Below are positions 1 through 64,000 of a stretch of DNA of 64,000 nt, in pieces; the stretch's first letter is position 1, and the number at the start of each line of letters is the position of its first letter. Origin of the DNA: Thermoflexus sp. (lineage in GTDB: Bacteria > Chloroflexota > Anaerolineae > Thermoflexales > Thermoflexaceae); NCBI RefSeq assembly GCF_040289485.1, contig NZ_PSLG01000004.1, positions 1,402-65,401 of the forward strand. Reading direction: 5' to 3'. Position numbers and translations under genes: made by a program. Below the pieces are notes generated by a model. It did no database searches. It saw only the letters and a list, made by a program, of their open reading frames with translations, and had not been told where the DNA came from.

Positions 1-2595
1 CTTCGCCCGGGCCGGCGAGCGCGTCCGCCGCGTCCCGTCTTTGGAGAGGGCCGCCCGGGCCCCCTCCTTCCGGTCCGAGAGGGCTGCGGCCAGGGCCTCG
101 TCGATGGTCTCCACCAGCACGAAGGACATCTCCCGGCGCACGTCCTCGGGGACGTCCTCCAGGTCCTTCTCGTTGCGCTTGGGGAGGATCACCGTGCGCA
201 GGCCCACCCGGTGGGCGGCCAGCACCTTCTCCTTGATGCCCCCCACCGGCAGCACCTTCCCCCGCAACGTGATCTCCCCCGTCATCCCCACCTCCGGCCG
301 CACCGGGCGCTCGGTGAGCAGCGAGACCAGCGCCGTGACGATGGTGATGCCGGCCGAGGGGCCGTCCTTGGGGATGGCCCCGGCCGGGACGTGGATGTGG
401 ATGTCGCTGCGCTCGAAGAAGTCCTCGGGGATCCCGAAGGAGCGGGCGTGGGCGCGCACATAACTCAGGGCCGCCTGGGCGGACTCCCGCATCACCTCCC
501 CCAGGGAGCCCGTCAGCACGAACCCCTTGCTCCCCGGCATACGGGTGGCCTCGATGAAGAGGACATCGCCCCCCGTGGGCGTCCAGGCCAGGCCGATGGC
601 CACCCCGGGAACCTCCACCCGGCGGGCGATCTCCTCCTCGGTGTAGAGGGGCTTGCCCAGGTAGCGGGGCACATCCTCCGCGTCCACCAGGGCCGCCTCG
701 GGCGCCCCCTCGGCGATCCGGGTGGCCACCTTGCGGCAGACCCGGCCGATGGCCCGCTCCAGGTTGCGCACCCCCGCCTCGCGGGTGTATTCGCGGATGA
801 TGCGCCGGACCGCCGCCTCCGTGAACGTGACCTCACCGGGCAGCAAGCCGTTCTCCCGCAACTGTCGCGGGATGAGATATCCCATGGCGATGTGGAACTT
901 CTCCGTCTCCGTGTAGCCCGGGATGAAGATGATCTCCATCCGGTCCCGCAATGGCGCCGGGATGGTGTCCAGTTGGTTGGCGGTGCAGATGAAGAGCACC
1001 TGGGAGAGATCGAAGGGCACATCCAGATAGTGATCCCGGAACTCCCGGTTCTGCTCGGGGTCCAGCACCTCCAGCAAGGCCGAGGCCGGATCCCCCCGCC
1101 AGTCGGCCCCGATCTTATCCACCTCGTCGAGCATGAAGACGGGGTTGCGGGACTCCACCCGGCGCAGGGCCTGGATGATGCGCCCCGGCATAGCCCCCAC
1201 GTAGGTCCGACGGAAGCCCCGGATCTCCGCCTCATCCCGGATGCCGCCCAGGGCGATGCGGGTGAACTTGCGGCCCATCGCCCGGGCGATGGACTGGCCC
1301 AGGGAGGTCTTGCCCACGCCAGGCGGGCCGACGAAGCACAGGATGGCCCCCTCCCGCGCCCGGCGGATGTAATCGCGGGTCTCCAGCTCCTCCAATTGCG
1401 CTGCTCGCTCCTGCTTCAGTTTGCGCACCGCCAGGTACTCCAGGATGCGCTCCTTGACGTCCTGCAGCCCGTAGTGGTCCTCGTCCAGGACCCGCCGGGC
1501 GTGGGCGACGTCCAGGTTGTCGGGGGTGGTCTTGTTCCAGGGGAGGCTAACCATCCAGTCCAGGTAGGTGCGGATCACCCCGTATTCGGCCGAGGCGGGC
1601 GGCAACTTGGCCAGGCGGTCCAGTTCACGGAGGGCCTCCCGCTGGGCCTCCGGCGGCATCCCGGCCTCCTCGATCTTCCGCCGGAACTCCTCGACCTCCA
1701 TCTGGTGCTCATCGGCCTCGCCCAGCTCCCGGCGGATGGCCTCGAGTTGCTGGCGCAGGAAGAACTCCCGCTGCATCTTCTCCACCTGGGCCTGGGCCTC
1801 GGACTGGATCTTGCGCCCCAGTTCCAGGACCTCGATCTCCCGTGTCAGAAGGCCGATGAGGCGGTGGAGCTTAGCCGCCACGTCATCCAGTTCCAGGATC
1901 TCCTGGGCCTCCTGGAGGGACATGCGGATGTAGGTGGCTACCGCGTAGGCCAGTTGCCGAGGGTCCTCCACGGCCATCGCCAGGGCCCCCAACGGGTCCG
2001 GCAGGCCGGGGACCAGTTCCACCATTCGGGCGAACAACTCGGCAGTCTTGCGCCGCAGGGCCTCCAATTCCGGCCCGGGGGTCATGGTCTCCGGGTGGCG
2101 CTCCACCCGGGCCTTCAGGTAGGGCTGGGTGGCCGTGTATTCCACGATGCGGATGCGCTCCAGGCCCATCACCAGGATCCGCATGGTGCCATCGGGCATC
2201 CGGACCAGCCGCTGGATGTGGGCCAGCGTCCCGATGGTGTAACAATCCTCCGGCATGGGCTCGTCCAGTTCCGGCCGCTTGCTGGCCACCAGCCCCACCC
2301 GTTTCCGGCCCAGCACCACGTCGTCCACCAGGCGGATGGACCGAGGCTGCCCCACGGCCAGCGGCACGACCGTCAGAGGGTAGACCACGACGCCCCGTAG
2401 GGGGAGGATGGGAAGCTCCTCTGGGATCTCCACCGCCGGCCTTCCCGCGTCCCCCTCCGCCTCCGGCTTCACCCCCAGAGGCAGGGGCTCCTCCCCTTCC
2501 TCATCGCTGAGGAGATACCCCCAGCGGGCCCCATCGATGGGCGACAGCATTTTCATGGCCATGGGAAAGGGCTCCTCTTCCAGCCAGCGGCTCAC
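1..2595 (-). CDS. lon: Lon ATP-dependent protease (3' end runs off the window)
   Basis: Read manually on the minus strand: N-domain '[13 protein letters not shown]', Walker A 'GPPGVGKT', 'MLDEVDK', catalytic 'PKDGPSAGI', '[25 protein letters not shown]'. GTG start overlaps the hsp20 stop (GTGA); alternative ATGs lie near 2550-2562. Confidence 0.97.
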
Positions 2596-3044
2596 CGGCC
2601 GGCCCCCGGTGTGGTCACCGGGAGACGGCGCGGCGTCCGCACCGTGATGGTCAGCGGCGGTTTTTTGGGCAGGGTGACGATCAGGAAGCCGTCGCGGTAG
2701 ACCGCCTGGGCGGCCTCGGCGTCCAGGGCCCATGGCAAGTAGACCTCCACATGGAACTCGCCATAATGGATCTCTAATTGATGATAAGCCACTTTGGGGG
2801 TGGGATCCTGACGGTAGCCGCTGATCACCAGCCAGCGGTCGTGCAGGGCCACGACGACGTCCTCCGGCCTCAACCCGGCGATCTCCACACGGACCACGAC
2901 GGCCTCGTCGGTCTCGTAAACATCGGTGGGCGGGCGCCAGGCGTTCCCGTAGCGCAACGCCCACCGCTGGCGGGCCAGGATGTCCTGTAGCAGACGCTCG
3001 ACCTGGGACTGGAACCGCTCGAAGGTCCGCTCGAACTCTTCCAT
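2592..3044 (-). CDS. Hsp20/alpha-crystallin small heat shock protein
   Basis: '[10 protein letters not shown]...VRVEIAGL...[11 protein letters not shown]...[14 protein letters not shown]' alpha-crystallin motifs. Confidence 0.93.
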
Positions 3045-3108
3045 GGATGGCGCGCTCCACCGGTGTGCCTGAGAGGCCCAGAGCCGACCGTTTGGATGGC
3101 CTGCTCAA

Positions 3109-3121
3109 ATTGTAGCATAAT
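3109..3121. promoter_or_regulatory. Overlapping divergent -10 elements for hsp20-lon and csaA
   Basis: Minus strand TGCTACAAT (3117-3109); plus strand TAGCATAAT (3113-3121). Confidence 0.45.
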
Positions 3122-3158
3122 CCGTCCGGGTGGACATCCTGCTCCGCGGAGGCGCTGT

Positions 3159-3497
3159 GTGGCGACCCTGACGATGGAGGAGTTCCTCCGGGTGGACATG
3201 CGGGTGGGCCGGGTGGTGCGGGCCGAACCCCATCCGCGGGCCCGCCGACCCTCCCTGTGCTTGTGGATCGACTTCGGGCCTGAGATCGGCGTCCGAACCA
3301 GCAGCGCCCAACTGGCCGACCGCTACCGGCCGGAGGAACTGGTGGGGAGCCTGGTGATCGCCGTGGTGAACTTCCCCCCCAAGAACGTCGCCGGCTTCGT
3401 CTCGGAGGTCCTGGTCCTCGGGGTCCCGGATGAGGCTGGCCGCGTGGTGCTGTTGCGCCCGGACGCCGAGGTGCCCTTGGGGGGCCGGGTCTTCTGA
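3159..3497 (+). CDS. csaA: CsaA-type tRNA-binding/chaperone OB-fold protein
   Basis: 'DMRVGRVV...[16 protein letters not shown]...[20 protein letters not shown]'. GGAGG at 3148 supports a GTG start at 3159. Confidence 0.9.
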
Positions 3498-3560
3498 GGG
3501 CACGCCCCTGGGCGAAAAGGGAGCCGTTCCCCATCTTTATTTTTTGATCAGGAGGCAGCG

Positions 3561-4829
3561 ATGGCGACCCGAGCGCACCTCGCCCCGGTCTGGCTCCGGA
3601 TCTTCGACTTAGAGGTGACCCACGGCGAAGGGGTTTACCTCTATGGGACCGACGGCCGCCGCTACCTGGATTTCACCAGCGGCATCGGCGTGACCAACAC
3701 CGGCCACTGCCATCCCCGGGTCGTCGCCGCTGTCCAAGAGCAGGCCGCGCGGCTGCTCCACGGACAGGCCAACATCGTCTACCACCGTCCCATGCTGGAA
3801 CTGGTCGAGGCGCTCCTCACCGTGGTCCCCGCCCCCCTGGACACCTTCTTCTTCGCCAACAGCGGGGCGGAGGCGGTGGAGGCCGCTGTGAAATTGGCCC
3901 GCTACGCCACCGGTCGCCCCAACATCATCGTCTTCCAGGGGAGCTTCCACGGCCGGACCAACATGGCGATGGCCCTCACCACCAGCAAGACGATCTACCG
4001 GGCCGGTTACCAGCCGCTGGCCGCCGGCGTCTACGTGGCCCCCTACCCTTACGCGTATCGCTACGGATGGGACCCGGAGACGACCCTGCGCTTTTGTCTG
4101 CGGGAACTGGACTTCCTCCTGAAATCCCAGACGGCCCCCGAGGAGACGGCAGCCCTCCTGGTGGAGCCGATCCTCGGCGAAGGGGGTTACGTGGTGCCGC
4201 CCCCTGGGTTCCTGGCCGCCCTGCGGGAGCGCTGCGATCACTACGGGATGCTGTTGATCGCCGACGAGGTGCAAACCGGGTTCGGGCGGACCGGCCGCTT
4301 CTTCGCTGTGGAGCATGAAGGGGTGGTGCCGGACATCCTGATCATGGCCAAGGGGATGGCCTCCGGCCTTCCCCTGTCGGGGATCGCTGCCCGGGCCGAG
4401 TGGATGGCCCGATGGAAGCCCGGCGCCCACGGGGGGACCTTCGGAGGGAACGCCGTGGCCTGTGCCGCTGCCGTGGCCACGATCCAGGTGATGAAAGCGG
4501 AGCGCCTCCCCGAGAACGCCGCCGCCCGCGGGGCGGAACTCATGGCCGGCCTGCGCCGCCTCGCCGAACGCTTCCCAGGCCTGGGGGATGTGCGGGGGCG
4601 CGGGCTGATGGTCGGGGTGGAGTTCTCCCGAAACGGGGAGCCCGACCCGGCGGCCGCCAAAGCCGTGCAGGCCGCCTGCTTCCGGCGGGGGCTGCTGCTG
4701 CTCACCTGCGGGACCTACGATAACGTCATCCGCTGGGTCCCCCCGCTGGGGGTCACCGCCGAGCAGATCCAGGAGGGACTCCGCATCTTTGAGGAGGCTC
4801 TGGCAGAAGTCGCCGAGATCTCCAGGTGA
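3561..4829 (+). CDS. Class III PLP aminotransferase (GabT/4-aminobutyrate transaminase-like)
   Basis: '[10 protein letters not shown]', 'NSGAEAVE', 'FHGRT', '[12 protein letters not shown]', '[10 protein letters not shown]', 'HGGTFGGN'. Confidence 0.92.
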
Positions 4830-4853
4830 CCTTCCCGCCCCCTGTGTCTCCGG

Positions 4854-6344
4854 TCAGAGGCCGGATGCTTCGCTTTCCTCCATCAGCCGGCGGGCGAGGG
4901 CCAGGGCGTCCTCCCGCGTGGTCACTTCCCCGGCGGCCTGAGCCTCCCGGATGGCTTCTAGGATCTGGCCGATGCGGGGGCCCTCCGGCACCCCTAGCGC
5001 CAGCAGGTCCTCCCCCCGCACCAGGGGGGGCGGGCGGACGAACCGCTCAGGGGCCTCGAAGAAGGCCGCCCACAAGGTCCGGGCGACCTGCAACCGGGGC
5101 TCCCAGACCGCCTCCGAGAGGGTGGACCCCCAGACCCCCAGGGTGTCCGCTAGGGCCAGCAGGGCCAGATCCACTCCGGCAGCCCCGACCTCCCGGAAGA
5201 ACCGATAGATGGCCCGGGGGGAAAGGGGACCGCGGGCCAGCCCGTGGGGCCGCATGTGATCCCGCACCAGGAGCGCCACCTCCTCGACCTCATCGTTGCT
5301 GAACCGCAGCGCCCGGAGCCGCTCCGCGGTCCGTTCGGCCCCGAGCCGCTCGTGACCGATGAAGCGGACCCGCCCGTCGGCCGCGACCGTGCGGGTCTCT
5401 GGCTTGCCGATGTCATGGAAGAGGGCGGCCAGCAGCAGCAGGATCCGTCGGGGGCGCCCGACGACGACCTCCTCCGCCCAGCGGGCCGCCAGGCGCTCCC
5501 GCCACGGCGCGAGGGCCGCCTCCGCCTCGGCCAGACGGGGGAGATCCCGGATCTCCGGCGTCTCGACCGTCGCGCCCATCAGCCGCTCGAGGGCGGCGAC
5601 CACCCGCAGCGTGTGCTCGTAGACGTCCCAGATGTGAGGCGGCCCCTGGGTCACCCCCCGCAGGGCCGCCACCTCCGGCAGGAGGGCCTCCAGGAGCCCC
5701 AGAGACGCCATCCGGCGCAGGGTGCGGACGACCGGGGGGATCTCCAGGATCTTCGCCAGTTCCTCCCGCAGTCGCTCCGGGGCAGCGGACAGGAGGGCGG
5801 GGAGGTCCTCCCGGAGCGCCCGCTCCGTCTCCGGCGTCATCTCCAGTTCGAACGCCGCTTCGAAGCGGACCGCCCGCAGCAGCCGGACCGGGTCGCGGCG
5901 GAAGGCGTCCGGGGCACACAGCCGGAGCCGCCGGGCGCGCAGGTCCTCGAGGCCCCCGAGGGGATCCTCTGGGGCGAAGGTCTCCTGAGCCAGGAAAGTC
6001 CCCAGGTCGACCATCATCGCGTTGATGGTGAAGTCCCGGTGCCGGAGGTCCGCCTCCCAGCCTTCGCCCTCCCGACGGGTGAGATCCACGTAGAAGCGCC
6101 GGCCGCCGGGATCAATCCACACCACCCGGCCGAACTCCCGCCGGGCGTCCAGGACGTAGAAGGACCCGCCGACCCGATCGGCCAGTTCGCGGGCGAGGCG
6201 TAGGGCGGGGCCGACCACCACCACATCGAAATCGTAGGGCTCCCGGCCGGCCAAGCGGTCCCGCACCGCCCCGCCCACCAGGCGGGCCTCCAGGCCCCTG
6301 GCTTCCAGCAGGGCTTTCAGGGTCTCCAGCACCGGTCGGGCCAT
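4854..6344 (-). CDS. Class II tRNA nucleotidyltransferase with HD domain (probably CC-adding)
   Basis: 'GGAVRD...DFDV', 'RDFTINAM', 'DPLGGLEDL', 'DPVRLLRAVRF', HD domain 'HTL...FHDIGK'. Confidence 0.92.
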   Translation of the reverse strand: MARPVLETLKALLEARGLEARLVGGAVRDRLAGREPYDFDVVVVGPALRLARELADRVGGSFYVLDARREFGRVVWIDPGGRRFYVDLTRREGEGWEADLRHRDFTINAMMVDLGTFLAQETFAPEDPLGGLEDLRARRLRLCAPDAFRRDPVRLLRAVRFEAAFELEMTPETERALREDLPALLSAAPERLREELAKILEIPPVVRTLRRMASLGLLEALLPEVAALRGVTQGPPHIWDVYEHTLRVVAALERLMGATVETPEIRDLPRLAEAEAALAPWRERLAARWAEEVVVGRPRRILLLLAALFHDIGKPETRTVAADGRVRFIGHERLGAERTAERLRALRFSNDEVEEVALLVRDHMRPHGLARGPLSPRAIYRFFREVGAAGVDLALLALADTLGVWGSTLSEAVWEPRLQVARTLWAAFFEAPERFVRPPPLVRGEDLLALGVPEGPRIGQILEAIREAQAAGEVTTREDALALARRLMEESEASGL

Positions 6345-6385
6345 CGCTCCCCGCTCCTTCCCCACCGACAGGGGTGCCGCCGCAG

Positions 6386-6414
6386 TTGCCAGGCGGACAA
6401 GTGGCGGGTATAAT
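6386..6414 (+). promoter_or_regulatory. Sigma70-type promoter of tRNA-Val
   Basis: TTGCCA (6386-6391), 17 bp spacer, TATAAT (6409-6414), 12 nt upstream of the tRNA. Confidence 0.8.
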
Positions 6415-6426
6415 TTTCCCAGAAAT

Positions 6427-6501
<75 letters not shown>

Positions 6502-6502
6502 A

Positions 6503-6538
6503 GCGCCGCAGCCCTTGGGGCTGCGGCGCTGTTTTGTT
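6503..6538 (+). terminator. Rho-independent terminator after tRNA-Val
   Basis: Perfect 12-bp stem GCGCCGCAGCCC-TTG-GGGCTGCGGCGC followed by TGTTTTGTT. Confidence 0.88.
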
Positions 6539-6553
6539 CGACGGCCCCGCCTC

Positions 6554-6582
6554 TTGGACCGATCCGGTTCCTGCCATAGAAT
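6554..6582 (+). promoter_or_regulatory. Putative sigma70 promoter of the S41 protease-YfhO unit
   Basis: TTGGAC, 17 bp, TAGAAT. Confidence 0.5.
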
Positions 6583-6626
6583 CCGGGTAGATCCCGCCTG
6601 TCCACAGGTATCTCAGGAGGCGCATC

Positions 6627-7844
6627 GTGAACAGCTGGGCCAAGCGCGTGGGCAACCTGCTGCTGTTCGCCATCCTGGCGGCTGGGTTGACCGGCGGCGC
6701 GTTCCTGAGCGGGTTCGGCGTAGCGTGGGGCCTTCATCCCCCCGCCCCCCGGGTCGCCCCTCCCGCCACCCCTCCCCCGGACCTCGAGCAGGCCTTCGGC
6801 ATCTTCTGGGAGGCCTGGAGGCTCGTCCAACAGGAGTATTATGGGGAGATCCCCAGCCCGCAAACCGTCGCCTATGGGGCCATCCGGGGGGCCCTGCAAA
6901 CCCTGGGGGACCCTTACACCTCCTTCATCGAGCCGAAGATCGCCCGCATCCTCCAGGAAGACGCCTCCGGCCAGTTCGAGGGGATCGGGGCGCTGGTCCG
7001 GATGAACCGGGACAACAAACTGGAGATCGTGCGCACCTTCGAGGGATCCCCGGCCCAGAGGGCCGGCCTGCGGGCGGGGGACCTGGTGCTCAAGGTCAAC
7101 GGCCAGTCCATCGTCGGCTACAGCATCTACGAAGCCATCGCCCTGATCCGTGGGCCGGCCGGCACCTCAGTGACGCTGACCATCGAGCGGCCCGGGGAGC
7201 GGGAGCCCTTCGAGGTCACGGTGACCCGGGCGCGGATCACCATCCCGGTGGTGGAGGCCCGCATGCTTCCCCAGGGCGTGGCCTACATTCAACTCTTCGA
7301 CTTCAGCGCCCAGGCCACCCGCCAGCTTCAGGAGCAACTGAAGGCGTTGCTTGCCCAGAACCCGCGGGGCCTGATCCTGGATCTGCGGGACAACCCGGGC
7401 GGCTTCCTGGACCAGGCCATCCAGGTGGCCGACCTCTTCCTGGACGAGGGCGTGGTGGCTTATGAGCGGACCCGCGACGGCGAGGAACGGGTCTTCCGTT
7501 CGAAGTCGGGGGACCCAGGGGAGAAGATCCCTATGGTGGTGCTGGTGAACGCCGGCAGCGCCAGCGCCTCGGAGATCGTGGCTGGGACTCTCCAGGATCG
7601 GGGCCGGGCTCGGCTGGTAGGCGAGCGGACCTTCGGGAAGGGCTCGGTGCAGCTTTCTCACCCGCTCTCCGACGGCTCGGAACTGCGAGTGACCATCGCC
7701 CGATGGTTCACCCCTAAGAACCGGGCCATCCACGGCCAGGGGCTCAACCCGGATATCGAAGTGCGGGTGGATCCGGCCCAGCCGGCTGGGGGGCGCGACC
7801 CCCAGCTGGAAAAGGCCATTGAAGTTCTCTTTCAGGAGCGCTGA
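6627..7844 (+). CDS. S41 family C-terminal processing protease (CtpA-like, PDZ domain)
   Basis: N-terminal TM segment, 'LGDPYT', 'FEGIGA', 'DLRDNPGG', 'SASASEIVAG', 'TFGKGSVQ'. Confidence 0.95.
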   Translation: MNSWAKRVGNLLLFAILAAGLTGGAFLSGFGVAWGLHPPAPRVAPPATPPPDLEQAFGIFWEAWRLVQQEYYGEIPSPQTVAYGAIRGALQTLGDPYTSFIEPKIARILQEDASGQFEGIGALVRMNRDNKLEIVRTFEGSPAQRAGLRAGDLVLKVNGQSIVGYSIYEAIALIRGPAGTSVTLTIERPGEREPFEVTVTRARITIPVVEARMLPQGVAYIQLFDFSAQATRQLQEQLKALLAQNPRGLILDLRDNPGGFLDQAIQVADLFLDEGVVAYERTRDGEERVFRSKSGDPGEKIPMVVLVNAGSASASEIVAGTLQDRGRARLVGERTFGKGSVQLSHPLSDGSELRVTIARWFTPKNRAIHGQGLNPDIEVRVDPAQPAGGRDPQLEKAIEVLFQER

Positions 7845-7849
7845 GCAGG

Positions 7850-10132
7850 ATGGCCGGCCGGCCCCGGGTTTCCCCGCTGGACAGCGCCATCCTTGTGGCG
7901 CTCGCCGGTTGGATCACGGCCCTTTACGCGCCCCTCTGGTCCGGGGATCCGAGGGGGCAGGCGGCCTTCCGGCCGGGGGACATGACCGAACAACATTACC
8001 CGTTCGCCGCCTACGCCCATCGGCGCCTGCAGGCTGGTCAGATCCCCCTCTGGAACCCGTTCGGGCTGGGAGGGCATCCCTTCCTCGCCGATCCCCAGAC
8101 CCCTGCCCTGTATCCGGTTCAGGCGCTGGTCGTGGGGATGGCGGGGGGCAGTTCCCTGTCGCTCCGGGGCTATGCGGCGGAGGTCGTCGCCCACCTGGTC
8201 GTGACGGCATGGGGAGCCTATTTGTTCTTCCGCTGGCTGGCCCGGGAGCGGGGGGCTGCGGCCTTCGGCGCCTTCGCCTGGGGCCTGAGCGGCTATTTGA
8301 CCGCCTATCCCCTTCAAAACCCGCCCATCCTCTTCACAATGGCCTGGCTTCCATGGCTGCTGTGGGGCCTCGGTCATCTGCTGACGGACCCTCGGCCGCG
8401 CCGGCGCTGGGAAGGGCTGGCCATCGGGATGGCGGCACTGACGCTGTTGGGGAGCCACGCCCAGGCGGCGTTCTACAGCGGGTTGATGGCGGTGGGGTTC
8501 GGCGCCGCAGCGGCAGGGCGGCGCTGGTCCCGGTGGGCCGCCCTCCTCCGCGTTGGCCTCTTCGGCCTCGGCCTCGCGGCCGCGCGCCTCCTTCCGGTCT
8601 TGGAGATCCTTCCGTGGACCGAGCGGACGTCCTGGACCTTCCCCCAGCGCGCCGGCGGGTTTGAAACATGGGAACTCTGGGGTATCCTCTGGCCCCACCT
8701 GACCCTCTGGTCTCCGCTCTATGTCGGGGTCCCCACCCTGATCCTGGCGGCCCACTGTCGGTCTTCCCCCGGACAACGCCGGGAGCGCTCTCCGGCCCTG
8801 TGGCTCGGCCTGTTGGCCTTGGGGGTCTTCCTCTCGCGGGGAGGCGAGGCCGCCCTCTATCCGGTCGCCGCGTGGTGGCTTTCCCCGCTCCTCGGCTTCT
8901 TCCGCAACCAGGAGCGGGCGGCCGTGATCGCCGCTTGGTCCCTGATCACCCTCGCTGTCCTGGGCTGGCCACGGATCCCCGACCGTCCCACGGTGCGCGC
9001 CATGGCCGTCGGGCTAGGTGGCTGGGGGCTGGTGCTGGGGGGCGGGCTTCTGCTCGTGCAGGGCCAGGATCCCTCGGCGTGGCCGCGGCTCCATCGGCTG
9101 CTCTCGCAAGCCATGGAGCCGCTCCTGATCGGGGGGTTGGCTCTGCTGGTTCTTTCAGGCAGGCCCCACTGGCGTTGGGCGCTGGTGGCCCTGGTCGCCC
9201 TGGACGTCGGGTCGGTCGCCTGGCGGACGGCGACGGCCGGCCATTGGGTGTGGGAAGACCCCGAGGCCCTCCACACGCCGCCCCTGGCGCCCGACCGGAT
9301 CCCGGCCCACTGGCCGCCGTTGCGCCTGGACACGCGGGGCCTTCTCCCCGGCAACTGGACCACTCGGATGGGGATCGAGGACCTGCATGGCTTCACCACC
9401 CTGCCCCTGCGCCCGGTGGAACGGTTCCGACGGGAGGTGCCCGGCGAGCGGGTCTGGGCCCTGATGGGGGTGGGCTGCTTCATCCAGCGCGCCGACGAGC
9501 CGCCGCTCCCGTTCCCTTCTCGCTTGCAGGAGGCCCTGACCACCGTCCACGGTGTCCTGGAATTCCGGTGTCTGGAACAGCCGTTCTCCCGGTTCCATCT
9601 GGTCTACGAAGCCGTTGCCTTTGACGACGAGACCGCCCTCCGGGCCATGCGGGACAGCCGCTTCGATCCCCTGCGGGTGGTGATCTTGGACCGGGTGGTG
9701 CCGTTGCCCGGGATGGCGCCGCCGGAAACCCCGCCGCGTGTCGTTCTGCGATCGTGGGCCCCGGAGGAGATCCGGCTGGAGGTCGTGACCGGGCGGCCGG
9801 GGTTCCTCGTCGTCGGGGACATGTGGGCTCCGGGATGGGAGGCGGCCGTCGATGGACAGCCGGCGCCAGTGCTGCGGGCCTACACCGCCCTACGGGCGGT
9901 CCCGGTGCCGGCGGGGGCGCATGCGGTGGTCCTTCGCTACCGCCCGCTCTCCTTCCGCCTCGGAGTCCTCCTCTCCGGGCTGGCCCTGCTCCTCGTGGCG
10001 ATCCGCATCGCCGGGCCGCCCCTCCACCTTTTCCGCAGGGCGGGTCCGATCCACCCCGTCACAGCTGCCATGTCTCGCCCCAGCGGGCCAGCCGCTCCAC
10101 ATACCCAGGCCGGGCATAGCGATCCCGCATAA
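7850..10132 (+). CDS. YfhO-family (GT-C fold) polytopic membrane protein
   Basis: 'GD...HYP...GQIPLWNPF..GGHPF.ADPQ...LYP', many TM helices, C-terminal 'PGWEAAVDGQPAPVLRA...LRAVPVPAGAHAVVLRYRP'. Confidence 0.8.
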   Translation: MAGRPRVSPLDSAILVALAGWITALYAPLWSGDPRGQAAFRPGDMTEQHYPFAAYAHRRLQAGQIPLWNPFGLGGHPFLADPQTPALYPVQALVVGMAGGSSLSLRGYAAEVVAHLVVTAWGAYLFFRWLARERGAAAFGAFAWGLSGYLTAYPLQNPPILFTMAWLPWLLWGLGHLLTDPRPRRRWEGLAIGMAALTLLGSHAQAAFYSGLMAVGFGAAAAGRRWSRWAALLRVGLFGLGLAAARLLPVLEILPWTERTSWTFPQRAGGFETWELWGILWPHLTLWSPLYVGVPTLILAAHCRSSPGQRRERSPALWLGLLALGVFLSRGGEAALYPVAAWWLSPLLGFFRNQERAAVIAAWSLITLAVLGWPRIPDRPTVRAMAVGLGGWGLVLGGGLLLVQGQDPSAWPRLHRLLSQAMEPLLIGGLALLVLSGRPHWRWALVALVALDVGSVAWRTATAGHWVWEDPEALHTPPLAPDRIPAHWPPLRLDTRGLLPGNWTTRMGIEDLHGFTTLPLRPVERFRREVPGERVWALMGVGCFIQRADEPPLPFPSRLQEALTTVHGVLEFRCLEQPFSRFHLVYEAVAFDDETALRAMRDSRFDPLRVVILDRVVPLPGMAPPETPPRVVLRSWAPEEIRLEVVTGRPGFLVVGDMWAPGWEAAVDGQPAPVLRAYTALRAVPVPAGAHAVVLRYRPLSFRLGVLLSGLALLLVAIRIAGPPLHLFRRAGPIHPVTAAMSRPSGPAAPHTQAGHSDPA

Positions 10133-10139
10133 AGGCCCC

Positions 10140-10231
10140 TCCCCCAGCACATGCGCGGCGATGGATCGGTGATAGGCAGCGGGGATCCCCGCGATCCCTG
10201 CGCCGCAGATCCGCACATCCACGGCCGCCAT
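10140..10231 (-). pseudogene. 5' remnant of an FAD-dependent oxidoreductase
   Basis: ATG10231 gives 'MAAVDVRICGAGIAGIPAAYH', a GxGxxG dinucleotide-binding start. Similarity is lost after ~30 codons as it runs into the YfhO 3' end. Confidence 0.5.
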
Positions 10232-10250
10232 CGGGGCAACTCGCCGTCCC

Positions 10251-11177
10251 TCAGCCCTCGATCTCGGAAGAAGGGGAAGCGCCCTTGTGGTGCCGGCCGC
10301 AGGTGCAACCTTCGCCCCCGTTGCAGGGCTTGCCGGCCTTTTCCTGCAACGCCTTCAACTCCTCGAGGGGCTGCAGGTGCTCCTTAGGGACCTCGTAGAC
10401 CCGTTCCCCCACGCGGACCAGGGCGGCCTCCCGGAGCGGGAGGACATCGACCACCACACCCTCCCCGTGGGGGGTCATCACCGCCTTCCCCTTCTTGGGC
10501 AGCTCCTGCTTCGCCCGCACATACTGCTCATATTCGTAGATCAGGCAACAGCGAAGCCGCCCGCACATCCCCGTGATGTCCTCGGGGTTGAGGGAGAGCC
10601 CTTGTTCCTTGGCCATCTTGATGGAGATGGGGCTGAACTCCGTCAAGAAGAGGGAACAGCACCGGGTCTCCAGCCCGCAAGCCCCCAGCCCGCCGATCCA
10701 CTTCGCCACGTCCCGCGGACCGATCAGACGGAACTCCACCGCGCGCCCTCGGAAGTGCTCCTCCATCCGTCGGCGCAGGGGCTCCAGATCCACTTTCTCC
10801 TCGGTGTGGTAGAGGAGGGAGATGTGTTTGCCGTCGAAGGAGATCTCCACCTTCACGATCTTGACGGCCAACCCCAACTGGCGGGCGTGCTCGCGCGCCA
10901 CCACCAGGGCCTCGATCTCCTTGCGTTCCCAATATTTCCGGATGGCCAGGTCGCGGTTGGTGGCCGGGCGCTCCACCGGACGGATGGGGCCTTCGATGCG
11001 GCCGCTCCGGGGCATCCCCAGGGACACCACTTGGCCGATCTGTTTCCCCCGCGGTGTCTCCACGATCACCCAGTCTCCAACCTGCAGCTCGAAGGGCCCG
11101 GCGTCGAAGTGATAGATCTTCCCCACAGGATGGAAGCGGACCCCGACGATCCGTTCCTGGACAGCCACGGTTTCCAT
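10251..11177 (-). CDS. PSP1-domain protein (RicT/YaaT-like)
   Basis: 'VGVRFHPVGKIYHF', 'VGDWVIVET', 'GACG...CC', 'ISIKMAKEQGLSLNP..ITGMCGRLRCCLIYE'. RBS GAGAGG upstream of ATG11177. Confidence 0.93.
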   Translation of the reverse strand: METVAVQERIVGVRFHPVGKIYHFDAGPFELQVGDWVIVETPRGKQIGQVVSLGMPRSGRIEGPIRPVERPATNRDLAIRKYWERKEIEALVVAREHARQLGLAVKIVKVEISFDGKHISLLYHTEEKVDLEPLRRRMEEHFRGRAVEFRLIGPRDVAKWIGGLGACGLETRCCSLFLTEFSPISIKMAKEQGLSLNPEDITGMCGRLRCCLIYEYEQYVRAKQELPKKGKAVMTPHGEGVVVDVLPLREAALVRVGERVYEVPKEHLQPLEELKALQEKAGKPCNGGEGCTCGRHHKGASPSSEIEG

Positions 11178-11224
11178 CGATGCCTCTCGATCGAAGCGGT
11201 TTGCTCCCGCAGCAGTTATTTTGC

Positions 11225-11233
11225 ATGATAGCA
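11225..11233 (-). promoter_or_regulatory. Extended -10 upstream of the PSP1 gene
   Basis: TGCTATCAT on the minus strand. Confidence 0.45.
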
Positions 11234-11271
11234 CGCCCCCAGGGGATCCACGAAGCCGGGGGATCCTGCCG

Positions 11272-12294
11272 CTACTCGACGGCCAGCCGCTCGATCCCGG
11301 GGATCACCACCCGCCAGCGGACATCGAAGCGCCACATGCCGGCCTCCCGCGCCATGCGGTAGGCCTCCTCCATCTCCCGGCGGAACACCCGTCGGTTGAT
11401 CTCAGCGTAGCGCGGGTCAGTCCGTGCCTTCCAGGCGGGGTGATACTGATCCATCAGGTTGAGGTAAAGGTCCCTGGAGAGGCCGGCCAGCCAGCGGACG
11501 ATCTCGCGGGTCTCCTCCAACAAGCCCGGCATCACCAGATGGCGCACCAGCAGGCCGCGCACCGCCAGCCCATCCTCATCCACCATCAGGTCCCCCACCT
11601 GCCGGTGCATCTCGGCGATAGCCTCCCGGGCGACTTCGGGGTAGTTCGCCGCCAGGAGATATTTGCGGCTGCGCTCGGGGGTCCACATCTTGAAATCCGG
11701 CATGTAGATATCCACCAGGCCCTCCATCACCCGAAGGCTCTCCAGGCTGTCATAGGCGCTGGTGTTGTAGACCATGGGGATGCGCAGCCCCATCTCGATG
11801 GCGTAGGGCAGGGCCTCGACGATCTGAGGGACCACATGCTCTGGGGTGACGAAGTTGATGTTGTGGCAGCCCATCTCCTGGAGACGGATCATCAGACGGG
11901 CCAGTTCCTTAGGGGTCAGTTCCTCTCCCTCGCCCAACTGGCTGATCTCGAAGTTCTGGCAGAAGACGCACCGGAGGTTACACCAGGAGAAGAAGATCGT
12001 CCCCGAGCCCCGCCAGCCGCGGAGGACGTCCTCTTCCCCAAAGTGGGGGAAGGCGCTGGCGACCCGTGCGTAGCGACCGACCCGGCAAACCCCGAAGGCG
12101 TTCGCCAGGCGATCCACCCGGCACCGGCGGGGGCAGACCCGGCAGACTGGGCCCAGGTGGGAGAGGGCCTCCTCGACCTTCTCCCGGAGCCGTCCCTCCT
12201 CATAGGCTTTGAGGTAGGCGGGCGTGAAGGACCTCCGGGGGATGCGGAACCGACCGCCCCCATCGACCTCCGGTGGGATCCGCCACCGCGCCAT
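11272..12294 (-). CDS. Radical SAM protein, PflX-like (PFL-activating enzyme-like)
   Basis: 'CNLRCVFCQN' CxxxCxxC; N-terminal 'CRVCPRRC'; 'HFGEE..LRGWRGSGTIFF'; 'VYNTSAY', 'DIYMPDFK'. Confidence 0.9.
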   Translation of the reverse strand: MARWRIPPEVDGGGRFRIPRRSFTPAYLKAYEEGRLREKVEEALSHLGPVCRVCPRRCRVDRLANAFGVCRVGRYARVASAFPHFGEEDVLRGWRGSGTIFFSWCNLRCVFCQNFEISQLGEGEELTPKELARLMIRLQEMGCHNINFVTPEHVVPQIVEALPYAIEMGLRIPMVYNTSAYDSLESLRVMEGLVDIYMPDFKMWTPERSRKYLLAANYPEVAREAIAEMHRQVGDLMVDEDGLAVRGLLVRHLVMPGLLEETREIVRWLAGLSRDLYLNLMDQYHPAWKARTDPRYAEINRRVFRREMEEAYRMAREAGMWRFDVRWRVVIPGIERLAVE

Positions 12295-12310
12295 CGGCTC
12301 CCCCTTCCGC

Positions 12311-13666
12311 TCATCCCGACGCCGCCCTTCCCTCCGAGGCGGACCCCAGCGCCTCGTCCAGGACCTCCGCGAGATGTCGGACCTGGATCCGCATGCCGGT
12401 GCGGCGGGCGCCCCATTCCAGTTGGAGCATGCATCCCGGGTTGGCCGTGGCCACCACCGCCGCCCCGGTGGCGGCGATGTCCGCCATCTTACGCGCCAGC
12501 AGCCGCTTTGACATGGCGGGGTGGGTGAGGTTGTAGATGCCGGCGCTCCCACAACAACGGGCCGTGTCCGGCAGTTCCCGCACCTCTGCGCCTTCCAGGC
12601 GCTGGAGCAACGCCCGCGGCGGACGCCGGACGCCTTGGGCATGGCTCAGATGGCATGGCTCATGATAGGTGATCCGCAACCCCGGCGCAACAGGCCGCAG
12701 ATCCTCCGGCCAGATGGCCTCCAGCCATTCCGTGAGATCGCGGACGCGGGCGGCGAAGGCCCGGGCGCCCTCGGCCCACACCGGGTCGTCCGCCAGCAAA
12801 TGGGGGTATTCCTTCAGGAAGCCGCTGCACGCCGCGCAGTCGGCCACGATGGCATCCAGGGGCTCCAGGGCCGCGAAAGCGGCCAGGTTGCGTCGGGCGA
12901 AGCGCCGGGCCGTCTCCCGCAAGCCCTGGTCGTCCTGCGGGGCACCGCAACAGACTTGGTCCGGCGGCACCACCACCGCACACCCCAGCCGCTCCAGGAG
13001 GCGGACGCTGGCGCGGACCACGTCGCCGTAAACTGCGTTCATCACACAGCCGAGGAAGAAGCCCACTCGGTAGCGGGGGGCCGGCGGAGGCTTTCGGCGG
13101 AGCAACTCCCGGCGGACCGGGCGCGCCGGGCGCGGGGCCAGATCGAGGAGATCCCGCAACGGGGGCAGGAACCGGAGGAGGCGTCGGGCGAGGGGGATCC
13201 CGCCGATCCTCCAGGCCCAGCGGAGGGGCGCCGCCACCCGCTCGGCCGCCCGGGGGGAGCCCAGGAGGACCTCTAGGGCGAACCGCAGCCACGCCGGCCG
13301 CGGGCGCTGGACGGCCGCTGAGGCTCGTCCGGCCAAGATGGCCTCCCCGATGGGCACCCCCGCAGGGCACACCGTCTCACACGCCCGGCAGTCCAGACAG
13401 TGGTAAAGGTGGGCCTCCACCGTATCGTCCAGGGGGAGGTGTCCCTCCTCCACCGCCCGCAGCAGGGCCAAGCGCCCCCGGGGGGACTGGACCTCCAGCC
13501 AGGTCTCCTGGTAGGTGGGGCAAACGGGGAGACAACGGCCGCAGCGGATACAGCCCAGCAGAACCTCATAGTCCGGCCCCTCCGGGAGCGGAACCCGCTG
13601 GCCGGGCGCCGGGGCGAACAGATTCATCGGCTGGATCTCAGCGGTCCATGGGCTCTCGCTTCGCAC
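12311..13666 (-). CDS. GlcF-like Fe-S protein (2x[4Fe-4S] plus two CCG domains)
   Basis: 'CIRCGRCLPVCP', 'CLDCRACETVCP', 'CCGAP', 'YHEPCHLSH', 'CCGSAGIYN', 'ANPGCMLQ'. Confidence 0.9.
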   Translation of the reverse strand: MRSESPWTAEIQPMNLFAPAPGQRVPLPEGPDYEVLLGCIRCGRCLPVCPTYQETWLEVQSPRGRLALLRAVEEGHLPLDDTVEAHLYHCLDCRACETVCPAGVPIGEAILAGRASAAVQRPRPAWLRFALEVLLGSPRAAERVAAPLRWAWRIGGIPLARRLLRFLPPLRDLLDLAPRPARPVRRELLRRKPPPAPRYRVGFFLGCVMNAVYGDVVRASVRLLERLGCAVVVPPDQVCCGAPQDDQGLRETARRFARRNLAAFAALEPLDAIVADCAACSGFLKEYPHLLADDPVWAEGARAFAARVRDLTEWLEAIWPEDLRPVAPGLRITYHEPCHLSHAQGVRRPPRALLQRLEGAEVRELPDTARCCGSAGIYNLTHPAMSKRLLARKMADIAATGAAVVATANPGCMLQLEWGARRTGMRIQVRHLAEVLDEALGSASEGRAASG

Positions 13667-13722
13667 CGGGATTCCTTTTGTTCGGCTTGGTCGTGGGGCA
13701 GGCCTCTGGGGAGCCTCAAAGC

Positions 13723-14784
13723 CTAGGGGTTGCGCACCGGCTCCTGGCTGAGGTTGAGGACGCTGATGCGAGCGGCCACCTGCTGGGCGATGGCCCGCAA
13801 CGCCCGACCCGCCGGCCCCTCCGGATCCGCCACCACCACCGGCCGCCCTTCATCCCCTCCTTCCCGCACCCGCGGGTCCAACGGGATCTCTCCCAAAAAC
13901 GGCACCCCCATCCGCTCCGCCAGCCGCCGACCACCTTCTTTCCCAAAAATCGCCGTCTCCCGCCCGCAATGGGGGCACACGAACCCGCTCATGTTCTCCA
14001 CCACCCCCAAAACGGGCACCCCCAGCCGCTCAAACATCCGCACCGCCCGCCCCACATCGCTCAGCGAAACCCCCTGCGGCGTCGTCACCACCACCGCCCC
14101 CGTCACCGGCACCAACTGCGCCAGCGAAAGGGCTGCATCCCCCGTCCCCGGCGGCAGATCCACCACCAGATAGTCCAACATCCCCCAGTCCACGTCCTCC
14201 AGAAACTGCCGCACCGCGGTGTGCAGCATCGGCCCCCGCCAGATCACCGGCTGCTCCGGCGGCAGCAAAAAGCCCAGCGACATCACCCGCACCCCATATG
14301 CCACCGCCGGAAGAATCTTGTTGCCCCGCGGTGCCGGCAGCCGGCTCACCCCCAGCATCTCCGGCAGGTTCGGCCCATACACGTCCGCGTCCATCAGCCC
14401 CACCACCGCCCCCATCCCCGCCAGCGCCACCGCCAGGTTGGCCGCCACCGTGCTCTTGCCCACACCCCCCTTGCCGCTCCCCACCGCGATCACGTTCTTG
14501 ATCCCCAACCCCTCCACCGCCCGCAGCCGGGCGTGGGGGGGCACCTGTGCCTCCATCCGCACCTCCACCCGCTCCACCCCCGGCAGCGCCCCTACTGCCG
14601 CCCGGATCTCCCCCTCGATCCACTCCGTCAGCGGACAGGCCGGCGTGGTCAACACCACCGTCACCCCTACCCATCCCCCGTCCACCACCACCTCCCGCAC
14701 CATCCCCAGCGACACCAGATCCCGCCCCAACTCCGGATCCCGCACCCGCCGCAACGCCGCCCACACCTGCTCGGAAGTCACCAT
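13723..14784 (-). CDS. mrp: Mrp/NBP35 (ApbC) Fe-S carrier ATPase with N-terminal DUF59/FeS_assembly_P domain
   Basis: 'VRDPELGRDLVSLGMV', 'GSGKGGVGKST', 'DADVYGP', 'WRGPM', 'DLPPGTGD', 'VENMS..CPHCG'. Confidence 0.94.
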   Translation of the reverse strand: MVTSEQVWAALRRVRDPELGRDLVSLGMVREVVVDGGWVGVTVVLTTPACPLTEWIEGEIRAAVGALPGVERVEVRMEAQVPPHARLRAVEGLGIKNVIAVGSGKGGVGKSTVAANLAVALAGMGAVVGLMDADVYGPNLPEMLGVSRLPAPRGNKILPAVAYGVRVMSLGFLLPPEQPVIWRGPMLHTAVRQFLEDVDWGMLDYLVVDLPPGTGDAALSLAQLVPVTGAVVVTTPQGVSLSDVGRAVRMFERLGVPVLGVVENMSGFVCPHCGRETAIFGKEGGRRLAERMGVPFLGEIPLDPRVREGGDEGRPVVVADPEGPAGRALRAIAQQVAARISVLNLSQEPVRNP

Positions 14785-14804
14785 CCCTCGCCTCCCGGTT
14801 GGGC

Positions 14805-15413
14805 TCAGGAACGAACCGCCGCCTTCTCGCCCTTCTTGGCCTTCTCCGCCTCCTTCTCCGCCTGCTCCCGGGCCCAATCCGATGGATGGATCTGCGCATG
14901 ATAGGTGTCGGGCTTGAGCAGGCGAGGCAGATCGAAGAGGAGGGACTCATAGCGCTCGTAAGACGACAACTCGTATTCGTGATCCATCTTGATGGCGTCG
15001 AAGGGACAGAACTCCGCACAGAAGCCGCAGGACATGCAGATCGTGGCGTCGATGTAGAAGGCCTCCGGCTCTGGCTTGGGGCGCCCGGTGTTGGGGTCGG
15101 TGCCCCGCACGATCCAGATGCACTGGGGCGGGCAGACCTTGGCGCAGATCCCGCAGGCGGTGCACTTGATCTTCTCTTCCTGGGTGTCGTAGACCAGGAA
15201 GGGGATATAACGGAAGTTCTCCGGCAGCGGCAGCTTCTCCTTGGGGTATTGGACTGTGAACACCCCGCGGGCCCGCGGCCCCTGCCGCTCCAGGAGATGA
15301 CGGGGATGGTAGCGGCCGCCCTGGAAGAGATAGCGCACGTCCTCAATATATGAATAGAGGAAGTGCTTGAGGGTCACGCCCAGTCCTTTGAGGATGCCGA
15401 GACCGTAGACCAT
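14805..15413 (-). CDS. nuoI: NADH-quinone oxidoreductase subunit I
   Basis: 'TVQYP', 'CTACGICAKVCP', 'CMSCGFCAEFCPFDAI'. Confidence 0.93.
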   Translation of the reverse strand: MVYGLGILKGLGVTLKHFLYSYIEDVRYLFQGGRYHPRHLLERQGPRARGVFTVQYPKEKLPLPENFRYIPFLVYDTQEEKIKCTACGICAKVCPPQCIWIVRGTDPNTGRPKPEPEAFYIDATICMSCGFCAEFCPFDAIKMDHEYELSSYERYESLLFDLPRLLKPDTYHAQIHPSDWAREQAEKEAEKAKKGEKAAVRS

Positions 15414-15437
15414 CGGGCTTCGCCTCCTTCCACGAGC

Positions 15438-17216
15438 TTAGCGGTCCACCTCGCCCAGGACGATGTCGATGCTGCCCAGGATGACCACCACGTCGGCCAC
15501 CTTGTGGCCCTTGCACATCTCGTTCAAGGCGGTGAGGTTGATAAAGGACGGGGCCCGGATGTGATAGCGATAGGGGTTGGGGCTGCCGTCGCTCACCACA
15601 TAGAACCCCAGTTCACCCTTGGGGTTCTCCACCCGCCCGTAAGCCTGGCCAGGGGGCACCCGGATCATATATTGCTTCTTCCCGGCCTGGATCTCCCCCT
15701 TCGGGATCTGGTCCAGGGCCTGGCGGAGGATGCGCAGGGACTGCCACATCTCATCGATGCGGATAAGGTAACGATCGTAGACGTCACCGTTGTAGCGGAC
15801 GGCGACGTCGAAGTCGAAGCGATCGTAGATGCTGTAGGGCTCGGCCCGCCGCACGTCGTAGGGGATCCCCGAGGCCCGAAGCACCGGGCCGGCCGTGCTG
15901 TAGGCCACCGCCAGGTCCGGGGGCAACACCCCCACCCCCTGGCACCTGGCCTTGATCAGTTCGTTGTGGGTGAGGTAGCGGTCCAGTTCCTCGATGGCCC
16001 GCGGCAGACGGTTGTAGACCAGTTCCTTGGCCCGGGCGATCCAGTCGTCCGAGACGTCGTGGGCCACCCCGCCGAAGCGCATGTAGTTGCACATCATGCG
16101 GGAGCCCGAGGCCTCCTCGAAGAGGTCCAGGATCAACTCCCGCTCCTCGATGGCGTAGAGGGCGGGGGTGAAGAAGGCTCCCAAGTCGTTGAGGAGGAAG
16201 CCGATGGCCCACAGGTGGTTCACGATACGGGTGAACTCCGCCATGATCACCCGCAGGTATTCCGCCCGCTCCGGCGGCCGGATCCCCAGAAGCTTCTCCA
16301 CGGCGAGGGCGTAGCCTAGGTTGTTGCTCATGGAGCAGATGTAATCCAGGCGGTCGGTGTAGGGCATGTTCTGCAAATACATGTTGCGCTCGCCGATCTT
16401 CTCGTGGTTGCGGTGGAGATAACCCATCACCGGCTCCAGGCGGACGATGGTCTCTCCATCCAGGGTGATCACCATCCGGAAGACGCCGTGGGTGCTCGGG
16501 TGCTGGGGGCCCATGTTGACCACCAGCCGCTCGGTCCGCAGGCTCTTGGGCTCGACGGGCTCCCCCGTGTCCGCGCGGGCGAACTGCCCCATGCCGATGT
16601 AGAGCAACTCGTCGGCGGTGTCCTCGACTTGATCTGGATCCCAGTCCAGAGGATACTGGACGTTGTCATGCCAGAAAGCCCGGTCCTCCGCCCGGATGTG
16701 GTGGCCGGAGGGCCAACGGCTGCTGAAGGGCTTGTGCTCCTCCTCAAAGTAGGGCTCCCGCCAGTCTTTGCGGAGGGGATGTCCGTGGAAGCCCTCCCAG
16801 AGGAGGATCCGCTTGAGGTTCGGATGCCCAGCGAAGCGAATGCCCATCAGGTCCCAGGCCTCGCGCTCCTGGAAATCGGCGCCGGGCCACACCGAGACCA
16901 TGGAGGGGATGGTGGCCACGTCCCGGGGGGTGCGGGCCTTGAACACCAGCGGCCCGCCGCCCTCCAGGCGATAGGCGTGGTAGACGACCTCGAAATAGCC
17001 CTCCTGGAGATAATCGACCGCCGTCAGGCTGGAGAGATACCGATAGCCCAGTTCGTCCCGGATGAAGCGGGCAGCCTCCACCAGGACTTCGTTGGCGATC
17101 ACCACCCCCTCGTATTCGGCCGGCTGGACGGCCTCGCCGAACCGTTCCTTCAGAATGGCCAGATCGCCTTTCAGCTCGGCCAAAGGAGCTGCTTTGGCTT
17201 TGGTCGGCGCGGACAT
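15438..17216 (-). CDS. nuoCD: Fused NADH-quinone oxidoreductase subunits C and D
   Basis: NuoC '[21 protein letters not shown]...GHPLRKD' then NuoD '[10 protein letters not shown]', 'GYLHR', 'DRLDY', 'ENPKGELG', '[12 protein letters not shown]'. Confidence 0.96.
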
Positions 17217-17276
17217 CGAAGCCTCCTCACCTGGCGGACAGGATGGACGACCCGGACGGCTGTCGATCGAAGGGCT

Positions 17277-17942
17277 TCAAGAAGCCCCCTCGGAAGGAGC
17301 CTCCGCCGCCTTCGCCCGCAGCGCCGCCAGCCGGGCCCGGATCTCCGGCAGCCGGCGCGGGTCGATGAGATCGGGGCCCAGGATAGGCACCGGGACCGCC
17401 TCCGACTCGCCCCGCTGATACCAGGGGACGGTGCGGACCGACTGGCGCTCGATCTTCTCATAAAGCTTCAACAGGCCGTGGAGCAGGGCCTCCGGGCGCG
17501 GCGGACAGCCCGGCACGTAGACGTCCACAGGGATGAACTTATCGATGCCCGAGACCACGTTGTAGCCCTCCTTGAAGGGCCCTCCGCCGGTGGCACAGGC
17601 GCCCATGGAGATCACATATTTGGGCTCGGGCATCTGGTTGTAAAGTCGGACGATCTGCGGGACCATCTTCTTGGTCACCGTGCCGGAGACGATCATGAGG
17701 TCGGCCTGGCGGGGGCTGGGGCGCATCAACTCCGAACCGAAGCGGGCGATGTCGAAGCGGCTGGCCGCCGCGCAGATCATCTCGATGGCGCAACAGGCCA
17801 GGCCGAACATCATCGGCCACACGGAGCGCTTGCGCCCCCAGTTGTAGATGTAACTCACAAAGCGGTCGATGGTGGTAACGAGGACGTTGTCCCGCAGCTC
17901 CAAAGGGACCGGCATGGTGTTGAGGTCGCGCAACTCATCCAT
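17277..17942 (-). CDS. nuoB: NADH-quinone oxidoreductase subunit B
   Basis: '[10 protein letters not shown]', 'SPRQADL', 'SMGACA', 'PGCPPRPE'. Confidence 0.97.
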
Positions 17943-18147
17943 GGGCGAGCACCTCCTCGAGCCATTCCCGCTGGATCTCTTCCAACCGCACCGGGTCCTT
18001 CAGGCGCGGATCGTCAGCGAAGCCGGGCAGGGCCACCACCCAGCGGTGTAACGTATCCCAATCCACCGCCAGGGGATCCACCTCCGGATGGGCCTGTCGC
18101 AGGGCCCGCGCGATGGGATACGCGTCGTCCCAGTAAAAACGCTCCAT
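17935..18147 (-). CDS. iscX: IscX/YfhJ-like Fe-S assembly regulator
   Basis: 70 aa, '[12 protein letters not shown]...HPEVDP..V....[15 protein letters not shown]......[11 protein letters not shown]' follows the IscX pattern (W.D...I...L...P..DP..V.F..L..W...L..F.DDP...LE.I...W..E). Overlaps the nuoB start by 8 nt. Confidence 0.8.
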
Positions 18148-18163
18148 GTGAGGTTTACCACAA
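18146..18163. promoter_or_regulatory. Rex-like operator overlapping the iscX start
   Basis: Minus strand TTGTGGTAAACCTCACAT vs Rex consensus TTGTGAA-N4-TTCACAA (10/14). Confidence 0.45.
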
Positions 18164-18203
18164 AATCGCTAACCCGGGTTAACAAAAGATGGGGCGCCCG
18201 CCC

Positions 18204-19700
18204 TCATTCCACCTGGACCTGGCCGAAGGCGGTGGTGTCGATCTGGGCCCGCTGGAGGCGGCCGCTGTAGTCCACGTAGACCGCCTTCCACTCGGTGAAG
18301 AACTCGATGGCCGTCAGCCCGGCCTCCCGGTGGCCGTTGCCCGTCCCCCGCGTGCCGCCGAAGGGGAACTGGATCTCCGCCCCCGTGGTCCCGTGGTTGA
18401 TATAGACGATCCCCGTGGTGATGTCCCGGATGGCCTGGAAGGCCTTGTTGACGTCTTGGGTGAACAGGCTGCTGGAGAGGCCATAGTTGACGGCATTGTT
18501 GATCCGGATGGCCTCCTCCAGGCTCTCTGCCTCGATGATGGAGAGGACAGGGCCGAAGATCTCCTCCTGGGCGATGCGCATATCCGGCCGCACCTGGTCG
18601 AAGATCGTCGGTTCGTAGAAGAAGCCCTTGCCGTTCACCTTGACGGGACGGCCCCCACACAGCAGACGCACGCCCTCGGCCTTGCCGATCTCCACATACC
18701 CATGCACCTTCTTCACCGCCGCCTCGTTGATGAGCGGCCCCACGTCCGTGGTCGGTTCCAGGCCGTCCCCCAAGCGGAGCCGGCGGGCCCGCTCCACCAG
18801 CATCTCGGCGAACCGCCCCTTGATGGGCTTGTGGAGGATCAGCCGGGAACATGCAGTGCAGCGCTGCCCGGTGGTGCCAAAGGCCGCCCAAAGGGTGGCC
18901 TCCAGGGCCAGTTCCAGGTTGGCGTCCTCCATCACGATGATGGCGTTCTTGCCCCCCATCTCCAGGGAGACCCGTTTGAGGTGGCGGGCCGCGCGGGCGT
19001 AGAGATCGCGCCCCACCTCCGTGGACCCGGTGAAGGAGATGGCCTTCACCGTGGGGTGCTCCACCAGCGCGTTCCCGACCGTCGGACCCGGGCCGATGAC
19101 CAGGTTGAGCACGCCGGGCGGCAGCCCCGCCTCTTCAAAGATCTTCACGAAAGCCGCCGCCGTGGCCGGCGTGTCTGTGGCCGGCTTGAAAATCACCGTG
19201 TTGCCGGCGACCAGGGCGGGGAAGATCTTCCAGGAGGGGATGGCGATGGGGAAGTTCCAGGGGGTGATACAGGCGACCACGCCGATGGGATCCCGAATGG
19301 CCATGCCGAACTTGTTCGGCATCTCCACCGGGGCGGTGTAGCCCAACAGCCGTCGCCCCTCCCCGCCGATGTAGAAGGCCATGTCGATGGCCTCCTGCAC
19401 ATCGCCCCGGGCCTCCGGGAGCACCTTGCCCATCTCCCGGGTGAGCAGACGGGCCAGTTCCTCCTTGCGCTCCACCAGCAACTGGCCGACGCGATAGAGG
19501 ATCTCCGCCCGTTTGGGGGCTGGAACCTTCCGCCACTTCTCAAAAGCGGCGGCCGCCGCCTCCACCGCCGCCGCCACATCCCGCTCGTCGGACTTCACCA
19601 CCTCTGCCACCGGCTCCTCGGTGGCCGGGTTGAGGTCCACATACCGCTCCCCCGATTGCGCCTCCACCCAACGCCCGTTGATATAATTCTGGACGAGCAT
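18204..19700 (-). CDS. Aldehyde dehydrogenase family protein
   Basis: 'ITPWNFP', 'FKPA', 'SFTGS', 'LEMGGKN', catalytic 'GQRCTA', 'EEIFGPV'. Confidence 0.96.
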
Positions 19701-19732
19701 GGGCTCCCCCTGGGAAGCAGGATCACAAAGGA

Positions 19733-19762
19733 ATTATAGGCCTAGGAAAGAGGGGGTGTCAA
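19733..19762 (-). promoter_or_regulatory. Consensus sigma70 promoter of ALDH
   Basis: TTGACA (19762-19757), 18 bp, TATAAT (19738-19733). Confidence 0.8.
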
Positions 19763-19823
19763 TTTCCTTGCGGATGGACCCCTGATTATCATGGGCTGTG
19801 AAGACCACCACGAGGTTGTGGCC

Positions 19824-21053
<1,230 letters not shown>

Positions 21054-21061
21054 GGTCGGAA

Positions 21062-21096
21062 GGGGTGGAGGAGGGGATCTTGCCCTCCCCCACCCC
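21062..21096. terminator. GC-rich hairpin after icd
   Basis: GGGGTGGAGGAGGG-GATCTTG-CCCTCCCCCACCCC, 14-bp stem with one mismatch, no U tract. Confidence 0.5.
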
Positions 21097-21149
21097 AAAG
21101 GCGATGCGGCCGGATGGTCCGCGTCCCCACCGGAGGATGGAGGTCCGGG

Positions 21150-21584
21150 ATGGCGCTCGAGCATAGGGACGGCCAGGTGGTGGCGTTGTTCCGCTGCCCG
21201 GGCCACCGGGAGCCCATGGAGCCCCTCCCGCTGGTCTATGCGGAGACCGACCGGGGGTTCCCCGGGGATTCCCATGCCCGTCCCGGATCCTCCCGTCAGA
21301 TCCTGCTGATGGACGTCGAGACCCTCGAGTCGTTGGGGCTCTCCCCCGGTGCGGTGCGGGAGAACATCACCCTCCAGGGGATCCCGCTGACCGACCTCCG
21401 GCCGGGCGATCGCCTGCAGGTGGGCGAGGCCGTCCTCGAGATCACCCGGCCGTGCACCCCCTGTGGGCGGATGGATGAGATCCGCCCCGGCCTCCAGGAG
21501 GCGTTGCGGGGTCGGCGGGGGATGCTGGCCCGTGTCCTCCAGGGTGGCTGGATCCGCCGCGGCGACCCGGTCCGTCGGCGTTGA
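21150..21584 (+). CDS. MOSC domain protein
   Basis: 'GFPGD.H', 'RQILL', 'PGAVRENIT', '[19 protein letters not shown]', '[18 protein letters not shown]'. Confidence 0.9.
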
Positions 21585-21620
21585 CCGGCCCGTCTTGCCC
21601 TCCGAAATCGATTCCCCCAC

Positions 21621-21638
21621 GCGTTGTGTGTTTCACAA
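21621..21638. promoter_or_regulatory. Weak Rex-like site upstream of rex (possible autoregulation)
   Basis: GCGTTGTGTGTTTCACAA: perfect right half-site TTCACAA; left half is poor but resembles the nuoA site. Confidence 0.3.
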
Positions 21639-21684
21639 ACTTGTGCTACAAAAGGGCCAGACTTTCGATGCGGGGGTGCGCGCG

Positions 21685-22344
21685 ATGGGTGCGGTCCGCA
21701 AGGTGTCGGAAATCGTGATTGGACGCCTTCCGATCTACTTGCGGGCGCTGCAGGTGATGGCGGCGGAGGGGCGCGAGGTCACCTCCTCCCAGGAGCTGGG
21801 GGAGCGCCTGGGGATCAGCTCGGCCCAGATCCGCAAGGATCTCTCTTACTTCGGCAACTTTGGGAAGCAGGGGACCGGTTATCGGATCCCAGACCTGATC
21901 GCGCATCTCAAGCGCATCCTGAAGGTGGACCGGACGTGGGACATGATCCTGGTGGGGGCTGGGAACCTGGGGCACGCCCTGGCCCAGTATCAGGGGTTCG
22001 TCCCGCGGGGCTTCCGTCTGGTTGCCATCTTCGACAACGATCCGGAGAAGATCGGACGGCCGGTGGGCCCCCACATCGTCCGGGACGTGCAGGAGCTCCC
22101 CGAGTTCGTGGCCGCCCATCGGATCCAGATCGCTATGATCGCGGTGCCTGCCTCCGCCGCCCAGGAGGTCGCCGATCTCTGCGTCCAAGCCGGGATCCGC
22201 GCCCTCCTCAACTACGCGCCGATCCACCTGCGGGTCCCGCCAGGCGTGTGGGTCCAATACATCGATCCGGTGATCCACCTGCAACAGATGACTTATTATC
22301 TGGAGGACGCCGGCGGGCCGGCGGAAGGCGCGGCTGCCGGCTGA
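21685..22344 (+). CDS. rex: Redox-sensing transcriptional repressor Rex
   Basis: 'RLPIYLRAL', '[29 protein letters not shown]', 'VGAGNLG.AL', 'ALLNYAP'. Confidence 0.97.
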
Positions 22345-22353
22345 GGGCATCCC

Positions 22354-22375
22354 CTACCGCGCGCTCGGGCGGTAG
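22354..22375. terminator. Hairpin between convergent rex and mreB
   Basis: CTACCGC-N8-GCGGTAG. Confidence 0.4.
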
Positions 22376-22404
22376 AACCCATTCGAACGGCGAGGGGCTT
22401 CTCC

Positions 22405-23427
22405 TCAGAGCGAGGACCAGATCGTTGTGAGGGTGCGCCGGAACAGGTGGATGTTTTCGAGGGCCTTCCCCGCCCCGATGGCCACACAAGCCATCGGGGC
22501 GTCGGCCACGTAAGCGGGGACGCCGGTCTGGCGGGTGAGCAGCTCGTCGATGCGCCGCAGCATCGCCCCTCCACCGACCAGGGCCATGCCGCGATCGATG
22601 ATGTCCGAGGCCAGCTCAGGGGGCGTGCGCTCCAGGACCGCCCGCACCACCCCGATGATCGCTTGCAACGGCTCCTGGATGGCCTCCAGGACCTCATCGG
22701 AGCTCAAAGAGATGGTGCGCGGCAGCCCGCTCACCAGGTCCCTCCCCTGCACCTCCATGGCCAGCGGTGGGTCGATAGGAAGGGCTGTCCCGATTTGGAT
22801 CTTCACCTGCTCCGCCGTCGGCTCCCCGATGGCCAGGTTGTATTTCCGCCGCACGTAGCCGATGATGGCCTCGTCCATGCGGATCCCGCCCACCCGCACC
22901 GAGTGGGCGGTCACGATCCCCAGCATGGAGATCACCGCCGCCTCGGTGGTCCCGCCCCCCAGGTCGACGACCATGTTCCCCGTGGGGGTATCCACGGGGA
23001 GGCCGGCGCCCAGGGCAGCCGCCAACGGCTCCGGGATCAGGTAGACGTGGCTGGGGTGGGCGCCGGCGGCCACGGCGGCCTCGTGCACCGCCCGGCTCTC
23101 CACGCTGGTCACCCCGTAGGGCACGGAGATCATCACATGGGGTCGGAAGAGGCGGATGGGACCGCAGACCTTGGCGATGAAGTAGCGCAGCATCCGCTCG
23201 GTGACATAATAATCGGCGATCACCCCGTCCCGCAGCGGGCGGATCACCTCGATGATCTCCGGCGTGCGGCCATACATCGCCCGCGCCTCTTCGCCGACCG
23301 CCAGGATCTCGTCCCCATCCACTGGCATGGCCACGACGGAGGGCTCCTGGAGGACAACCCCCCGGCCGACCTCATAGACCAGCACGTTGGCCGTGCCCAA
23401 ATCGATGCCCAGCCGCTTGACCCACAT
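22405..23427 (-). CDS. mreB: Rod shape-determining protein MreB/Mbl
   Basis: 'GIDLGTAN', 'EPSVVA', 'PLRDGVIAD', '[10 protein letters not shown]', 'VDLGGGTTE', 'LVGGGAML'. Confidence 0.95.
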
Positions 23428-23432
23428 GGCCC

Positions 23433-23861
23433 TCAACCCGCATGACCTTCTCGGCGGATGCGGCGGCGGCGGGCGACCTCCAAGCGGACCCGGGAGCGAC
23501 GCAGGGCGGCCAGGGCGGCATTCAGGTCGACGCCCGCTGGCTGCTCCTTGAGGATCTGCTCCGCCCGCTGGCGGGCCTCCTCTGCCCGGGCCACGTCGAT
23601 CTCTTCGGCCCGCTCTGCCACATCGGCCAAGACGATCACCTTCTCCGGGGTCACCTCCATGAACCCCCCGTGGATGGCGAACCACAACTCCTCGCTTCCT
23701 CGCCGGGCCAGCAGAGGGCCGATGCCCAGGGCCGTGAGCAGGGGCGCGTGCCCGGGCAGGATCCCCAGTTCCCCCTCCGCCCCGGGGGCCACCACCATGT
23801 CCACATCGCCGCTGAACAACGCCCGCTCCTGGGTGACGATCTCTAAACGCAACGGGCTCAT
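23433..23861 (-). CDS. atpC: ATP synthase epsilon subunit
   Basis: 'LEIVT', '[14 protein letters not shown]', 'GGFMEV', C-terminal helical hairpin. Confidence 0.95.
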
Positions 23862-23910
23862 CCGCCGATCCCCTCCGGCAAGGAGATGACGAAGGGCGCG
23901 CCGGCCCCGC

Positions 23911-25326
<1,416 letters not shown>

Positions 25327-25400
25327 TCACCTCCCCGACGAAAGGATATGGTCTGCGACCTCTGGCGTGCGCCCGTGGTTGCTCCGCACATCCGCGCCGC

Positions 25401-26351
25401 TCACCGGCCCGGCGCCCCCTGGACCCGGGCCCGGATCTGGGCGCGGGCGGCCTGGCGCATGGCCTCGGCGCCGCCGGCGATGTCCAGCATCTCGCTGGTG
25501 ATGGACTGCTGGCGCGCCTTGTTGTAGTTCAGGGTCAGGGTGTAGATCAGGTTTTCTGCGTTTTCCGTGGCGTTGCGCATGGCCACCATGCGGGCGGAGT
25601 GCTCGCTGGCCAGGCTCTCCAGCACAGCCTGGTAGACCTGGAGCTCCACAAAGCGCGGCAAGATCACCTCCAGCAACTGGGCAGGATCCGGCTCGTAGAG
25701 GAAGGTCTTGTTGGCCACCGCCCTTGTGTCGATGCGCTCGACGGCCTCGGGGACCGCCGGCTCGGGCCCGCCGGTCAGGCGGAGGGGGAGCAGCCGGCGC
25801 ACCCGCGGGCGCTGCACCATCGTGTTGATGAAATCCGTGTAGGCCACGTAGACCTCGTCGAAGTTCCCGCGGAGGAACTCCTCCATAGCCACCCGGGCGA
25901 TCGGCCGCACGTCCGCGAAGCGGGGCCAGCGCGGCATGGGGGAGAAGTCTGCCACCAGGGGACCCCGCACCCGCGCCACCGCGTCCCGCCCCTTGCGGCC
26001 CACCGTCAGGAAGGAGACCGGCGCTCGGCTCACCGCTGCGAAGCGGAAAGCCAGGCGGATGATGTTGTCGTTATAAGCCCCGCACAGCCCACGATCCGCC
26101 GTGATCAGCACGAGCAAGGCGCGCCGGACCGGGCGGACCTCCAAGAGGGGGTGGAGCAACGCCCCGGCCTCGGCCTGGTGGGCTAGATGGACCAGGACCT
26201 CCCAGGCCTTCTGGGAATAAGGACGGGAGGCCAGGGTCATCTCCTGGGCCCGCCGCATCTTGGAGGCGGAGACCGCCTCCATGGCCCGGGTGATCTGGGC
26301 GATGCTGCGAACCGTTCGAAGGCGGCGCCTCAACTCCCGCAGGGTCGGCAC
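25401..26351 (-). CDS. atpG: ATP synthase gamma subunit
   Basis: 'ITRAMEAVSASK', 'TADRGLCG.YN', 'SEHSARMVAM.NAT.NA', 'RQQSITSEMLDI'. Confidence 0.97.
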   Translation of the reverse strand: MPTLRELRRRLRTVRSIAQITRAMEAVSASKMRRAQEMTLASRPYSQKAWEVLVHLAHQAEAGALLHPLLEVRPVRRALLVLITADRGLCGAYNDNIIRLAFRFAAVSRAPVSFLTVGRKGRDAVARVRGPLVADFSPMPRWPRFADVRPIARVAMEEFLRGNFDEVYVAYTDFINTMVQRPRVRRLLPLRLTGGPEPAVPEAVERIDTRAVANKTFLYEPDPAQLLEVILPRFVELQVYQAVLESLASEHSARMVAMRNATENAENLIYTLTLNYNKARQQSITSEMLDIAGGAEAMRQAARAQIRARVQGAPGR

Positions 26352-26526
26352 ACACACCTCCTCATCGGCTCAGGATGCTGCCCCCCCGCGCCCGAGAGGA
26401 TCTGGCCCCAGCTTCAACCTCACGGGAGCAGGGAATCCCTCACAACCGCTCCGTCCGCACCCGGGTGGAACAGCACCATCTCCACCTGGACACGGGCTGC
26501 CGCCGCGGCCATCCCGCCGGCCCCCC

Positions 26527-28218
26527 TCACCCCGCCAGCCAGGTCCGGTTGAACTCCTCGATGGCCCGCCGGAGCTTCTCCTCGGTCTCCTTGGTGATCT
26601 CCTTGCGCTCGGCGATGTCCCGGCCGACCTCCGGGTAGTTGGCGGCCATGAACCGGAGGAACTCCTTCTCCCACTGGCGCACCTTCTCCACTGGGATGGG
26701 GTCCAGATAGCCGTTGGTCCCGGCGAAGATCACCATCACCTGCTCCTCGAGGGGCATCGGCTCATACTGGGGCTGCTTGAGGATCTCGGTGAGCCGCTTG
26801 CCCCGCTCAATGATGGCCAGGGTCGTCTTGTCCAGGTCGGAGCCGAACTGGACGAAGGCGGCCAGTTCCCGGAACTGGGCCATCTCCAGCCGCAGGCGCC
26901 CGGCCACCTGTTTCATGGCTTTGGTCTGGGCCGCGCCGCCGACGCGCGAGACCGAGATCCCCACGTTGACCGCCGGCCGGATGCCGGCGTTGAACAGATC
27001 CGTCTCCAGGTAGATCTGTCCGTCGGTGATGGAGATCACGTTGGTGGGGATGTAGGCGGATACGTCCCCCAACTGGGTCTCGACGATGGGCAACGCCGTG
27101 AGGCTCCCGCCGGACCCCTTCACCTTCAGGATCTTCAGGTTGTCCTTATCGGGGCGGGCCTGGAGGACCTGCAGGGCTTCCTTATAGCCCAGGGGGCCGG
27201 TGTAAACTTTCCCGTCCACCCCTTCCTTCGTGTCCTCCGGCGCATCCTTGGGGACCAGGATGTATTTGTTGGCCAGACGGGCGGCCCGCTCCAGCAATCG
27301 GGAGTGGAGATAGAAGATGTCGCCGGGATAGGCCTCGCGGCCGGGCGGGCGACGGAGCAACAGGGAGACCTGTCGGTAGGCCCAAGCGTGCTTAGTGAGG
27401 TCATCATAGACGATGAGGGCGTCGTTGACCAACTGGCCATCGACGATCACACCGTTCTCCATGACCTCCTCGCCCATCGCGCAGCCCGCGTAGGGGGCGA
27501 TGTATTGGAGGGCCGCCGGGTCGGAGGCGGAGGCCACCACCACGATGGTGTAGTCCATGGCCCCATAGCGCTCCAGGGTGGCCACCAGGCGGGCGACCTG
27601 GGCCCGTTTCTGGCCGATGGCCACGTAGATGCAGACCATCCCCTTGCCCTTCTGGTTGATGATGGTGTCCACCGCCAGCGCCGTCTTGCCCGTCTGGCGG
27701 TCCCCGATGATCAACTCCCGCTGGCCGCGGCCGATGGGGATCATCGCATCGATGGCCTTGATGCCGGTCTGGACCGGCGTGTCCACATCCTGGCGCTTGG
27801 TCACGCCGGGGGCGATGCGCTCGATGGGCCGGTACCGATCGGTGACGATGGGGCCCTTCCCGTCCAGGGGGCGGCCCAGCGGGTCCACCACCCGCCCCAG
27901 CAGGGCCTGGCCCACCGGAACGGAGGCGATGCGGCCGGTGCCACGCACCTTCATCCCCTGTCGGATCCCGCTGAAATCCCCGAGGATGATGACGCCGATG
28001 TTGTCCCGCTCCAGGTTGAAGGCGATCCCCATCACGCCGTTCTCGAACTCCACCAGCTCGCTGGCCATCACATTGCTGAGGCCCGAGCAGCGGGCGATGC
28101 CGTCACCGGCCTCGATCACCTCGCCGATCTCGGCCATCTCCACTGTGGGCATGAAGGTCTCGATGCGCTGTTGTAAGGAGGCAATCCACTCCTGCCAGAT
28201 CTCCGACCGATCGGCCAT
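26527..28218 (-). CDS. atpA: ATP synthase alpha subunit with a ~50-aa insertion
   Basis: 'GDGIAR', '[17 protein letters not shown]', '[12 protein letters not shown]', '[16 protein letters not shown]'. Confidence 0.99.
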
Positions 28219-28263
28219 CGCATCCCCTCCTGCGCGGAAGTTTTGGAAGAGAGCCGGTCCCTG

Positions 28264-28836
28264 TCAGCAGCGAGGCTTCCCCAGGATCTCCTCCACCGGC
28301 AAGACGCAGTCCGGGAAGGCCAGCGGCGCCAGGGTCTCCCCCGGCCCCAGGCGGCGCACCGACCGGTAGCCCTCCACCCCAGGCTCCCGGTATACCTCCA
28401 CCACCCCCGCCGCCAGATCCACCAGCCAAAACTCCGGGATCCCCGCCCGCCCATACAGCGGCGCCTTCACCCCACGATCCCCCTCCACCGAACGGTCCGC
28501 CACCTCCACCACCAACCACACATCCCCAGGACCCGGATGCTCCGCCTCGTAAAAATCCTCCCGCGGCCGCAACAAGGCCACGTCCGGCTGCGGCTCCGAA
28601 TACACCCCCAAACGGATCGGATTCTGAGGCCACACCACCGCCCGTTCCCCCAGACGTTGGCTGAAGATCCGCACCAACCGGGCCACTGTCCCCGCGTGGC
28701 GGCTCCCGATGGGCGACATCTCTAGGATCTCCCCCTCGATCAGCTCCACCCGATCGTCCTCCGAGAGGATCCCAGCCTCCCGCATCCGATGATAATCCTC
28801 CACCGTGAACAGCCGCCGAGCCACCCGAACCACCAT
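28264..28836 (-). CDS. Uma2-family (DUF820) PD-(D/E)XK endonuclease-like protein, copy A
   Basis: 'FTVEDYHRM', 'VELIEGEI', 'PQPDVAL', 'LVVEVA', 'K..LY...GIPEFWLVD'. Confidence 0.92.
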   Translation of the reverse strand: MVVRVARRLFTVEDYHRMREAGILSEDDRVELIEGEILEMSPIGSRHAGTVARLVRIFSQRLGERAVVWPQNPIRLGVYSEPQPDVALLRPREDFYEAEHPGPGDVWLVVEVADRSVEGDRGVKAPLYGRAGIPEFWLVDLAAGVVEVYREPGVEGYRSVRRLGPGETLAPLAFPDCVLPVEEILGKPRC

Positions 28837-29434
28837 CCCGACCTCCAGGTCATGTCATCGCGGATAGGACCGAAGGATCTCCTCTACCTTGAGGGCAAGA
28901 TCCGGGAAGGCCAGCGGCGCCAGGGTCTCCCCCGGCCCCAGGCGGCGCACCGACCGGTAGCCCTCCACCCCAGGCTCCCGGTATACCTCCACCACCCCCG
29001 CCGCCAGATCCACCAGCCAAAACTCCGGGATCCCCGCCCGCCCATACAGCGGCGCCTTCACCCCACGATCCCCCTCCACCGAACGGTCCGCCACCTCCAC
29101 CACCAACCACACATCCCCAGGACCCGGATGCTCCGCCTCGTAAAAATCCTCCCGCGGCCGCAACAAGGCCACGTCCGGCTGCGGCTCCGAATACACCCCC
29201 AAACGGATCGGATTCTGAGGCCACACCACCGCCCGTTCCCCCAGACGTTGGCTGAAGATCCGCACCAACCGGGCCACTGTCCCCGCGTGGCGGCTCCCGA
29301 TGGGCGACATCTCTAGGATCTCCCCCTCGATCAGCTCCACCCGATCGTCCTCCGAGAGGATCCCAGCCTCCCGCATCCGATGATAATCCTCTACCGTGAA
29401 CAGCCGCCGAGCCACCCGAACCACCATCCCGACC
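28310..29434. repeat. Direct repeat of ~534 bp (28310-28843 vs 28901-29434), period 591 bp
   Basis: Visual base-by-base comparison found one synonymous difference (C28801 vs T29392). Confidence 0.93.
28855..29427 (-). CDS. Uma2-family protein, copy B
   Basis: Identical to copy A except the last ~12 residues. Confidence 0.92.
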   Translation of the reverse strand: MVVRVARRLFTVEDYHRMREAGILSEDDRVELIEGEILEMSPIGSRHAGTVARLVRIFSQRLGERAVVWPQNPIRLGVYSEPQPDVALLRPREDFYEAEHPGPGDVWLVVEVADRSVEGDRGVKAPLYGRAGIPEFWLVDLAAGVVEVYREPGVEGYRSVRRLGPGETLAPLAFPDLALKVEEILRSYPR

Positions 29435-29440
29435 CTCCGC

Positions 29441-29471
29441 GCGTGAACAGCATCACGAAGCGATTATACCA
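29441..29471 (-). promoter_or_regulatory. Extended -10 plus palindromic operator upstream of Uma2-Uma2-atpAGDC-mreB
   Basis: TGGTATAAT (29471-29463), then CGTGA-N6-TCACG (29442-29457), the same spacing as the Rex/CRP core TGTGA-N6-TCACA, between the -10 and the RBS. Confidence 0.55.
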
Positions 29472-29473
29472 TA

Positions 29474-30538
29474 TCAGGGTCGCAGCCGGGCCACGGTCTC
29501 CGCGTCCAGGCGCCGGACCAAGGCAGTCACCAGGGCGATGGCCCGTTCGACGTCGTCGCGGTGGACGATGGCGCCGTGGCTGTGGATGTGGCGGGCGGGG
29601 ACGCCGATCACCAAGGTGGGCACGCCCCCCTTGTGAAGGTGCACGATGCCGCCGTCGGTGGCCCCGCCTTCGAGAACCGAGAACTGCACCGGGATCTGCA
29701 GGGAACGCGCGACCTCGATGGCCAGGTCGCGCAGCCGCAGGTTGGGGATCATGCGGGCGTCGTAAACCACGATGGTGGGCCCGCCGCCCAGTTTCACCGC
29801 CGACTCCTCCGGTTTGATCCCCGGCACGTCGCCGGCGATGTCGGATTCCAGGATGAGGGCCACGTCCGGGTTGACCTTCTCCACGCTGGTGGCGGCGCCC
29901 CGCAGCCCGACCTCCTCCTGAACGGTGGCCACACCGTAGACCACGTTGGGATGGCCTTCCCGGGCCAACCGGCGCATCACCTCGACCAGGACGGCGCAGC
30001 CCACCCGGTCATCGAAGGCCTTGGCCAGGTAGGTCTTCCCGTTGGCCAGCACCTGGAAGGGCGCCAGCGGAACGATGGGGTCTCCCACGCGGACGCCTGC
30101 CTCCTCGACCTCCTTCGCCGATGTCGCCCCGATGTCGATATACATATCCTTCTTCTCGATGACTTTCTTGCGCTCATCGGGCGGCAGCAGGTGGGGAGGC
30201 TTGGCGCCGATCACCCCCACCACATCCCCTTTATGGGTCTTGATGACCACCCGCTGGCCCAGGAGGACCTGATCGAACCATCCGCCCAGAGGGGTGAAGC
30301 GGATGAAACCCTCCGGCGTGACGTGCTTGACCATGAAACCGATCTCATCCATATGCGCCGCGAGCATGACGCGGGGCCCTCCCTCCCCCCGCCGGCAGAT
30401 CAGGCTGCCGATGTTGTCCTGCTCCACCTCCCCCAGGTCCTGCAGCAGCCCCCGCATGACCTCCCGGACCTCTGACTCGTAGCCGGGCACGCCGTGGGCC
30501 TCCGTCAGGATCCGAAGCAGTTCCGCCAACGCGTCCAT
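29474..30538 (-). CDS. M42 family metallo-aminopeptidase
   Basis: 'HGVPGYE', 'AAHMDEIG', 'KAFDDRVG', 'VQEEVGLRGA', 'GATDGG', 'RHIHS'. Confidence 0.95.
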   Translation of the reverse strand: MDALAELLRILTEAHGVPGYESEVREVMRGLLQDLGEVEQDNIGSLICRRGEGGPRVMLAAHMDEIGFMVKHVTPEGFIRFTPLGGWFDQVLLGQRVVIKTHKGDVVGVIGAKPPHLLPPDERKKVIEKKDMYIDIGATSAKEVEEAGVRVGDPIVPLAPFQVLANGKTYLAKAFDDRVGCAVLVEVMRRLAREGHPNVVYGVATVQEEVGLRGAATSVEKVNPDVALILESDIAGDVPGIKPEESAVKLGGGPTIVVYDARMIPNLRLRDLAIEVARSLQIPVQFSVLEGGATDGGIVHLHKGGVPTLVIGVPARHIHSHGAIVHRDDVERAIALVTALVRRLDAETVARLRP

Positions 30539-30589
30539 CGAGATCCTCCTTCAGGGCGGGATCAGAACAGAAAGATCGTCCCCTTGTCC

Positions 30590-31831
30590 TCAAGATAAGG
30601 GAAGCACTCGTACCTCGAGAGGCACGTGATGCCAGGTCCCGTTCATCGCCACCAGCCCGCCGCGCTCCGGATGCCTTCCCGAGGTGATCCGGAGCGCACA
30701 GGCCCGATCCTGGCGGTCGTAGACCGTGGTGGCCGTCCCATCGGTGACCACAGCCGAGATCCAATAAAGTCCCTCCAGCAAGGGCACCGCGGGGATGGCA
30801 TACACCACCTCGCCGACCCCCTCCACGGCGGGCAGCGCCAGCCCGCCCTCGCGGGTGTTGGGCTCCCCCAGACGGAGGCCGTCGGACCGCTGGAGGGCCA
30901 AGCCGAAGACCGGCCGCTCCACCCGCGTCGATGCCCGATAGACCACGCGAATGGATATAGCCTCGCCGGTCTCGAACTCCTCTCGCTCCCGCCCATGGCC
31001 GTCCGTCAAATACACCCGCTCGATGCGCAGCGGGGAGCGGGGCGCAGGGATGGGGATCGGGCGGGCCGCCTCGTGCGCTTCCACCGCCGCCAGGTACGCC
31101 TGGGCCACGGCCTCGGGCGATCCTTCCATCCGGAGCCGTCCATGGTCCAGCCAGAGGGCCCGGTGGCAGAGCCATCGCACGGCGCCCAGATCGTGGGAGA
31201 CCAACAGGATGGTCACCCCAGACCGTTGCAGGGCTGTGAGGTGCTCCAGGCATTTCCGTTGGAACGCTGCGTCCCCCACCGCCAGGACCTCGTCGACGAG
31301 CAGGATCTCCGGGTCCAGGTGGGCGGCCACCGCGAAGGCGAGGCGCACATACATCCCCGAGGAGTAGTGCTTGACGGGGACGTCGATGAAGTCCTCCAGT
31401 TCGGCGAAGGCGACGATGGCCTCGAGCCGGCGGGCCATCTCCCGACGGGAGAGACCCAGGAAGGCCCCGTTCAAAAATACGTTCTCCCGGCCGGTGAGTT
31501 CCGGGTGAAACCCCACCCCCAGTTCCAAGAGGGCGGCTACCCGGCCTCGCACCTCCACCCGCCCGGCGGTGGGCTCCAGGACGCGGGCAGCCAACTTGAG
31601 GACGGTGCTCTTCCCCGCCCCATTGGAGCCGATCACCCCCACCGTCTCCCCAGGCCCGACCTCGAAGGAGACCTCTCGCAACGCCCAGAAAACCTCACCC
31701 GAGGAGCGCCGCCAGAGCCGCCACCCCTGAATGAACAATTCGTGGAAGGAGCGGGGGCGCTGGCGGTGGGCGGCGAATCGTTTGGACACTCGATCGAATC
31801 GGATCGCCCCGGGCTGGATGGCGGAGGCCAT
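30590..31831 (-). CDS. Wzt-type polysaccharide ABC exporter ATPase with C-terminal Wzt_C domain
   Basis: 'FWALREVSF', 'GSNGAGKST', 'GFHPELTGREN', 'PVKHYSSGMYVRLAFA', 'LVSHD', C-terminal beta domain. Confidence 0.93.
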   Translation of the reverse strand: MASAIQPGAIRFDRVSKRFAAHRQRPRSFHELFIQGWRLWRRSSGEVFWALREVSFEVGPGETVGVIGSNGAGKSTVLKLAARVLEPTAGRVEVRGRVAALLELGVGFHPELTGRENVFLNGAFLGLSRREMARRLEAIVAFAELEDFIDVPVKHYSSGMYVRLAFAVAAHLDPEILLVDEVLAVGDAAFQRKCLEHLTALQRSGVTILLVSHDLGAVRWLCHRALWLDHGRLRMEGSPEAVAQAYLAAVEAHEAARPIPIPAPRSPLRIERVYLTDGHGREREEFETGEAISIRVVYRASTRVERPVFGLALQRSDGLRLGEPNTREGGLALPAVEGVGEVVYAIPAVPLLEGLYWISAVVTDGTATTVYDRQDRACALRITSGRHPERGGLVAMNGTWHHVPLEVRVLPLS

Positions 31832-31843
31832 GCCCCTCCCCGT

Positions 31844-32722
31844 TCAGGCCTGGACTTTCAGACGGGCGGCCACGATCTCGGCGATCTCCTCGGGATGGCG
31901 GGCGACCGGGATCCCCACGCTCTCCAGCTTGGCGATCTTCTCCGCTGCGGATCCAGCGCCCCCCTCGATGATGGCACCAGCGTGGCCCATACGCTTGCCC
32001 GGCGGGGCGGTCCGGCCGGCGATGAAGGCGGTCACCGGCTTGCTCATGCGGGTGGCGATGAAATCGGCCGCCCGCTCCTCCTCGGTGCCGCCGATCTCCC
32101 CGATCAGGACGATGTGCTCCGTCTGGGGATCCTCCTCGAACATGGCCAGGATCTCCACGAAGTTGGTGCCGGGGATGGGATCGCCGCCGATGCCCACGCA
32201 CGTGCTCTGGCCGATCCCTCGCTGGCTCAGGGCCGCGATCACCTCATAGGTGAGGGTCCCGGAGCGGGAGACGATGCCCACCGGTCCCGGCCGGGTGATG
32301 TGGCCGGGGATGATCCCCACTTTGCTCTCCCCGGGCGTGATCAGCCCCGGGCCGTTGGGGCCGATCAGGCGCACCCCCTTGCGGTCCAGGTAAGCGCGGA
32401 CGCAGATCATATCGTGGACGGGGATTCCTTCGGTGATGCAAACAATCAGGGGGATCCCGGCGTCGGCGGCCTCCAGGATGGCATCGGGGGCGAAGCGGGC
32501 CGGCACAAAGATCACTGAGCAATTGGCCCCGGTGGCCTCCACCGCCTCCTGCACGGTGTCGAAGACCGGAACCCCCAGCACCCACTGCCCGCCCTTGCCG
32601 GGGGTGACCCCTGCCACCACCTGGGTGCCGTATTCGAGCATCTGTCGGGTATGGAACTGGCCCTCGCGGCCGGTGATCCCCTGAACCACCACGCGGGTGT
32701 TGCGGTTGATCAGGATGCTCAT
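31844..32722 (-). CDS. sucD: Succinyl-CoA synthetase alpha subunit
   Basis: 'VQGITG', 'GVTPGKGG', 'ITEGIP', 'SRSGTLTYE', phospho-His 'MGHAGA'. Confidence 0.98.
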
Positions 32723-32789
32723 GGCCTGCTCTCCTCATCGGTTAAACAATCGTCGCTCCGGTCCAGAAAGAGACTTCGACGGCTCCCCG

Positions 32790-33099
32790 CCCCAGGCCAG
32801 GGACGTCCCCCAGATGGGCCGGCCTTCCCGCAGCGCGGTCCGGACCAGCAAGCCCGGCTGTCGGGCCAGGTTCCGCGCCTCTTCTTGATTGTAAACGAGA
32901 ACCCTATGAGAAGGCCGACCCGCCAGGGCATCTCTGGCTCTGGGAAAGGTTCCCGGGCCTCGCGGACGATGGCCAGAAGATCCCCGTCGCTGCCCGGCCC
33001 CTCTTCGTCGCGGGCAATGGAACCGAACCGCCACACCTGCTGGATCTTGACCGCCGCTCGATCACCGCAAAGAGCCAACGCGTCAAGCCTGCAGCCCAT
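32790..33099 (-). pseudogene. Frameshifted minimal nucleotidyltransferase (MNT/MntA-like)
   Basis: One frame gives 'QVWRFGSIARDEEGPGSDGDLLAIV' (GS...DxD); another gives 'VLVYNQEEARNL...LVRTALREGRPIW', the typical MNT C-terminus. The two are joined by a frameshift near 32900-32930. Confidence 0.65.
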
Positions 33100-33187
33100 C
33101 CGGCGACGGAACTTGCTCAGGCGTGACAGAGACCGGCCTGCACGGGCTTCCCCCCCGCCAGCGATTCATCTGGATCCCCGCATCGAC

Positions 33188-34345
33188 TCAGACGGCCCCG
33201 CTTCCATCCCCGGCCAGGCGCACCGCCAGTTGTGCGGCTTCCACCAACGTGGTCGCGGTGTGTAAGGACACCCCATCCGCCTGCTGCAGGACGCGCCGGC
33301 CTTCCTCCTCGTTTGTGCCTACCAGCCGCACCACCACCGGCACCCGAGGGCGCACCATCTCGAAGGCGGCGAGCATCCCACGAGCGACCTCGTCGCAGCG
33401 GGTGATCCCCCCGAAGATGTTGATGAGCACCGCCCGGACGTTGGGATCGGAGAGGATCAGGCGCATGGCTGCGGCGACCCGTTCGGCCCCCGCCCCGCCG
33501 CCGATGTCCAGGAAGTTGGCCGGACGCCCTCCATAGAGTTGGATGATGTCCATGGTGGCCATGGCCAGCCCTGCCCCGTTGACCATGCAGCCGATGGTGC
33601 CGTCCAGCTGCACATAACTGATCCCGTACTTGCGGGCCTCCCGCTCGGCCGGCGTCTCCTCATCCTCATCCCGCATGGCCGCCAGGTCGGGATGCCGGAA
33701 GAGGGCGTTGTCGTCGATGATCACCTTCCCATCCAGGGCGAGCAGGGCCGGGCCGGGGACCACGGCGAGGGGATTGATCTCGGCCAGGGTAGCGTCGTTC
33801 TCTTCGAAGCAGCGGTAGAGGCCCAGGGCGATCTGGGCGAAAGCAGACCACAGGGCGCGATCCAGGCCGATCCCGGCCGCCAGTCGGCGGGCCTGATACT
33901 CCCGCAGGCCCAGTTCGGGCTCGACCACCACCCGCACGATCCGTTCCGGCGTCGCCCGCGCCACCTCTTCGATATCCACCCCGCCCGCCGAGGAGGCCAT
34001 CGCCACGACACGGCGCCGGGCCCGATCGATCACCAGGCCCAGGTAGAGCTCGGCTTGGATCTCGGCGGCCTCATCCACCAGGACCCGCCGCACGGGCAGG
34101 CCTTTCAGCGTCATGCTAAGGATCTGCTCGGCGATCTGCTCCGCCTCCTCGGGGGTGCGGGCCAAGCGGATCCCGCCGGCCTTCCCGCGCCCGCCCACCA
34201 GCACCTGGGCCTTCACCACCACCGGCCTCCCCAGTTCTTTGGCGACGGCCCGGGCTTCCTCAGGGCTGGCCGCCACCTTCCCCCGAGGGATCGGGATGCC
34301 ATAGCGGGCGAAGAGTTGCTTCGACTGGAACTCGTGGAGCTTCAT
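33188..34345 (-). CDS. sucC: Succinyl-CoA synthetase beta subunit
   Basis: 'MKLHEFQSK', '[14 protein letters not shown]', 'EINPL', '[11 protein letters not shown]', 'NFLDIGG', '[10 protein letters not shown]'. Confidence 0.98.
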
Positions 34346-34414
34346 CGGTCCCTCCAAAAACACAATTTGGAGTCGCGCGATGCGCCTTTAAGACCTCAGC
34401 CAGCCGATCTCCCC

Positions 34415-37400
34415 TCACGGCCATCGAAACGCCAACACTCGGTTTCCGCCGGCGTCGACCACCCAGACGGAGCCCTCCGGACCGACGGCGATCCCCTGTG
34501 GAAGCCCGAAGAACCCCGCGTCCTCGCCGTATTGCCCAAAACTCAGCAAGGGAATGCCCTCTTGGTTGAAGACAAGCACCCGGAAGCCAGTGGGATCTGT
34601 GACCAGGATCCGCCCCTGGAGATCCACCGCCACGTAAGGCTTGGTGGTCGGGGATTGATCCAGCCACCCCGCGATCGCCCAGGAGCGGATCGGCACACCG
34701 TCCCGGGAGACGATCTGGATGCGGCGGTTCCAGGTGTCGGCGACCACCAGGTCCCCCGAGGGCAACACGGCCAGCCCCACCGGCTCCTCGAACTGCCCGG
34801 GAGCGATCCCCGCCCCTCCCCAGGCGGCCACAAAGCGTCCCTCGCGGTCGAACACCTGGATCCGCTTGTTCCCGGTGTCCGCCACATACACACGATCCCT
34901 ATGGACCACGACCTCCCGCGGTCCGAAGAACATGCCCGGTTGCTCCCGCGGGTCCGCCGCCACCCGATAGAACGCTCCCCAGGCACGGACGAAACGGCCG
35001 TCGGCGGTGAACTGCTGGATGCGATGGTTCCACAGATCGGCCACGTAAACCGAGCCGTCTGGCCCCACAGCGATCCCCCACGGCTCGTTGAACTGTCCGG
35101 CCCCCAAGGGCAGCGGGCCGGGGCCGTCGGGGTCGACGCAGCCGGGCTGCCCGTCCTCATAGAGGGCGCAGTAGGAACCCCACGCCCGCACGAAGCGTCC
35201 GTCGGGCGTGAACACCTGCACCCGATGGTTCCGCCCATCCGTGATGTAGAGGAAGCCGTCAGGCCCCACCGCAACGTCGTGGGGCTCCTGAAAGCGACCC
35301 GGCTCGGAGCCGGGGCCACTCAGGATCCGGACCGCCATCAAAGGCTGGTGAACGCGGGCATAGGGATCGACCTCCACTGGGGCCGTCGCCCGCTCCGGCC
35401 GCAGGGGCCACGCCTTCACCGTCAGGTCCTTCCGGATGAACAGTTTAAAATCGTGGGCCAGCGGCCACTGATCCACGCGATGGGTTTTGCCGGTGATCCT
35501 GTCGTAACGTGCATAGTCGCGGCTCCAGAAGATATCCCAGAGGGCCGCCCGCCGCTCCGGATCCGCCAGCCAGCGGATCAGGCGCTCCCAGGTCAGTTCC
35601 CGGTAGTCCTCCATGGGCCACCAGATCAGGTGGTATTGGTAGGCTTCATGGGTGGTCCGAAGGACGTTCTCCACCTTATGCCAGTTGGCGCTGCCCACGA
35701 TGACCACCGGCGATTCCAGGGCTTCCCGATTCGGGGTCTCGCCGAAATAACGCTGTGGCCAGTCCCGCAGATACCAACTGAACGGCCATGAAGCGTCGTT
35801 GTCGTAGGCCACCACCACCTGGTCCCGGCCTAGGATGCGGGCGAGGTCCTCGATCTGGCGCATGGCGATCTTGACCCCAGGCCCCCCGTGGGCATAGACG
35901 CCGTGCTCGAGGGCCAAATCGTAATTGATGAAACTGAACCGCCAGGCCACGCGCACGGTGGCGAAGATCAGCGCGAGCAGGGCGACCACGCCCACGGACT
36001 CCAGGAACCCGCCCAGGCCCAGGCGCGGCCACAGCCAACCCCAGACCCCCCCGATGACCCCCACAGCGATCAAGGCCGCTAGCGCCTGGTTAGCGGCCAC
36101 GAGGGACGGCAGGGACGCCCCCGCCAGGGCCTGGGGGACCGCCTCCCGCAACCCGAGGAGGGCAGCCCCAAAGGGAGGGACCAAGAGGGCGGCCCACCCG
36201 CCGCCGCTCCGCCACCATCGGGCCCAGTCCAGCGCCCCCAGGGTATCATTCAAGAAGGCCGCCGAGAGCAGGATCATAGGCGTCGTCAGGTGCACGGTGA
36301 GCCAGGGCATCTTTTCCCCGGCCAGGGTGTAGGCGGCCCACGAGAGAACGGTCCACGCACCCAGGAACCCCCGGAACGCCCAGCCCCAACGGTCCCCCAC
36401 CGGTGCGTCGGCGACCCAGCGCCCTAGATAGAAACCGATGGCCAGCAGGGAGAGGAGCAGCGGCATGAACTCATACATGGGCGCGATAACGAAATAGTAA
36501 AACAGCGGCTGGCTCCCCCGCTGCACGCACTGCTGAGCCAGCCAGTAGCCCAGCGAGCCGATGTAGCCAGTGGCCACCCCCGCCCCGTTGGTGAAGAACG
36601 TGGTGAACAGCGGTAGGGAGATGCCGAAGAAGATCCCCATCAGGACCGGCCATCGTCCGGGATCCCACGCCATCCCGATGGCCGTGCTGAGGGCACCGAA
36701 GAGAAGGAACAAGAGGAGCACGCGGATCATCTCCTCGGTGAGCCCGCTGAAGGCGCCGCCCTCGAAGAGGGACATCGAGGCGAAAGGACGGCCAGCGAAC
36801 AACAGCCAGACCGGGTTGAGCCAGACCAGACCGGCGGCCGAGAGCATCCAGAGGCTCAGCCCCCCAATGACCACCATCAGATCGAAGGCCGGCTGCTCCC
36901 GCAACCGGTCGCGGCCCCAGCGGCCGACCAGGACCGCCGCCAGCAGCCCGATCCCGCCCAGGGCCGCCAGCCCACCTCCCAAGGCCAGCCAGCGCCCGCC
37001 GGTCGGGATGCCCTCCGGCCGGCAGACGAAGGCACCCGGGATGGCCTCGCGGCCGGATTCCAGGCCGATGAGCATCACCAAGCCCCCGGCCAGGAGCAGC
37101 CCGGTCCCCACCCCCAACCGGGTTCGGTCCTGCCGGGTGCAGCGCGGATCCCGCAACACGGCAGCAGCCCAGGCCCCGAAGAGCAAGAGCCCGAAAATGG
37201 CCAGATAGATGAAGGCGGCCTCCATCGTCGTGTAGAACAGGGCCACCATCGCCGCCAGGCCATATAGCCAGCGGGGCTCTCGTGTCTCCAGATAGGCGAA
37301 GAGCATCCAGACAGTGAGGACCGCCCACAGGGCCATCAGCCCCTCGTCCCGGATGTAACGGCTGTGGTAGAGGATCATCGGCGAGATGAGGAAGAAGAGG

Positions 37401-37783
37401 GCTGCCAGAAGGCTGCCCCAGCGCCCCAGCCAACGACGCAGGAAAATGGGCGTGAGAACCAAGAGGATCCCAGCCAGGGCCACCGGGAGCCGGCCGGTGA
37501 AATCGTCCGCCCCGAACAGGAGATAGGCCAGGGCGTCCAGGTGGAATTTCAGGGGGCCGTGCATCAAAGGAGTGTGTTGAAATCCCTTGCCCTGAGCCAG
37601 CAGCCACGCGTAATAGACGTGCAGGCTCTCGTCGTGGCTCATCACCCGCTCGCCCAACCGCCACAACCGGGTGAAGATCGCCGCGGCGAGCAGGAAGCCG
37701 TAGGCCCAGCGCTCGAAAGGGGAAAGACCGGCCAGCAGATCGCGCCAGCGGGATTGCAGGGAACGTTCCGGCGTCCTCACCAT
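34415..37783 (-). CDS. TIGR03663/Agl23-like GT-C membrane protein with C-terminal NHL beta-propeller
   Basis: 'MSHDESLH', 'HGP', 'SRYIRDE', 'GSLGYWLAQQ..QRGSQP..YY', 'AGEKMPWL', followed by repeated 'F.EP.G.AV...G..YVAD..N.RIQ.F' NHL units. Confidence 0.85.
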   Translation of the reverse strand: MVRTPERSLQSRWRDLLAGLSPFERWAYGFLLAAAIFTRLWRLGERVMSHDESLHVYYAWLLAQGKGFQHTPLMHGPLKFHLDALAYLLFGADDFTGRLPVALAGILLVLTPIFLRRWLGRWGSLLAALFFLISPMILYHSRYIRDEGLMALWAVLTVWMLFAYLETREPRWLYGLAAMVALFYTTMEAAFIYLAIFGLLLFGAWAAAVLRDPRCTRQDRTRLGVGTGLLLAGGLVMLIGLESGREAIPGAFVCRPEGIPTGGRWLALGGGLAALGGIGLLAAVLVGRWGRDRLREQPAFDLMVVIGGLSLWMLSAAGLVWLNPVWLLFAGRPFASMSLFEGGAFSGLTEEMIRVLLLFLLFGALSTAIGMAWDPGRWPVLMGIFFGISLPLFTTFFTNGAGVATGYIGSLGYWLAQQCVQRGSQPLFYYFVIAPMYEFMPLLLSLLAIGFYLGRWVADAPVGDRWGWAFRGFLGAWTVLSWAAYTLAGEKMPWLTVHLTTPMILLSAAFLNDTLGALDWARWWRSGGGWAALLVPPFGAALLGLREAVPQALAGASLPSLVAANQALAALIAVGVIGGVWGWLWPRLGLGGFLESVGVVALLALIFATVRVAWRFSFINYDLALEHGVYAHGGPGVKIAMRQIEDLARILGRDQVVVAYDNDASWPFSWYLRDWPQRYFGETPNREALESPVVIVGSANWHKVENVLRTTHEAYQYHLIWWPMEDYRELTWERLIRWLADPERRAALWDIFWSRDYARYDRITGKTHRVDQWPLAHDFKLFIRKDLTVKAWPLRPERATAPVEVDPYARVHQPLMAVRILSGPGSEPGRFQEPHDVAVGPDGFLYITDGRNHRVQVFTPDGRFVRAWGSYCALYEDGQPGCVDPDGPGPLPLGAGQFNEPWGIAVGPDGSVYVADLWNHRIQQFTADGRFVRAWGAFYRVAADPREQPGMFFGPREVVVHRDRVYVADTGNKRIQVFDREGRFVAAWGGAGIAPGQFEEPVGLAVLPSGDLVVADTWNRRIQIVSRDGVPIRSWAIAGWLDQSPTTKPYVAVDLQGRILVTDPTGFRVLVFNQEGIPLLSFGQYGEDAGFFGLPQGIAVGPEGSVWVVDAGGNRVLAFRWP

Positions 37784-37850
37784 CCCCAGGGCTCCTTGGC
37801 CGCTGTGGTCCGCCCACCTACCGAAACTTTCCGTCGACAACCGGATGCGG

Positions 37851-37859
37851 ATTATAGCA
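37851..37859 (-). promoter_or_regulatory. Extended -10 upstream of the TIGR03663-like gene
   Basis: TGCTATAAT on the minus strand. Confidence 0.6.
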
Positions 37860-37867
37860 CGCGGCTT

Positions 37868-39487
37868 TCATGGAACGGGAAGCCGCGCCCAGAGGACCGC
37901 CTCTGGGCGAGGGAGGCGCATCGGGTCGATCGGATCGATGCGGACGGAGAAGGGACGCCCAACCCAACGGTCCGGCTCCATGGGCAACGCCACTCCCGCC
38001 GGCGCGATCCAGAATTCCTTCTCTTCTTCCAGCGCAGCTGGCGGCGCCGCGACCACCCGAACCGAGAAGTCCCGGAGGGTCCATCGCCAAAAGATCGCCT
38101 CTGGCCCCTCGGTCACCACCCCGATCCGCAAGGCCCCCGGTATCTCTTTCCGGATCGCCGCTTGCTCCCGGAGGAAGGCCCGGAGCCCGGCGACCTCGGG
38201 AGCGGTCATCTCCGACCAGGAAAGCCCAGGCATCGGATCGACCCGCCGCACCACGGCCGTCATCGCCGCCCCCTGCGCCCCTGCCAGGACCAGGAGGATG
38301 CCCACCAATCCCCCGGCGAGGGCAGGGCTCCGGATCCCTCCCTCGGAAAACCCCGTGGAAGAGAGACTCCCCATAAGCCAGATCACCATCCCCAGCAATC
38401 CCAGCACTCCAGCCAGGAACAACCAGCGGGCCCCTTCCGGTCGGACATCCCACGTAGCCGCAGCGACCACGAGGATGGCCCCTACTCCGCTCATTCCTGC
38501 CGCCGCCGCCGCCACGCCTGGCCGGGCCCGAAAAGCCGGCGCCAGGGCCTCCCACAGCCCTTGAACCGCATGCCCCGCCAGCGCCACCCAGGGGACCAGA
38601 AGGACGGCGTGCTCGGTGAACGGCGCGCCCCAGCGGATCCCTCCCAGGACCAGCACCAGGAGCGCCCCGATGCCCAGGGTGGTCCCGGGGCGATCCCGGT
38701 TCCGGATGGCACGGATCCAGCCCGCTAGCCCCAGGAGGAAGATCCCGCCCTCGAAGCGGAGCAGGGCCTGGAGCACCAGCCAGCCGTGGAGCGCCGGCTC
38801 CGGTCGGAAGCCTCCCATCCAGGCGGTGAGCCCATCGATCGCCTCCCGCAGGCCGGACGGCCGCAGCCCCGCTCCGGTCGCCGCCAGCACGAAAACCGCC
38901 CCCGCCCGGGCCAGCGTCCTCCAGCGAGGAAGGGGCTCTCCTCGTCGGGCCAGCCCGAACAGTGGCAGCAGCCCCACGGCTCCGGTCCAGAAGGCCGGGC
39001 CGGCGGCCGCGCCGATCCCCAGGGCCAGAGCCAGTCCCCATTCTCGCCATGCGAGGGAGGTCATCCAGAGGGCGAGGACGGCGGCCCAGGCAGCGGCCGC
39101 CGCGCTCCCGCCGTCCAGAAACCGGGAGGCCGCGGCAGCGCTGGGAGAGAGGATCCAGAGGACGATCGCCCCGAGAGCCCCGGCGGTTCCCAAGGTCGGC
39201 CGCATCGCCCAGAGAGCAAGCGCCACCAGGGCGCCGGCCACCAGCGCCCCGGACCGCATCCATCCTTCATCGGGGCCGAAGATCCCGAAGACCAGGGTGT
39301 TCCAGACGGCCCCCAGAGGGCTTCCCCCCATCGGCAGCGGGCCGCCCTGCCAGGCGGCCCAAGCCTGGAGGACCTCCCAGGGGGCTGCCGGGCGCCGGTC
39401 CAGCCCCCAACCCCATCCCAAGAGAACGACCCCTATCAGACCGAGCAGGAACCAGATCCCCCCCTGAGGTGAGTGTTCCTCCTTCAT
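37868..39487 (-). CDS. Polytopic membrane protein, probable degenerate GT-C/TIGR03663-like paralogue
   Basis: About 13 hydrophobic helices with a PMT/ArnT-like layout; 4-nt overlap with the upstream gene; the catalytic 'DE' motif is not recognisable. Confidence 0.6.
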   Translation of the reverse strand: MKEEHSPQGGIWFLLGLIGVVLLGWGWGLDRRPAAPWEVLQAWAAWQGGPLPMGGSPLGAVWNTLVFGIFGPDEGWMRSGALVAGALVALALWAMRPTLGTAGALGAIVLWILSPSAAAASRFLDGGSAAAAAWAAVLALWMTSLAWREWGLALALGIGAAAGPAFWTGAVGLLPLFGLARRGEPLPRWRTLARAGAVFVLAATGAGLRPSGLREAIDGLTAWMGGFRPEPALHGWLVLQALLRFEGGIFLLGLAGWIRAIRNRDRPGTTLGIGALLVLVLGGIRWGAPFTEHAVLLVPWVALAGHAVQGLWEALAPAFRARPGVAAAAAGMSGVGAILVVAAATWDVRPEGARWLFLAGVLGLLGMVIWLMGSLSSTGFSEGGIRSPALAGGLVGILLVLAGAQGAAMTAVVRRVDPMPGLSWSEMTAPEVAGLRAFLREQAAIRKEIPGALRIGVVTEGPEAIFWRWTLRDFSVRVVAAPPAALEEEKEFWIAPAGVALPMEPDRWVGRPFSVRIDPIDPMRLPRPEAVLWARLPVP

Positions 39488-41928
39488 CCGACCCGCCTCC
39501 GGTAGATCACCGTCTTCCCCTGGCGGAACACAGGCTCCAGCAACTGTTCGAACTTACGCAGGGCCTGAGGAGGGAAGTTCTGGCGCTCGGTGCGGCCCAC
39601 GATCACATACGCGATCTCATATTTTTCTAGGAGGGCGAGGGTTCGCTCCAGATCCGTGGACAGCCAGAGAACCTCGAGGTCCGGCTCGCGGGCGGCGATC
39701 GGCGCGTAGGAGCCCCGCCACTGGTGCTCGTGGCCGGCCCAACCCAGAACTGTGGGCAGGCCCGTGTGGGCGGCGAAGCGGCCGAACTCCGGCTGGAAGG
39801 AGATCCCCCGCCAGCCAGGGGCCTCTAGGATGACCGGCGTCCCCTGCACCGTTTGGTTCAGCCACTCGATGGCCGCCAGGTCGTCCGGCGCCCACTCCCC
39901 CAAGTAGGCATAACCGTCCAGCGTGGGGGGGCGGGCGAAAAAATCGGCCTTGATCGGGATCATGAGCGCCGGGTAGAGGGCCGCCCAGGCGATCATCCCT
40001 GCAAACCCGAAGGCCAAGGCCGGCCGCGCGGCCCGGGCTTCCTCCCAGAGAACCCCCATCCCCCAGGCCAGGGCCACGCTCCAGAGCACCCAGGTCTGGA
40101 AATAAAACTTGAACACCGTGTTCATACGGGTGCCGAAGAAATCCCGCAGGAAGACGAACTCCACGGCCCAGGCCAGGGCCGCGCCGAAGACAATCAACAG
40201 CCCGACGAAGGATTCCACCCCTCCCCGCCCTTTCCCCCAGAGGCCAACGGCCCCCGCGCCGATCCCAGCCAGGACCATCGGCACCCACGGCCCGCTGGCG
40301 GGCAGGGCCCGCCCGCCGATCTCTACCGTCCCATCGATCAGGCGGCCCACCACCCACGGCTCCAAAGCGGACAGAGAGACCGGCGATCCGGGGAGTGCGA
40401 TTCCCAGCGTCAAGGCCAAACGGTAGAGGATCACCAAACCCAGCACCGGGGCCGCCCCCAGGGCCAGCGCCCCGACCAGCACCCGCCCTCCCCAGCGCGT
40501 CCATCCCAGCGTTCCCTCTCGGGCCCGGCGGAAGGCCTGATGCCCCACCCAGAGGAGGAGGCCGGCGAGATGGAGCCCGAACATCACCAGGAACTGAGGA
40601 AGGCGCGTGCCGTTATACAGGTTCGGCAGCAACCCCCCGGCCTGAGAGCGGAACCCCAGGTAGAAGGGCAAATACAAAAGGAAACCCGGGATCAGGACGC
40701 CGAGCCCGAGAGCCATCCCTTCCCGGATCCAGGCTTGAGGCGGGCGATCGGCGCTCCATGCGCCCAGCCCCCACGCCGCCCAAAGCAGGCCGGTATAGAT
40801 CGGGAAATCCCAGGTGTTCAGGAAAGCCAGCCCGCCCAAAACAACCGGCAACGCCCCCCACCACGGTCCGTTCTCTGCCAGTTGATCCCTCAGGCTTCGA
40901 GAGGCAGGGGCCGCGGAGGCGATGCGGAAGGCTGCCAGCGCCAGCGCTGCCGCTGTGAGGGCGAACGGAAGGGCCAGGACATGGGGGTGCAGGTCCCCCA
41001 GCAAGAAACTGAACTGAGGGAACTCATCGATCACCTCTTGGTGTTGGCCATCTGGCGTGTAATCCCGGATCACCCGGGAGGCCCGCCACCAGGCCCAGGG
41101 GCGATCCGCAGGCGGCCAGCACGCCGGCCACGGGCGCTGGGGCGGCGGCGTGTTCAATTCCGGGATGTCCAGCCATTCCCAGAACTTGGGATCCCGAATC
41201 CAGCCGCAGGCATGGGCCAGATCCAGAAGGGCCTCGGCGTTGCCGGCCAGGCCGACCCAAAAGGCCCCCAGCAACGCCACCACCAGGGCCGTCCGCGGCT
41301 GCCCCGGCCGGTAGAGGCGCCACAAGTTCAGGGTCAAGCCGGCGGCCGCTGTCACGGTCATAGCGAACCATGCCGCGACCCCCAGGTTGAATGTCAGACG
41401 GGTGGGGAGCCCGGAGAGCTCCGTGAGGAAACCCAGGAGCACATAGCCGAAGTAATAGTAACTGATGGCGAAGCCGGAGAGCCAGGGGTCATGAGGGGGG
41501 AAGCGATCCGCCCGGACCACCGCGTTGAGGAAGGCCAGTTCCATAGGTTTCTCGGTGTAGGTGATCTCCGGATTGTAGGCTCGGAAGGCTGCCCAGCCGG
41601 CGAAGGAGAGGGCGAACAGCACCTCGTAGAAAGCCACCAGGGAACGATGGGCCCGGAGCCATTCCCAGGGGGACTCCCCGCCCCGGTCGGCCAGCCACAG
41701 CCCCATCGCAGCGACCACCCCCCATGCGGCCAGGGCGCCGCCGGGCGAGACGGGGAGCCACCCCATGCTGCCGCCCCACCACCAAAGGAAGCCCAGCAAC
41801 AGCAGCCCCAAGGGACGGGCGCAGGCGAGGCCGCGGTCAGGGAGCCATCGGAACACCCCAAACACCAGAGGCCACGTCGAGAAGCCGATCGCCGCCAGCA
41901 GGAGCCACCAGAGGAAAACAGGGAACAT
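39484..41928 (-). CDS. DUF2298 / Chlor_Arch_YYY (TIGR03662) membrane protein
   Basis: 'EKPMELAFLNAV', 'PPHDPWLSG..ISYYYFGY', 'IDEFPQFSFLLGDLHPHV', 'NTWDFP', 'RMNTVFKFY', 'GLPTVLGW.GHE.QWR'. Confidence 0.88.
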   Translation of the reverse strand: MFPVFLWWLLLAAIGFSTWPLVFGVFRWLPDRGLACARPLGLLLLGFLWWWGGSMGWLPVSPGGALAAWGVVAAMGLWLADRGGESPWEWLRAHRSLVAFYEVLFALSFAGWAAFRAYNPEITYTEKPMELAFLNAVVRADRFPPHDPWLSGFAISYYYFGYVLLGFLTELSGLPTRLTFNLGVAAWFAMTVTAAAGLTLNLWRLYRPGQPRTALVVALLGAFWVGLAGNAEALLDLAHACGWIRDPKFWEWLDIPELNTPPPQRPWPACWPPADRPWAWWRASRVIRDYTPDGQHQEVIDEFPQFSFLLGDLHPHVLALPFALTAAALALAAFRIASAAPASRSLRDQLAENGPWWGALPVVLGGLAFLNTWDFPIYTGLLWAAWGLGAWSADRPPQAWIREGMALGLGVLIPGFLLYLPFYLGFRSQAGGLLPNLYNGTRLPQFLVMFGLHLAGLLLWVGHQAFRRAREGTLGWTRWGGRVLVGALALGAAPVLGLVILYRLALTLGIALPGSPVSLSALEPWVVGRLIDGTVEIGGRALPASGPWVPMVLAGIGAGAVGLWGKGRGGVESFVGLLIVFGAALAWAVEFVFLRDFFGTRMNTVFKFYFQTWVLWSVALAWGMGVLWEEARAARPALAFGFAGMIAWAALYPALMIPIKADFFARPPTLDGYAYLGEWAPDDLAAIEWLNQTVQGTPVILEAPGWRGISFQPEFGRFAAHTGLPTVLGWAGHEHQWRGSYAPIAAREPDLEVLWLSTDLERTLALLEKYEIAYVIVGRTERQNFPPQALRKFEQLLEPVFRQGKTVIYRRRVG

Positions 41929-41961
41929 GGCAGGCAGCCGGGCTCGGACGCAGGGGCCTCT

Positions 41962-42846
41962 TCATGCCGAAGACGGAGGTTCGGGGGCCACGTCCTCCGG
42001 ATACGTGTAGACCTCCATGCCCATCTGCCGCGCCAGATCATGAGCCCGTGGCTCGATCATGGGGGAGATCAAGATGCGTCGAGCGACGGGGAGGCCGGTG
42101 CGGCGGGTGTAGAACTCGGCTTTCCGCTGGAAAACGGCCACATCGCCCCGGCTCACCGAAGAGCGGATCTCGATCAGGATGGCCCTCCCATCCCGGATCA
42201 CCACATCGATCTCCACCTGATCGGGGCGCCCGAAGACATAACCCTCGGTGTCCATGGCCAGGAAGCGCTCCACCTTCCAGCCCGCCTCCTGCAGGATGGC
42301 CGCCATCCCATCCCGGAAAGCCCCCTCGCTGTAGAGGCCCCAGCGGGCCCCGAGGGCCCCGATCGTCGCGCCCAGACGGCGGATCTCATGGGAATGCCGT
42401 TCTACTGCCGCCAGAAGCCGCTCATGAACCTGAGAGTGATAATCCACTCGAGCCCCCAGCGCCCGGATGGCCTCCGAATGCTCCTCCACCCGCGCCACCA
42501 GCGCCCGAATGGCCTCCGAATGCTCCTCCAAACGCCGCGAATGCTCCTCCACCCGCGCCATCAACGCCCGAATGGCCTCCGAGTGCTCCTCCAAACGCCG
42601 CGAATGCGCCTGGGTCACCTCGATCAGCCGCTGGATGGCCTCCCACATCCTGGCCGATTCCCGTTGATAGGCTTTCCATTGCTCCTCTGCCTCCCTCCGG
42701 AAAGCCCGCAACTCGGAGAGCACTTCCTCCCACGGGCGCAACACCTCCTCCACCACCTCTCGGAGGACGAGGCGCAGGGCAGGATCCTCCCGGAGCCATT
42801 GCGGCAGGGCCTGGCGCACCTCCTCCTTCAGTTCCTCGAGAGCCAT
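41962..42846 (-). CDS. DUF3782/COG5493-like coiled-coil + PD-(D/E)XK-fold protein
   Basis: Heptad repeats, then 'GARWG..SE.AFR.G', 'VEIDVVI...ILIEIRSSVSRGDV..F.RK..FY'. Confidence 0.8.
   Translation of the reverse strand: MALEELKEEVRQALPQWLREDPALRLVLREVVEEVLRPWEEVLSELRAFRREAEEQWKAYQRESARMWEAIQRLIEVTQAHSRRLEEHSEAIRALMARVEEHSRRLEEHSEAIRALVARVEEHSEAIRALGARVDYHSQVHERLLAAVERHSHEIRRLGATIGALGARWGLYSEGAFRDGMAAILQEAGWKVERFLAMDTEGYVFGRPDQVEIDVVIRDGRAILIEIRSSVSRGDVAVFQRKAEFYTRRTGLPVARRILISPMIEPRAHDLARQMGMEVYTYPEDVAPEPPSSA
42460..42607. repeat. Intragenic tandem repeats (42-nt and 21-nt modules) encoding EEHSEAIRALxARV / EEHSRRL
   Basis: GCCCG(G/A)ATGGCCTCCGA(A/G)TGCTCCTCCA units start at 42461, 42503 and 42566. 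Confidence 0.88.
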
Positions 42847-42951
42847 TCCCCCCTCCGGAAACAGGGTGCACGCTGAAGACGTCTTCGCTCTTTCCACCTC
42901 TCAGGTCATATTTTAATCCAATCCGATTGGAAGGATCCAGCAAAACAGCAA

Positions 42952-42979
42952 GGCCAGGACCGTGGGGAAGGTCCTGGCC
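42952..42979 (-). terminator. Rho-independent terminator after the F0 genes
   Basis: 10-bp stem GGCCAGGACC-N8-GGTCCTGGCC followed on the minus strand by TTGCTGTTTT. Confidence 0.75.
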
Positions 42980-43033
42980 CTACCATCCTTAACCGGGTGA
43001 CCAGAGAGATGGTTCCGTCTGCCGTCTCCGGCT

Positions 43034-43768
43034 TCAGGGGGCCAGGACCGCCCGCAAGCCTTCCATGCGGGATCGGACGCTCCCATCGACCACCCGATCC
43101 CCAACCCGGACAACCAGCCCGCCGAGGATCGTCGGATCCACCCGGAAGATCACGTCGCTGGTGAGGTCCAGGCGGGCGGCGAGCTCCTGGCGGATGCTCT
43201 GTTTTTCTTCCTCCTGGAGGGGGATCGCGCTGATGACCTCCACCCGATCCCCCTTTACCCCTCGGAGCTCCTCCAAGACCCTCGGGGGCATCGTGGTGAA
43301 GAACTCCTGGATCAAGCGCCGATGACGCGTCTCGTCGAGGGCATCACCCACCACCCGATAGGCCGCAGCCAGGGCCAGGGTGGCGATATGACTCCGCAGT
43401 TCGCCCAGGATGCGCTCCCGCTCCCGCTCGGCCTCCTCCCGGGCGACCTCGAGGAGGCGCTGAGCCTCCGTCCGGGCTTCAGCGAGGATCTGCGCCCGTT
43501 GCTGCTCCGCCTGGCGGACCGCCTCGGCCACGATCCGCTGGCGCTCTGCGATAGCCTCCTCGAGGATCCGCTGGCGCTCCGCCTGCACGCTCGCCCGCAA
43601 CTGCTCTGCCGCCTTCGCGTCCTCCAGACCCTTCTCGATGAGGGCCCGCCGCTCCTCGAGGGCTTTCAGGACACGCGGGAAGACCAGGCGGGAGAGCAGG
43701 AACCAGATCAGCAGGAAGTTCAGGATCTGCGCGATCAGATAAATCGGGTTGATCCCCAAGGCCTCCAA
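43034..43768 (-). CDS. atpF: ATP synthase subunit b fused to the delta (OSCP) C-terminal domain
   Basis: b: 'IAQILNFLLIWFLL....P..L..LEER...I..GLE.A'; delta C-terminus: 'VEVISAIPL', 'VDPTILGGLVVRVGDRVVDGSV'. Confidence 0.92.
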   Translation of the reverse strand: MEALGINPIYLIAQILNFLLIWFLLSRLVFPRVLKALEERRALIEKGLEDAKAAEQLRASVQAERQRILEEAIAERQRIVAEAVRQAEQQRAQILAEARTEAQRLLEVAREEAERERERILGELRSHIATLALAAAYRVVGDALDETRHRRLIQEFFTTMPPRVLEELRGVKGDRVEVISAIPLQEEEKQSIRQELAARLDLTSDVIFRVDPTILGGLVVRVGDRVVDGSVRSRMEGLRAVLAP

Positions 43769-43870
43769 CGTCGGCCTCCCCTCGTCGCAGTTTCATGCCC
43801 GAAAGAGGCTCCAACCGCCTCCCCATTCACCATCGATGGCAAGGGCGCGCCGCTTGAAGCCGGATGACCA

Positions 43871-44152
<282 letters not shown>

Positions 44153-44196
44153 TTATAAGATGATCGCCCCCCAAGTCGGGGAGGTGGCAATCCGCT

Positions 44197-45477
44197 TCAG
44201 TGGGACGCATCCGGATGTCCGGAGGGCCCTTCACCGTGGCCCGCCATGGCCAGGGCGATGAAGACCATAGTCAACATCATGAAAATGAAAGCCTGGATCA
44301 AGCCAACGAAGATCTCCAGTCCATAAAAGATGGCGGGGACCAACAGCGGCAGCAGGAAGATCATGATCCCCAACAGCACGTGGCCGGCAAAGATGTTCCC
44401 GAACAACCGGAAGGAGAAGGAAAGAATCTTGGCCACCTCGCTGACCAGCTCCAGGAGGCTGACCAAGAATTCGATGAACCCCATGAAACCGTGGCGCAGG
44501 GCCTTGATGTTAAAGAACTTCCAGAAATAGCCCGGGCCGAGAGTCCGAACCCCCCAGACCTGCACCATGAAGACAGCCACCAGGGCCAGTCCGATGGTGA
44601 AGTTCAAATCGGTGCTCAGGGCTCGGAGGTAGGGGACTAAAACATAGCCGCCCTTCTCGGCCTCCGCCCCGTGCCCTTGGGCTTCGTGGCCAGTTTCGGC
44701 AGACGCGGCCGCCTCTGCAGTGAGGAGGGTGAGGGGCCCCCAGCGGATGACATGATAGCCGGGCTCCGGGCCATGGGCCTTCTCCACCCTCCCGATGGAA
44801 TCGAAGCCCGGGATCAGCCCCATCCAGTTGGCCGTCAGCACCATCAGGAAGATGGAGGCCACCAGCGGGAAGATCTGCCGGGCCCGGTGCCCCAGCACCA
44901 CCTTGGCCAGGTTCTCGTAGAGGGTCTCGACCAGGAACTCAAAGAGATGGACCAGCACCCCCAGCCCGCGGAGGGGAGGCGGCAGCGGCCCCGCGCGCCG
45001 CGCGGCCAAGAGCCCTAGACCCAGCACCACCCCATCCACCAACACCATCGCCACCATGGTGTTGGTCAAAGGCGCCCCGAAGATCAGCGGCCCGGTCAGG
45101 GGCTCCGGTTTCACCAGGATCACCGGCAGCACCGCCTTCACCGGGCGCCCCGCCACCGATAGGCCGCTCCCCAACGTCCCGAAGAACAGCGAGGTCCCCA
45201 GCACGAAACCGAGAACCAGGGGGGTCACCACCAGGATCTGGAAATAGCGGATCACCCGGACGTCCCGCAGCCCCCACAGGACCACGGCGAACACAATGGC
45301 GTCCACCAGGAGGGTTCCGATCCAGCCGGCCGCTGACGACAGCCCACGGGCCCCCTTGAGCAACGCGTCCAGGTTGCCGAGCAGCCAGAGGGAGGCCTGG
45401 CCGCCCACCCCGCAGGAGAGCAGCCCGATCAGCCCCAACAACAGATACGGTCCCAACCGCCGGATCAGCTTCCCCAT
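44197..45477 (-). CDS. atpB: ATP synthase subunit a with a long N-terminal membrane extension
   Basis: 'LTNT', 'ANWMGLIPG', 'STDLN', 'SFSFRLFGNIFAG', 'LEIFVGLIQAFIFMMLT'; 426 aa. Confidence 0.95.
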   Translation of the reverse strand: MGKLIRRLGPYLLLGLIGLLSCGVGGQASLWLLGNLDALLKGARGLSSAAGWIGTLLVDAIVFAVVLWGLRDVRVIRYFQILVVTPLVLGFVLGTSLFFGTLGSGLSVAGRPVKAVLPVILVKPEPLTGPLIFGAPLTNTMVAMVLVDGVVLGLGLLAARRAGPLPPPLRGLGVLVHLFEFLVETLYENLAKVVLGHRARQIFPLVASIFLMVLTANWMGLIPGFDSIGRVEKAHGPEPGYHVIRWGPLTLLTAEAAASAETGHEAQGHGAEAEKGGYVLVPYLRALSTDLNFTIGLALVAVFMVQVWGVRTLGPGYFWKFFNIKALRHGFMGFIEFLVSLLELVSEVAKILSFSFRLFGNIFAGHVLLGIMIFLLPLLVPAIFYGLEIFVGLIQAFIFMMLTMVFIALAMAGHGEGPSGHPDASH

Positions 45478-45788
45478 GGCGAGGACTCATCCTCCCCTTG
45501 GGATGGGACGGGAGGCGGGCCCGGTTTCCGCCGCGGGCCCGGCTCCCCCATCCGGAACTGGGCCGCTGCCGTTATGGCAGCCCGAACCATCACGATCAGC
45601 CCCAGGGTGGCCCCCAGCAACATACAAGCAGCCGTCAGGACCGGCCGGGTGCCCAGCCGAAGATCCAGCCAGAGGCCGCAGAACATCGCCCCCACCACGG
45701 CCACCACCGGGATGAAGCCGATTTGAGACAACGCCCCGGCCAGCGCCAAATTCCAAGCCCGGATCCACCATCGCCCCGGGGACTTCAT
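45465..45788 (-). CDS. AtpZ/AtpI (ATPase gene 1) family protein
   Basis: Two TM helices flanking 'GLWLDLRLGTRP'; overlaps the atpB start. Confidence 0.8.
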   Translation of the reverse strand: MKSPGRWWIRAWNLALAGALSQIGFIPVVAVVGAMFCGLWLDLRLGTRPVLTAACMLLGATLGLIVMVRAAITAAAQFRMGEPGPRRKPGPPPVPSQGEDESSPWGS

Positions 45789-45959
45789 CGAACCCCTTCG
45801 GCCCCGGTTTCCCCCCAGGGAGTTCTCCCGGACGTCGGATCGCTCCCCTTCTCACAAAGCGCAGCCCTTATAGGATACCTGCTTCGCCCCTCTGTGACAA
45901 GGGGGGCCTTAGAAAATCGGCCCTGCGCGGCGGTTTTTCCCTTCGTGCTTCTCATAGCG

Positions 45960-47414
45960 TTAGAAAGCCTGGGCGGCCAGCAGCGCCAATTGATACAGCG
46001 GATAGACCAGAACCGTCAGCAGGATCACCCCGGCCACCGTGAACCACAGGGTGAGGCGCTCAGGCCGGGAGATCCAGATCGGCTTCCCCTCCTCCGGGGA
46101 GCGGTCTACATACATGGCCCGGGCCACCATGATGTAGTAATAAAAGGCAACCATGGCGTTGAGGACGCCGGCGACGGCGAGCCAGAGCAGACCGCTCTCG
46201 ATGGCGGCGGCGAAGACGAAGAGCTTGGCGAAGAAGCCCACCAGCGGCGGGATGCCGCCCAGGGAGAGCAAAGCAGCCAGCATCGCCAAGGCCAGGCCCG
46301 GCGACCGCCGGGAGAGGCCGGCCAGGTCCCGGATCTCCTCGCTGCCCGTTGCGTTGGTCATGATCACCGCCACGGCGAAGGCGGCGATGTTGGTCAGCGT
46401 GTAGATCCCCAGATAGAAGATCGAGGCGGCGATCCCCAGCGGGCTGGCCGCGGCCACGCCGATCAGGATATAGCCAGCCTGGGCGATGCTGGAATAAGCC
46501 AGCAGCCGCTTCAGGTTGCGCTGGGGGATGGCCAACAAGTTCCCCACGGTCATGGTCACGAAGGCCAGGGCGGCGATCAAGGCCACCCAGTTCCCTTGGA
46601 CCGCGGCGAAGGCCTCGATCATGGCCCGGATCAGGACGGCGAAGCCCGCGGCTTTGGAGGCGACAGAGATGAACGCCGTGATCGGTGTCGGCGCCCCCTC
46701 ATAGACGTCTGGCGTCCAGAAATGGAAAGGGACTGCGGAAACCTTGAAGCCAAAGCCCACCAGGACCAGCAGGAGGGCAGCCATCACGGCAGAGGTCGGA
46801 AGGGTGCCCAAAGACCGGGCGATGCCCCCGTAACCGATCTCGCCCGTGAACCCGTAGAGCAGGGCCATCCCGTAAAGCATCACCGTGGAACTGAAAACGC
46901 CGAACAGAAAATACTTGAGGCCGGCCTCCGCCGAGCGCGGCGTCTCGCGCAGATACCCGGCCAGCAGATACAAGGCGATCCCCGCTGTCTCCAGGGCCAG
47001 ATATAGGGTCACCAAATTGATGGCCGCTCCCATCAACCCCATCCCCAGGACAGCGATGAGTATCAGGGCGTAATATTCCCCGCTCTGACGCAACGGACGG
47101 AAGTCCATCGAGATGGCCGCCGTCAGGATCCCCGAGAGGATAAAGATCAACCGGAAGAACATGGCGGCCAGGTCCGCCCGGACCGACCCGCCGAACGCCT
47201 CGTAAGGGGCGGCCAGGCCTCCGACCAACTGGGCGGCCTGCAGGACAGCGACCCCGAAGGCGGCCAGCAAGCCCCCGATGGCCCAGTAGCCCAGTTCCCG
47301 CTTCCGGCCTTCCGGGAGCCCGGCGTCGACGGCCATCACCAGCACGGCCGCCACGACCAACACGATCTCCGGCAGGACCGACCACAGATGTGCCCACCAT
47401 GAGAGCCCGACCAT
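45960..47414 (-). CDS. nuoN: NADH-quinone oxidoreductase subunit N
   Basis: 'LPE', 'YLALET', 'EAGLKYF', 'GFKVSAVPFHFWTPDVYEGAP', 'KRLLAYSSI', 'SLGGIPP..GF.AK'. Confidence 0.96.
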   Translation of the reverse strand: MVGLSWWAHLWSVLPEIVLVVAAVLVMAVDAGLPEGRKRELGYWAIGGLLAAFGVAVLQAAQLVGGLAAPYEAFGGSVRADLAAMFFRLIFILSGILTAAISMDFRPLRQSGEYYALILIAVLGMGLMGAAINLVTLYLALETAGIALYLLAGYLRETPRSAEAGLKYFLFGVFSSTVMLYGMALLYGFTGEIGYGGIARSLGTLPTSAVMAALLLVLVGFGFKVSAVPFHFWTPDVYEGAPTPITAFISVASKAAGFAVLIRAMIEAFAAVQGNWVALIAALAFVTMTVGNLLAIPQRNLKRLLAYSSIAQAGYILIGVAAASPLGIAASIFYLGIYTLTNIAAFAVAVIMTNATGSEEIRDLAGLSRRSPGLALAMLAALLSLGGIPPLVGFFAKLFVFAAAIESGLLWLAVAGVLNAMVAFYYYIMVARAMYVDRSPEEGKPIWISRPERLTLWFTVAGVILLTVLVYPLYQLALLAAQAF

Positions 47415-47451
47415 CCAGTCCTCCTCGCTCGCGGGATGGCTCAACGCCGGA

Positions 47452-49011
47452 TCATCGGATCGAGGCGAGCATCGCGCCGTGGAGCAACGCTGCGATGGGC
47501 TCTACTCCCGTCTGGATCATATCGGTCATCACTCGCGGGAACACTCCGATGAGGACGAACCACACAGCGAGGGTGATGATGGCCACCTTATCCAGGACGG
47601 TGACATCCCCCGCCTCCGGGAACCGCCCGCGGTCCAGTTCTCCAAAGAAGGTGGCCTGCAGGGCCCGCAGGATGTAGGCCGCTGAGAGTGCGATGCTGGG
47701 GGCCGCCAGGATGGCCATCCACGGATACCACCAGGCGGTGTCCCGCGCCGCCCAGATCCCAGCGAACACCTGGAACTCAGCGATGAAGCCGGAGAAGCCA
47801 GGCATCCCCATGGCCACCAACCCGCCCAGCACGAAGCCCAACGTCGCCATGGGCATCACCCGGGCGAAGCCGCCCAGGTGCGCTAGGTAGCGGGTGTGGG
47901 CCCGGTCGTACACCATGCCCACCACGGCGAACAGGATGGCCGCCATCACCCCGTGGGAGAACATCTGCAGGACGGCCCCCGTCAGGCCGGTGACGTTCAT
48001 GGCGGCGAACCCGATGGTCACGAAAGCCATGTGGCCGATGCTGGAGAAGGCAATGACGTATTTGAGGTCCTCCTGCACCAGCGAGATGGCCGCTGAATAC
48101 AGGGCGGCGACGACGGCCAGGAAGACCACCACGGGCAGCCAGTAGACCGCCCCGCCGGGCAACAGTTCGATGCCCACCCGCAGGGCGCTGTAAGCCCCCA
48201 CCTTCATCACCACACCGGCCAGGAACATCGAGCCCGCCGTGGGCGCCGCCGAGTGGCCATCCGGCACCCAGTTGTGGAACGGCCAAAGGCCGGCGGTCAC
48301 CGCGAAGCCCAGGAAGATCGGCAGGAACCACAAGTAGTCGAAGCGGACGGCCCTCCCCAGCACCTGCACCGACCGGGCGAAGGCCCCCTGGGCGGCCAGG
48401 TCCCGCAACACGTCCATATCGAAGGTGCGCACGGGCGAGACGAAGTAGAGGGCCAGGGCCCCCACCAGGGCGATGATGGAGCCCACCAGGGTGTAAAGGA
48501 CCAACTTCATCGCCGCGTATTCTTTGCGGGTGGAGCCCCAGATGGCGATCAGGAAATACTTGGGGAAGATGGCGATCTCATAGAAAAAGAACAGCAAGAC
48601 CAGGTTGCGGGCAACGAAGACGCCGATGATCCCACTGGCCAGCAGCAACATGAAGGCGAACAGTTCGTGGGGGCGGTCCTCGATGTTCCACGAGACCAGG
48701 ACCCCGGTGAAGAGGACGAGGGCCGAGAGCAGCACCAGGGGAAGGCTGACCCCATCCACGCCGATGTAGTAATGGATCCCCAGTTGGGGCAGCCAGGCCA
48801 CGCGCTCGACGAACTGATACCCCCCGGCCCCCCGGTCGTAGGCCAGGAAGGCCCACAGGGCCAGCAACAGGGTGAAGCCCGAGACCGCCGCCGCGAAGAC
48901 GCGGGCGGCCTCCTTCTGGTGACGCGGGATCAGCAACAAGACCAAGGCGCCCAGCAGCGGCGTCAACACAATGAAACTCAGGATCGGGATCGGCACCGTT
49001 GAGATCGTCAT
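47452..49011 (-). CDS. nuoM: NADH-quinone oxidoreductase subunit M, second copy
   Basis: 'YYIGVDGVS', 'FFFYE', 'WPFHNWVPDGHSAAPTAGS', 'MKVGAYS', 'AFSSIGHM', 'MGMPGFSGFIAEF'. Confidence 0.93.
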   Translation of the reverse strand: MTISTVPIPILSFIVLTPLLGALVLLLIPRHQKEAARVFAAAVSGFTLLLALWAFLAYDRGAGGYQFVERVAWLPQLGIHYYIGVDGVSLPLVLLSALVLFTGVLVSWNIEDRPHELFAFMLLLASGIIGVFVARNLVLLFFFYEIAIFPKYFLIAIWGSTRKEYAAMKLVLYTLVGSIIALVGALALYFVSPVRTFDMDVLRDLAAQGAFARSVQVLGRAVRFDYLWFLPIFLGFAVTAGLWPFHNWVPDGHSAAPTAGSMFLAGVVMKVGAYSALRVGIELLPGGAVYWLPVVVFLAVVAALYSAAISLVQEDLKYVIAFSSIGHMAFVTIGFAAMNVTGLTGAVLQMFSHGVMAAILFAVVGMVYDRAHTRYLAHLGGFARVMPMATLGFVLGGLVAMGMPGFSGFIAEFQVFAGIWAARDTAWWYPWMAILAAPSIALSAAYILRALQATFFGELDRGRFPEAGDVTVLDKVAIITLAVWFVLIGVFPRVMTDMIQTGVEPIAALLHGAMLASIR

Positions 49012-49050
49012 CCCCATCGCCTCCAAAGCAGGTCGTCGTCCACCCCCGCC

Positions 49051-50595
49051 TCAGCCGAGCAGCTGCATCAGCGCCGCGTTGAGCGTCGGCACGATCCACG
49101 CCGGCCACAGGCCGGTGAGCAACATAAAGGCCATCAACGGGGCCAGCGCCAGGACCTCCCGGGCGGTGATCTCGGGCAGGCGGGCCCATTGAGGGTTCAG
49201 GGGCCCATGCAGCACCTTCTGGATCGCCTTCATCACGAAGGCCCCGGTGATGAGCAGCCCGAGCATCGCGATGGCCGTCAGCCCGGTGAAGACCGGCCAG
49301 GCCCCTTGCACCACGAGATACTCGGCCACAAAGCCGGCCAGCCCCGGCAACCCCACCGAGGCCATCGCACAATAGATCAGGATCCCCCCATAAACCGGCA
49401 TCCGGTTCCACAACCCCCCATATGCCTCCAGGTCCCGTGTGTGGGTGCGGTCATAGATCACCCCTACCAGGGCGAACATGGCGGCCGAGGAGAGGCCGTG
49501 GGCAAACAACTGTAGGGCCGCCCCGTTGAGGGCGAGGAGGGCATGGCCGCGGACCGCCGGGTTGCCCAAGGCGTAGCCGGCCACCGCGATGCCCAACACC
49601 ACGAATCCCATGTGGTTCACCGAAGAATATGCGACCAACCGCTTGAAATCCCGCTGGCCCAGGGCCGCGTAGGCCCCGAAAACGATGGCCGCTGTAGCCA
49701 GCAACGCCAGCGCCAGGGCGAACCGCGCCGACTCCGCCGGGAAGAGCGGGAACACGATGCGCAGGAAGCCGTAGGCCCCCAGTTTCAACAGGATCCCCGC
49801 CAGGATCATCGAGCCGGCGGTAGGGGCTTCTGTGTGGGCATCCGGCAACCACGTGTGGAACGGCCAGACCGGGATCTTGATGGCGAAGGCGATGACAAAA
49901 GCCCAGAAGACCACCGCCTTCACCACTTCCATCGGGACCCCGAACAGGGTCCCCTGAAGAGCCGGCCAGCGCCGGCTGATCTCCAAGAGGTCAAAGGTCC
50001 CCCCCTGAGTGCCGCCCAGAGCCGCCCAGATCAACTGGATCCCCAGTAGCAGCCCCAGGGAGCCCGCCATCGTGTAGAGGATGAACTTCAAGGCCGCATA
50101 GTGACGGCGCTCCGGCGCCCCCCAGTTGTTGATCAGGAAATACATGGGCACCAGGCCGATCTCCCAGAACAGGAAGAAGAGCAACAGATCCAGGCTGACG
50201 AACACGCCCAAGATGCCGGCCTCCAGAGCCAGGAAGAGAGCGAAGTAGGTCCGCGGGTCTTGGGTGATGTTAAACGAAACGAGCACCCCCAGGGGAGTGA
50301 GGAGAGCGGTCAGGAAGATCAGCATCACGCTGAGCCCGTCGACCCCCAGGAAATACGTTGCGTTCACCTGAGGGAGCCAGACCGCCCGTTCGACGAACTG
50401 AAAGCCCGGACGGCCCGGATCGAAGTTCAACCAGAGCCAGGCCGAAAGGCCCAGGGGGATCAGGCTGAAGAGCAAGGCCAGCCCCCGATGCAGCCGAAGG
50501 CTGTCCCGGGGCGTCAGGGCGATCACCAGGGCCCCGAACAGCGGGAAGAAGGTGATCAGGGTCAGGATGGGGATCGGTTGCCCGAAGAGCGTCAT
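49051..50595 (-). CDS. nuoM: NADH-quinone oxidoreductase subunit M, first copy
   Basis: 'YFLGVDGLS', 'FWEIGLVPMY', 'KIPVWPFHTWLPDAHTEAP', 'LLKLGAYG', 'AYSSVNHMG'. Confidence 0.96.
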   Translation of the reverse strand: MTLFGQPIPILTLITFFPLFGALVIALTPRDSLRLHRGLALLFSLIPLGLSAWLWLNFDPGRPGFQFVERAVWLPQVNATYFLGVDGLSVMLIFLTALLTPLGVLVSFNITQDPRTYFALFLALEAGILGVFVSLDLLLFFLFWEIGLVPMYFLINNWGAPERRHYAALKFILYTMAGSLGLLLGIQLIWAALGGTQGGTFDLLEISRRWPALQGTLFGVPMEVVKAVVFWAFVIAFAIKIPVWPFHTWLPDAHTEAPTAGSMILAGILLKLGAYGFLRIVFPLFPAESARFALALALLATAAIVFGAYAALGQRDFKRLVAYSSVNHMGFVVLGIAVAGYALGNPAVRGHALLALNGAALQLFAHGLSSAAMFALVGVIYDRTHTRDLEAYGGLWNRMPVYGGILIYCAMASVGLPGLAGFVAEYLVVQGAWPVFTGLTAIAMLGLLITGAFVMKAIQKVLHGPLNPQWARLPEITAREVLALAPLMAFMLLTGLWPAWIVPTLNAALMQLLG

Positions 50596-50646
50596 CGCTG
50601 GCTTCCCCCTTCGCGTTCGGATCTTCCAGCGCTCCCATCGGCTCCC

Positions 50647-52791
50647 TCAGAAGCCGATCAGCATGGGCGCCACGGTATAGAGGACAATGAAGCCCAAGAT
50701 GCCCAGCACCACCACCAGCAGGTAGTTTTGGACCAGCCCGGTCTGCAGGGCCCGCAGCTCCCGGCCGGCGGCCTTGACGGCCTCCCCGATCCCGTCGCCG
50801 ATGCCGTTGACCACCACGCGGTCGAAGAGCCGCAAGGCGGCGCCCATCGACCATACGGCGTCGGCGATCCCGTGCAGGAGCCCGTCGATCACCACCCGGT
50901 CCATAAAGAGGGCCACCGCCCGCTCGGCCAGCCAGAGGGTGGGCCGCACAAAGAGCAGATGATACAAGTCGTCGATATACCAGCGGTTCTTCAGGAAGGT
51001 GTAGACGGGGCCCAGGCGAGCCAGGGGATCGGGGGCGCCAGCGGCCAGGGGACGCCGCCCGTAAACCCACCAACCCAAGAACAGACCGGCCAGCGCGATC
51101 GCCGAGGAAAGCAAGACGGGAGCCGGGTGGAAAGGCAGCGCCTCCGGGTGCTCTAGGAGGGTCCCCCCCACGAACGCGTGGAACCAGTTCCTGCCCACAA
51201 GACCGCTCAGGACGGGGAAGCCCTCCGGCACCCCGACGAACCCGCCGAGCAGGGCGAAGAAGGCCAGGAACACCAGCGGGAAGATCATCGCGCCAGGGCT
51301 CTCCTCCGCGTGGGCCGCAGCGGCCGTCCGAGGCTCCCCCAGGAAGGTGAGGGCGATCTGGCGCATCGTATAGAAGCCGGTGAGGAGGGCCGCCGTCGCC
51401 AGGAGCAGGAAGACCAGGAGCGGAAGAACCTCCCCTTTCTCAAAAGCCCCGCGGAAGGCCTCCCCCAGGATCTCGTCCTTGCTCCAGAAACCCGCCGTGA
51501 TCAAGGGGAACCCGGCCAGGGAAAGCCCGCCGGCCAGGAAGGTCCAGAAGGTCACCGGCATCCGCCGGCTCAGGCCGCCCATGTTGAACATGTCGTTGGG
51601 GTCGAAAGGTTCCCCATGGCCTTTGTGGCTGCCGGCGGGATGATGGCCGTGCTCCACGGCGTGGATGACGGAGCCGGAGCCCAGGAAGAGCAAGGCCTTA
51701 AAGAAGGCGTGGGTGATGAGATGGAAAGCCGCCGCCACATAGGCCCCGATCCCCACGGCAGCCAGCATATAACCCAGTTGAGAGATAGTGGAATAGGCCA
51801 GCACCCGCTTGATGTCGTTCTGGGCCATGCCCATGGTGGCGGCCATGAACGCTGTGAAGGCGCCGATCAAGGCCACCACCCAGAAAGCGGCCTCGCCCCC
51901 CAGGCCGTGCTGCCCGGCCTGCAGGAGCGGGAACATACGGATGGTGGTGTAAACCCCGGCCGAGACCATGGTGGCGGCGTGGATCATCGCGCTGACGGGG
52001 GTGGGGCCTTCCATCGCGTCCGGCAACCACACGTGCAGCGGGAACTGGGCGCTCTTGCCCACCGTCCCGGCGAAGAGCAGCAGCGAGGCCAAAGCGGCCA
52101 CCGAGAGCCCGGCCACGTAAGAGGGCGTCTCCGCCAGCGCCTTCAGGGTCTCCGGGTTCCGCAGGATGTCGTGGAAGTTCAACGTCCCGGTCTGGGCATA
52201 GAGGTAGGCGATGCCCAGAAGCATCACCACGTCGCCCACGCGGGTGGTCATGAACGCCTTCACGGCGGCGCGGTAGGCCGAGGGCTTGCGGAACCAGAAG
52301 CCGATGAGGGCGTAGGAGCAGAAGCCCATCACCTCCCAGCCGATGAATAGCATCAGGAGGTTGTCGGCCACCACGAGCAACAGCATCGCCGCCTCAAAGA
52401 GGGAGAGGAGGGCGAAGAAGCGGCTGTAGTGGGGATCCCCCGCCATGTAGCCGACGCTGTAGATGAAGATCATCAACGAGACCAGGGGCACCATAAACAG
52501 CATCACCGCCCCCAGGGGATCCACCAACACGCCGAACTCCAGGGGCCGCGCCCCGACCGGCAGCCAGACGATACGCGCGGCGATGGGATGCTCTCCGAGG
52601 TGCTCGGTTCGGATGGCGGCCCAGAACACCACCTGGGAGAGGACGAAGGAGATGGCCACCGAGAGGATGGCTAGGGTGTGGCTGAGCCGCTTCCAGCGAT
52701 TGGCGACAAGGGCGATCAGGCCGAAGGCGATGAAAGGCGGCCATGGGATGAGGGCCACCAACAACGGCAGGAGCGTTCCCTGGGTCTCCAT
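50647..52791 (-). CDS. nuoL: NADH-quinone oxidoreductase subunit L with extended lateral helix
   Basis: 'YSVGYM', 'GWEVMGFCSYALIGFW', 'GKSAQFPLHVWLPDAMEGPTPVSA', 'HAFFKALLFL', 'FWSKD', 'QTG'. Confidence 0.97.
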   Translation of the reverse strand: METQGTLLPLLVALIPWPPFIAFGLIALVANRWKRLSHTLAILSVAISFVLSQVVFWAAIRTEHLGEHPIAARIVWLPVGARPLEFGVLVDPLGAVMLFMVPLVSLMIFIYSVGYMAGDPHYSRFFALLSLFEAAMLLLVVADNLLMLFIGWEVMGFCSYALIGFWFRKPSAYRAAVKAFMTTRVGDVVMLLGIAYLYAQTGTLNFHDILRNPETLKALAETPSYVAGLSVAALASLLLFAGTVGKSAQFPLHVWLPDAMEGPTPVSAMIHAATMVSAGVYTTIRMFPLLQAGQHGLGGEAAFWVVALIGAFTAFMAATMGMAQNDIKRVLAYSTISQLGYMLAAVGIGAYVAAAFHLITHAFFKALLFLGSGSVIHAVEHGHHPAGSHKGHGEPFDPNDMFNMGGLSRRMPVTFWTFLAGGLSLAGFPLITAGFWSKDEILGEAFRGAFEKGEVLPLLVFLLLATAALLTGFYTMRQIALTFLGEPRTAAAAHAEESPGAMIFPLVFLAFFALLGGFVGVPEGFPVLSGLVGRNWFHAFVGGTLLEHPEALPFHPAPVLLSSAIALAGLFLGWWVYGRRPLAAGAPDPLARLGPVYTFLKNRWYIDDLYHLLFVRPTLWLAERAVALFMDRVVIDGLLHGIADAVWSMGAALRLFDRVVVNGIGDGIGEAVKAAGRELRALQTGLVQNYLLVVVLGILGFIVLYTVAPMLIGF
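50746..50901 (-). repeat. 26-codon tandem duplication in the NuoL lateral helix
   Basis: DRVVIDGLLHGIADAVWSMGAALRLF / DRVVVNGIGDGIGEAVKAAGRELRAL; the two Asp codons are 78 nt apart (50901, 50823). Confidence 0.8.
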
Positions 52792-52810
52792 CCGGCTCCA
52801 CCTCGTGGGG

Positions 52811-53119
52811 TTAACCCTTCAGAAGATCGATGTTCTCAACGTCCACCGTCTCCCGGTTGCGATAGGTGCTAATGATCAACGCCAGGCCGGCCGCTGCCTC
52901 CGCCGCCGCCACCACCAGGACGAAGAGGGCGAAAGCCTGCCCCGTGGTCGCCGCGGGATGCAGATACCGCCAGAAGGCCACCAGGGTGATGTTGACGGCG
53001 TTCAACATCAGTTCGATGGCCATCAGGATGGCGATGGCGTTCCGCCGGGCCAGCACCCCATAGACCCCTGTGCAGAAGAGCGCCGCCGCCACCAGCAGAT
53101 ATGCGCTCAGGGATACCAT
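52811..53119 (-). CDS. nuoK: NADH-quinone oxidoreductase subunit K
   Basis: '[18 protein letters not shown]', '[11 protein letters not shown]'. Confidence 0.97.
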
Positions 53120-53194
53120 CCCGGATCCTCCTCACGAGGCGCAGATGTCACCGACCGACACCAGGCTCGCGATGGCGCCTTCCCCATCATGGCC

Positions 53195-53695
53195 CTAGCG
53201 CTTCTCCCGGGCGATGAAGATGGCCCCCACCAGCGCCGCCAGGATCATCACCGAAGCCAGCTCGAAGGGCAAGGCGAACTGCACGGGGTCCACCAGGGAG
53301 CGGCCCAGGGCCTCAATGGCATCGCCGGGCACCGGGGGGGCCGCCTGGGGCCACGGGAAGCCCGCCAGCACAGGGGCCAGGAGCAGGAAAAAGAGCCCGG
53401 CGATCACCGCGGCCGCCAGGCTCTGGTTGTTCAAGGGCGGGCCCGGGTTGCGGGCCATGCCCCGCGTGAGCATGACGGCGAAGATGATCAGGATGGAGAT
53501 CGCCCCGATATAGATCAGCACCTGGACCCCCGCCAGGAACTCCGCCTCCAGGAGCACGAACAGCCCCGCCACGCCCACGAGGGACAGGATCAGGTAGAGG
53601 ACCGCGTGGAAAAGATGGCGGCTGAGCACGGTCATCAGGCCTGCCCCCAGGGTCAACAGCGCAAACAGGAGAAACATCCCCTGCAACAGCGTCAT
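53195..53695 (-). CDS. nuoJ: NADH-quinone oxidoreductase subunit J
   Basis: 'AEFLAGVQVLIYIGAISILIIFAVML', 'LPFELASV'. Confidence 0.95.
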   Translation of the reverse strand: MTLLQGMFLLFALLTLGAGLMTVLSRHLFHAVLYLILSLVGVAGLFVLLEAEFLAGVQVLIYIGAISILIIFAVMLTRGMARNPGPPLNNQSLAAAVIAGLFFLLLAPVLAGFPWPQAAPPVPGDAIEALGRSLVDPVQFALPFELASVMILAALVGAIFIAREKR

Positions 53696-53719
53696 CGCCG
53701 GTCGCTCCTCTCGGTGGGA

Positions 53720-54931
53720 TCAATGCACCGGGGCCGCCGCCTCCACCGGCTCCGCCTCCTCCGCAGGGGCCATCGCCGCCATGCGGGCCCGGCGCCCCAG
53801 ATAGCCCACCAGGGCCAGGGCCCCGACGAGCATCACCCAGTTGAAGGCGGCAAGGGCCGCCGCCCATGTCCCGCCGGACACCCCGGCCGCCCGCAGCCCC
53901 TTGTCCAGGAGGGCCACCCCGATCAGGTTGAGGATCATCAGCGGCGTGAGGAACTTCCAGTTGAGGTTGAGCATCTGGTCGATCCGGATGCGCGGCAACG
54001 TCGCCCGTAGCCAGAAGAACAGGAAGATCCCCACCCCCATCTTGATCAGCGTCCACAGATAGGGCGGCAACCAGGGGCCCCGCCAGCCGCCCAGGAAGAG
54101 GACAGCGAAGAGGGCCGAGACCACAAGGGCGTGGACGAACTCGCCCAGGAAGACCAGGGCGAACTTCATCCCACTGTATTCGATGTGGAAACCGGCCACG
54201 ATCTCGGATTCTGCCTCCAGAAGATCAAAGGGGGTTCGGCCGACCTCCGCCACACCGGACGCAAAGAACACCAGCGCCGCGAGGGGGAGGACCAGGATGT
54301 AGGGCACATCCTGGGCGAGGACGATGCCCACGGTGGACATGGTGCCCGCGATCATCACCACGGTCACCACGCTGAAGACCGAGGGGATCTCGTAACTGAT
54401 CAGTTGAGCCACCGCCCGGAAGGCCCCGAGGAGGGCGTATTTGTTGTTGCTCCCCCATCCGGCCATCAACACCCCCACCAGGGCCCCCGCCCCCACCGCC
54501 AGGGCGTAAAGCACCCCGATGTTGAGATCCGCACCGATGGCCCCCGGCCCGAAGGGGATCACCACCAGGGGTGCCACGGCGCACGTGGCGATGATCAGCG
54601 GGGCCAGGTTGTAGACCCAGCGGTCAGCCCCAACCGGCATGGTGTCCTCTTTGGTGAGCAATTTGATGCCATCGGCCACCGGCTGGAGGAGCCCATAGGG
54701 CCCGGCCACGTTCGGCCCCAGACGATCCTGGAAGCGGGCTACAACCTTGCGTTCCACATAGGTGAGCAGAGCGAACCCGATGAGCCCGAAGTTGGCCAGG
54801 AGGAAGGCCTTGATCAGCCCCACGATCAGGACCACGGCCCACTCCGGAAGCCCTAGCCCCCGCAGGAACCCATACAGCCAAGCTCCCAAGTAAGGCAGCA
54901 AGTTATAAAGGAGGTCGTAGATCCGTTCCAT
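53720..54931 (-). CDS. nuoH: NADH-quinone oxidoreductase subunit H
   Basis: 'ERK', 'QDRLGPN..GPYGLLQPVADGIKL..KE', 'NKYALLG..R', 'RTPFDL.EAESE', 'EYSG'. Confidence 0.97.
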   Translation of the reverse strand: MERIYDLLYNLLPYLGAWLYGFLRGLGLPEWAVVLIVGLIKAFLLANFGLIGFALLTYVERKVVARFQDRLGPNVAGPYGLLQPVADGIKLLTKEDTMPVGADRWVYNLAPLIIATCAVAPLVVIPFGPGAIGADLNIGVLYALAVGAGALVGVLMAGWGSNNKYALLGAFRAVAQLISYEIPSVFSVVTVVMIAGTMSTVGIVLAQDVPYILVLPLAALVFFASGVAEVGRTPFDLLEAESEIVAGFHIEYSGMKFALVFLGEFVHALVVSALFAVLFLGGWRGPWLPPYLWTLIKMGVGIFLFFWLRATLPRIRIDQMLNLNWKFLTPLMILNLIGVALLDKGLRAAGVSGGTWAAALAAFNWVMLVGALALVGYLGRRARMAAMAPAEEAEPVEAAAPVH

Positions 54932-54999
54932 GGCGCGCTTCACCCCCCGTGACGAACGCTCCGGCAGATCCCCTGACCAGCCCGGCCCATCTCAAGGCC

Positions 55000-55356
55000 T
55001 CAGACCCACTCCAACGACCCCTTCCGCCAGGCATACAGCAGACCGCCCAACAGAAGGAGCAAAAAGAGGGCCATCTCGACCACGGCATAAAACCCCAGCC
55101 GGTTATACGCGACCGCCCACGGGAACAGGAAGACGGCCTCTACGTCGAAGAGGACAAAGATAAGGGCGAAGATATAATACTGGGCGCGGAACTGGACCCA
55201 CGCATCGCCGACTGTCTGAACACCGCACTCGTAGGTTTCCAGTTTCAGCGGGTTGGGTTTCTTGGGCCGCAACAGCCACCAGAGGAGGAGGGTGGCCCCC
55301 AGCAACACCACTGTCACCACGAGGAACAGGCCGACCAGCGCATACGCTTGCAGCAC
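55000..55356 (-). CDS. nuoA: NADH-quinone oxidoreductase subunit A
   Basis: 'KLETYECG', 'YYIFALIFVLFDVE..FLFPWA'. RBS AAGGAGG supports a GTG start at 55356. Confidence 0.96.
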   Translation of the reverse strand: MLQAYALVGLFLVVTVVLLGATLLLWWLLRPKKPNPLKLETYECGVQTVGDAWVQFRAQYYIFALIFVLFDVEAVFLFPWAVAYNRLGFYAVVEMALFLLLLLGGLLYAWRKGSLEWV

Positions 55357-55367
55357 GGGCCGCCTCC

Positions 55368-55404
55368 TTGTTGCGGACATCACAAACACGTTGCGATTAT
55401 AGCA
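55368..55404 (-). promoter_or_regulatory. nuoA promoter: extended -10 plus Rex-like operator
   Basis: TGCTATAAT (55404-55396); TTGTGATGTCCGCAACAA (55385-55368, 10/14 to the Rex consensus) between the -10 and the RBS. Confidence 0.55.
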
Positions 55405-55441
55405 TAGGCTCCCGGTGGGATCAAGGCACCTGGACGGCGCC

Positions 55442-56566
55442 ATGCGCATCGGACTGGTAGACCCCCAAGCCACCGCCGAACGGCAAGCGTGGATCAGCGG
55501 TTGGGCCCGTCGGAGCCGCCATCAGATCCTGCCATTTGTGCTGCCGGCTTCCGGGCCGGCTCCGATAGCGCCCTCGACCTTCGGTGAACGGGCCGAGCGG
55601 TTGGCCCGCCGCCTCCGACGATGGCTGACCGGTTCCGGGGCGCGGAATCCCGCCCGGGAACCGATGGGCCTGCCGGATCTCCTGCTCCTCACGGACGGGC
55701 TGGATGGGTCCGTGTTCCGGGAGGCCTTGGAGGATGTGCTGGGGGATGTGCCCCTCTGGGTGTATTGGCACCGCAGCGCGCTGGCCCATCCCGACCCACC
55801 GCCCCCCGAGATCGCCGCGGTGGAGATCCGCACCGCCCGATCCGCCCACGCCCTCCTGTTCTACGCAGAGGGCCAACGCCGGCGCTTCCTGGAGCGCCTG
55901 CGCCAGCAGGCCTCTGAAGCCCTCCCGTCGGTCGAAACCAAGGCCCACGTCCTCCCGCCCGGCTTCGATCCGGAGCGACCGCCGGCCGGGACGCCCATCC
56001 TCTCCCGCCGGCTGCCCGAACCGCTGATCCTCTGGATCGACCGCGGAGGGCCCGAGGAGCCGGATCTTCTGGCGGCGGCCCTCACCAGCCTGGGGCCCCG
56101 ACCGCCGGCCTTCCGGCTGCTGGCCCTGAACGAGAACCCCGAGGCGGAAAGCCATCGGGCGGCCCGCTGGCCGCTGGCGATCCGAGAGCGCCTGTTGGGG
56201 ATCCTCCGCCCGGGGGACCCGGAGGCAGCTGCCTGGGCGTCGGGGGCCCGCTTGATCCTGGAAACCGCCCGCGGGGGGCCCTCCCCCATCGCCCTGATGA
56301 CCTTCGCGGCTCAGGGCCCCTGGCCCCTGGTTCCCTCCGACTCCGGCTTCCTGGACCTCCTTCCGGAACCGCTGCGGCCGCTGTGCGCCTACGAGGCCCC
56401 TGAGGCCCTGGCCGGCCACCTGGCCCGGGTGCTGACCGCCGGGCCGCCGGAGGATCCCAGCGTCATCCGTCACGCCCTCCTCCCTTACACGTGGCCGGCC
56501 CTCGCCCCCTGCTACGATGCCATGTGCGAAGGCGCCTTCCATCAGCGATCGTCCCGGGCCACCTGA
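55442..56566 (+). CDS. Degenerate DUF3524/GT-B glycosyltransferase-like protein
   Basis: N-terminus 'MRIGLVDP......AWISGWARRSRH....LP', 'PDLLLLT', 'VYWH' and overall layout resemble DUF3524 (GTDC1-like) proteins as I recall them; conserved motifs appear eroded. Confidence 0.5.
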   Translation: MRIGLVDPQATAERQAWISGWARRSRHQILPFVLPASGPAPIAPSTFGERAERLARRLRRWLTGSGARNPAREPMGLPDLLLLTDGLDGSVFREALEDVLGDVPLWVYWHRSALAHPDPPPPEIAAVEIRTARSAHALLFYAEGQRRRFLERLRQQASEALPSVETKAHVLPPGFDPERPPAGTPILSRRLPEPLILWIDRGGPEEPDLLAAALTSLGPRPPAFRLLALNENPEAESHRAARWPLAIRERLLGILRPGDPEAAAWASGARLILETARGGPSPIALMTFAAQGPWPLVPSDSGFLDLLPEPLRPLCAYEAPEALAGHLARVLTAGPPEDPSVIRHALLPYTWPALAPCYDAMCEGAFHQRSSRAT

Positions 56567-57465
56567 AACCGGCCGTTCTCGAAGACCACCCGCTGAACGA
56601 TCCGCTGGTCCGCCAATGGGGTCTCCGGCCGGGCACGGACCACGATGCGCACCTGGTCCCTCAAGGGGGTCACCACCACCTTACGTGCCAGGATCTCCTG
56701 AACCTGGAAGATGCCGGCCGAGTTGCTGAGATAAACCACAATCTCGATGGGGAGGTCACCCCCATCCCGGATCTCCACCTCATCGACTGCCAGCGCCGAG
56801 ACCGAATGGATATCCACCTTCCCCAGGTCAAAGGCGGCCCGGCCGCGCCCCTTGGTCATATCGGTGCCATCGGCGATGGCCACCACAGAGGCCTCCACAG
56901 TCAACGGAGGGGGCGAGCCGTCGTGGCTGGCGATACACGAGAGGATGAACCCGGCGATCAACTGCTCCTGCTCCGGATCCGGGTAGATCTCGGGGAGCCA
57001 GCGCGGCAGCAACTGGGCGGCCAGCATCACCCCGTATTCGATGTGGCCGACACGATGGATCATATTGCCGATGTCATGCAGCATCTCCGCCGCCAGGACC
57101 ACCAGGAAGGCGTCGTCGACGTCCCCCGCCCCCGAGGAGACCACATCGAACGGGATGGCGTGTTGTCGAAGCAGCGCCATCATCTGCATGGCCGCCGCTG
57201 TGGCCACGCGGGCGTGGACAGGGCCATGATCGTTGTAGTTCAGTTTGTAGACGGCCATATAGTTGGCCAGATCCCAGCAGGCGTCGAGCCGCGGATCCTG
57301 CACCAGGCGCTCATAGAGGTGGGCCGCCTTCGGATAATCGGCCACGATCCGCCAGATCGTCGCATCCGCCCGCTCAGCCAGTTGCTGGTAGTCCGGGGCG
57401 ATCTCGATGACCACGCCGTGGTCACGATAAGAAATCGATCGCCGCGGCACCCGAACCTTGCTCAT
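56542..57465 (-). CDS. HD-superfamily phosphohydrolase (COG3294-like)
   Basis: 'YNDHGPVH', 'LHDIGN..HR..H', 'IASHD', 'ADGTDMTKGR.R'. Confidence 0.82.
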   Translation of the reverse strand: MSKVRVPRRSISYRDHGVVIEIAPDYQQLAERADATIWRIVADYPKAAHLYERLVQDPRLDACWDLANYMAVYKLNYNDHGPVHARVATAAAMQMMALLRQHAIPFDVVSSGAGDVDDAFLVVLAAEMLHDIGNMIHRVGHIEYGVMLAAQLLPRWLPEIYPDPEQEQLIAGFILSCIASHDGSPPPLTVEASVVAIADGTDMTKGRGRAAFDLGKVDIHSVSALAVDEVEIRDGGDLPIEIVVYLSNSAGIFQVQEILARKVVVTPLRDQVRIVVRARPETPLADQRIVQRVVFENGRFQVARDDR

Positions 57466-57503
57466 CCCAGGGCCTCCTTTCGCACCCATGGACACGGGTC
57501 CCT

Positions 57504-60134
57504 TCATGCGGGATCCTTCCCTGGCTCCGCCGACATCTGGCGGTCCGCCCCCTCTTCCAGAAGCCCTCTCAATTCGTAGAGTTTGTGCAAGGCCTCGAGG
57601 GGCGAGAGGCTCTCCGGATCCAGCCGGCGCAGTGCGTGGATGACCGGATGTTCCACGAAGAGGGGAAGCGGCGCGGCGGGGGGCATCCGCGGACGCACGG
57701 CCGGCTCCCCCCGCTCCAGGCGGGCCAGCAGCTCCCGGGCCCGTCGGATCACGGGACGGGGCAGGCCGGCCAGTTCGGCGACATGGATCCCGTAACTGCG
57801 ATCGGCGCCCCCGGGGCGCATCTGATAGAGGAAAACGATCCGCCCATCGATCTCGGCAGCCGCCATGTGGGCGTTGCGCACGCGGGGCAAGTAGGCGGCC
57901 AGGGCCGTCAGTTCGTGGTAATGCGTGGCGAAGAGCACCTTCGGGCGCCGGCGGGGATGGTTGTGGAGATACTCGGCCACCGCCCAGGCGATGGCCAGAC
58001 CATCGTAGGTGCTGGTCCCCCGCCCGATCTCATCCAGCACCACCAGGCTGTCGGCCGTCGCCTGATGCAGGATGTAGGCCGTCTCGCTCATCTCGACCAT
58101 GAAGGTCGAACGGCCGGCGGCCAGTTCGTCGTGGGCGCCGATGCGGGTGAAGATCCGATCCACCGGGCGCAACCGGGCCCGGGCGGCAGGGACGAAGGAG
58201 CCGACCTGGGCCATCAGCACGATCAGGGCCACCTGCCGCAGCAAGGTGCTCTTCCCCGCCATGTTCGGTCCGGTGAGGATCAGGATCCGCCCGCCTTCGT
58301 CCAGGACGATGTCGTTGGGCACGAAGCGGCCCTCCAGGGCGCGCTCGACGACCGGATGCCGGCCCTCGCGGATCTCCAAAAGGTCCTCCTCCACCAACTC
58401 GGGGCGCACATAGCGGTAGCGGGCCGCCGCCTCGGCCAGGCCGGCCACGACATCGAGATGGGCGATGGCGCGGGCGATGGCCAGCAGCCGAGGGACATCG
58501 GCCCCTGCCTGCTGGCACAGGTCGCGGAACAGCGCCGCCTCCAGTTCCGCCTGGCGGGCCTCCGCGTTCAACACCATGGCCTCAAATTCCTTCAGTTCGG
58601 GGGTGACGAACCGCTCAGCCCCGCTCAGGGTCTGCTTGCGAATGTAATCCGGGGGGACCTGGCCGGCGGCCGCCTTCGGGACTTCGATGTAATAGCCGAA
58701 GACCTTGTTGTAGCCCACCCGCAGGGTGCGGATGCCCGTCCGCTGCCGTTCCCGTTGTTCCAGAGCGGCCAGCCATGCCTGGGCGTCGCGGGCCACAGCC
58801 CGCCAGCGATCGAGTTCCTCGGAGAACCCCTCTCGGATGACGCCGCCCTCCTGCAGGGTCGGCGGCGGATCCTCGACCAAGGCGCGGTGCAAGAGGTCCA
58901 GCAAGGCCGGCATGGGCTCCAGGGCCGCGGCCGCCCGGCGCACCGCTTCACCCCCAGGGCCTTCCATGCTCACCAGGAGAGCTTGGATCGCCGGAAGGAA
59001 CCCTAGGGCCCGCCGCAACGCCGCCAGGTCCCGCGGCGAGGCCAGCCCGCTGCGCAGCCGGCCGGCCAGCCGCTCCAGGTCCGGGAACCCCCGCAGCAGC
59101 CCGGCCAGCCGCTCTCGAGCGATCGGCTGGTCCACGAAGGCCTGCACTTGATCCAGGCGGGCCTCGATGGCCGCGCGGTCCTTCAGCGGCTGCGAAAGCC
59201 ACGCGCGCAGCAATCGTCCGCCCATCGGAGTGTGGGTGAAATCCAGGACGGAGAGCAGCGAGCCTCCCCGCAGGCCGCCGGCCATCCCTTCGGTCAGTTC
59301 CAGATGGCGCTGGGTGGCCGGATCCAGCACCATATAGGCCGCCGTGGTATAGACTTCCAGGGCGGTCAGCAGGGAGAGGGCCTCCGGCCGGGTCTCCCGC
59401 AGATAGGCCAGGATCGCCCCCGCGGCGCGGACGGCCAGCGGCTGGTCCTCTGCGCCGAAGGCGTGGAGGGAGGCGACCTGGAAATGCTCCAGCAGGGCAC
59501 GGCGCGCGCGACGGAGTTCGAAATGCGCGGCGTCGAAGGGGGTGAAGTGTAAATCGGCGTCTGCTGGAGGGAGGAGCGGCGGGGTGGCGGGCTCCCCGGA
59601 GACGGCTGGGAAAAGGCACTCGCGGGGAGCCACCCGCAGCCATTCGGCCTCCGCCTCTCCCCGGGCCTGCGGGCCCGTCCACTGGGTGGCGGCGAAATGC
59701 CCCGTGGTGACATCGCAATGGGCGAAGCCAACCCCCTCGGCCTCCTCCACCCAGGCTGCCAGGTAGTGAGGCCGCCGCTCTTCGAGGAGGCCGGGCTCCA
59801 TCGCTGTCCCGGGAGTCACCACCCGGACCACACGTCGGGGCATCAAGCCGTTGACCGGGTCGCCGACCTGCTCGGCGATGGCGACGCGGTAGCCCTTCTC
59901 CACCAGGCGCGCGAGGTAGGACTCCAGGGCGTGGTGGGGGACGCCCGCCATGGGCACCCGCTGGCCCTTGCCGATCGGCCGGGAGGTCAGCACCAGATCC
60001 AGTTCCCGGGCCACTACCTCGGCGTCCTCATCAAACGCCTCGTAGAAATCTCCCAGGCGGAAGAGAAGGATGGCGTCGGGATGCTGCTGTTTCAAGCTGA
60101 GATACTGCCGGCGGATGGGGGTCAGATCTTCCAT
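57504..60134 (-). CDS. mutS: DNA mismatch repair protein MutS
   Basis: 'TP...QY...K', 'FRLGDFYE.F..DA', 'GPNMAGKST', 'STFMVEM', 'DEIGRGTSTYDG', 'FATHYHEL', 'SYGIHVA'. Confidence 0.98.
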   Translation of the reverse strand: MEDLTPIRRQYLSLKQQHPDAILLFRLGDFYEAFDEDAEVVARELDLVLTSRPIGKGQRVPMAGVPHHALESYLARLVEKGYRVAIAEQVGDPVNGLMPRRVVRVVTPGTAMEPGLLEERRPHYLAAWVEEAEGVGFAHCDVTTGHFAATQWTGPQARGEAEAEWLRVAPRECLFPAVSGEPATPPLLPPADADLHFTPFDAAHFELRRARRALLEHFQVASLHAFGAEDQPLAVRAAGAILAYLRETRPEALSLLTALEVYTTAAYMVLDPATQRHLELTEGMAGGLRGGSLLSVLDFTHTPMGGRLLRAWLSQPLKDRAAIEARLDQVQAFVDQPIARERLAGLLRGFPDLERLAGRLRSGLASPRDLAALRRALGFLPAIQALLVSMEGPGGEAVRRAAAALEPMPALLDLLHRALVEDPPPTLQEGGVIREGFSEELDRWRAVARDAQAWLAALEQRERQRTGIRTLRVGYNKVFGYYIEVPKAAAGQVPPDYIRKQTLSGAERFVTPELKEFEAMVLNAEARQAELEAALFRDLCQQAGADVPRLLAIARAIAHLDVVAGLAEAAARYRYVRPELVEEDLLEIREGRHPVVERALEGRFVPNDIVLDEGGRILILTGPNMAGKSTLLRQVALIVLMAQVGSFVPAARARLRPVDRIFTRIGAHDELAAGRSTFMVEMSETAYILHQATADSLVVLDEIGRGTSTYDGLAIAWAVAEYLHNHPRRRPKVLFATHYHELTALAAYLPRVRNAHMAAAEIDGRIVFLYQMRPGGADRSYGIHVAELAGLPRPVIRRARELLARLERGEPAVRPRMPPAAPLPLFVEHPVIHALRRLDPESLSPLEALHKLYELRGLLEEGADRQMSAEPGKDPA

Positions 60135-60212
60135 GGCCCTCGCTCCCCAAGGCGGGAGGATGCCCTCCCGGATGCCTATCATTCTATTGGAGCCACCTGC
60201 GGGGTGAAAACC

Positions 60213-62663
60213 ATGGCCCGATTCTCCGTGCGTTTGCTGGTGACCATCGGCCTGGGCATCGGGGCCCTCGGCGTCCTGCGGTTGGGCATGGGGACGGCGG
60301 GCCCGGGGCGGGCCGCCACGACCCAGGTGTGGATCGTCGCCGTCCACCCGGACGGCGTGTTCACTGGGGAGCCGGACGAGGCGGTCCGCCTGTTCGCGGC
60401 GGGGCCAGATCCGGTCGACGTGAGCGGGTGGACGCTGCGGGATCGCTGGGCCGGGACGGGCGGCCTGCGCTTCCCCGCCGGCTTCACCCTCCCGCCGGGG
60501 GCTGCCATCTGGATCGCCCATCATGCCCTTTCTTTCACGATGGCTTTCGGCTATCCGCCGGACGCCGCGGTCTTCACCGATGGGCTGACCGCTGTGCGCC
60601 CTCTCAGCGGAACATGGCCGAGACTCGCCAACGCGGGGGGTGAGGTGGTGCTACGGGACAGCACAGGGGGCCTGGTGGACGCTGTGATCTACGGGGACGG
60701 TTACACCGAGACCCTGGGATGGCATGGATCCTTCGTCCGGCCCTATGGGATCGCCGGCGCGCGGCGCGAGGGCCGCCTGTTGATCCGCCGCTGGGACCCG
60801 GCCTCCGGCCTGCCCATCGACACGGACACCGCGGGCGATTGGGCCACCGACGCAGCGGATCCGTGGATCGGACGCCGGATTCAATTTCCGGGATGGGCGC
60901 CGGAGCGTTACGGTGCCCCCTTCCGGATCAGCGGGACCCTTCCGATGACGCTGATGGTGGCCCCGGATCATGCCTTCGAGGCGGTCTCGTCCCTGTTGGA
61001 GATGGCCCGAACTTCGATCCGGGGGGAGGTTTTCACCTTTGAGCATCCTCGCCTGGCCGAGCGGCTGGCTGCGGCCGCCCGGCGGGGGGTCTCCGTCACC
61101 CTGCTCCTGGAGGGAACGCCACCGGGGGGCCTCACCGATGACGGCCGCTACGCCTGTCGGCTCCTTCGGGAGGCCGGCGGCCGCTGCCTGACCATGCGCA
61201 ATCGACCGGACGCGGATCCACCGGCCCTGCGGCGCTATGCCTACGCCCACGCCAAGTTCCTGGTGATCGATGACCGGTGGGTGCTGATCGGCACGGAGAA
61301 CTTGAGCCCCCGGGCGATGCCGGACGATCCCAAAGACGATGGAACAGAAGGCCAACGGGGAGTCATGGTGGCTTTTGAATCTCCCGAGGCCGCGGCGTTC
61401 CTGAGCGGCCTGTTCGCCTACGACACCGACCCTCGGTTCCGGGATGTGGCCCCGCTGATGGAGGATCCCCCGCCGACCTACACCCCACCCTTTACCCTGG
61501 GGGGCAGCGCCTACCCGGTTCGTTTCCCGGCGCCGATCCCCATCACCGCCGAAGAGGTAACCCTCATTGTGGGTCCCGAAGGGTTGCTGAACCTGGAATC
61601 AGGGTGGTGGGGAATCGTGCGGCGGGCAGGCCCTGGGGATCTCCTGCTGGCCCAGCAACTGGCCGTCCCCTCCTGGTGGGGGCCGTCCTCCGCCGACCCG
61701 GCGACGGCCCCCGTGATCTCCCCCAACCTTTACCTCGCCTCCCTGATCGAGGCGGCGGGGCGCGGGGCCCACGTGCGGTTGCTGATGGATCGATTCTATG
61801 ACGATGCGGCGAGCCCGCGCAGCAACGCGGCGACAAAGGCCTATGTCGAGGCGCTGCAGGCCCTCAGCCCCGCCCTCTCCAGCACCCTGCAGGTCCGCCT
61901 GGGGAACCCGGGCGGGCGGGGATTGCACAACAAAATGAGCCTGTTGCGCCTGGGGGAGTCCAAATACGTGTTCATCGGTTCGGCCAACAGCACCGAGACC
62001 TCTCACAAACTCAACCGGGAGATCGCGCTGCTCTTTCGCTCTGAAGACGGGTTTAACGTCTTGGCCGAACTGTTCCGGTTCGATTGGGAACTCTCGCAAC
62101 CCCGGCTGTATCTGCCGCTGGTGTTCCGGGATCACCGTCCGCCGCACTTGCTCCTCAGTGAGGTCATGGTCAACGCTCTTGGCTTGGATCCCAACGAAGA
62201 ATGGGTGGAGATTTACAACCCGACGGGGACATGGATCGATCTCCGGGATTATCGCGTCGGGGATGCGGCGAACCCAGGAGATTACGAAGGCATGTATCGC
62301 TTTCCGATAGGGGCAGCCATCGGGCCCGGGCAGGTCATCGTGGTGGCGGTCTCTGCCCAGGCTTTTCAAAGCCGTTACGGGCGGCGTCCGTCCTTTGAAC
62401 TGGCGGGGACGGATCCGCTGGTTCCAGATATGGTGCCGGATCCCACATGGGGACGGGGGACCTGGAACTTGAACGACACCCAAGACGAGGTGGTGCTACT
62501 GGGTCCCGACGGGGAAGTCGACCGCGTGGCGTGGGGAGCCGCCCCGCGTTGCCCGGCTCCTCCGCGGGGCCAAAGCCTGGAGCGCTTCCCGGCCTCCCGG
62601 GACACCGACACCTGCGCCGACTGGCGGGTCCAGCCCTTCCCCTCGCCCGGATCGGTGCCGTGA
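60213..62663 (+). CDS. Secreted lamin-tail-domain / phospholipase D-like protein (LTD-PLD-PLD-LTD)
   Basis: Signal/TM segment, LTD ('DEAVRL...VDVSGWTL'), HKD1 'HAKFLVIDD', HKD2-like 'HNKMSLLR...IGSAN', second LTD 'LLLSEV....EWVEIYNP....IDL..Y.VGD'. Confidence 0.85.
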   Translation: MARFSVRLLVTIGLGIGALGVLRLGMGTAGPGRAATTQVWIVAVHPDGVFTGEPDEAVRLFAAGPDPVDVSGWTLRDRWAGTGGLRFPAGFTLPPGAAIWIAHHALSFTMAFGYPPDAAVFTDGLTAVRPLSGTWPRLANAGGEVVLRDSTGGLVDAVIYGDGYTETLGWHGSFVRPYGIAGARREGRLLIRRWDPASGLPIDTDTAGDWATDAADPWIGRRIQFPGWAPERYGAPFRISGTLPMTLMVAPDHAFEAVSSLLEMARTSIRGEVFTFEHPRLAERLAAAARRGVSVTLLLEGTPPGGLTDDGRYACRLLREAGGRCLTMRNRPDADPPALRRYAYAHAKFLVIDDRWVLIGTENLSPRAMPDDPKDDGTEGQRGVMVAFESPEAAAFLSGLFAYDTDPRFRDVAPLMEDPPPTYTPPFTLGGSAYPVRFPAPIPITAEEVTLIVGPEGLLNLESGWWGIVRRAGPGDLLLAQQLAVPSWWGPSSADPATAPVISPNLYLASLIEAAGRGAHVRLLMDRFYDDAASPRSNAATKAYVEALQALSPALSSTLQVRLGNPGGRGLHNKMSLLRLGESKYVFIGSANSTETSHKLNREIALLFRSEDGFNVLAELFRFDWELSQPRLYLPLVFRDHRPPHLLLSEVMVNALGLDPNEEWVEIYNPTGTWIDLRDYRVGDAANPGDYEGMYRFPIGAAIGPGQVIVVAVSAQAFQSRYGRRPSFELAGTDPLVPDMVPDPTWGRGTWNLNDTQDEVVLLGPDGEVDRVAWGAAPRCPAPPRGQSLERFPASRDTDTCADWRVQPFPSPGSVP

Positions 62664-62731
62664 GATCACGGCCGGAACCCGGTTGCACAGATCCTCTTGC
62701 GGCCTGAGGAAACCACACCGTGCGAGACCCG

Positions 62732-63033
62732 ATGGGCCTCACCATCAAGGATCCGGAGGATCTGATCCGTCTGCTGGAAAAGCACGCCGACTGGCGGGAG
62801 CGGCGGCTGCGGGCCATGCGCTCGGAGGAGCTGCTCGCATTGCCGGAGGCCTTCCGCTCTGCGGGCTTTCGAAAGCGCCCCTTGGCCCTGGGCATCAAGC
62901 CCCCTACTGGTTCTATCGCTACGGCCTGCGGGGGCTGTGGGGGCCGAGGACGCCGGTGTCGGCCTGCTGTGGCCCCGCGGCGAATGGATCCCTGCCCCAG
63001 GCCCGGAGGGCGAGGCCGTCTCCTGAAAGGGAG
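62732..63033 (+). pseudogene. Internally deleted remnant of a coiled-coil/PD-(D/E)XK-type gene
   Basis: 'MGLTIKDPEDLIRLLEKHADWRERRLRAMRSEELLALPE' resembles the N-termini of thermophile coiled-coil nuclease-fold proteins. No coiled coil follows; frames break within 100 bp. Confidence 0.4.
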
Positions 63034-63045
63034 GGCCGCAATGCC

Positions 63046-64000
63046 TCATTTCGGCGCCAGCATCCGCTCCGCCTCCTCGAGGCGCAGGCTTAAAACCTGC
63101 GAAGCGCCGTCGGCCCGCAGGGTGACCCCATACAGGACATCGGCGGCCTCCACGGTCCCCCGGTTGTGGGTGATCAGGATGAACTGGGTCCGCTCGGAGA
63201 GCCGGCGGATCATCTCCCGGAAGCGTCCGATGTTGGCCTCGTCCAGGGCTGCGTCGGCCTCGTCCAGCACCACGAAAGGGCTGGGGCGCACCTGGAGGAT
63301 GGCGAAGATCAACGCGGTGGCCGTCAGGGCCTTCTCCCCTCCTGAGAGCATCAACAGGTTCTGCGTCCGTTTCCCAGGGACCCGCACGAAGACCTCCACC
63401 CCCGCCTGATCCCACGACGGGGCCTCGGTGAGGGAGAGCCGGGCGTTGCCTCCCCCGAAGAGGGCAGCAAAGGTCTCCTTGAAGGCCCGGCCCACCGCAC
63501 GGAAGGTCTCCACGAAGGCCTGTTCCATCTCCCGATCCAACGTCTCCACGGTCCGCCGCAGGTCCGACGCGGCCGCCTCCAGGTCCGCGACCTGTGCCGT
63601 GAGGAAGGCGTGGCGCTCCTGCAGGGCCGCGTATTCCGCCGCCGCCTCCGGGTGGATCGGTCCGAGCCGCCGCAGCGCCTGCCGGAGGGCAGCCACCTCG
63701 GCCTCCAGCGCCTCCAAAGCGCTCACATCCGCCTCGGGCTCCCCGGCTCCCAAACCTTCCAGGTCCGGTTCCCCCTCCCCCTCCAGCCGCTGCCATTCTT
63801 CTCGCAGCGCTTGCTGAAAGGCCCGCAGCTCTCCCTCCCACCGAACGACCTCCAGCCGGGCCGCGTGGACTTGTTCCTCCAGCCCATGGCCGGCGGCCCG
63901 GAGCGACTCCACGGCCTGCCATTGCTCTTCAAAGGCCATCTCAGCGGCCATCAGCGCGGCGATGGCTGCCCCCCGTTGGGCCTCCAGGGCCTGAAGCCGG
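63046..64000 (-). CDS. smc: Chromosome segregation protein SMC, C-terminal part (start is beyond the window)
   Basis: Coiled coil, then 'LSGGEKALTA.ALIFAI....PSPF.VLDEADAALDEAN', 'QFILITHN'. Confidence 0.97.
   Translation of the reverse strand, partial: RLQALEAQRGAAIAALMAAEMAFEEQWQAVESLRAAGHGLEEQVHAARLEVVRWEGELRAFQQALREEWQRLEGEGEPDLEGLGAGEPEADVSALEALEAEVAALRQALRRLGPIHPEAAAEYAALQERHAFLTAQVADLEAAASDLRRTVETLDREMEQAFVETFRAVGRAFKETFAALFGGGNARLSLTEAPSWDQAGVEVFVRVPGKRTQNLLMLSGGEKALTATALIFAILQVRPSPFVVLDEADAALDEANIGRFREMIRRLSERTQFILITHNRGTVEAADVLYGVTLRADGASQVLSLRLEEAERMLAPK

What the first reader, a model, noticed from the sequence alone, without database searches (positions are those of the whole stretch)
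14805..55356. Complex I and ATP synthase are both split into membrane and soluble gene blocks, and the two membrane blocks are adjacent
Seen: nuoA-H-J-K-L-M-M-N (55356-45960) is followed after 171 bp by atpZ-B-E-F/H (45788-43034), so the membrane subunits of both machines form one 12.3-kb block closed by a terminator at 42952. The F1 genes atpAGDC lie ~15 kb away and nuoB-CD-I ~28 kb away, behind separate promoter-like elements. Established: atp operons are usually contiguous, and nuoA normally precedes nuoBCD. Inference: membrane sectors and catalytic heads may be regulated separately, or the membrane arm may pair with interchangeable heads.
Basis: partly seen in the sequence, partly recalled or inferred. 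Interest (0 to 1): 0.68.

Follow-up and report, generated by a model that had tools for sequence, protein, structure and literature searches.

The report
Complex I membrane genes abut ATP-synthase Fo genes
In this Thermoflexus genome the genes for the membrane parts of a complex I variant and of the ATP synthase lie side by side, away from the genes for their soluble parts. The layout is real and inherited across many Anaerolineae, is built from largely published pieces, and gives no sign of swappable heads.

Summary
On the minus strand, nuoA-H-J-K-L-M-M-N (55356-45960) is followed after 171 bp by atpZ-B-E-F (45788-43034) and a strong terminator. atpAGDC lies 14.8 kb away and iscX-nuoB-nuoCD-nuoI 28 kb away.

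It is not an assembly artefact. A complete Thermoflexus genome is collinear over the whole 45 kb. The nuoN-to-atp junction recurs in 8 of 16 informative Anaerolineae families, while the flanking genes are conserved only within the genus.

Most pieces are already published:
- the split, NuoEFG-less "2M" complex I of Chloroflexi (Chadwick 2018, as quoted in PMC7117926);
- the missing delta subunit in Thermoflexus (PMC8129789);
- atp operon splits in other phyla (PMC4154653);
- atp genes inside a nuo locus in Muribaculaceae (PMC4936053), a layout this scan has also noted in other genomes.

I found no report of two points. One is the wide conservation of this junction. The other is that a b subunit fused to only the C-terminal domain of delta never had atpA next to it among the loci examined.

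"Interchangeable heads" is not supported. The genome has one quinone module per membrane arm, one F1 and one NuoEFG set (in a canonical nuoA-N operon on another contig). A promoter-like motif conserved within the genus, lying in the nuoN-atpZ gap, argues for two tandem transcription units. No RNA data could be obtained.

The parts
55396..55424 (-). Promoter-like element upstream of nuoA (TTGATC, 17-nt spacer, TG-extended TATAAT)
   Evidence: 10 of 12 matches, TG present. Sequence read, about 40 nt upstream of the GTG start.
45960..55356 (-). Membrane-arm unit of a NuoEFG-less two-NuoM (2M) complex I: nuoA (55000-55356), nuoH (53720-54943), nuoJ (53195-53695), nuoK (52811-53119), nuoL (50647-52791, 714 aa), nuoM (49051-50595), second nuoM (47452-49026), nuoN (45960-47444)
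   Evidence: NCBIfam hits. NuoL carries a 26-residue insertion (residues 657-682) relative to the genome's canonical NuoL.
45789..45959 (-). 171-bp nuoN-atpZ spacer with a promoter-like motif (45872-45900) and no terminator-like structure
   Evidence: TTGTCA-17-TATCCT; the -35, the -10 and an upstream ATTTTC are conserved in six Thermoflexus genomes while the rest of the spacer varies; fold z = 0.10.
43034..45788 (-). Fo unit: atpZ/AtpQ-like (45465-45788, PF09527), atpB subunit a (44197-45477, 426 aa, overlaps atpZ), atpE subunit c (43871-44137), atpF (43034-43768), which is subunit b fused to the C-terminal domain of delta
   Evidence: In atpF, Pfam ATP-synt_B covers residues 11-139 and OSCP profile positions 104-170 cover residues 175-240. 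PDB sequence matches to b and to delta C-terminal domains.
42941..42990 (-). Intrinsic-terminator-like hairpin with a T-rich tail that closes the Fo unit
   Evidence: -49.7 kcal/mol, z = -4.17, 0 of 200 shuffles as stable.
29463..29471 (-). Extended -10 (TGgTATAAT) directly after the stop of the M42 peptidase gene; candidate promoter of the unit that contains atpAGDC
   Evidence: Sequence read. In G006 a TATAAT stands in the M42-atpA gap. No -35 match was found, so this is a weak call.
28264..29427 (-). Two tandem Uma2-family genes lying between that promoter-like element and atpA
   Evidence: Pfam. In G006 they are absent from this position, and Uma2-like DNA lies between atpA and atpG instead.
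23433..28218 (-). F1 unit: atpA (26527-28218, 563 aa), atpG (25401-26357), atpD (23911-25326), atpC (23433 to about 23861)
   Evidence: all four pass the canonical F-type equivalog cut-offs and fall below the N-ATPase ('alternate F1F0') cut-offs.
14805..18147 (-). Peripheral-arm (quinone-module) unit: iscX-like gene (17935-18147, overlaps nuoB by 8 nt), nuoB (17277-17942), fused nuoCD (15438-17216), nuoI (14805-15413)
13723..14877 (-). Mrp/ApbC-type Fe-S cluster carrier gene directly after nuoI (the true start is probably later than this ORF start)
   Evidence: NF041136 and NF008669, E about 1e-94.

Best explanation
This is the inherited, lineage-typical arrangement of oxidative-phosphorylation genes in Thermoflexus and many other Anaerolineae. 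It is not a special regulatory device of this genome.

A NuoEFG-less, complex-I-type gene cluster lies directly upstream of the atp genes, and the nuoN-to-atpZ/atpB junction has been kept across half of the sampled families. In this branch the genes for the hydrophilic subunits lie elsewhere: nuoB-CD-I as its own unit headed by an iscX-like gene, and atpAGDC as another. What remains is a run of twelve genes, eleven for integral membrane proteins plus the membrane-anchored stator subunit atpF.

The atp break coincides with a remodelled stator. The N-terminal domain of delta is gone, and its C-terminal domain is fused to subunit b at the end of the Fo unit.

The run is most likely two tandem transcription units. 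One starts at the nuoA promoter. The other starts at a promoter in the nuoN-atpZ gap that is conserved within the genus. No terminator lies between them, so read-through from nuo into atp is possible. One strong terminator follows atpF.

Each membrane sector has exactly one cognate soluble partner encoded elsewhere in the genome.

Shown: the anatomy, its conservation, the gene copy numbers and the terminator. Inferred: promoter activity, read-through, the order of rearrangements, and that selection for coordinated synthesis or insertion of the two proton-conducting sectors maintains the junction.
For: - Gene identities.
- Collinearity with complete genome G006 over 45 kb and with five other genus assemblies.
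- In an unbiased sample of one genome per family, nuo ends directly upstream of the atp Fo genes in 8 of 16 informative families: Thermoflexus, G019, G020, G026, G028, G032, G038 and G040.
- Of 80 loci seeded with the b-delta protein, 47 have nuoN directly upstream. The median gap to the next same-strand ORF is 124 bp, range -4 to 239.
- Flanking genes are conserved only within the genus.
- Intermediate layouts exist. G020/L111 has nuoLMMN-atpZBEF, then a stand-alone 76-aa delta C-domain, then atpAGD. G019 has a contiguous nuoABCDHIJKLMN followed by atpBEF. At least eight Anaerolineales loci have nuoAHJKLMN-atpBEF, 3.4-5.9 kb of other genes, then nuoB-CD-I.
- No locus with a fused b-deltaC has atpA next to it. 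Nearly all loci with separate b and delta have atpAGDC directly downstream.
- A terminator follows atpF. None is seen in the nuoN-atpZ spacer. A conserved promoter-like core lies in that spacer.
- Copy numbers: two quinone modules for two membrane arms, one nuoF, one F1, one Fo and no V-type ATPase.
Against: - There are no transcript data, so promoters, read-through and stoichiometry remain predictions.
- The 80-locus set was seeded with the b-delta protein and is biased toward this architecture. Only the 27-family sample is unbiased, and it is small.
- Related genomes are not independent observations.
- The order of rearrangements is not established. In the NuoN tree (quick search, one long outgroup) the fused and split state occurs in both major clades and the unfused G020 sits at the base of one. 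The split could therefore have arisen twice or been reversed.
- Conserved adjacency does not in itself show a functional reason.
Confidence: 0.75

Rival explanations
1. The twelve membrane-sector genes form a single polycistronic operon, transcribed from the nuoA promoter to the terminator after atpF. This would fix the ratio of complex I membrane arm to Fo, as the first reader's 'one 12.3-kb block' implies.
For: All genes are on one strand. The gap is only 171 bp and has no significant structure. The only strong terminator follows atpF. In other families the gap after nuoN is sometimes 0-15 bp.
Against: The spacer carries a -35/-10 pair with 17-nt spacing. Its core, together with an upstream A/T-rich stretch, is the conserved part of an otherwise variable spacer in six Thermoflexus genomes. 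The c subunit is needed in large excess over Nuo subunits, which favours an additional promoter (established knowledge of Fo stoichiometry).
Confidence: 0.2
2. The membrane arm pairs with interchangeable heads. The split lets one membrane arm or one Fo combine with alternative soluble modules under different conditions.
For: The 2M gene set has no nuoEFG, so its electron-input module must either be borrowed from the canonical operon or be something else.
Against: There are only two quinone-module gene sets for two membrane arms, and one of them sits inside a complete canonical operon. The split nuoCD is 72% identical to the NuoD of a relative's contiguous 11-subunit operon and 44% identical to the canonical paralogue. 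Relatives G028 and G019 have the EFG-less set but no NuoF above the family cut-off, so the enzyme does not depend on a canonical partner operon. There is one F1 and no V/A-type ATPase.
Confidence: 0.07
3. The adjacency is neutral historical synteny with no selective value. Two respiratory clusters happened to land side by side and have not yet been separated.
For: Within the genus the whole 45 kb, including unrelated genes, is collinear. At that depth conservation says nothing. Some genomes with a fused b-deltaC lack nuo upstream: L066, L067, L107 and G017.
Against: Outside the genus both flanks are lost, yet the junction persists at 45-60% protein identity in many families and in both NuoN clades. 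An independent linkage of EFG-less nuo genes with atp genes exists in Muribaculaceae.
Confidence: 0.2
4. The layout is an assembly or binning artefact of this metagenome-assembled genome.
For: The genome is a 127-contig MAG.
Against: All blocks lie on one contig. The same order occurs in a complete single-contig genome and in many independent assemblies.
Confidence: 0.01

Closest known systems
2M complex I of Chloroflexi (Chadwick, Hemp, Fischer and Orphan 2018, ISME J; read here only as quoted in PMC7117926)
   Same: Two nuoM genes lie between nuoL and nuoN. nuoB-CD-I is separated from the membrane genes. nuoC and nuoD are fused. There is no nuoEFG in the cluster. NuoL has a 26-residue insertion, the same length as reported for Nitrospira 2M NuoL.
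   Different: Nothing differs in the nuo genes themselves. The passage I could read does not mention the atp Fo genes directly downstream of nuoN. The original paper was not held, so I cannot exclude that a figure shows them.
Split atp loci of Alphaproteobacteria and Nitrospirae (break between b and delta; Koumandou and Kossida 2014, PMC4154653)
   Same: The Fo genes (atpI-like, a, c, b) and the F1 genes lie at separate loci.
   Different: In those lineages delta heads the F1 unit. Here there is no atpH: only the C-terminal domain of delta survives, fused to b in the Fo unit. That survey lists Chloroflexi as unsplit.
N-ATPase (atpDCQRBEFAG; Dibrova et al. 2010, PMC2881411)
   Same: No atpH. 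An unusually long b whose C-terminus aligns with the C-terminus of delta. An AtpQ (PF09527) gene is present.
   Different: Alpha, beta, gamma and epsilon score above the canonical F-type cut-offs and below the N-ATPase cut-offs. The gene order differs and no atpR was seen. It is the only rotary ATPase in the genome, whereas N-ATPases always accompany another ATP synthase.
F-type ATP synthase integrated in the complex I locus of Muribaculaceae/S24-7 (Ormerod et al. 2016, PMC4936053)
   Same: An 11-subunit, NuoEFG-less nuo locus is physically linked with atp genes, and the linkage is inherited across families (the lead came).
   Different: According to earlier notes of this scan (not checked here), all eight atp genes there are nested between nuoH and nuoI. 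Here only the Fo genes follow nuoN, the F1 genes are elsewhere, and the phylum is different.
[quoted passage not shown] 2021, PMC8129789)
   Same: Same genus and same observation: no annotated delta in T. hugenholtzii or in any of the MAGs.
   Different: In the passages I read, that paper records the absence only. Here the C-terminal domain of delta is located inside atpF, and the absence of the N-terminal domain is tested with a clade-specific profile.

Membership tests
2M complex I, Chloroflexi type | Two nuoM genes between nuoL and nuoN | tested here: met
   two ORFs (514 and 524 aa) both pass TIGR01972 (NDH_I_M). They are 38% identical to each other.
2M complex I, Chloroflexi type | Extension of about 26 residues in the C-terminal part of NuoL | tested here: met
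   a 26-residue insertion at residues 657-682 relative to the canonical NuoL of the same genome. The length matches that quoted for Nitrospira. I did not check by structure that the insertion lies in the lateral helix.
2M complex I, Chloroflexi type | nuoBCDI separate from the membrane genes, with nuoC and nuoD fused; no nuoEFG in the cluster | tested here: met
   (592-aa NuoC+NuoD protein). The unit lies 28 kb from nuoN. The only NuoF is on contig C115. The definition is as quoted.
2M complex I, Chloroflexi type | Extra proton pumped per cycle | not testable with these tools
   This needs biochemistry.
Canonical bacterial F1Fo ATP synthase | Alpha, beta, gamma, epsilon, a, c and b of the canonical type | tested here: met
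   TIGR00962, TIGR01039, TIGR01146, TIGR01216, TIGR01131, TIGR01260 and TIGR01144 all score above their cut-offs.
Canonical bacterial F1Fo ATP synthase | Full-length delta (OSCP) with the N-terminal domain that binds alpha | tested here: not met
   The only OSCP match in the genome covers profile positions 104-170, inside atpF. A profile built from ten Anaerolineae delta proteins, run at maximum sensitivity on all six-frame ORFs, finds only that stretch (profile positions 74-171). The MAG is 96.9% complete.
N-ATPase | Subunits cluster with the 'alternate F1F0' models; operon order atpDCQRBEFAG with atpR; always a second ATPase in the genome | tested here: not met
   the alternate models score below their cut-offs and below the canonical models. 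The gene order differs. No other rotary ATPase is present.
atp genes integrated in a nuo locus (Muribaculaceae type) | Whole atp operon nested inside an EFG-less nuo operon | tested here: not met
   Only atpZ-B-E-F is linked. It lies after nuoN, and atpAGDC is 14.8 kb away. The shared trait is linkage, not architecture.

The most novel reading that the evidence does not exclude
Selection keeps the genes for the membrane-embedded and membrane-anchored subunits of the proton pump and the proton turbine together as a 'membrane-sector' block. They would be made and inserted at one place and time, possibly as neighbours in the membrane. The stator, a b subunit fused to only the C-terminal domain of delta, would then mark a distinct assembly route in which a finished Fo-stator captures a separately made F1 without the delta N-terminal clamp. 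This would be the sole ATP synthase of a whole bacterial class branch.
Probability: 0.15. Interest if true: 0.6.

Novelty: new variant of a known kind. Interest (0 to 1): 0.36.

Why it matters
If the junction is maintained by selection, Anaerolineae would be a second phylum-level case, after Muribaculaceae, in which an NuoEFG-less complex I and the ATP synthase are genetically tied. Only the membrane halves are tied here, which points to coordination at the level of membrane insertion or assembly rather than of whole enzymes.

The practical gain is smaller:
- It explains why annotation pipelines report "no delta subunit" and "incomplete complex I" for these genomes.
- It gives a synteny marker for recognising the cognate nuoB-CD-I set.
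- It identifies a canonical-type F-ATP synthase that must work as the sole ATP synthase without the delta N-terminal domain. That makes it a natural test case for how the peripheral stalk holds F1.

Tried and rejected
- Chadwick et al. 2018 is not in the held library by DOI or PMC id. Its content is cited only as quoted by PMC7117926 and PMC9040806.
It succeeded with four sequences.
- Assembly artefact: rejected.
- N-ATPase identity of the atp genes: considered because of the long b, the AtpQ-like gene and the missing delta. Rejected on family scores, gene order and sole-ATPase status.
- A hidden stand-alone delta or a separate delta N-terminal domain: searched with Pfam OSCP and with a clade-specific profile. 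None was found.
- A second ATPase: the weak beta-like match on contig C24 is Rho. No V/A-type A subunit is present.
- Extra quinone modules or hydrogenase-like heads: tblastn with NuoB, NuoCD and NuoI finds only the window's set and the canonical NuoB and NuoCD on C115. The canonical NuoI was found only by the family scan.
- The roughly 50-residue insertion in alpha as compensation for the lost delta domain: not supported. G019 has the fused b-deltaC but lacks the insertion.
- The order of rearrangement events from the NuoN tree: left open, because the search was quick and there is only one long outgroup.

Full report
**What is there**

The window is part of a 67-kb contig of a 2.38-Mb, 96.9%-complete metagenome-assembled genome. 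Relatives are named Thermoflexus in public records.

On the minus strand, family searches identify these units:
- nuoA, H, J, K, L, M, M, N (55356-45960);
- atpZ (PF09527, the AtpQ/"gene 1" family), atpB, atpE and atpF (45788-43034);
- atpA, G, D, C (28218-23433);
- an iscX-like gene, nuoB, a fused nuoCD and nuoI (18147-14805), followed by an Mrp/ApbC Fe-S carrier gene.

A stable hairpin with a T-rich tail closes the Fo genes (-49.7 kcal/mol, z = -4.17). The nuoN-atpZ spacer has no significant structure (z = 0.10).

Between the blocks lie unrelated genes: a DUF3782/PD-(D/E)XK protein, DUF2298, a PMT/NHL protein, sucCD, an ABC ATPase, an M42 peptidase, two Uma2 genes, mreB and an aldehyde dehydrogenase.

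**It is real and inherited**

Complete genome G006 of the same genus is collinear gene for gene from atpF to mrp, at 46-99% protein identity (over 85% for the atp and nuo proteins). Five further genus assemblies carry the same nuoAHJKLMMN-atpZBEF block.

I then took a sample of one genome per family of the class (27 families) and pulled the surrounding DNA. Sixteen families are informative, meaning a canonical F-type locus with at least 2.5 kb of upstream sequence.
- In eight of them a nuo cluster ends directly upstream of the atp Fo genes: Thermoflexus, G019, G020, G026, G028, G032, G038 and G040.
- Seven of the other eight have a contiguous atpBEFHAGD(C) with no nuo upstream; the eighth, G017, has a fused atpBEF with neither nuo upstream nor atpA downstream.

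A scan of GTDB species genomes seeded with the b-delta protein returned 80 loci, almost all labelled Anaerolineae or Chloroflexota. In 47 of them nuoN lies directly upstream. The next same-strand ORF is usually a 90-110-aa atpZ-like gene, at a median of 124 bp.

The genes flanking the block in the window recur only within the genus. It is therefore specifically the nuoN-atp junction that persists, at 45-60% protein identity.

**Variants that show how the layout is put together**

- G019 has a contiguous 11-subunit nuoA-B-C-D-H-I-J-K-L-M-N followed by atpB-E-F.
- G020 (the same sequence as L111) has nuoL-M-M-N-atpZ-B-E-F, then a stand-alone 76-aa ORF that is only the C-terminal domain of delta, then atpA-G-D.
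- Two more loci, L112 and L114, have b plus an 84-aa delta C-domain ORF and a contiguous F1.
- At least eight Anaerolineales loci have nuoAHJKLMN-atpBEF, then 3.4-5.9 kb, then nuoB-CD-I. In the one I annotated, the 5.6 kb hold a Mur ligase, PadR, two NUBPL-like ATPases with ferredoxin domains and NifX-like proteins.

Among the examined loci, no fused b-deltaC has atpA next to it. Nearly all loci with separate b and delta have atpAGDC directly downstream.

From this I infer, but have not shown, that the nuo-atp junction is older than the splits, and that the hydrophilic-subunit genes were removed from a once more compact region. A NuoN tree places all atp-adjacent clusters in two well-supported clades. 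The unfused G020 sits at the base of one clade. The fusion and split may therefore have happened more than once or been reversed. The tree is a quick search with a single long outgroup and does not settle the order.

**The complex I part**

The nuo set is the published "2M" type. As quoted in PMC7117926, Chadwick et al. 2018 describe Chloroflexi with nuoL-M-M-N, a separate nuoBCDI and a fused nuoCD. The NuoL here has a 26-residue insertion at residues 657-682 relative to its canonical paralogue. That is the length quoted for Nitrospira 2M NuoL.

The genome also has a complete canonical nuoA-N operon with nuoE/F/G on contig C115. It carries the only NuoF in the genome. There are thus two quinone modules for two membrane arms.

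The split NuoCD is 72% identical to the NuoD of G019's contiguous operon but 44% identical to its own canonical paralogue. G028 and G019 carry the EFG-less set without any NuoF above the family cut-off. This suggests, by inference, that the enzyme does not rely on a canonical operon's NADH module. None of this supports interchangeable heads.

**The ATP synthase part**

Alpha, beta, gamma and epsilon score as canonical F-type, not N-ATPase. There is one copy of each atp gene. The only other beta-like match is Rho, and no V/A-type subunit A is present.

AtpF is subunit b (residues 1-158) fused to the C-terminal domain of delta (residues 175-242). No N-terminal delta domain is found anywhere in the genome, either with Pfam OSCP or with a profile built from ten Anaerolineae delta proteins.

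The absence of a "prototypical delta" in Thermoflexus is already in print (PMC8129789). A long b with a delta-like C-terminus is known from N-ATPases (PMC2881411). atp splits are catalogued for many phyla, although Chloroflexi were listed there as unsplit (PMC4154653).

**Transcription signals**

- nuoA is preceded by TTGATC-17-TGcTATAAT and a leader with AGGAGG.
- The nuoN-atpZ spacer holds TTGTCA-17-TATCCT. In six Thermoflexus genomes the -35, the -10 (TATCAT in the other five) and an upstream ATTTTC are the conserved core of an otherwise variable spacer.
- A TGgTATAAT follows the stop of the M42 peptidase gene. The two Uma2 genes lie between it and atpA.
- In G006 a TATAAT stands in the 95-bp M42-atpA gap, and the Uma2-like DNA lies between atpA and atpG.
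- For nuoB I see no convincing nearby promoter. A perfect TTGACA-18-TATAAT precedes the upstream aldehyde dehydrogenase gene.

These are consensus matches, not evidence of activity.

**Comparison and verdict**

Each component is known:
- the split 2M complex I;
- the delta-less F-ATPase in this genus;
- Fo/F1 operon splits in other phyla;
- linkage of atp genes with an EFG-less nuo locus in Muribaculaceae (PMC4936053; the lead came from earlier notes of this scan).

I could not find two points in the held literature. First, in Anaerolineae only the Fo half is tied to the end of the nuo membrane genes, and this junction is widely conserved. Second, the Fo/F1 split goes together with the b-deltaC fusion.

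I rate this a new variant of a known kind, of moderate-to-low interest. It is a sound comparative-genomics observation that offers a testable idea about coordinated synthesis of membrane sectors, but it is not a new mechanism. The more exciting reading, interchangeable heads, is not supported.

Noticed in passing
L111:6943-7173, L112:1895-2149, L114:10492-10746, L133:6952-7152: Four loci encode a stand-alone 76-84-aa protein that is only the C-terminal domain of delta. It abuts or overlaps the b gene by a few bases, and atpAGD(C) is still contiguous downstream. This looks like an intermediate between a full delta (171-181 aa in other Anaerolineae) and the fused b-deltaC.
   Followed up: partly
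window 26527-28218 (atpA, residues about 318-368): Alpha is 563 aa, with an insertion of roughly 50 residues relative to the family model. G026, G028 and G032 share it. G019 lacks it although it also has the fused b-deltaC, so the insertion is not tied to the loss of the delta domain.
   Followed up: partly
window 28264-29427; G006:C1:906406-907699: In the window, a tandem pair of Uma2-family (putative endonuclease) genes lies between the promoter-like element and atpA. In the complete Thermoflexus genome it lies between atpA and atpG. The insert has taken two different positions within the F1 cluster.
   Followed up: partly
window 10251-18147: An iscX-like gene (PF04384, E = 2e-17) overlaps nuoB by 8 nt. 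After nuoI come an Mrp/ApbC Fe-S carrier, a CCG/4Fe-4S protein, a radical SAM protein and a PSP1-domain protein, all on one strand. Together they form an Fe-S-rich run around the quinone-module genes.
   Followed up: partly
window 19733-19762: A perfect sigma-70 consensus (TTGACA, 18-nt spacer, TATAAT) lies upstream of the aldehyde dehydrogenase gene. That gene ends 56 bp before iscX-nuoB, so the peripheral-arm genes might be co-transcribed with it. The aldh-nuoB adjacency is conserved in G006.
   Followed up: no
window 44197-45477: Subunit a is 426 aa, with an N-terminal extension of about 110 residues that overlaps the end of atpZ. The extension aligns over its full length at about 80% identity in all genus members, but not in other families.
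   Followed up: no
L079:10812-16377: In Anaerolineales genomes where nuoB-CD-I lies downstream of atpF, the intervening 5.6 kb encode a Mur ligase, PadR, two NUBPL/MinD-like ATPases with 4Fe-4S ferredoxin inserts, two NifX/NifB-like (PF02579) proteins and an ArsR regulator on the opposite strand.
   Followed up: partly
G000:C115:3944-21600 (L161): The canonical nuoA-N operon has a 594-aa NuoF with an N-terminal extension of about 170 residues. It is followed directly by ffh, the signal recognition particle gene.
   Followed up: no
L096, L102, L106 (labelled Pleurocapsa sp.) and L071 (labelled Oceanobacillus sp.): These public MAG contigs carry the Anaerolineae-type b-deltaC locus. L096 and L106 also nest inside an Anaerolineae clade in the NuoN tree. 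The organism labels are probably binning or naming errors.
   Followed up: no
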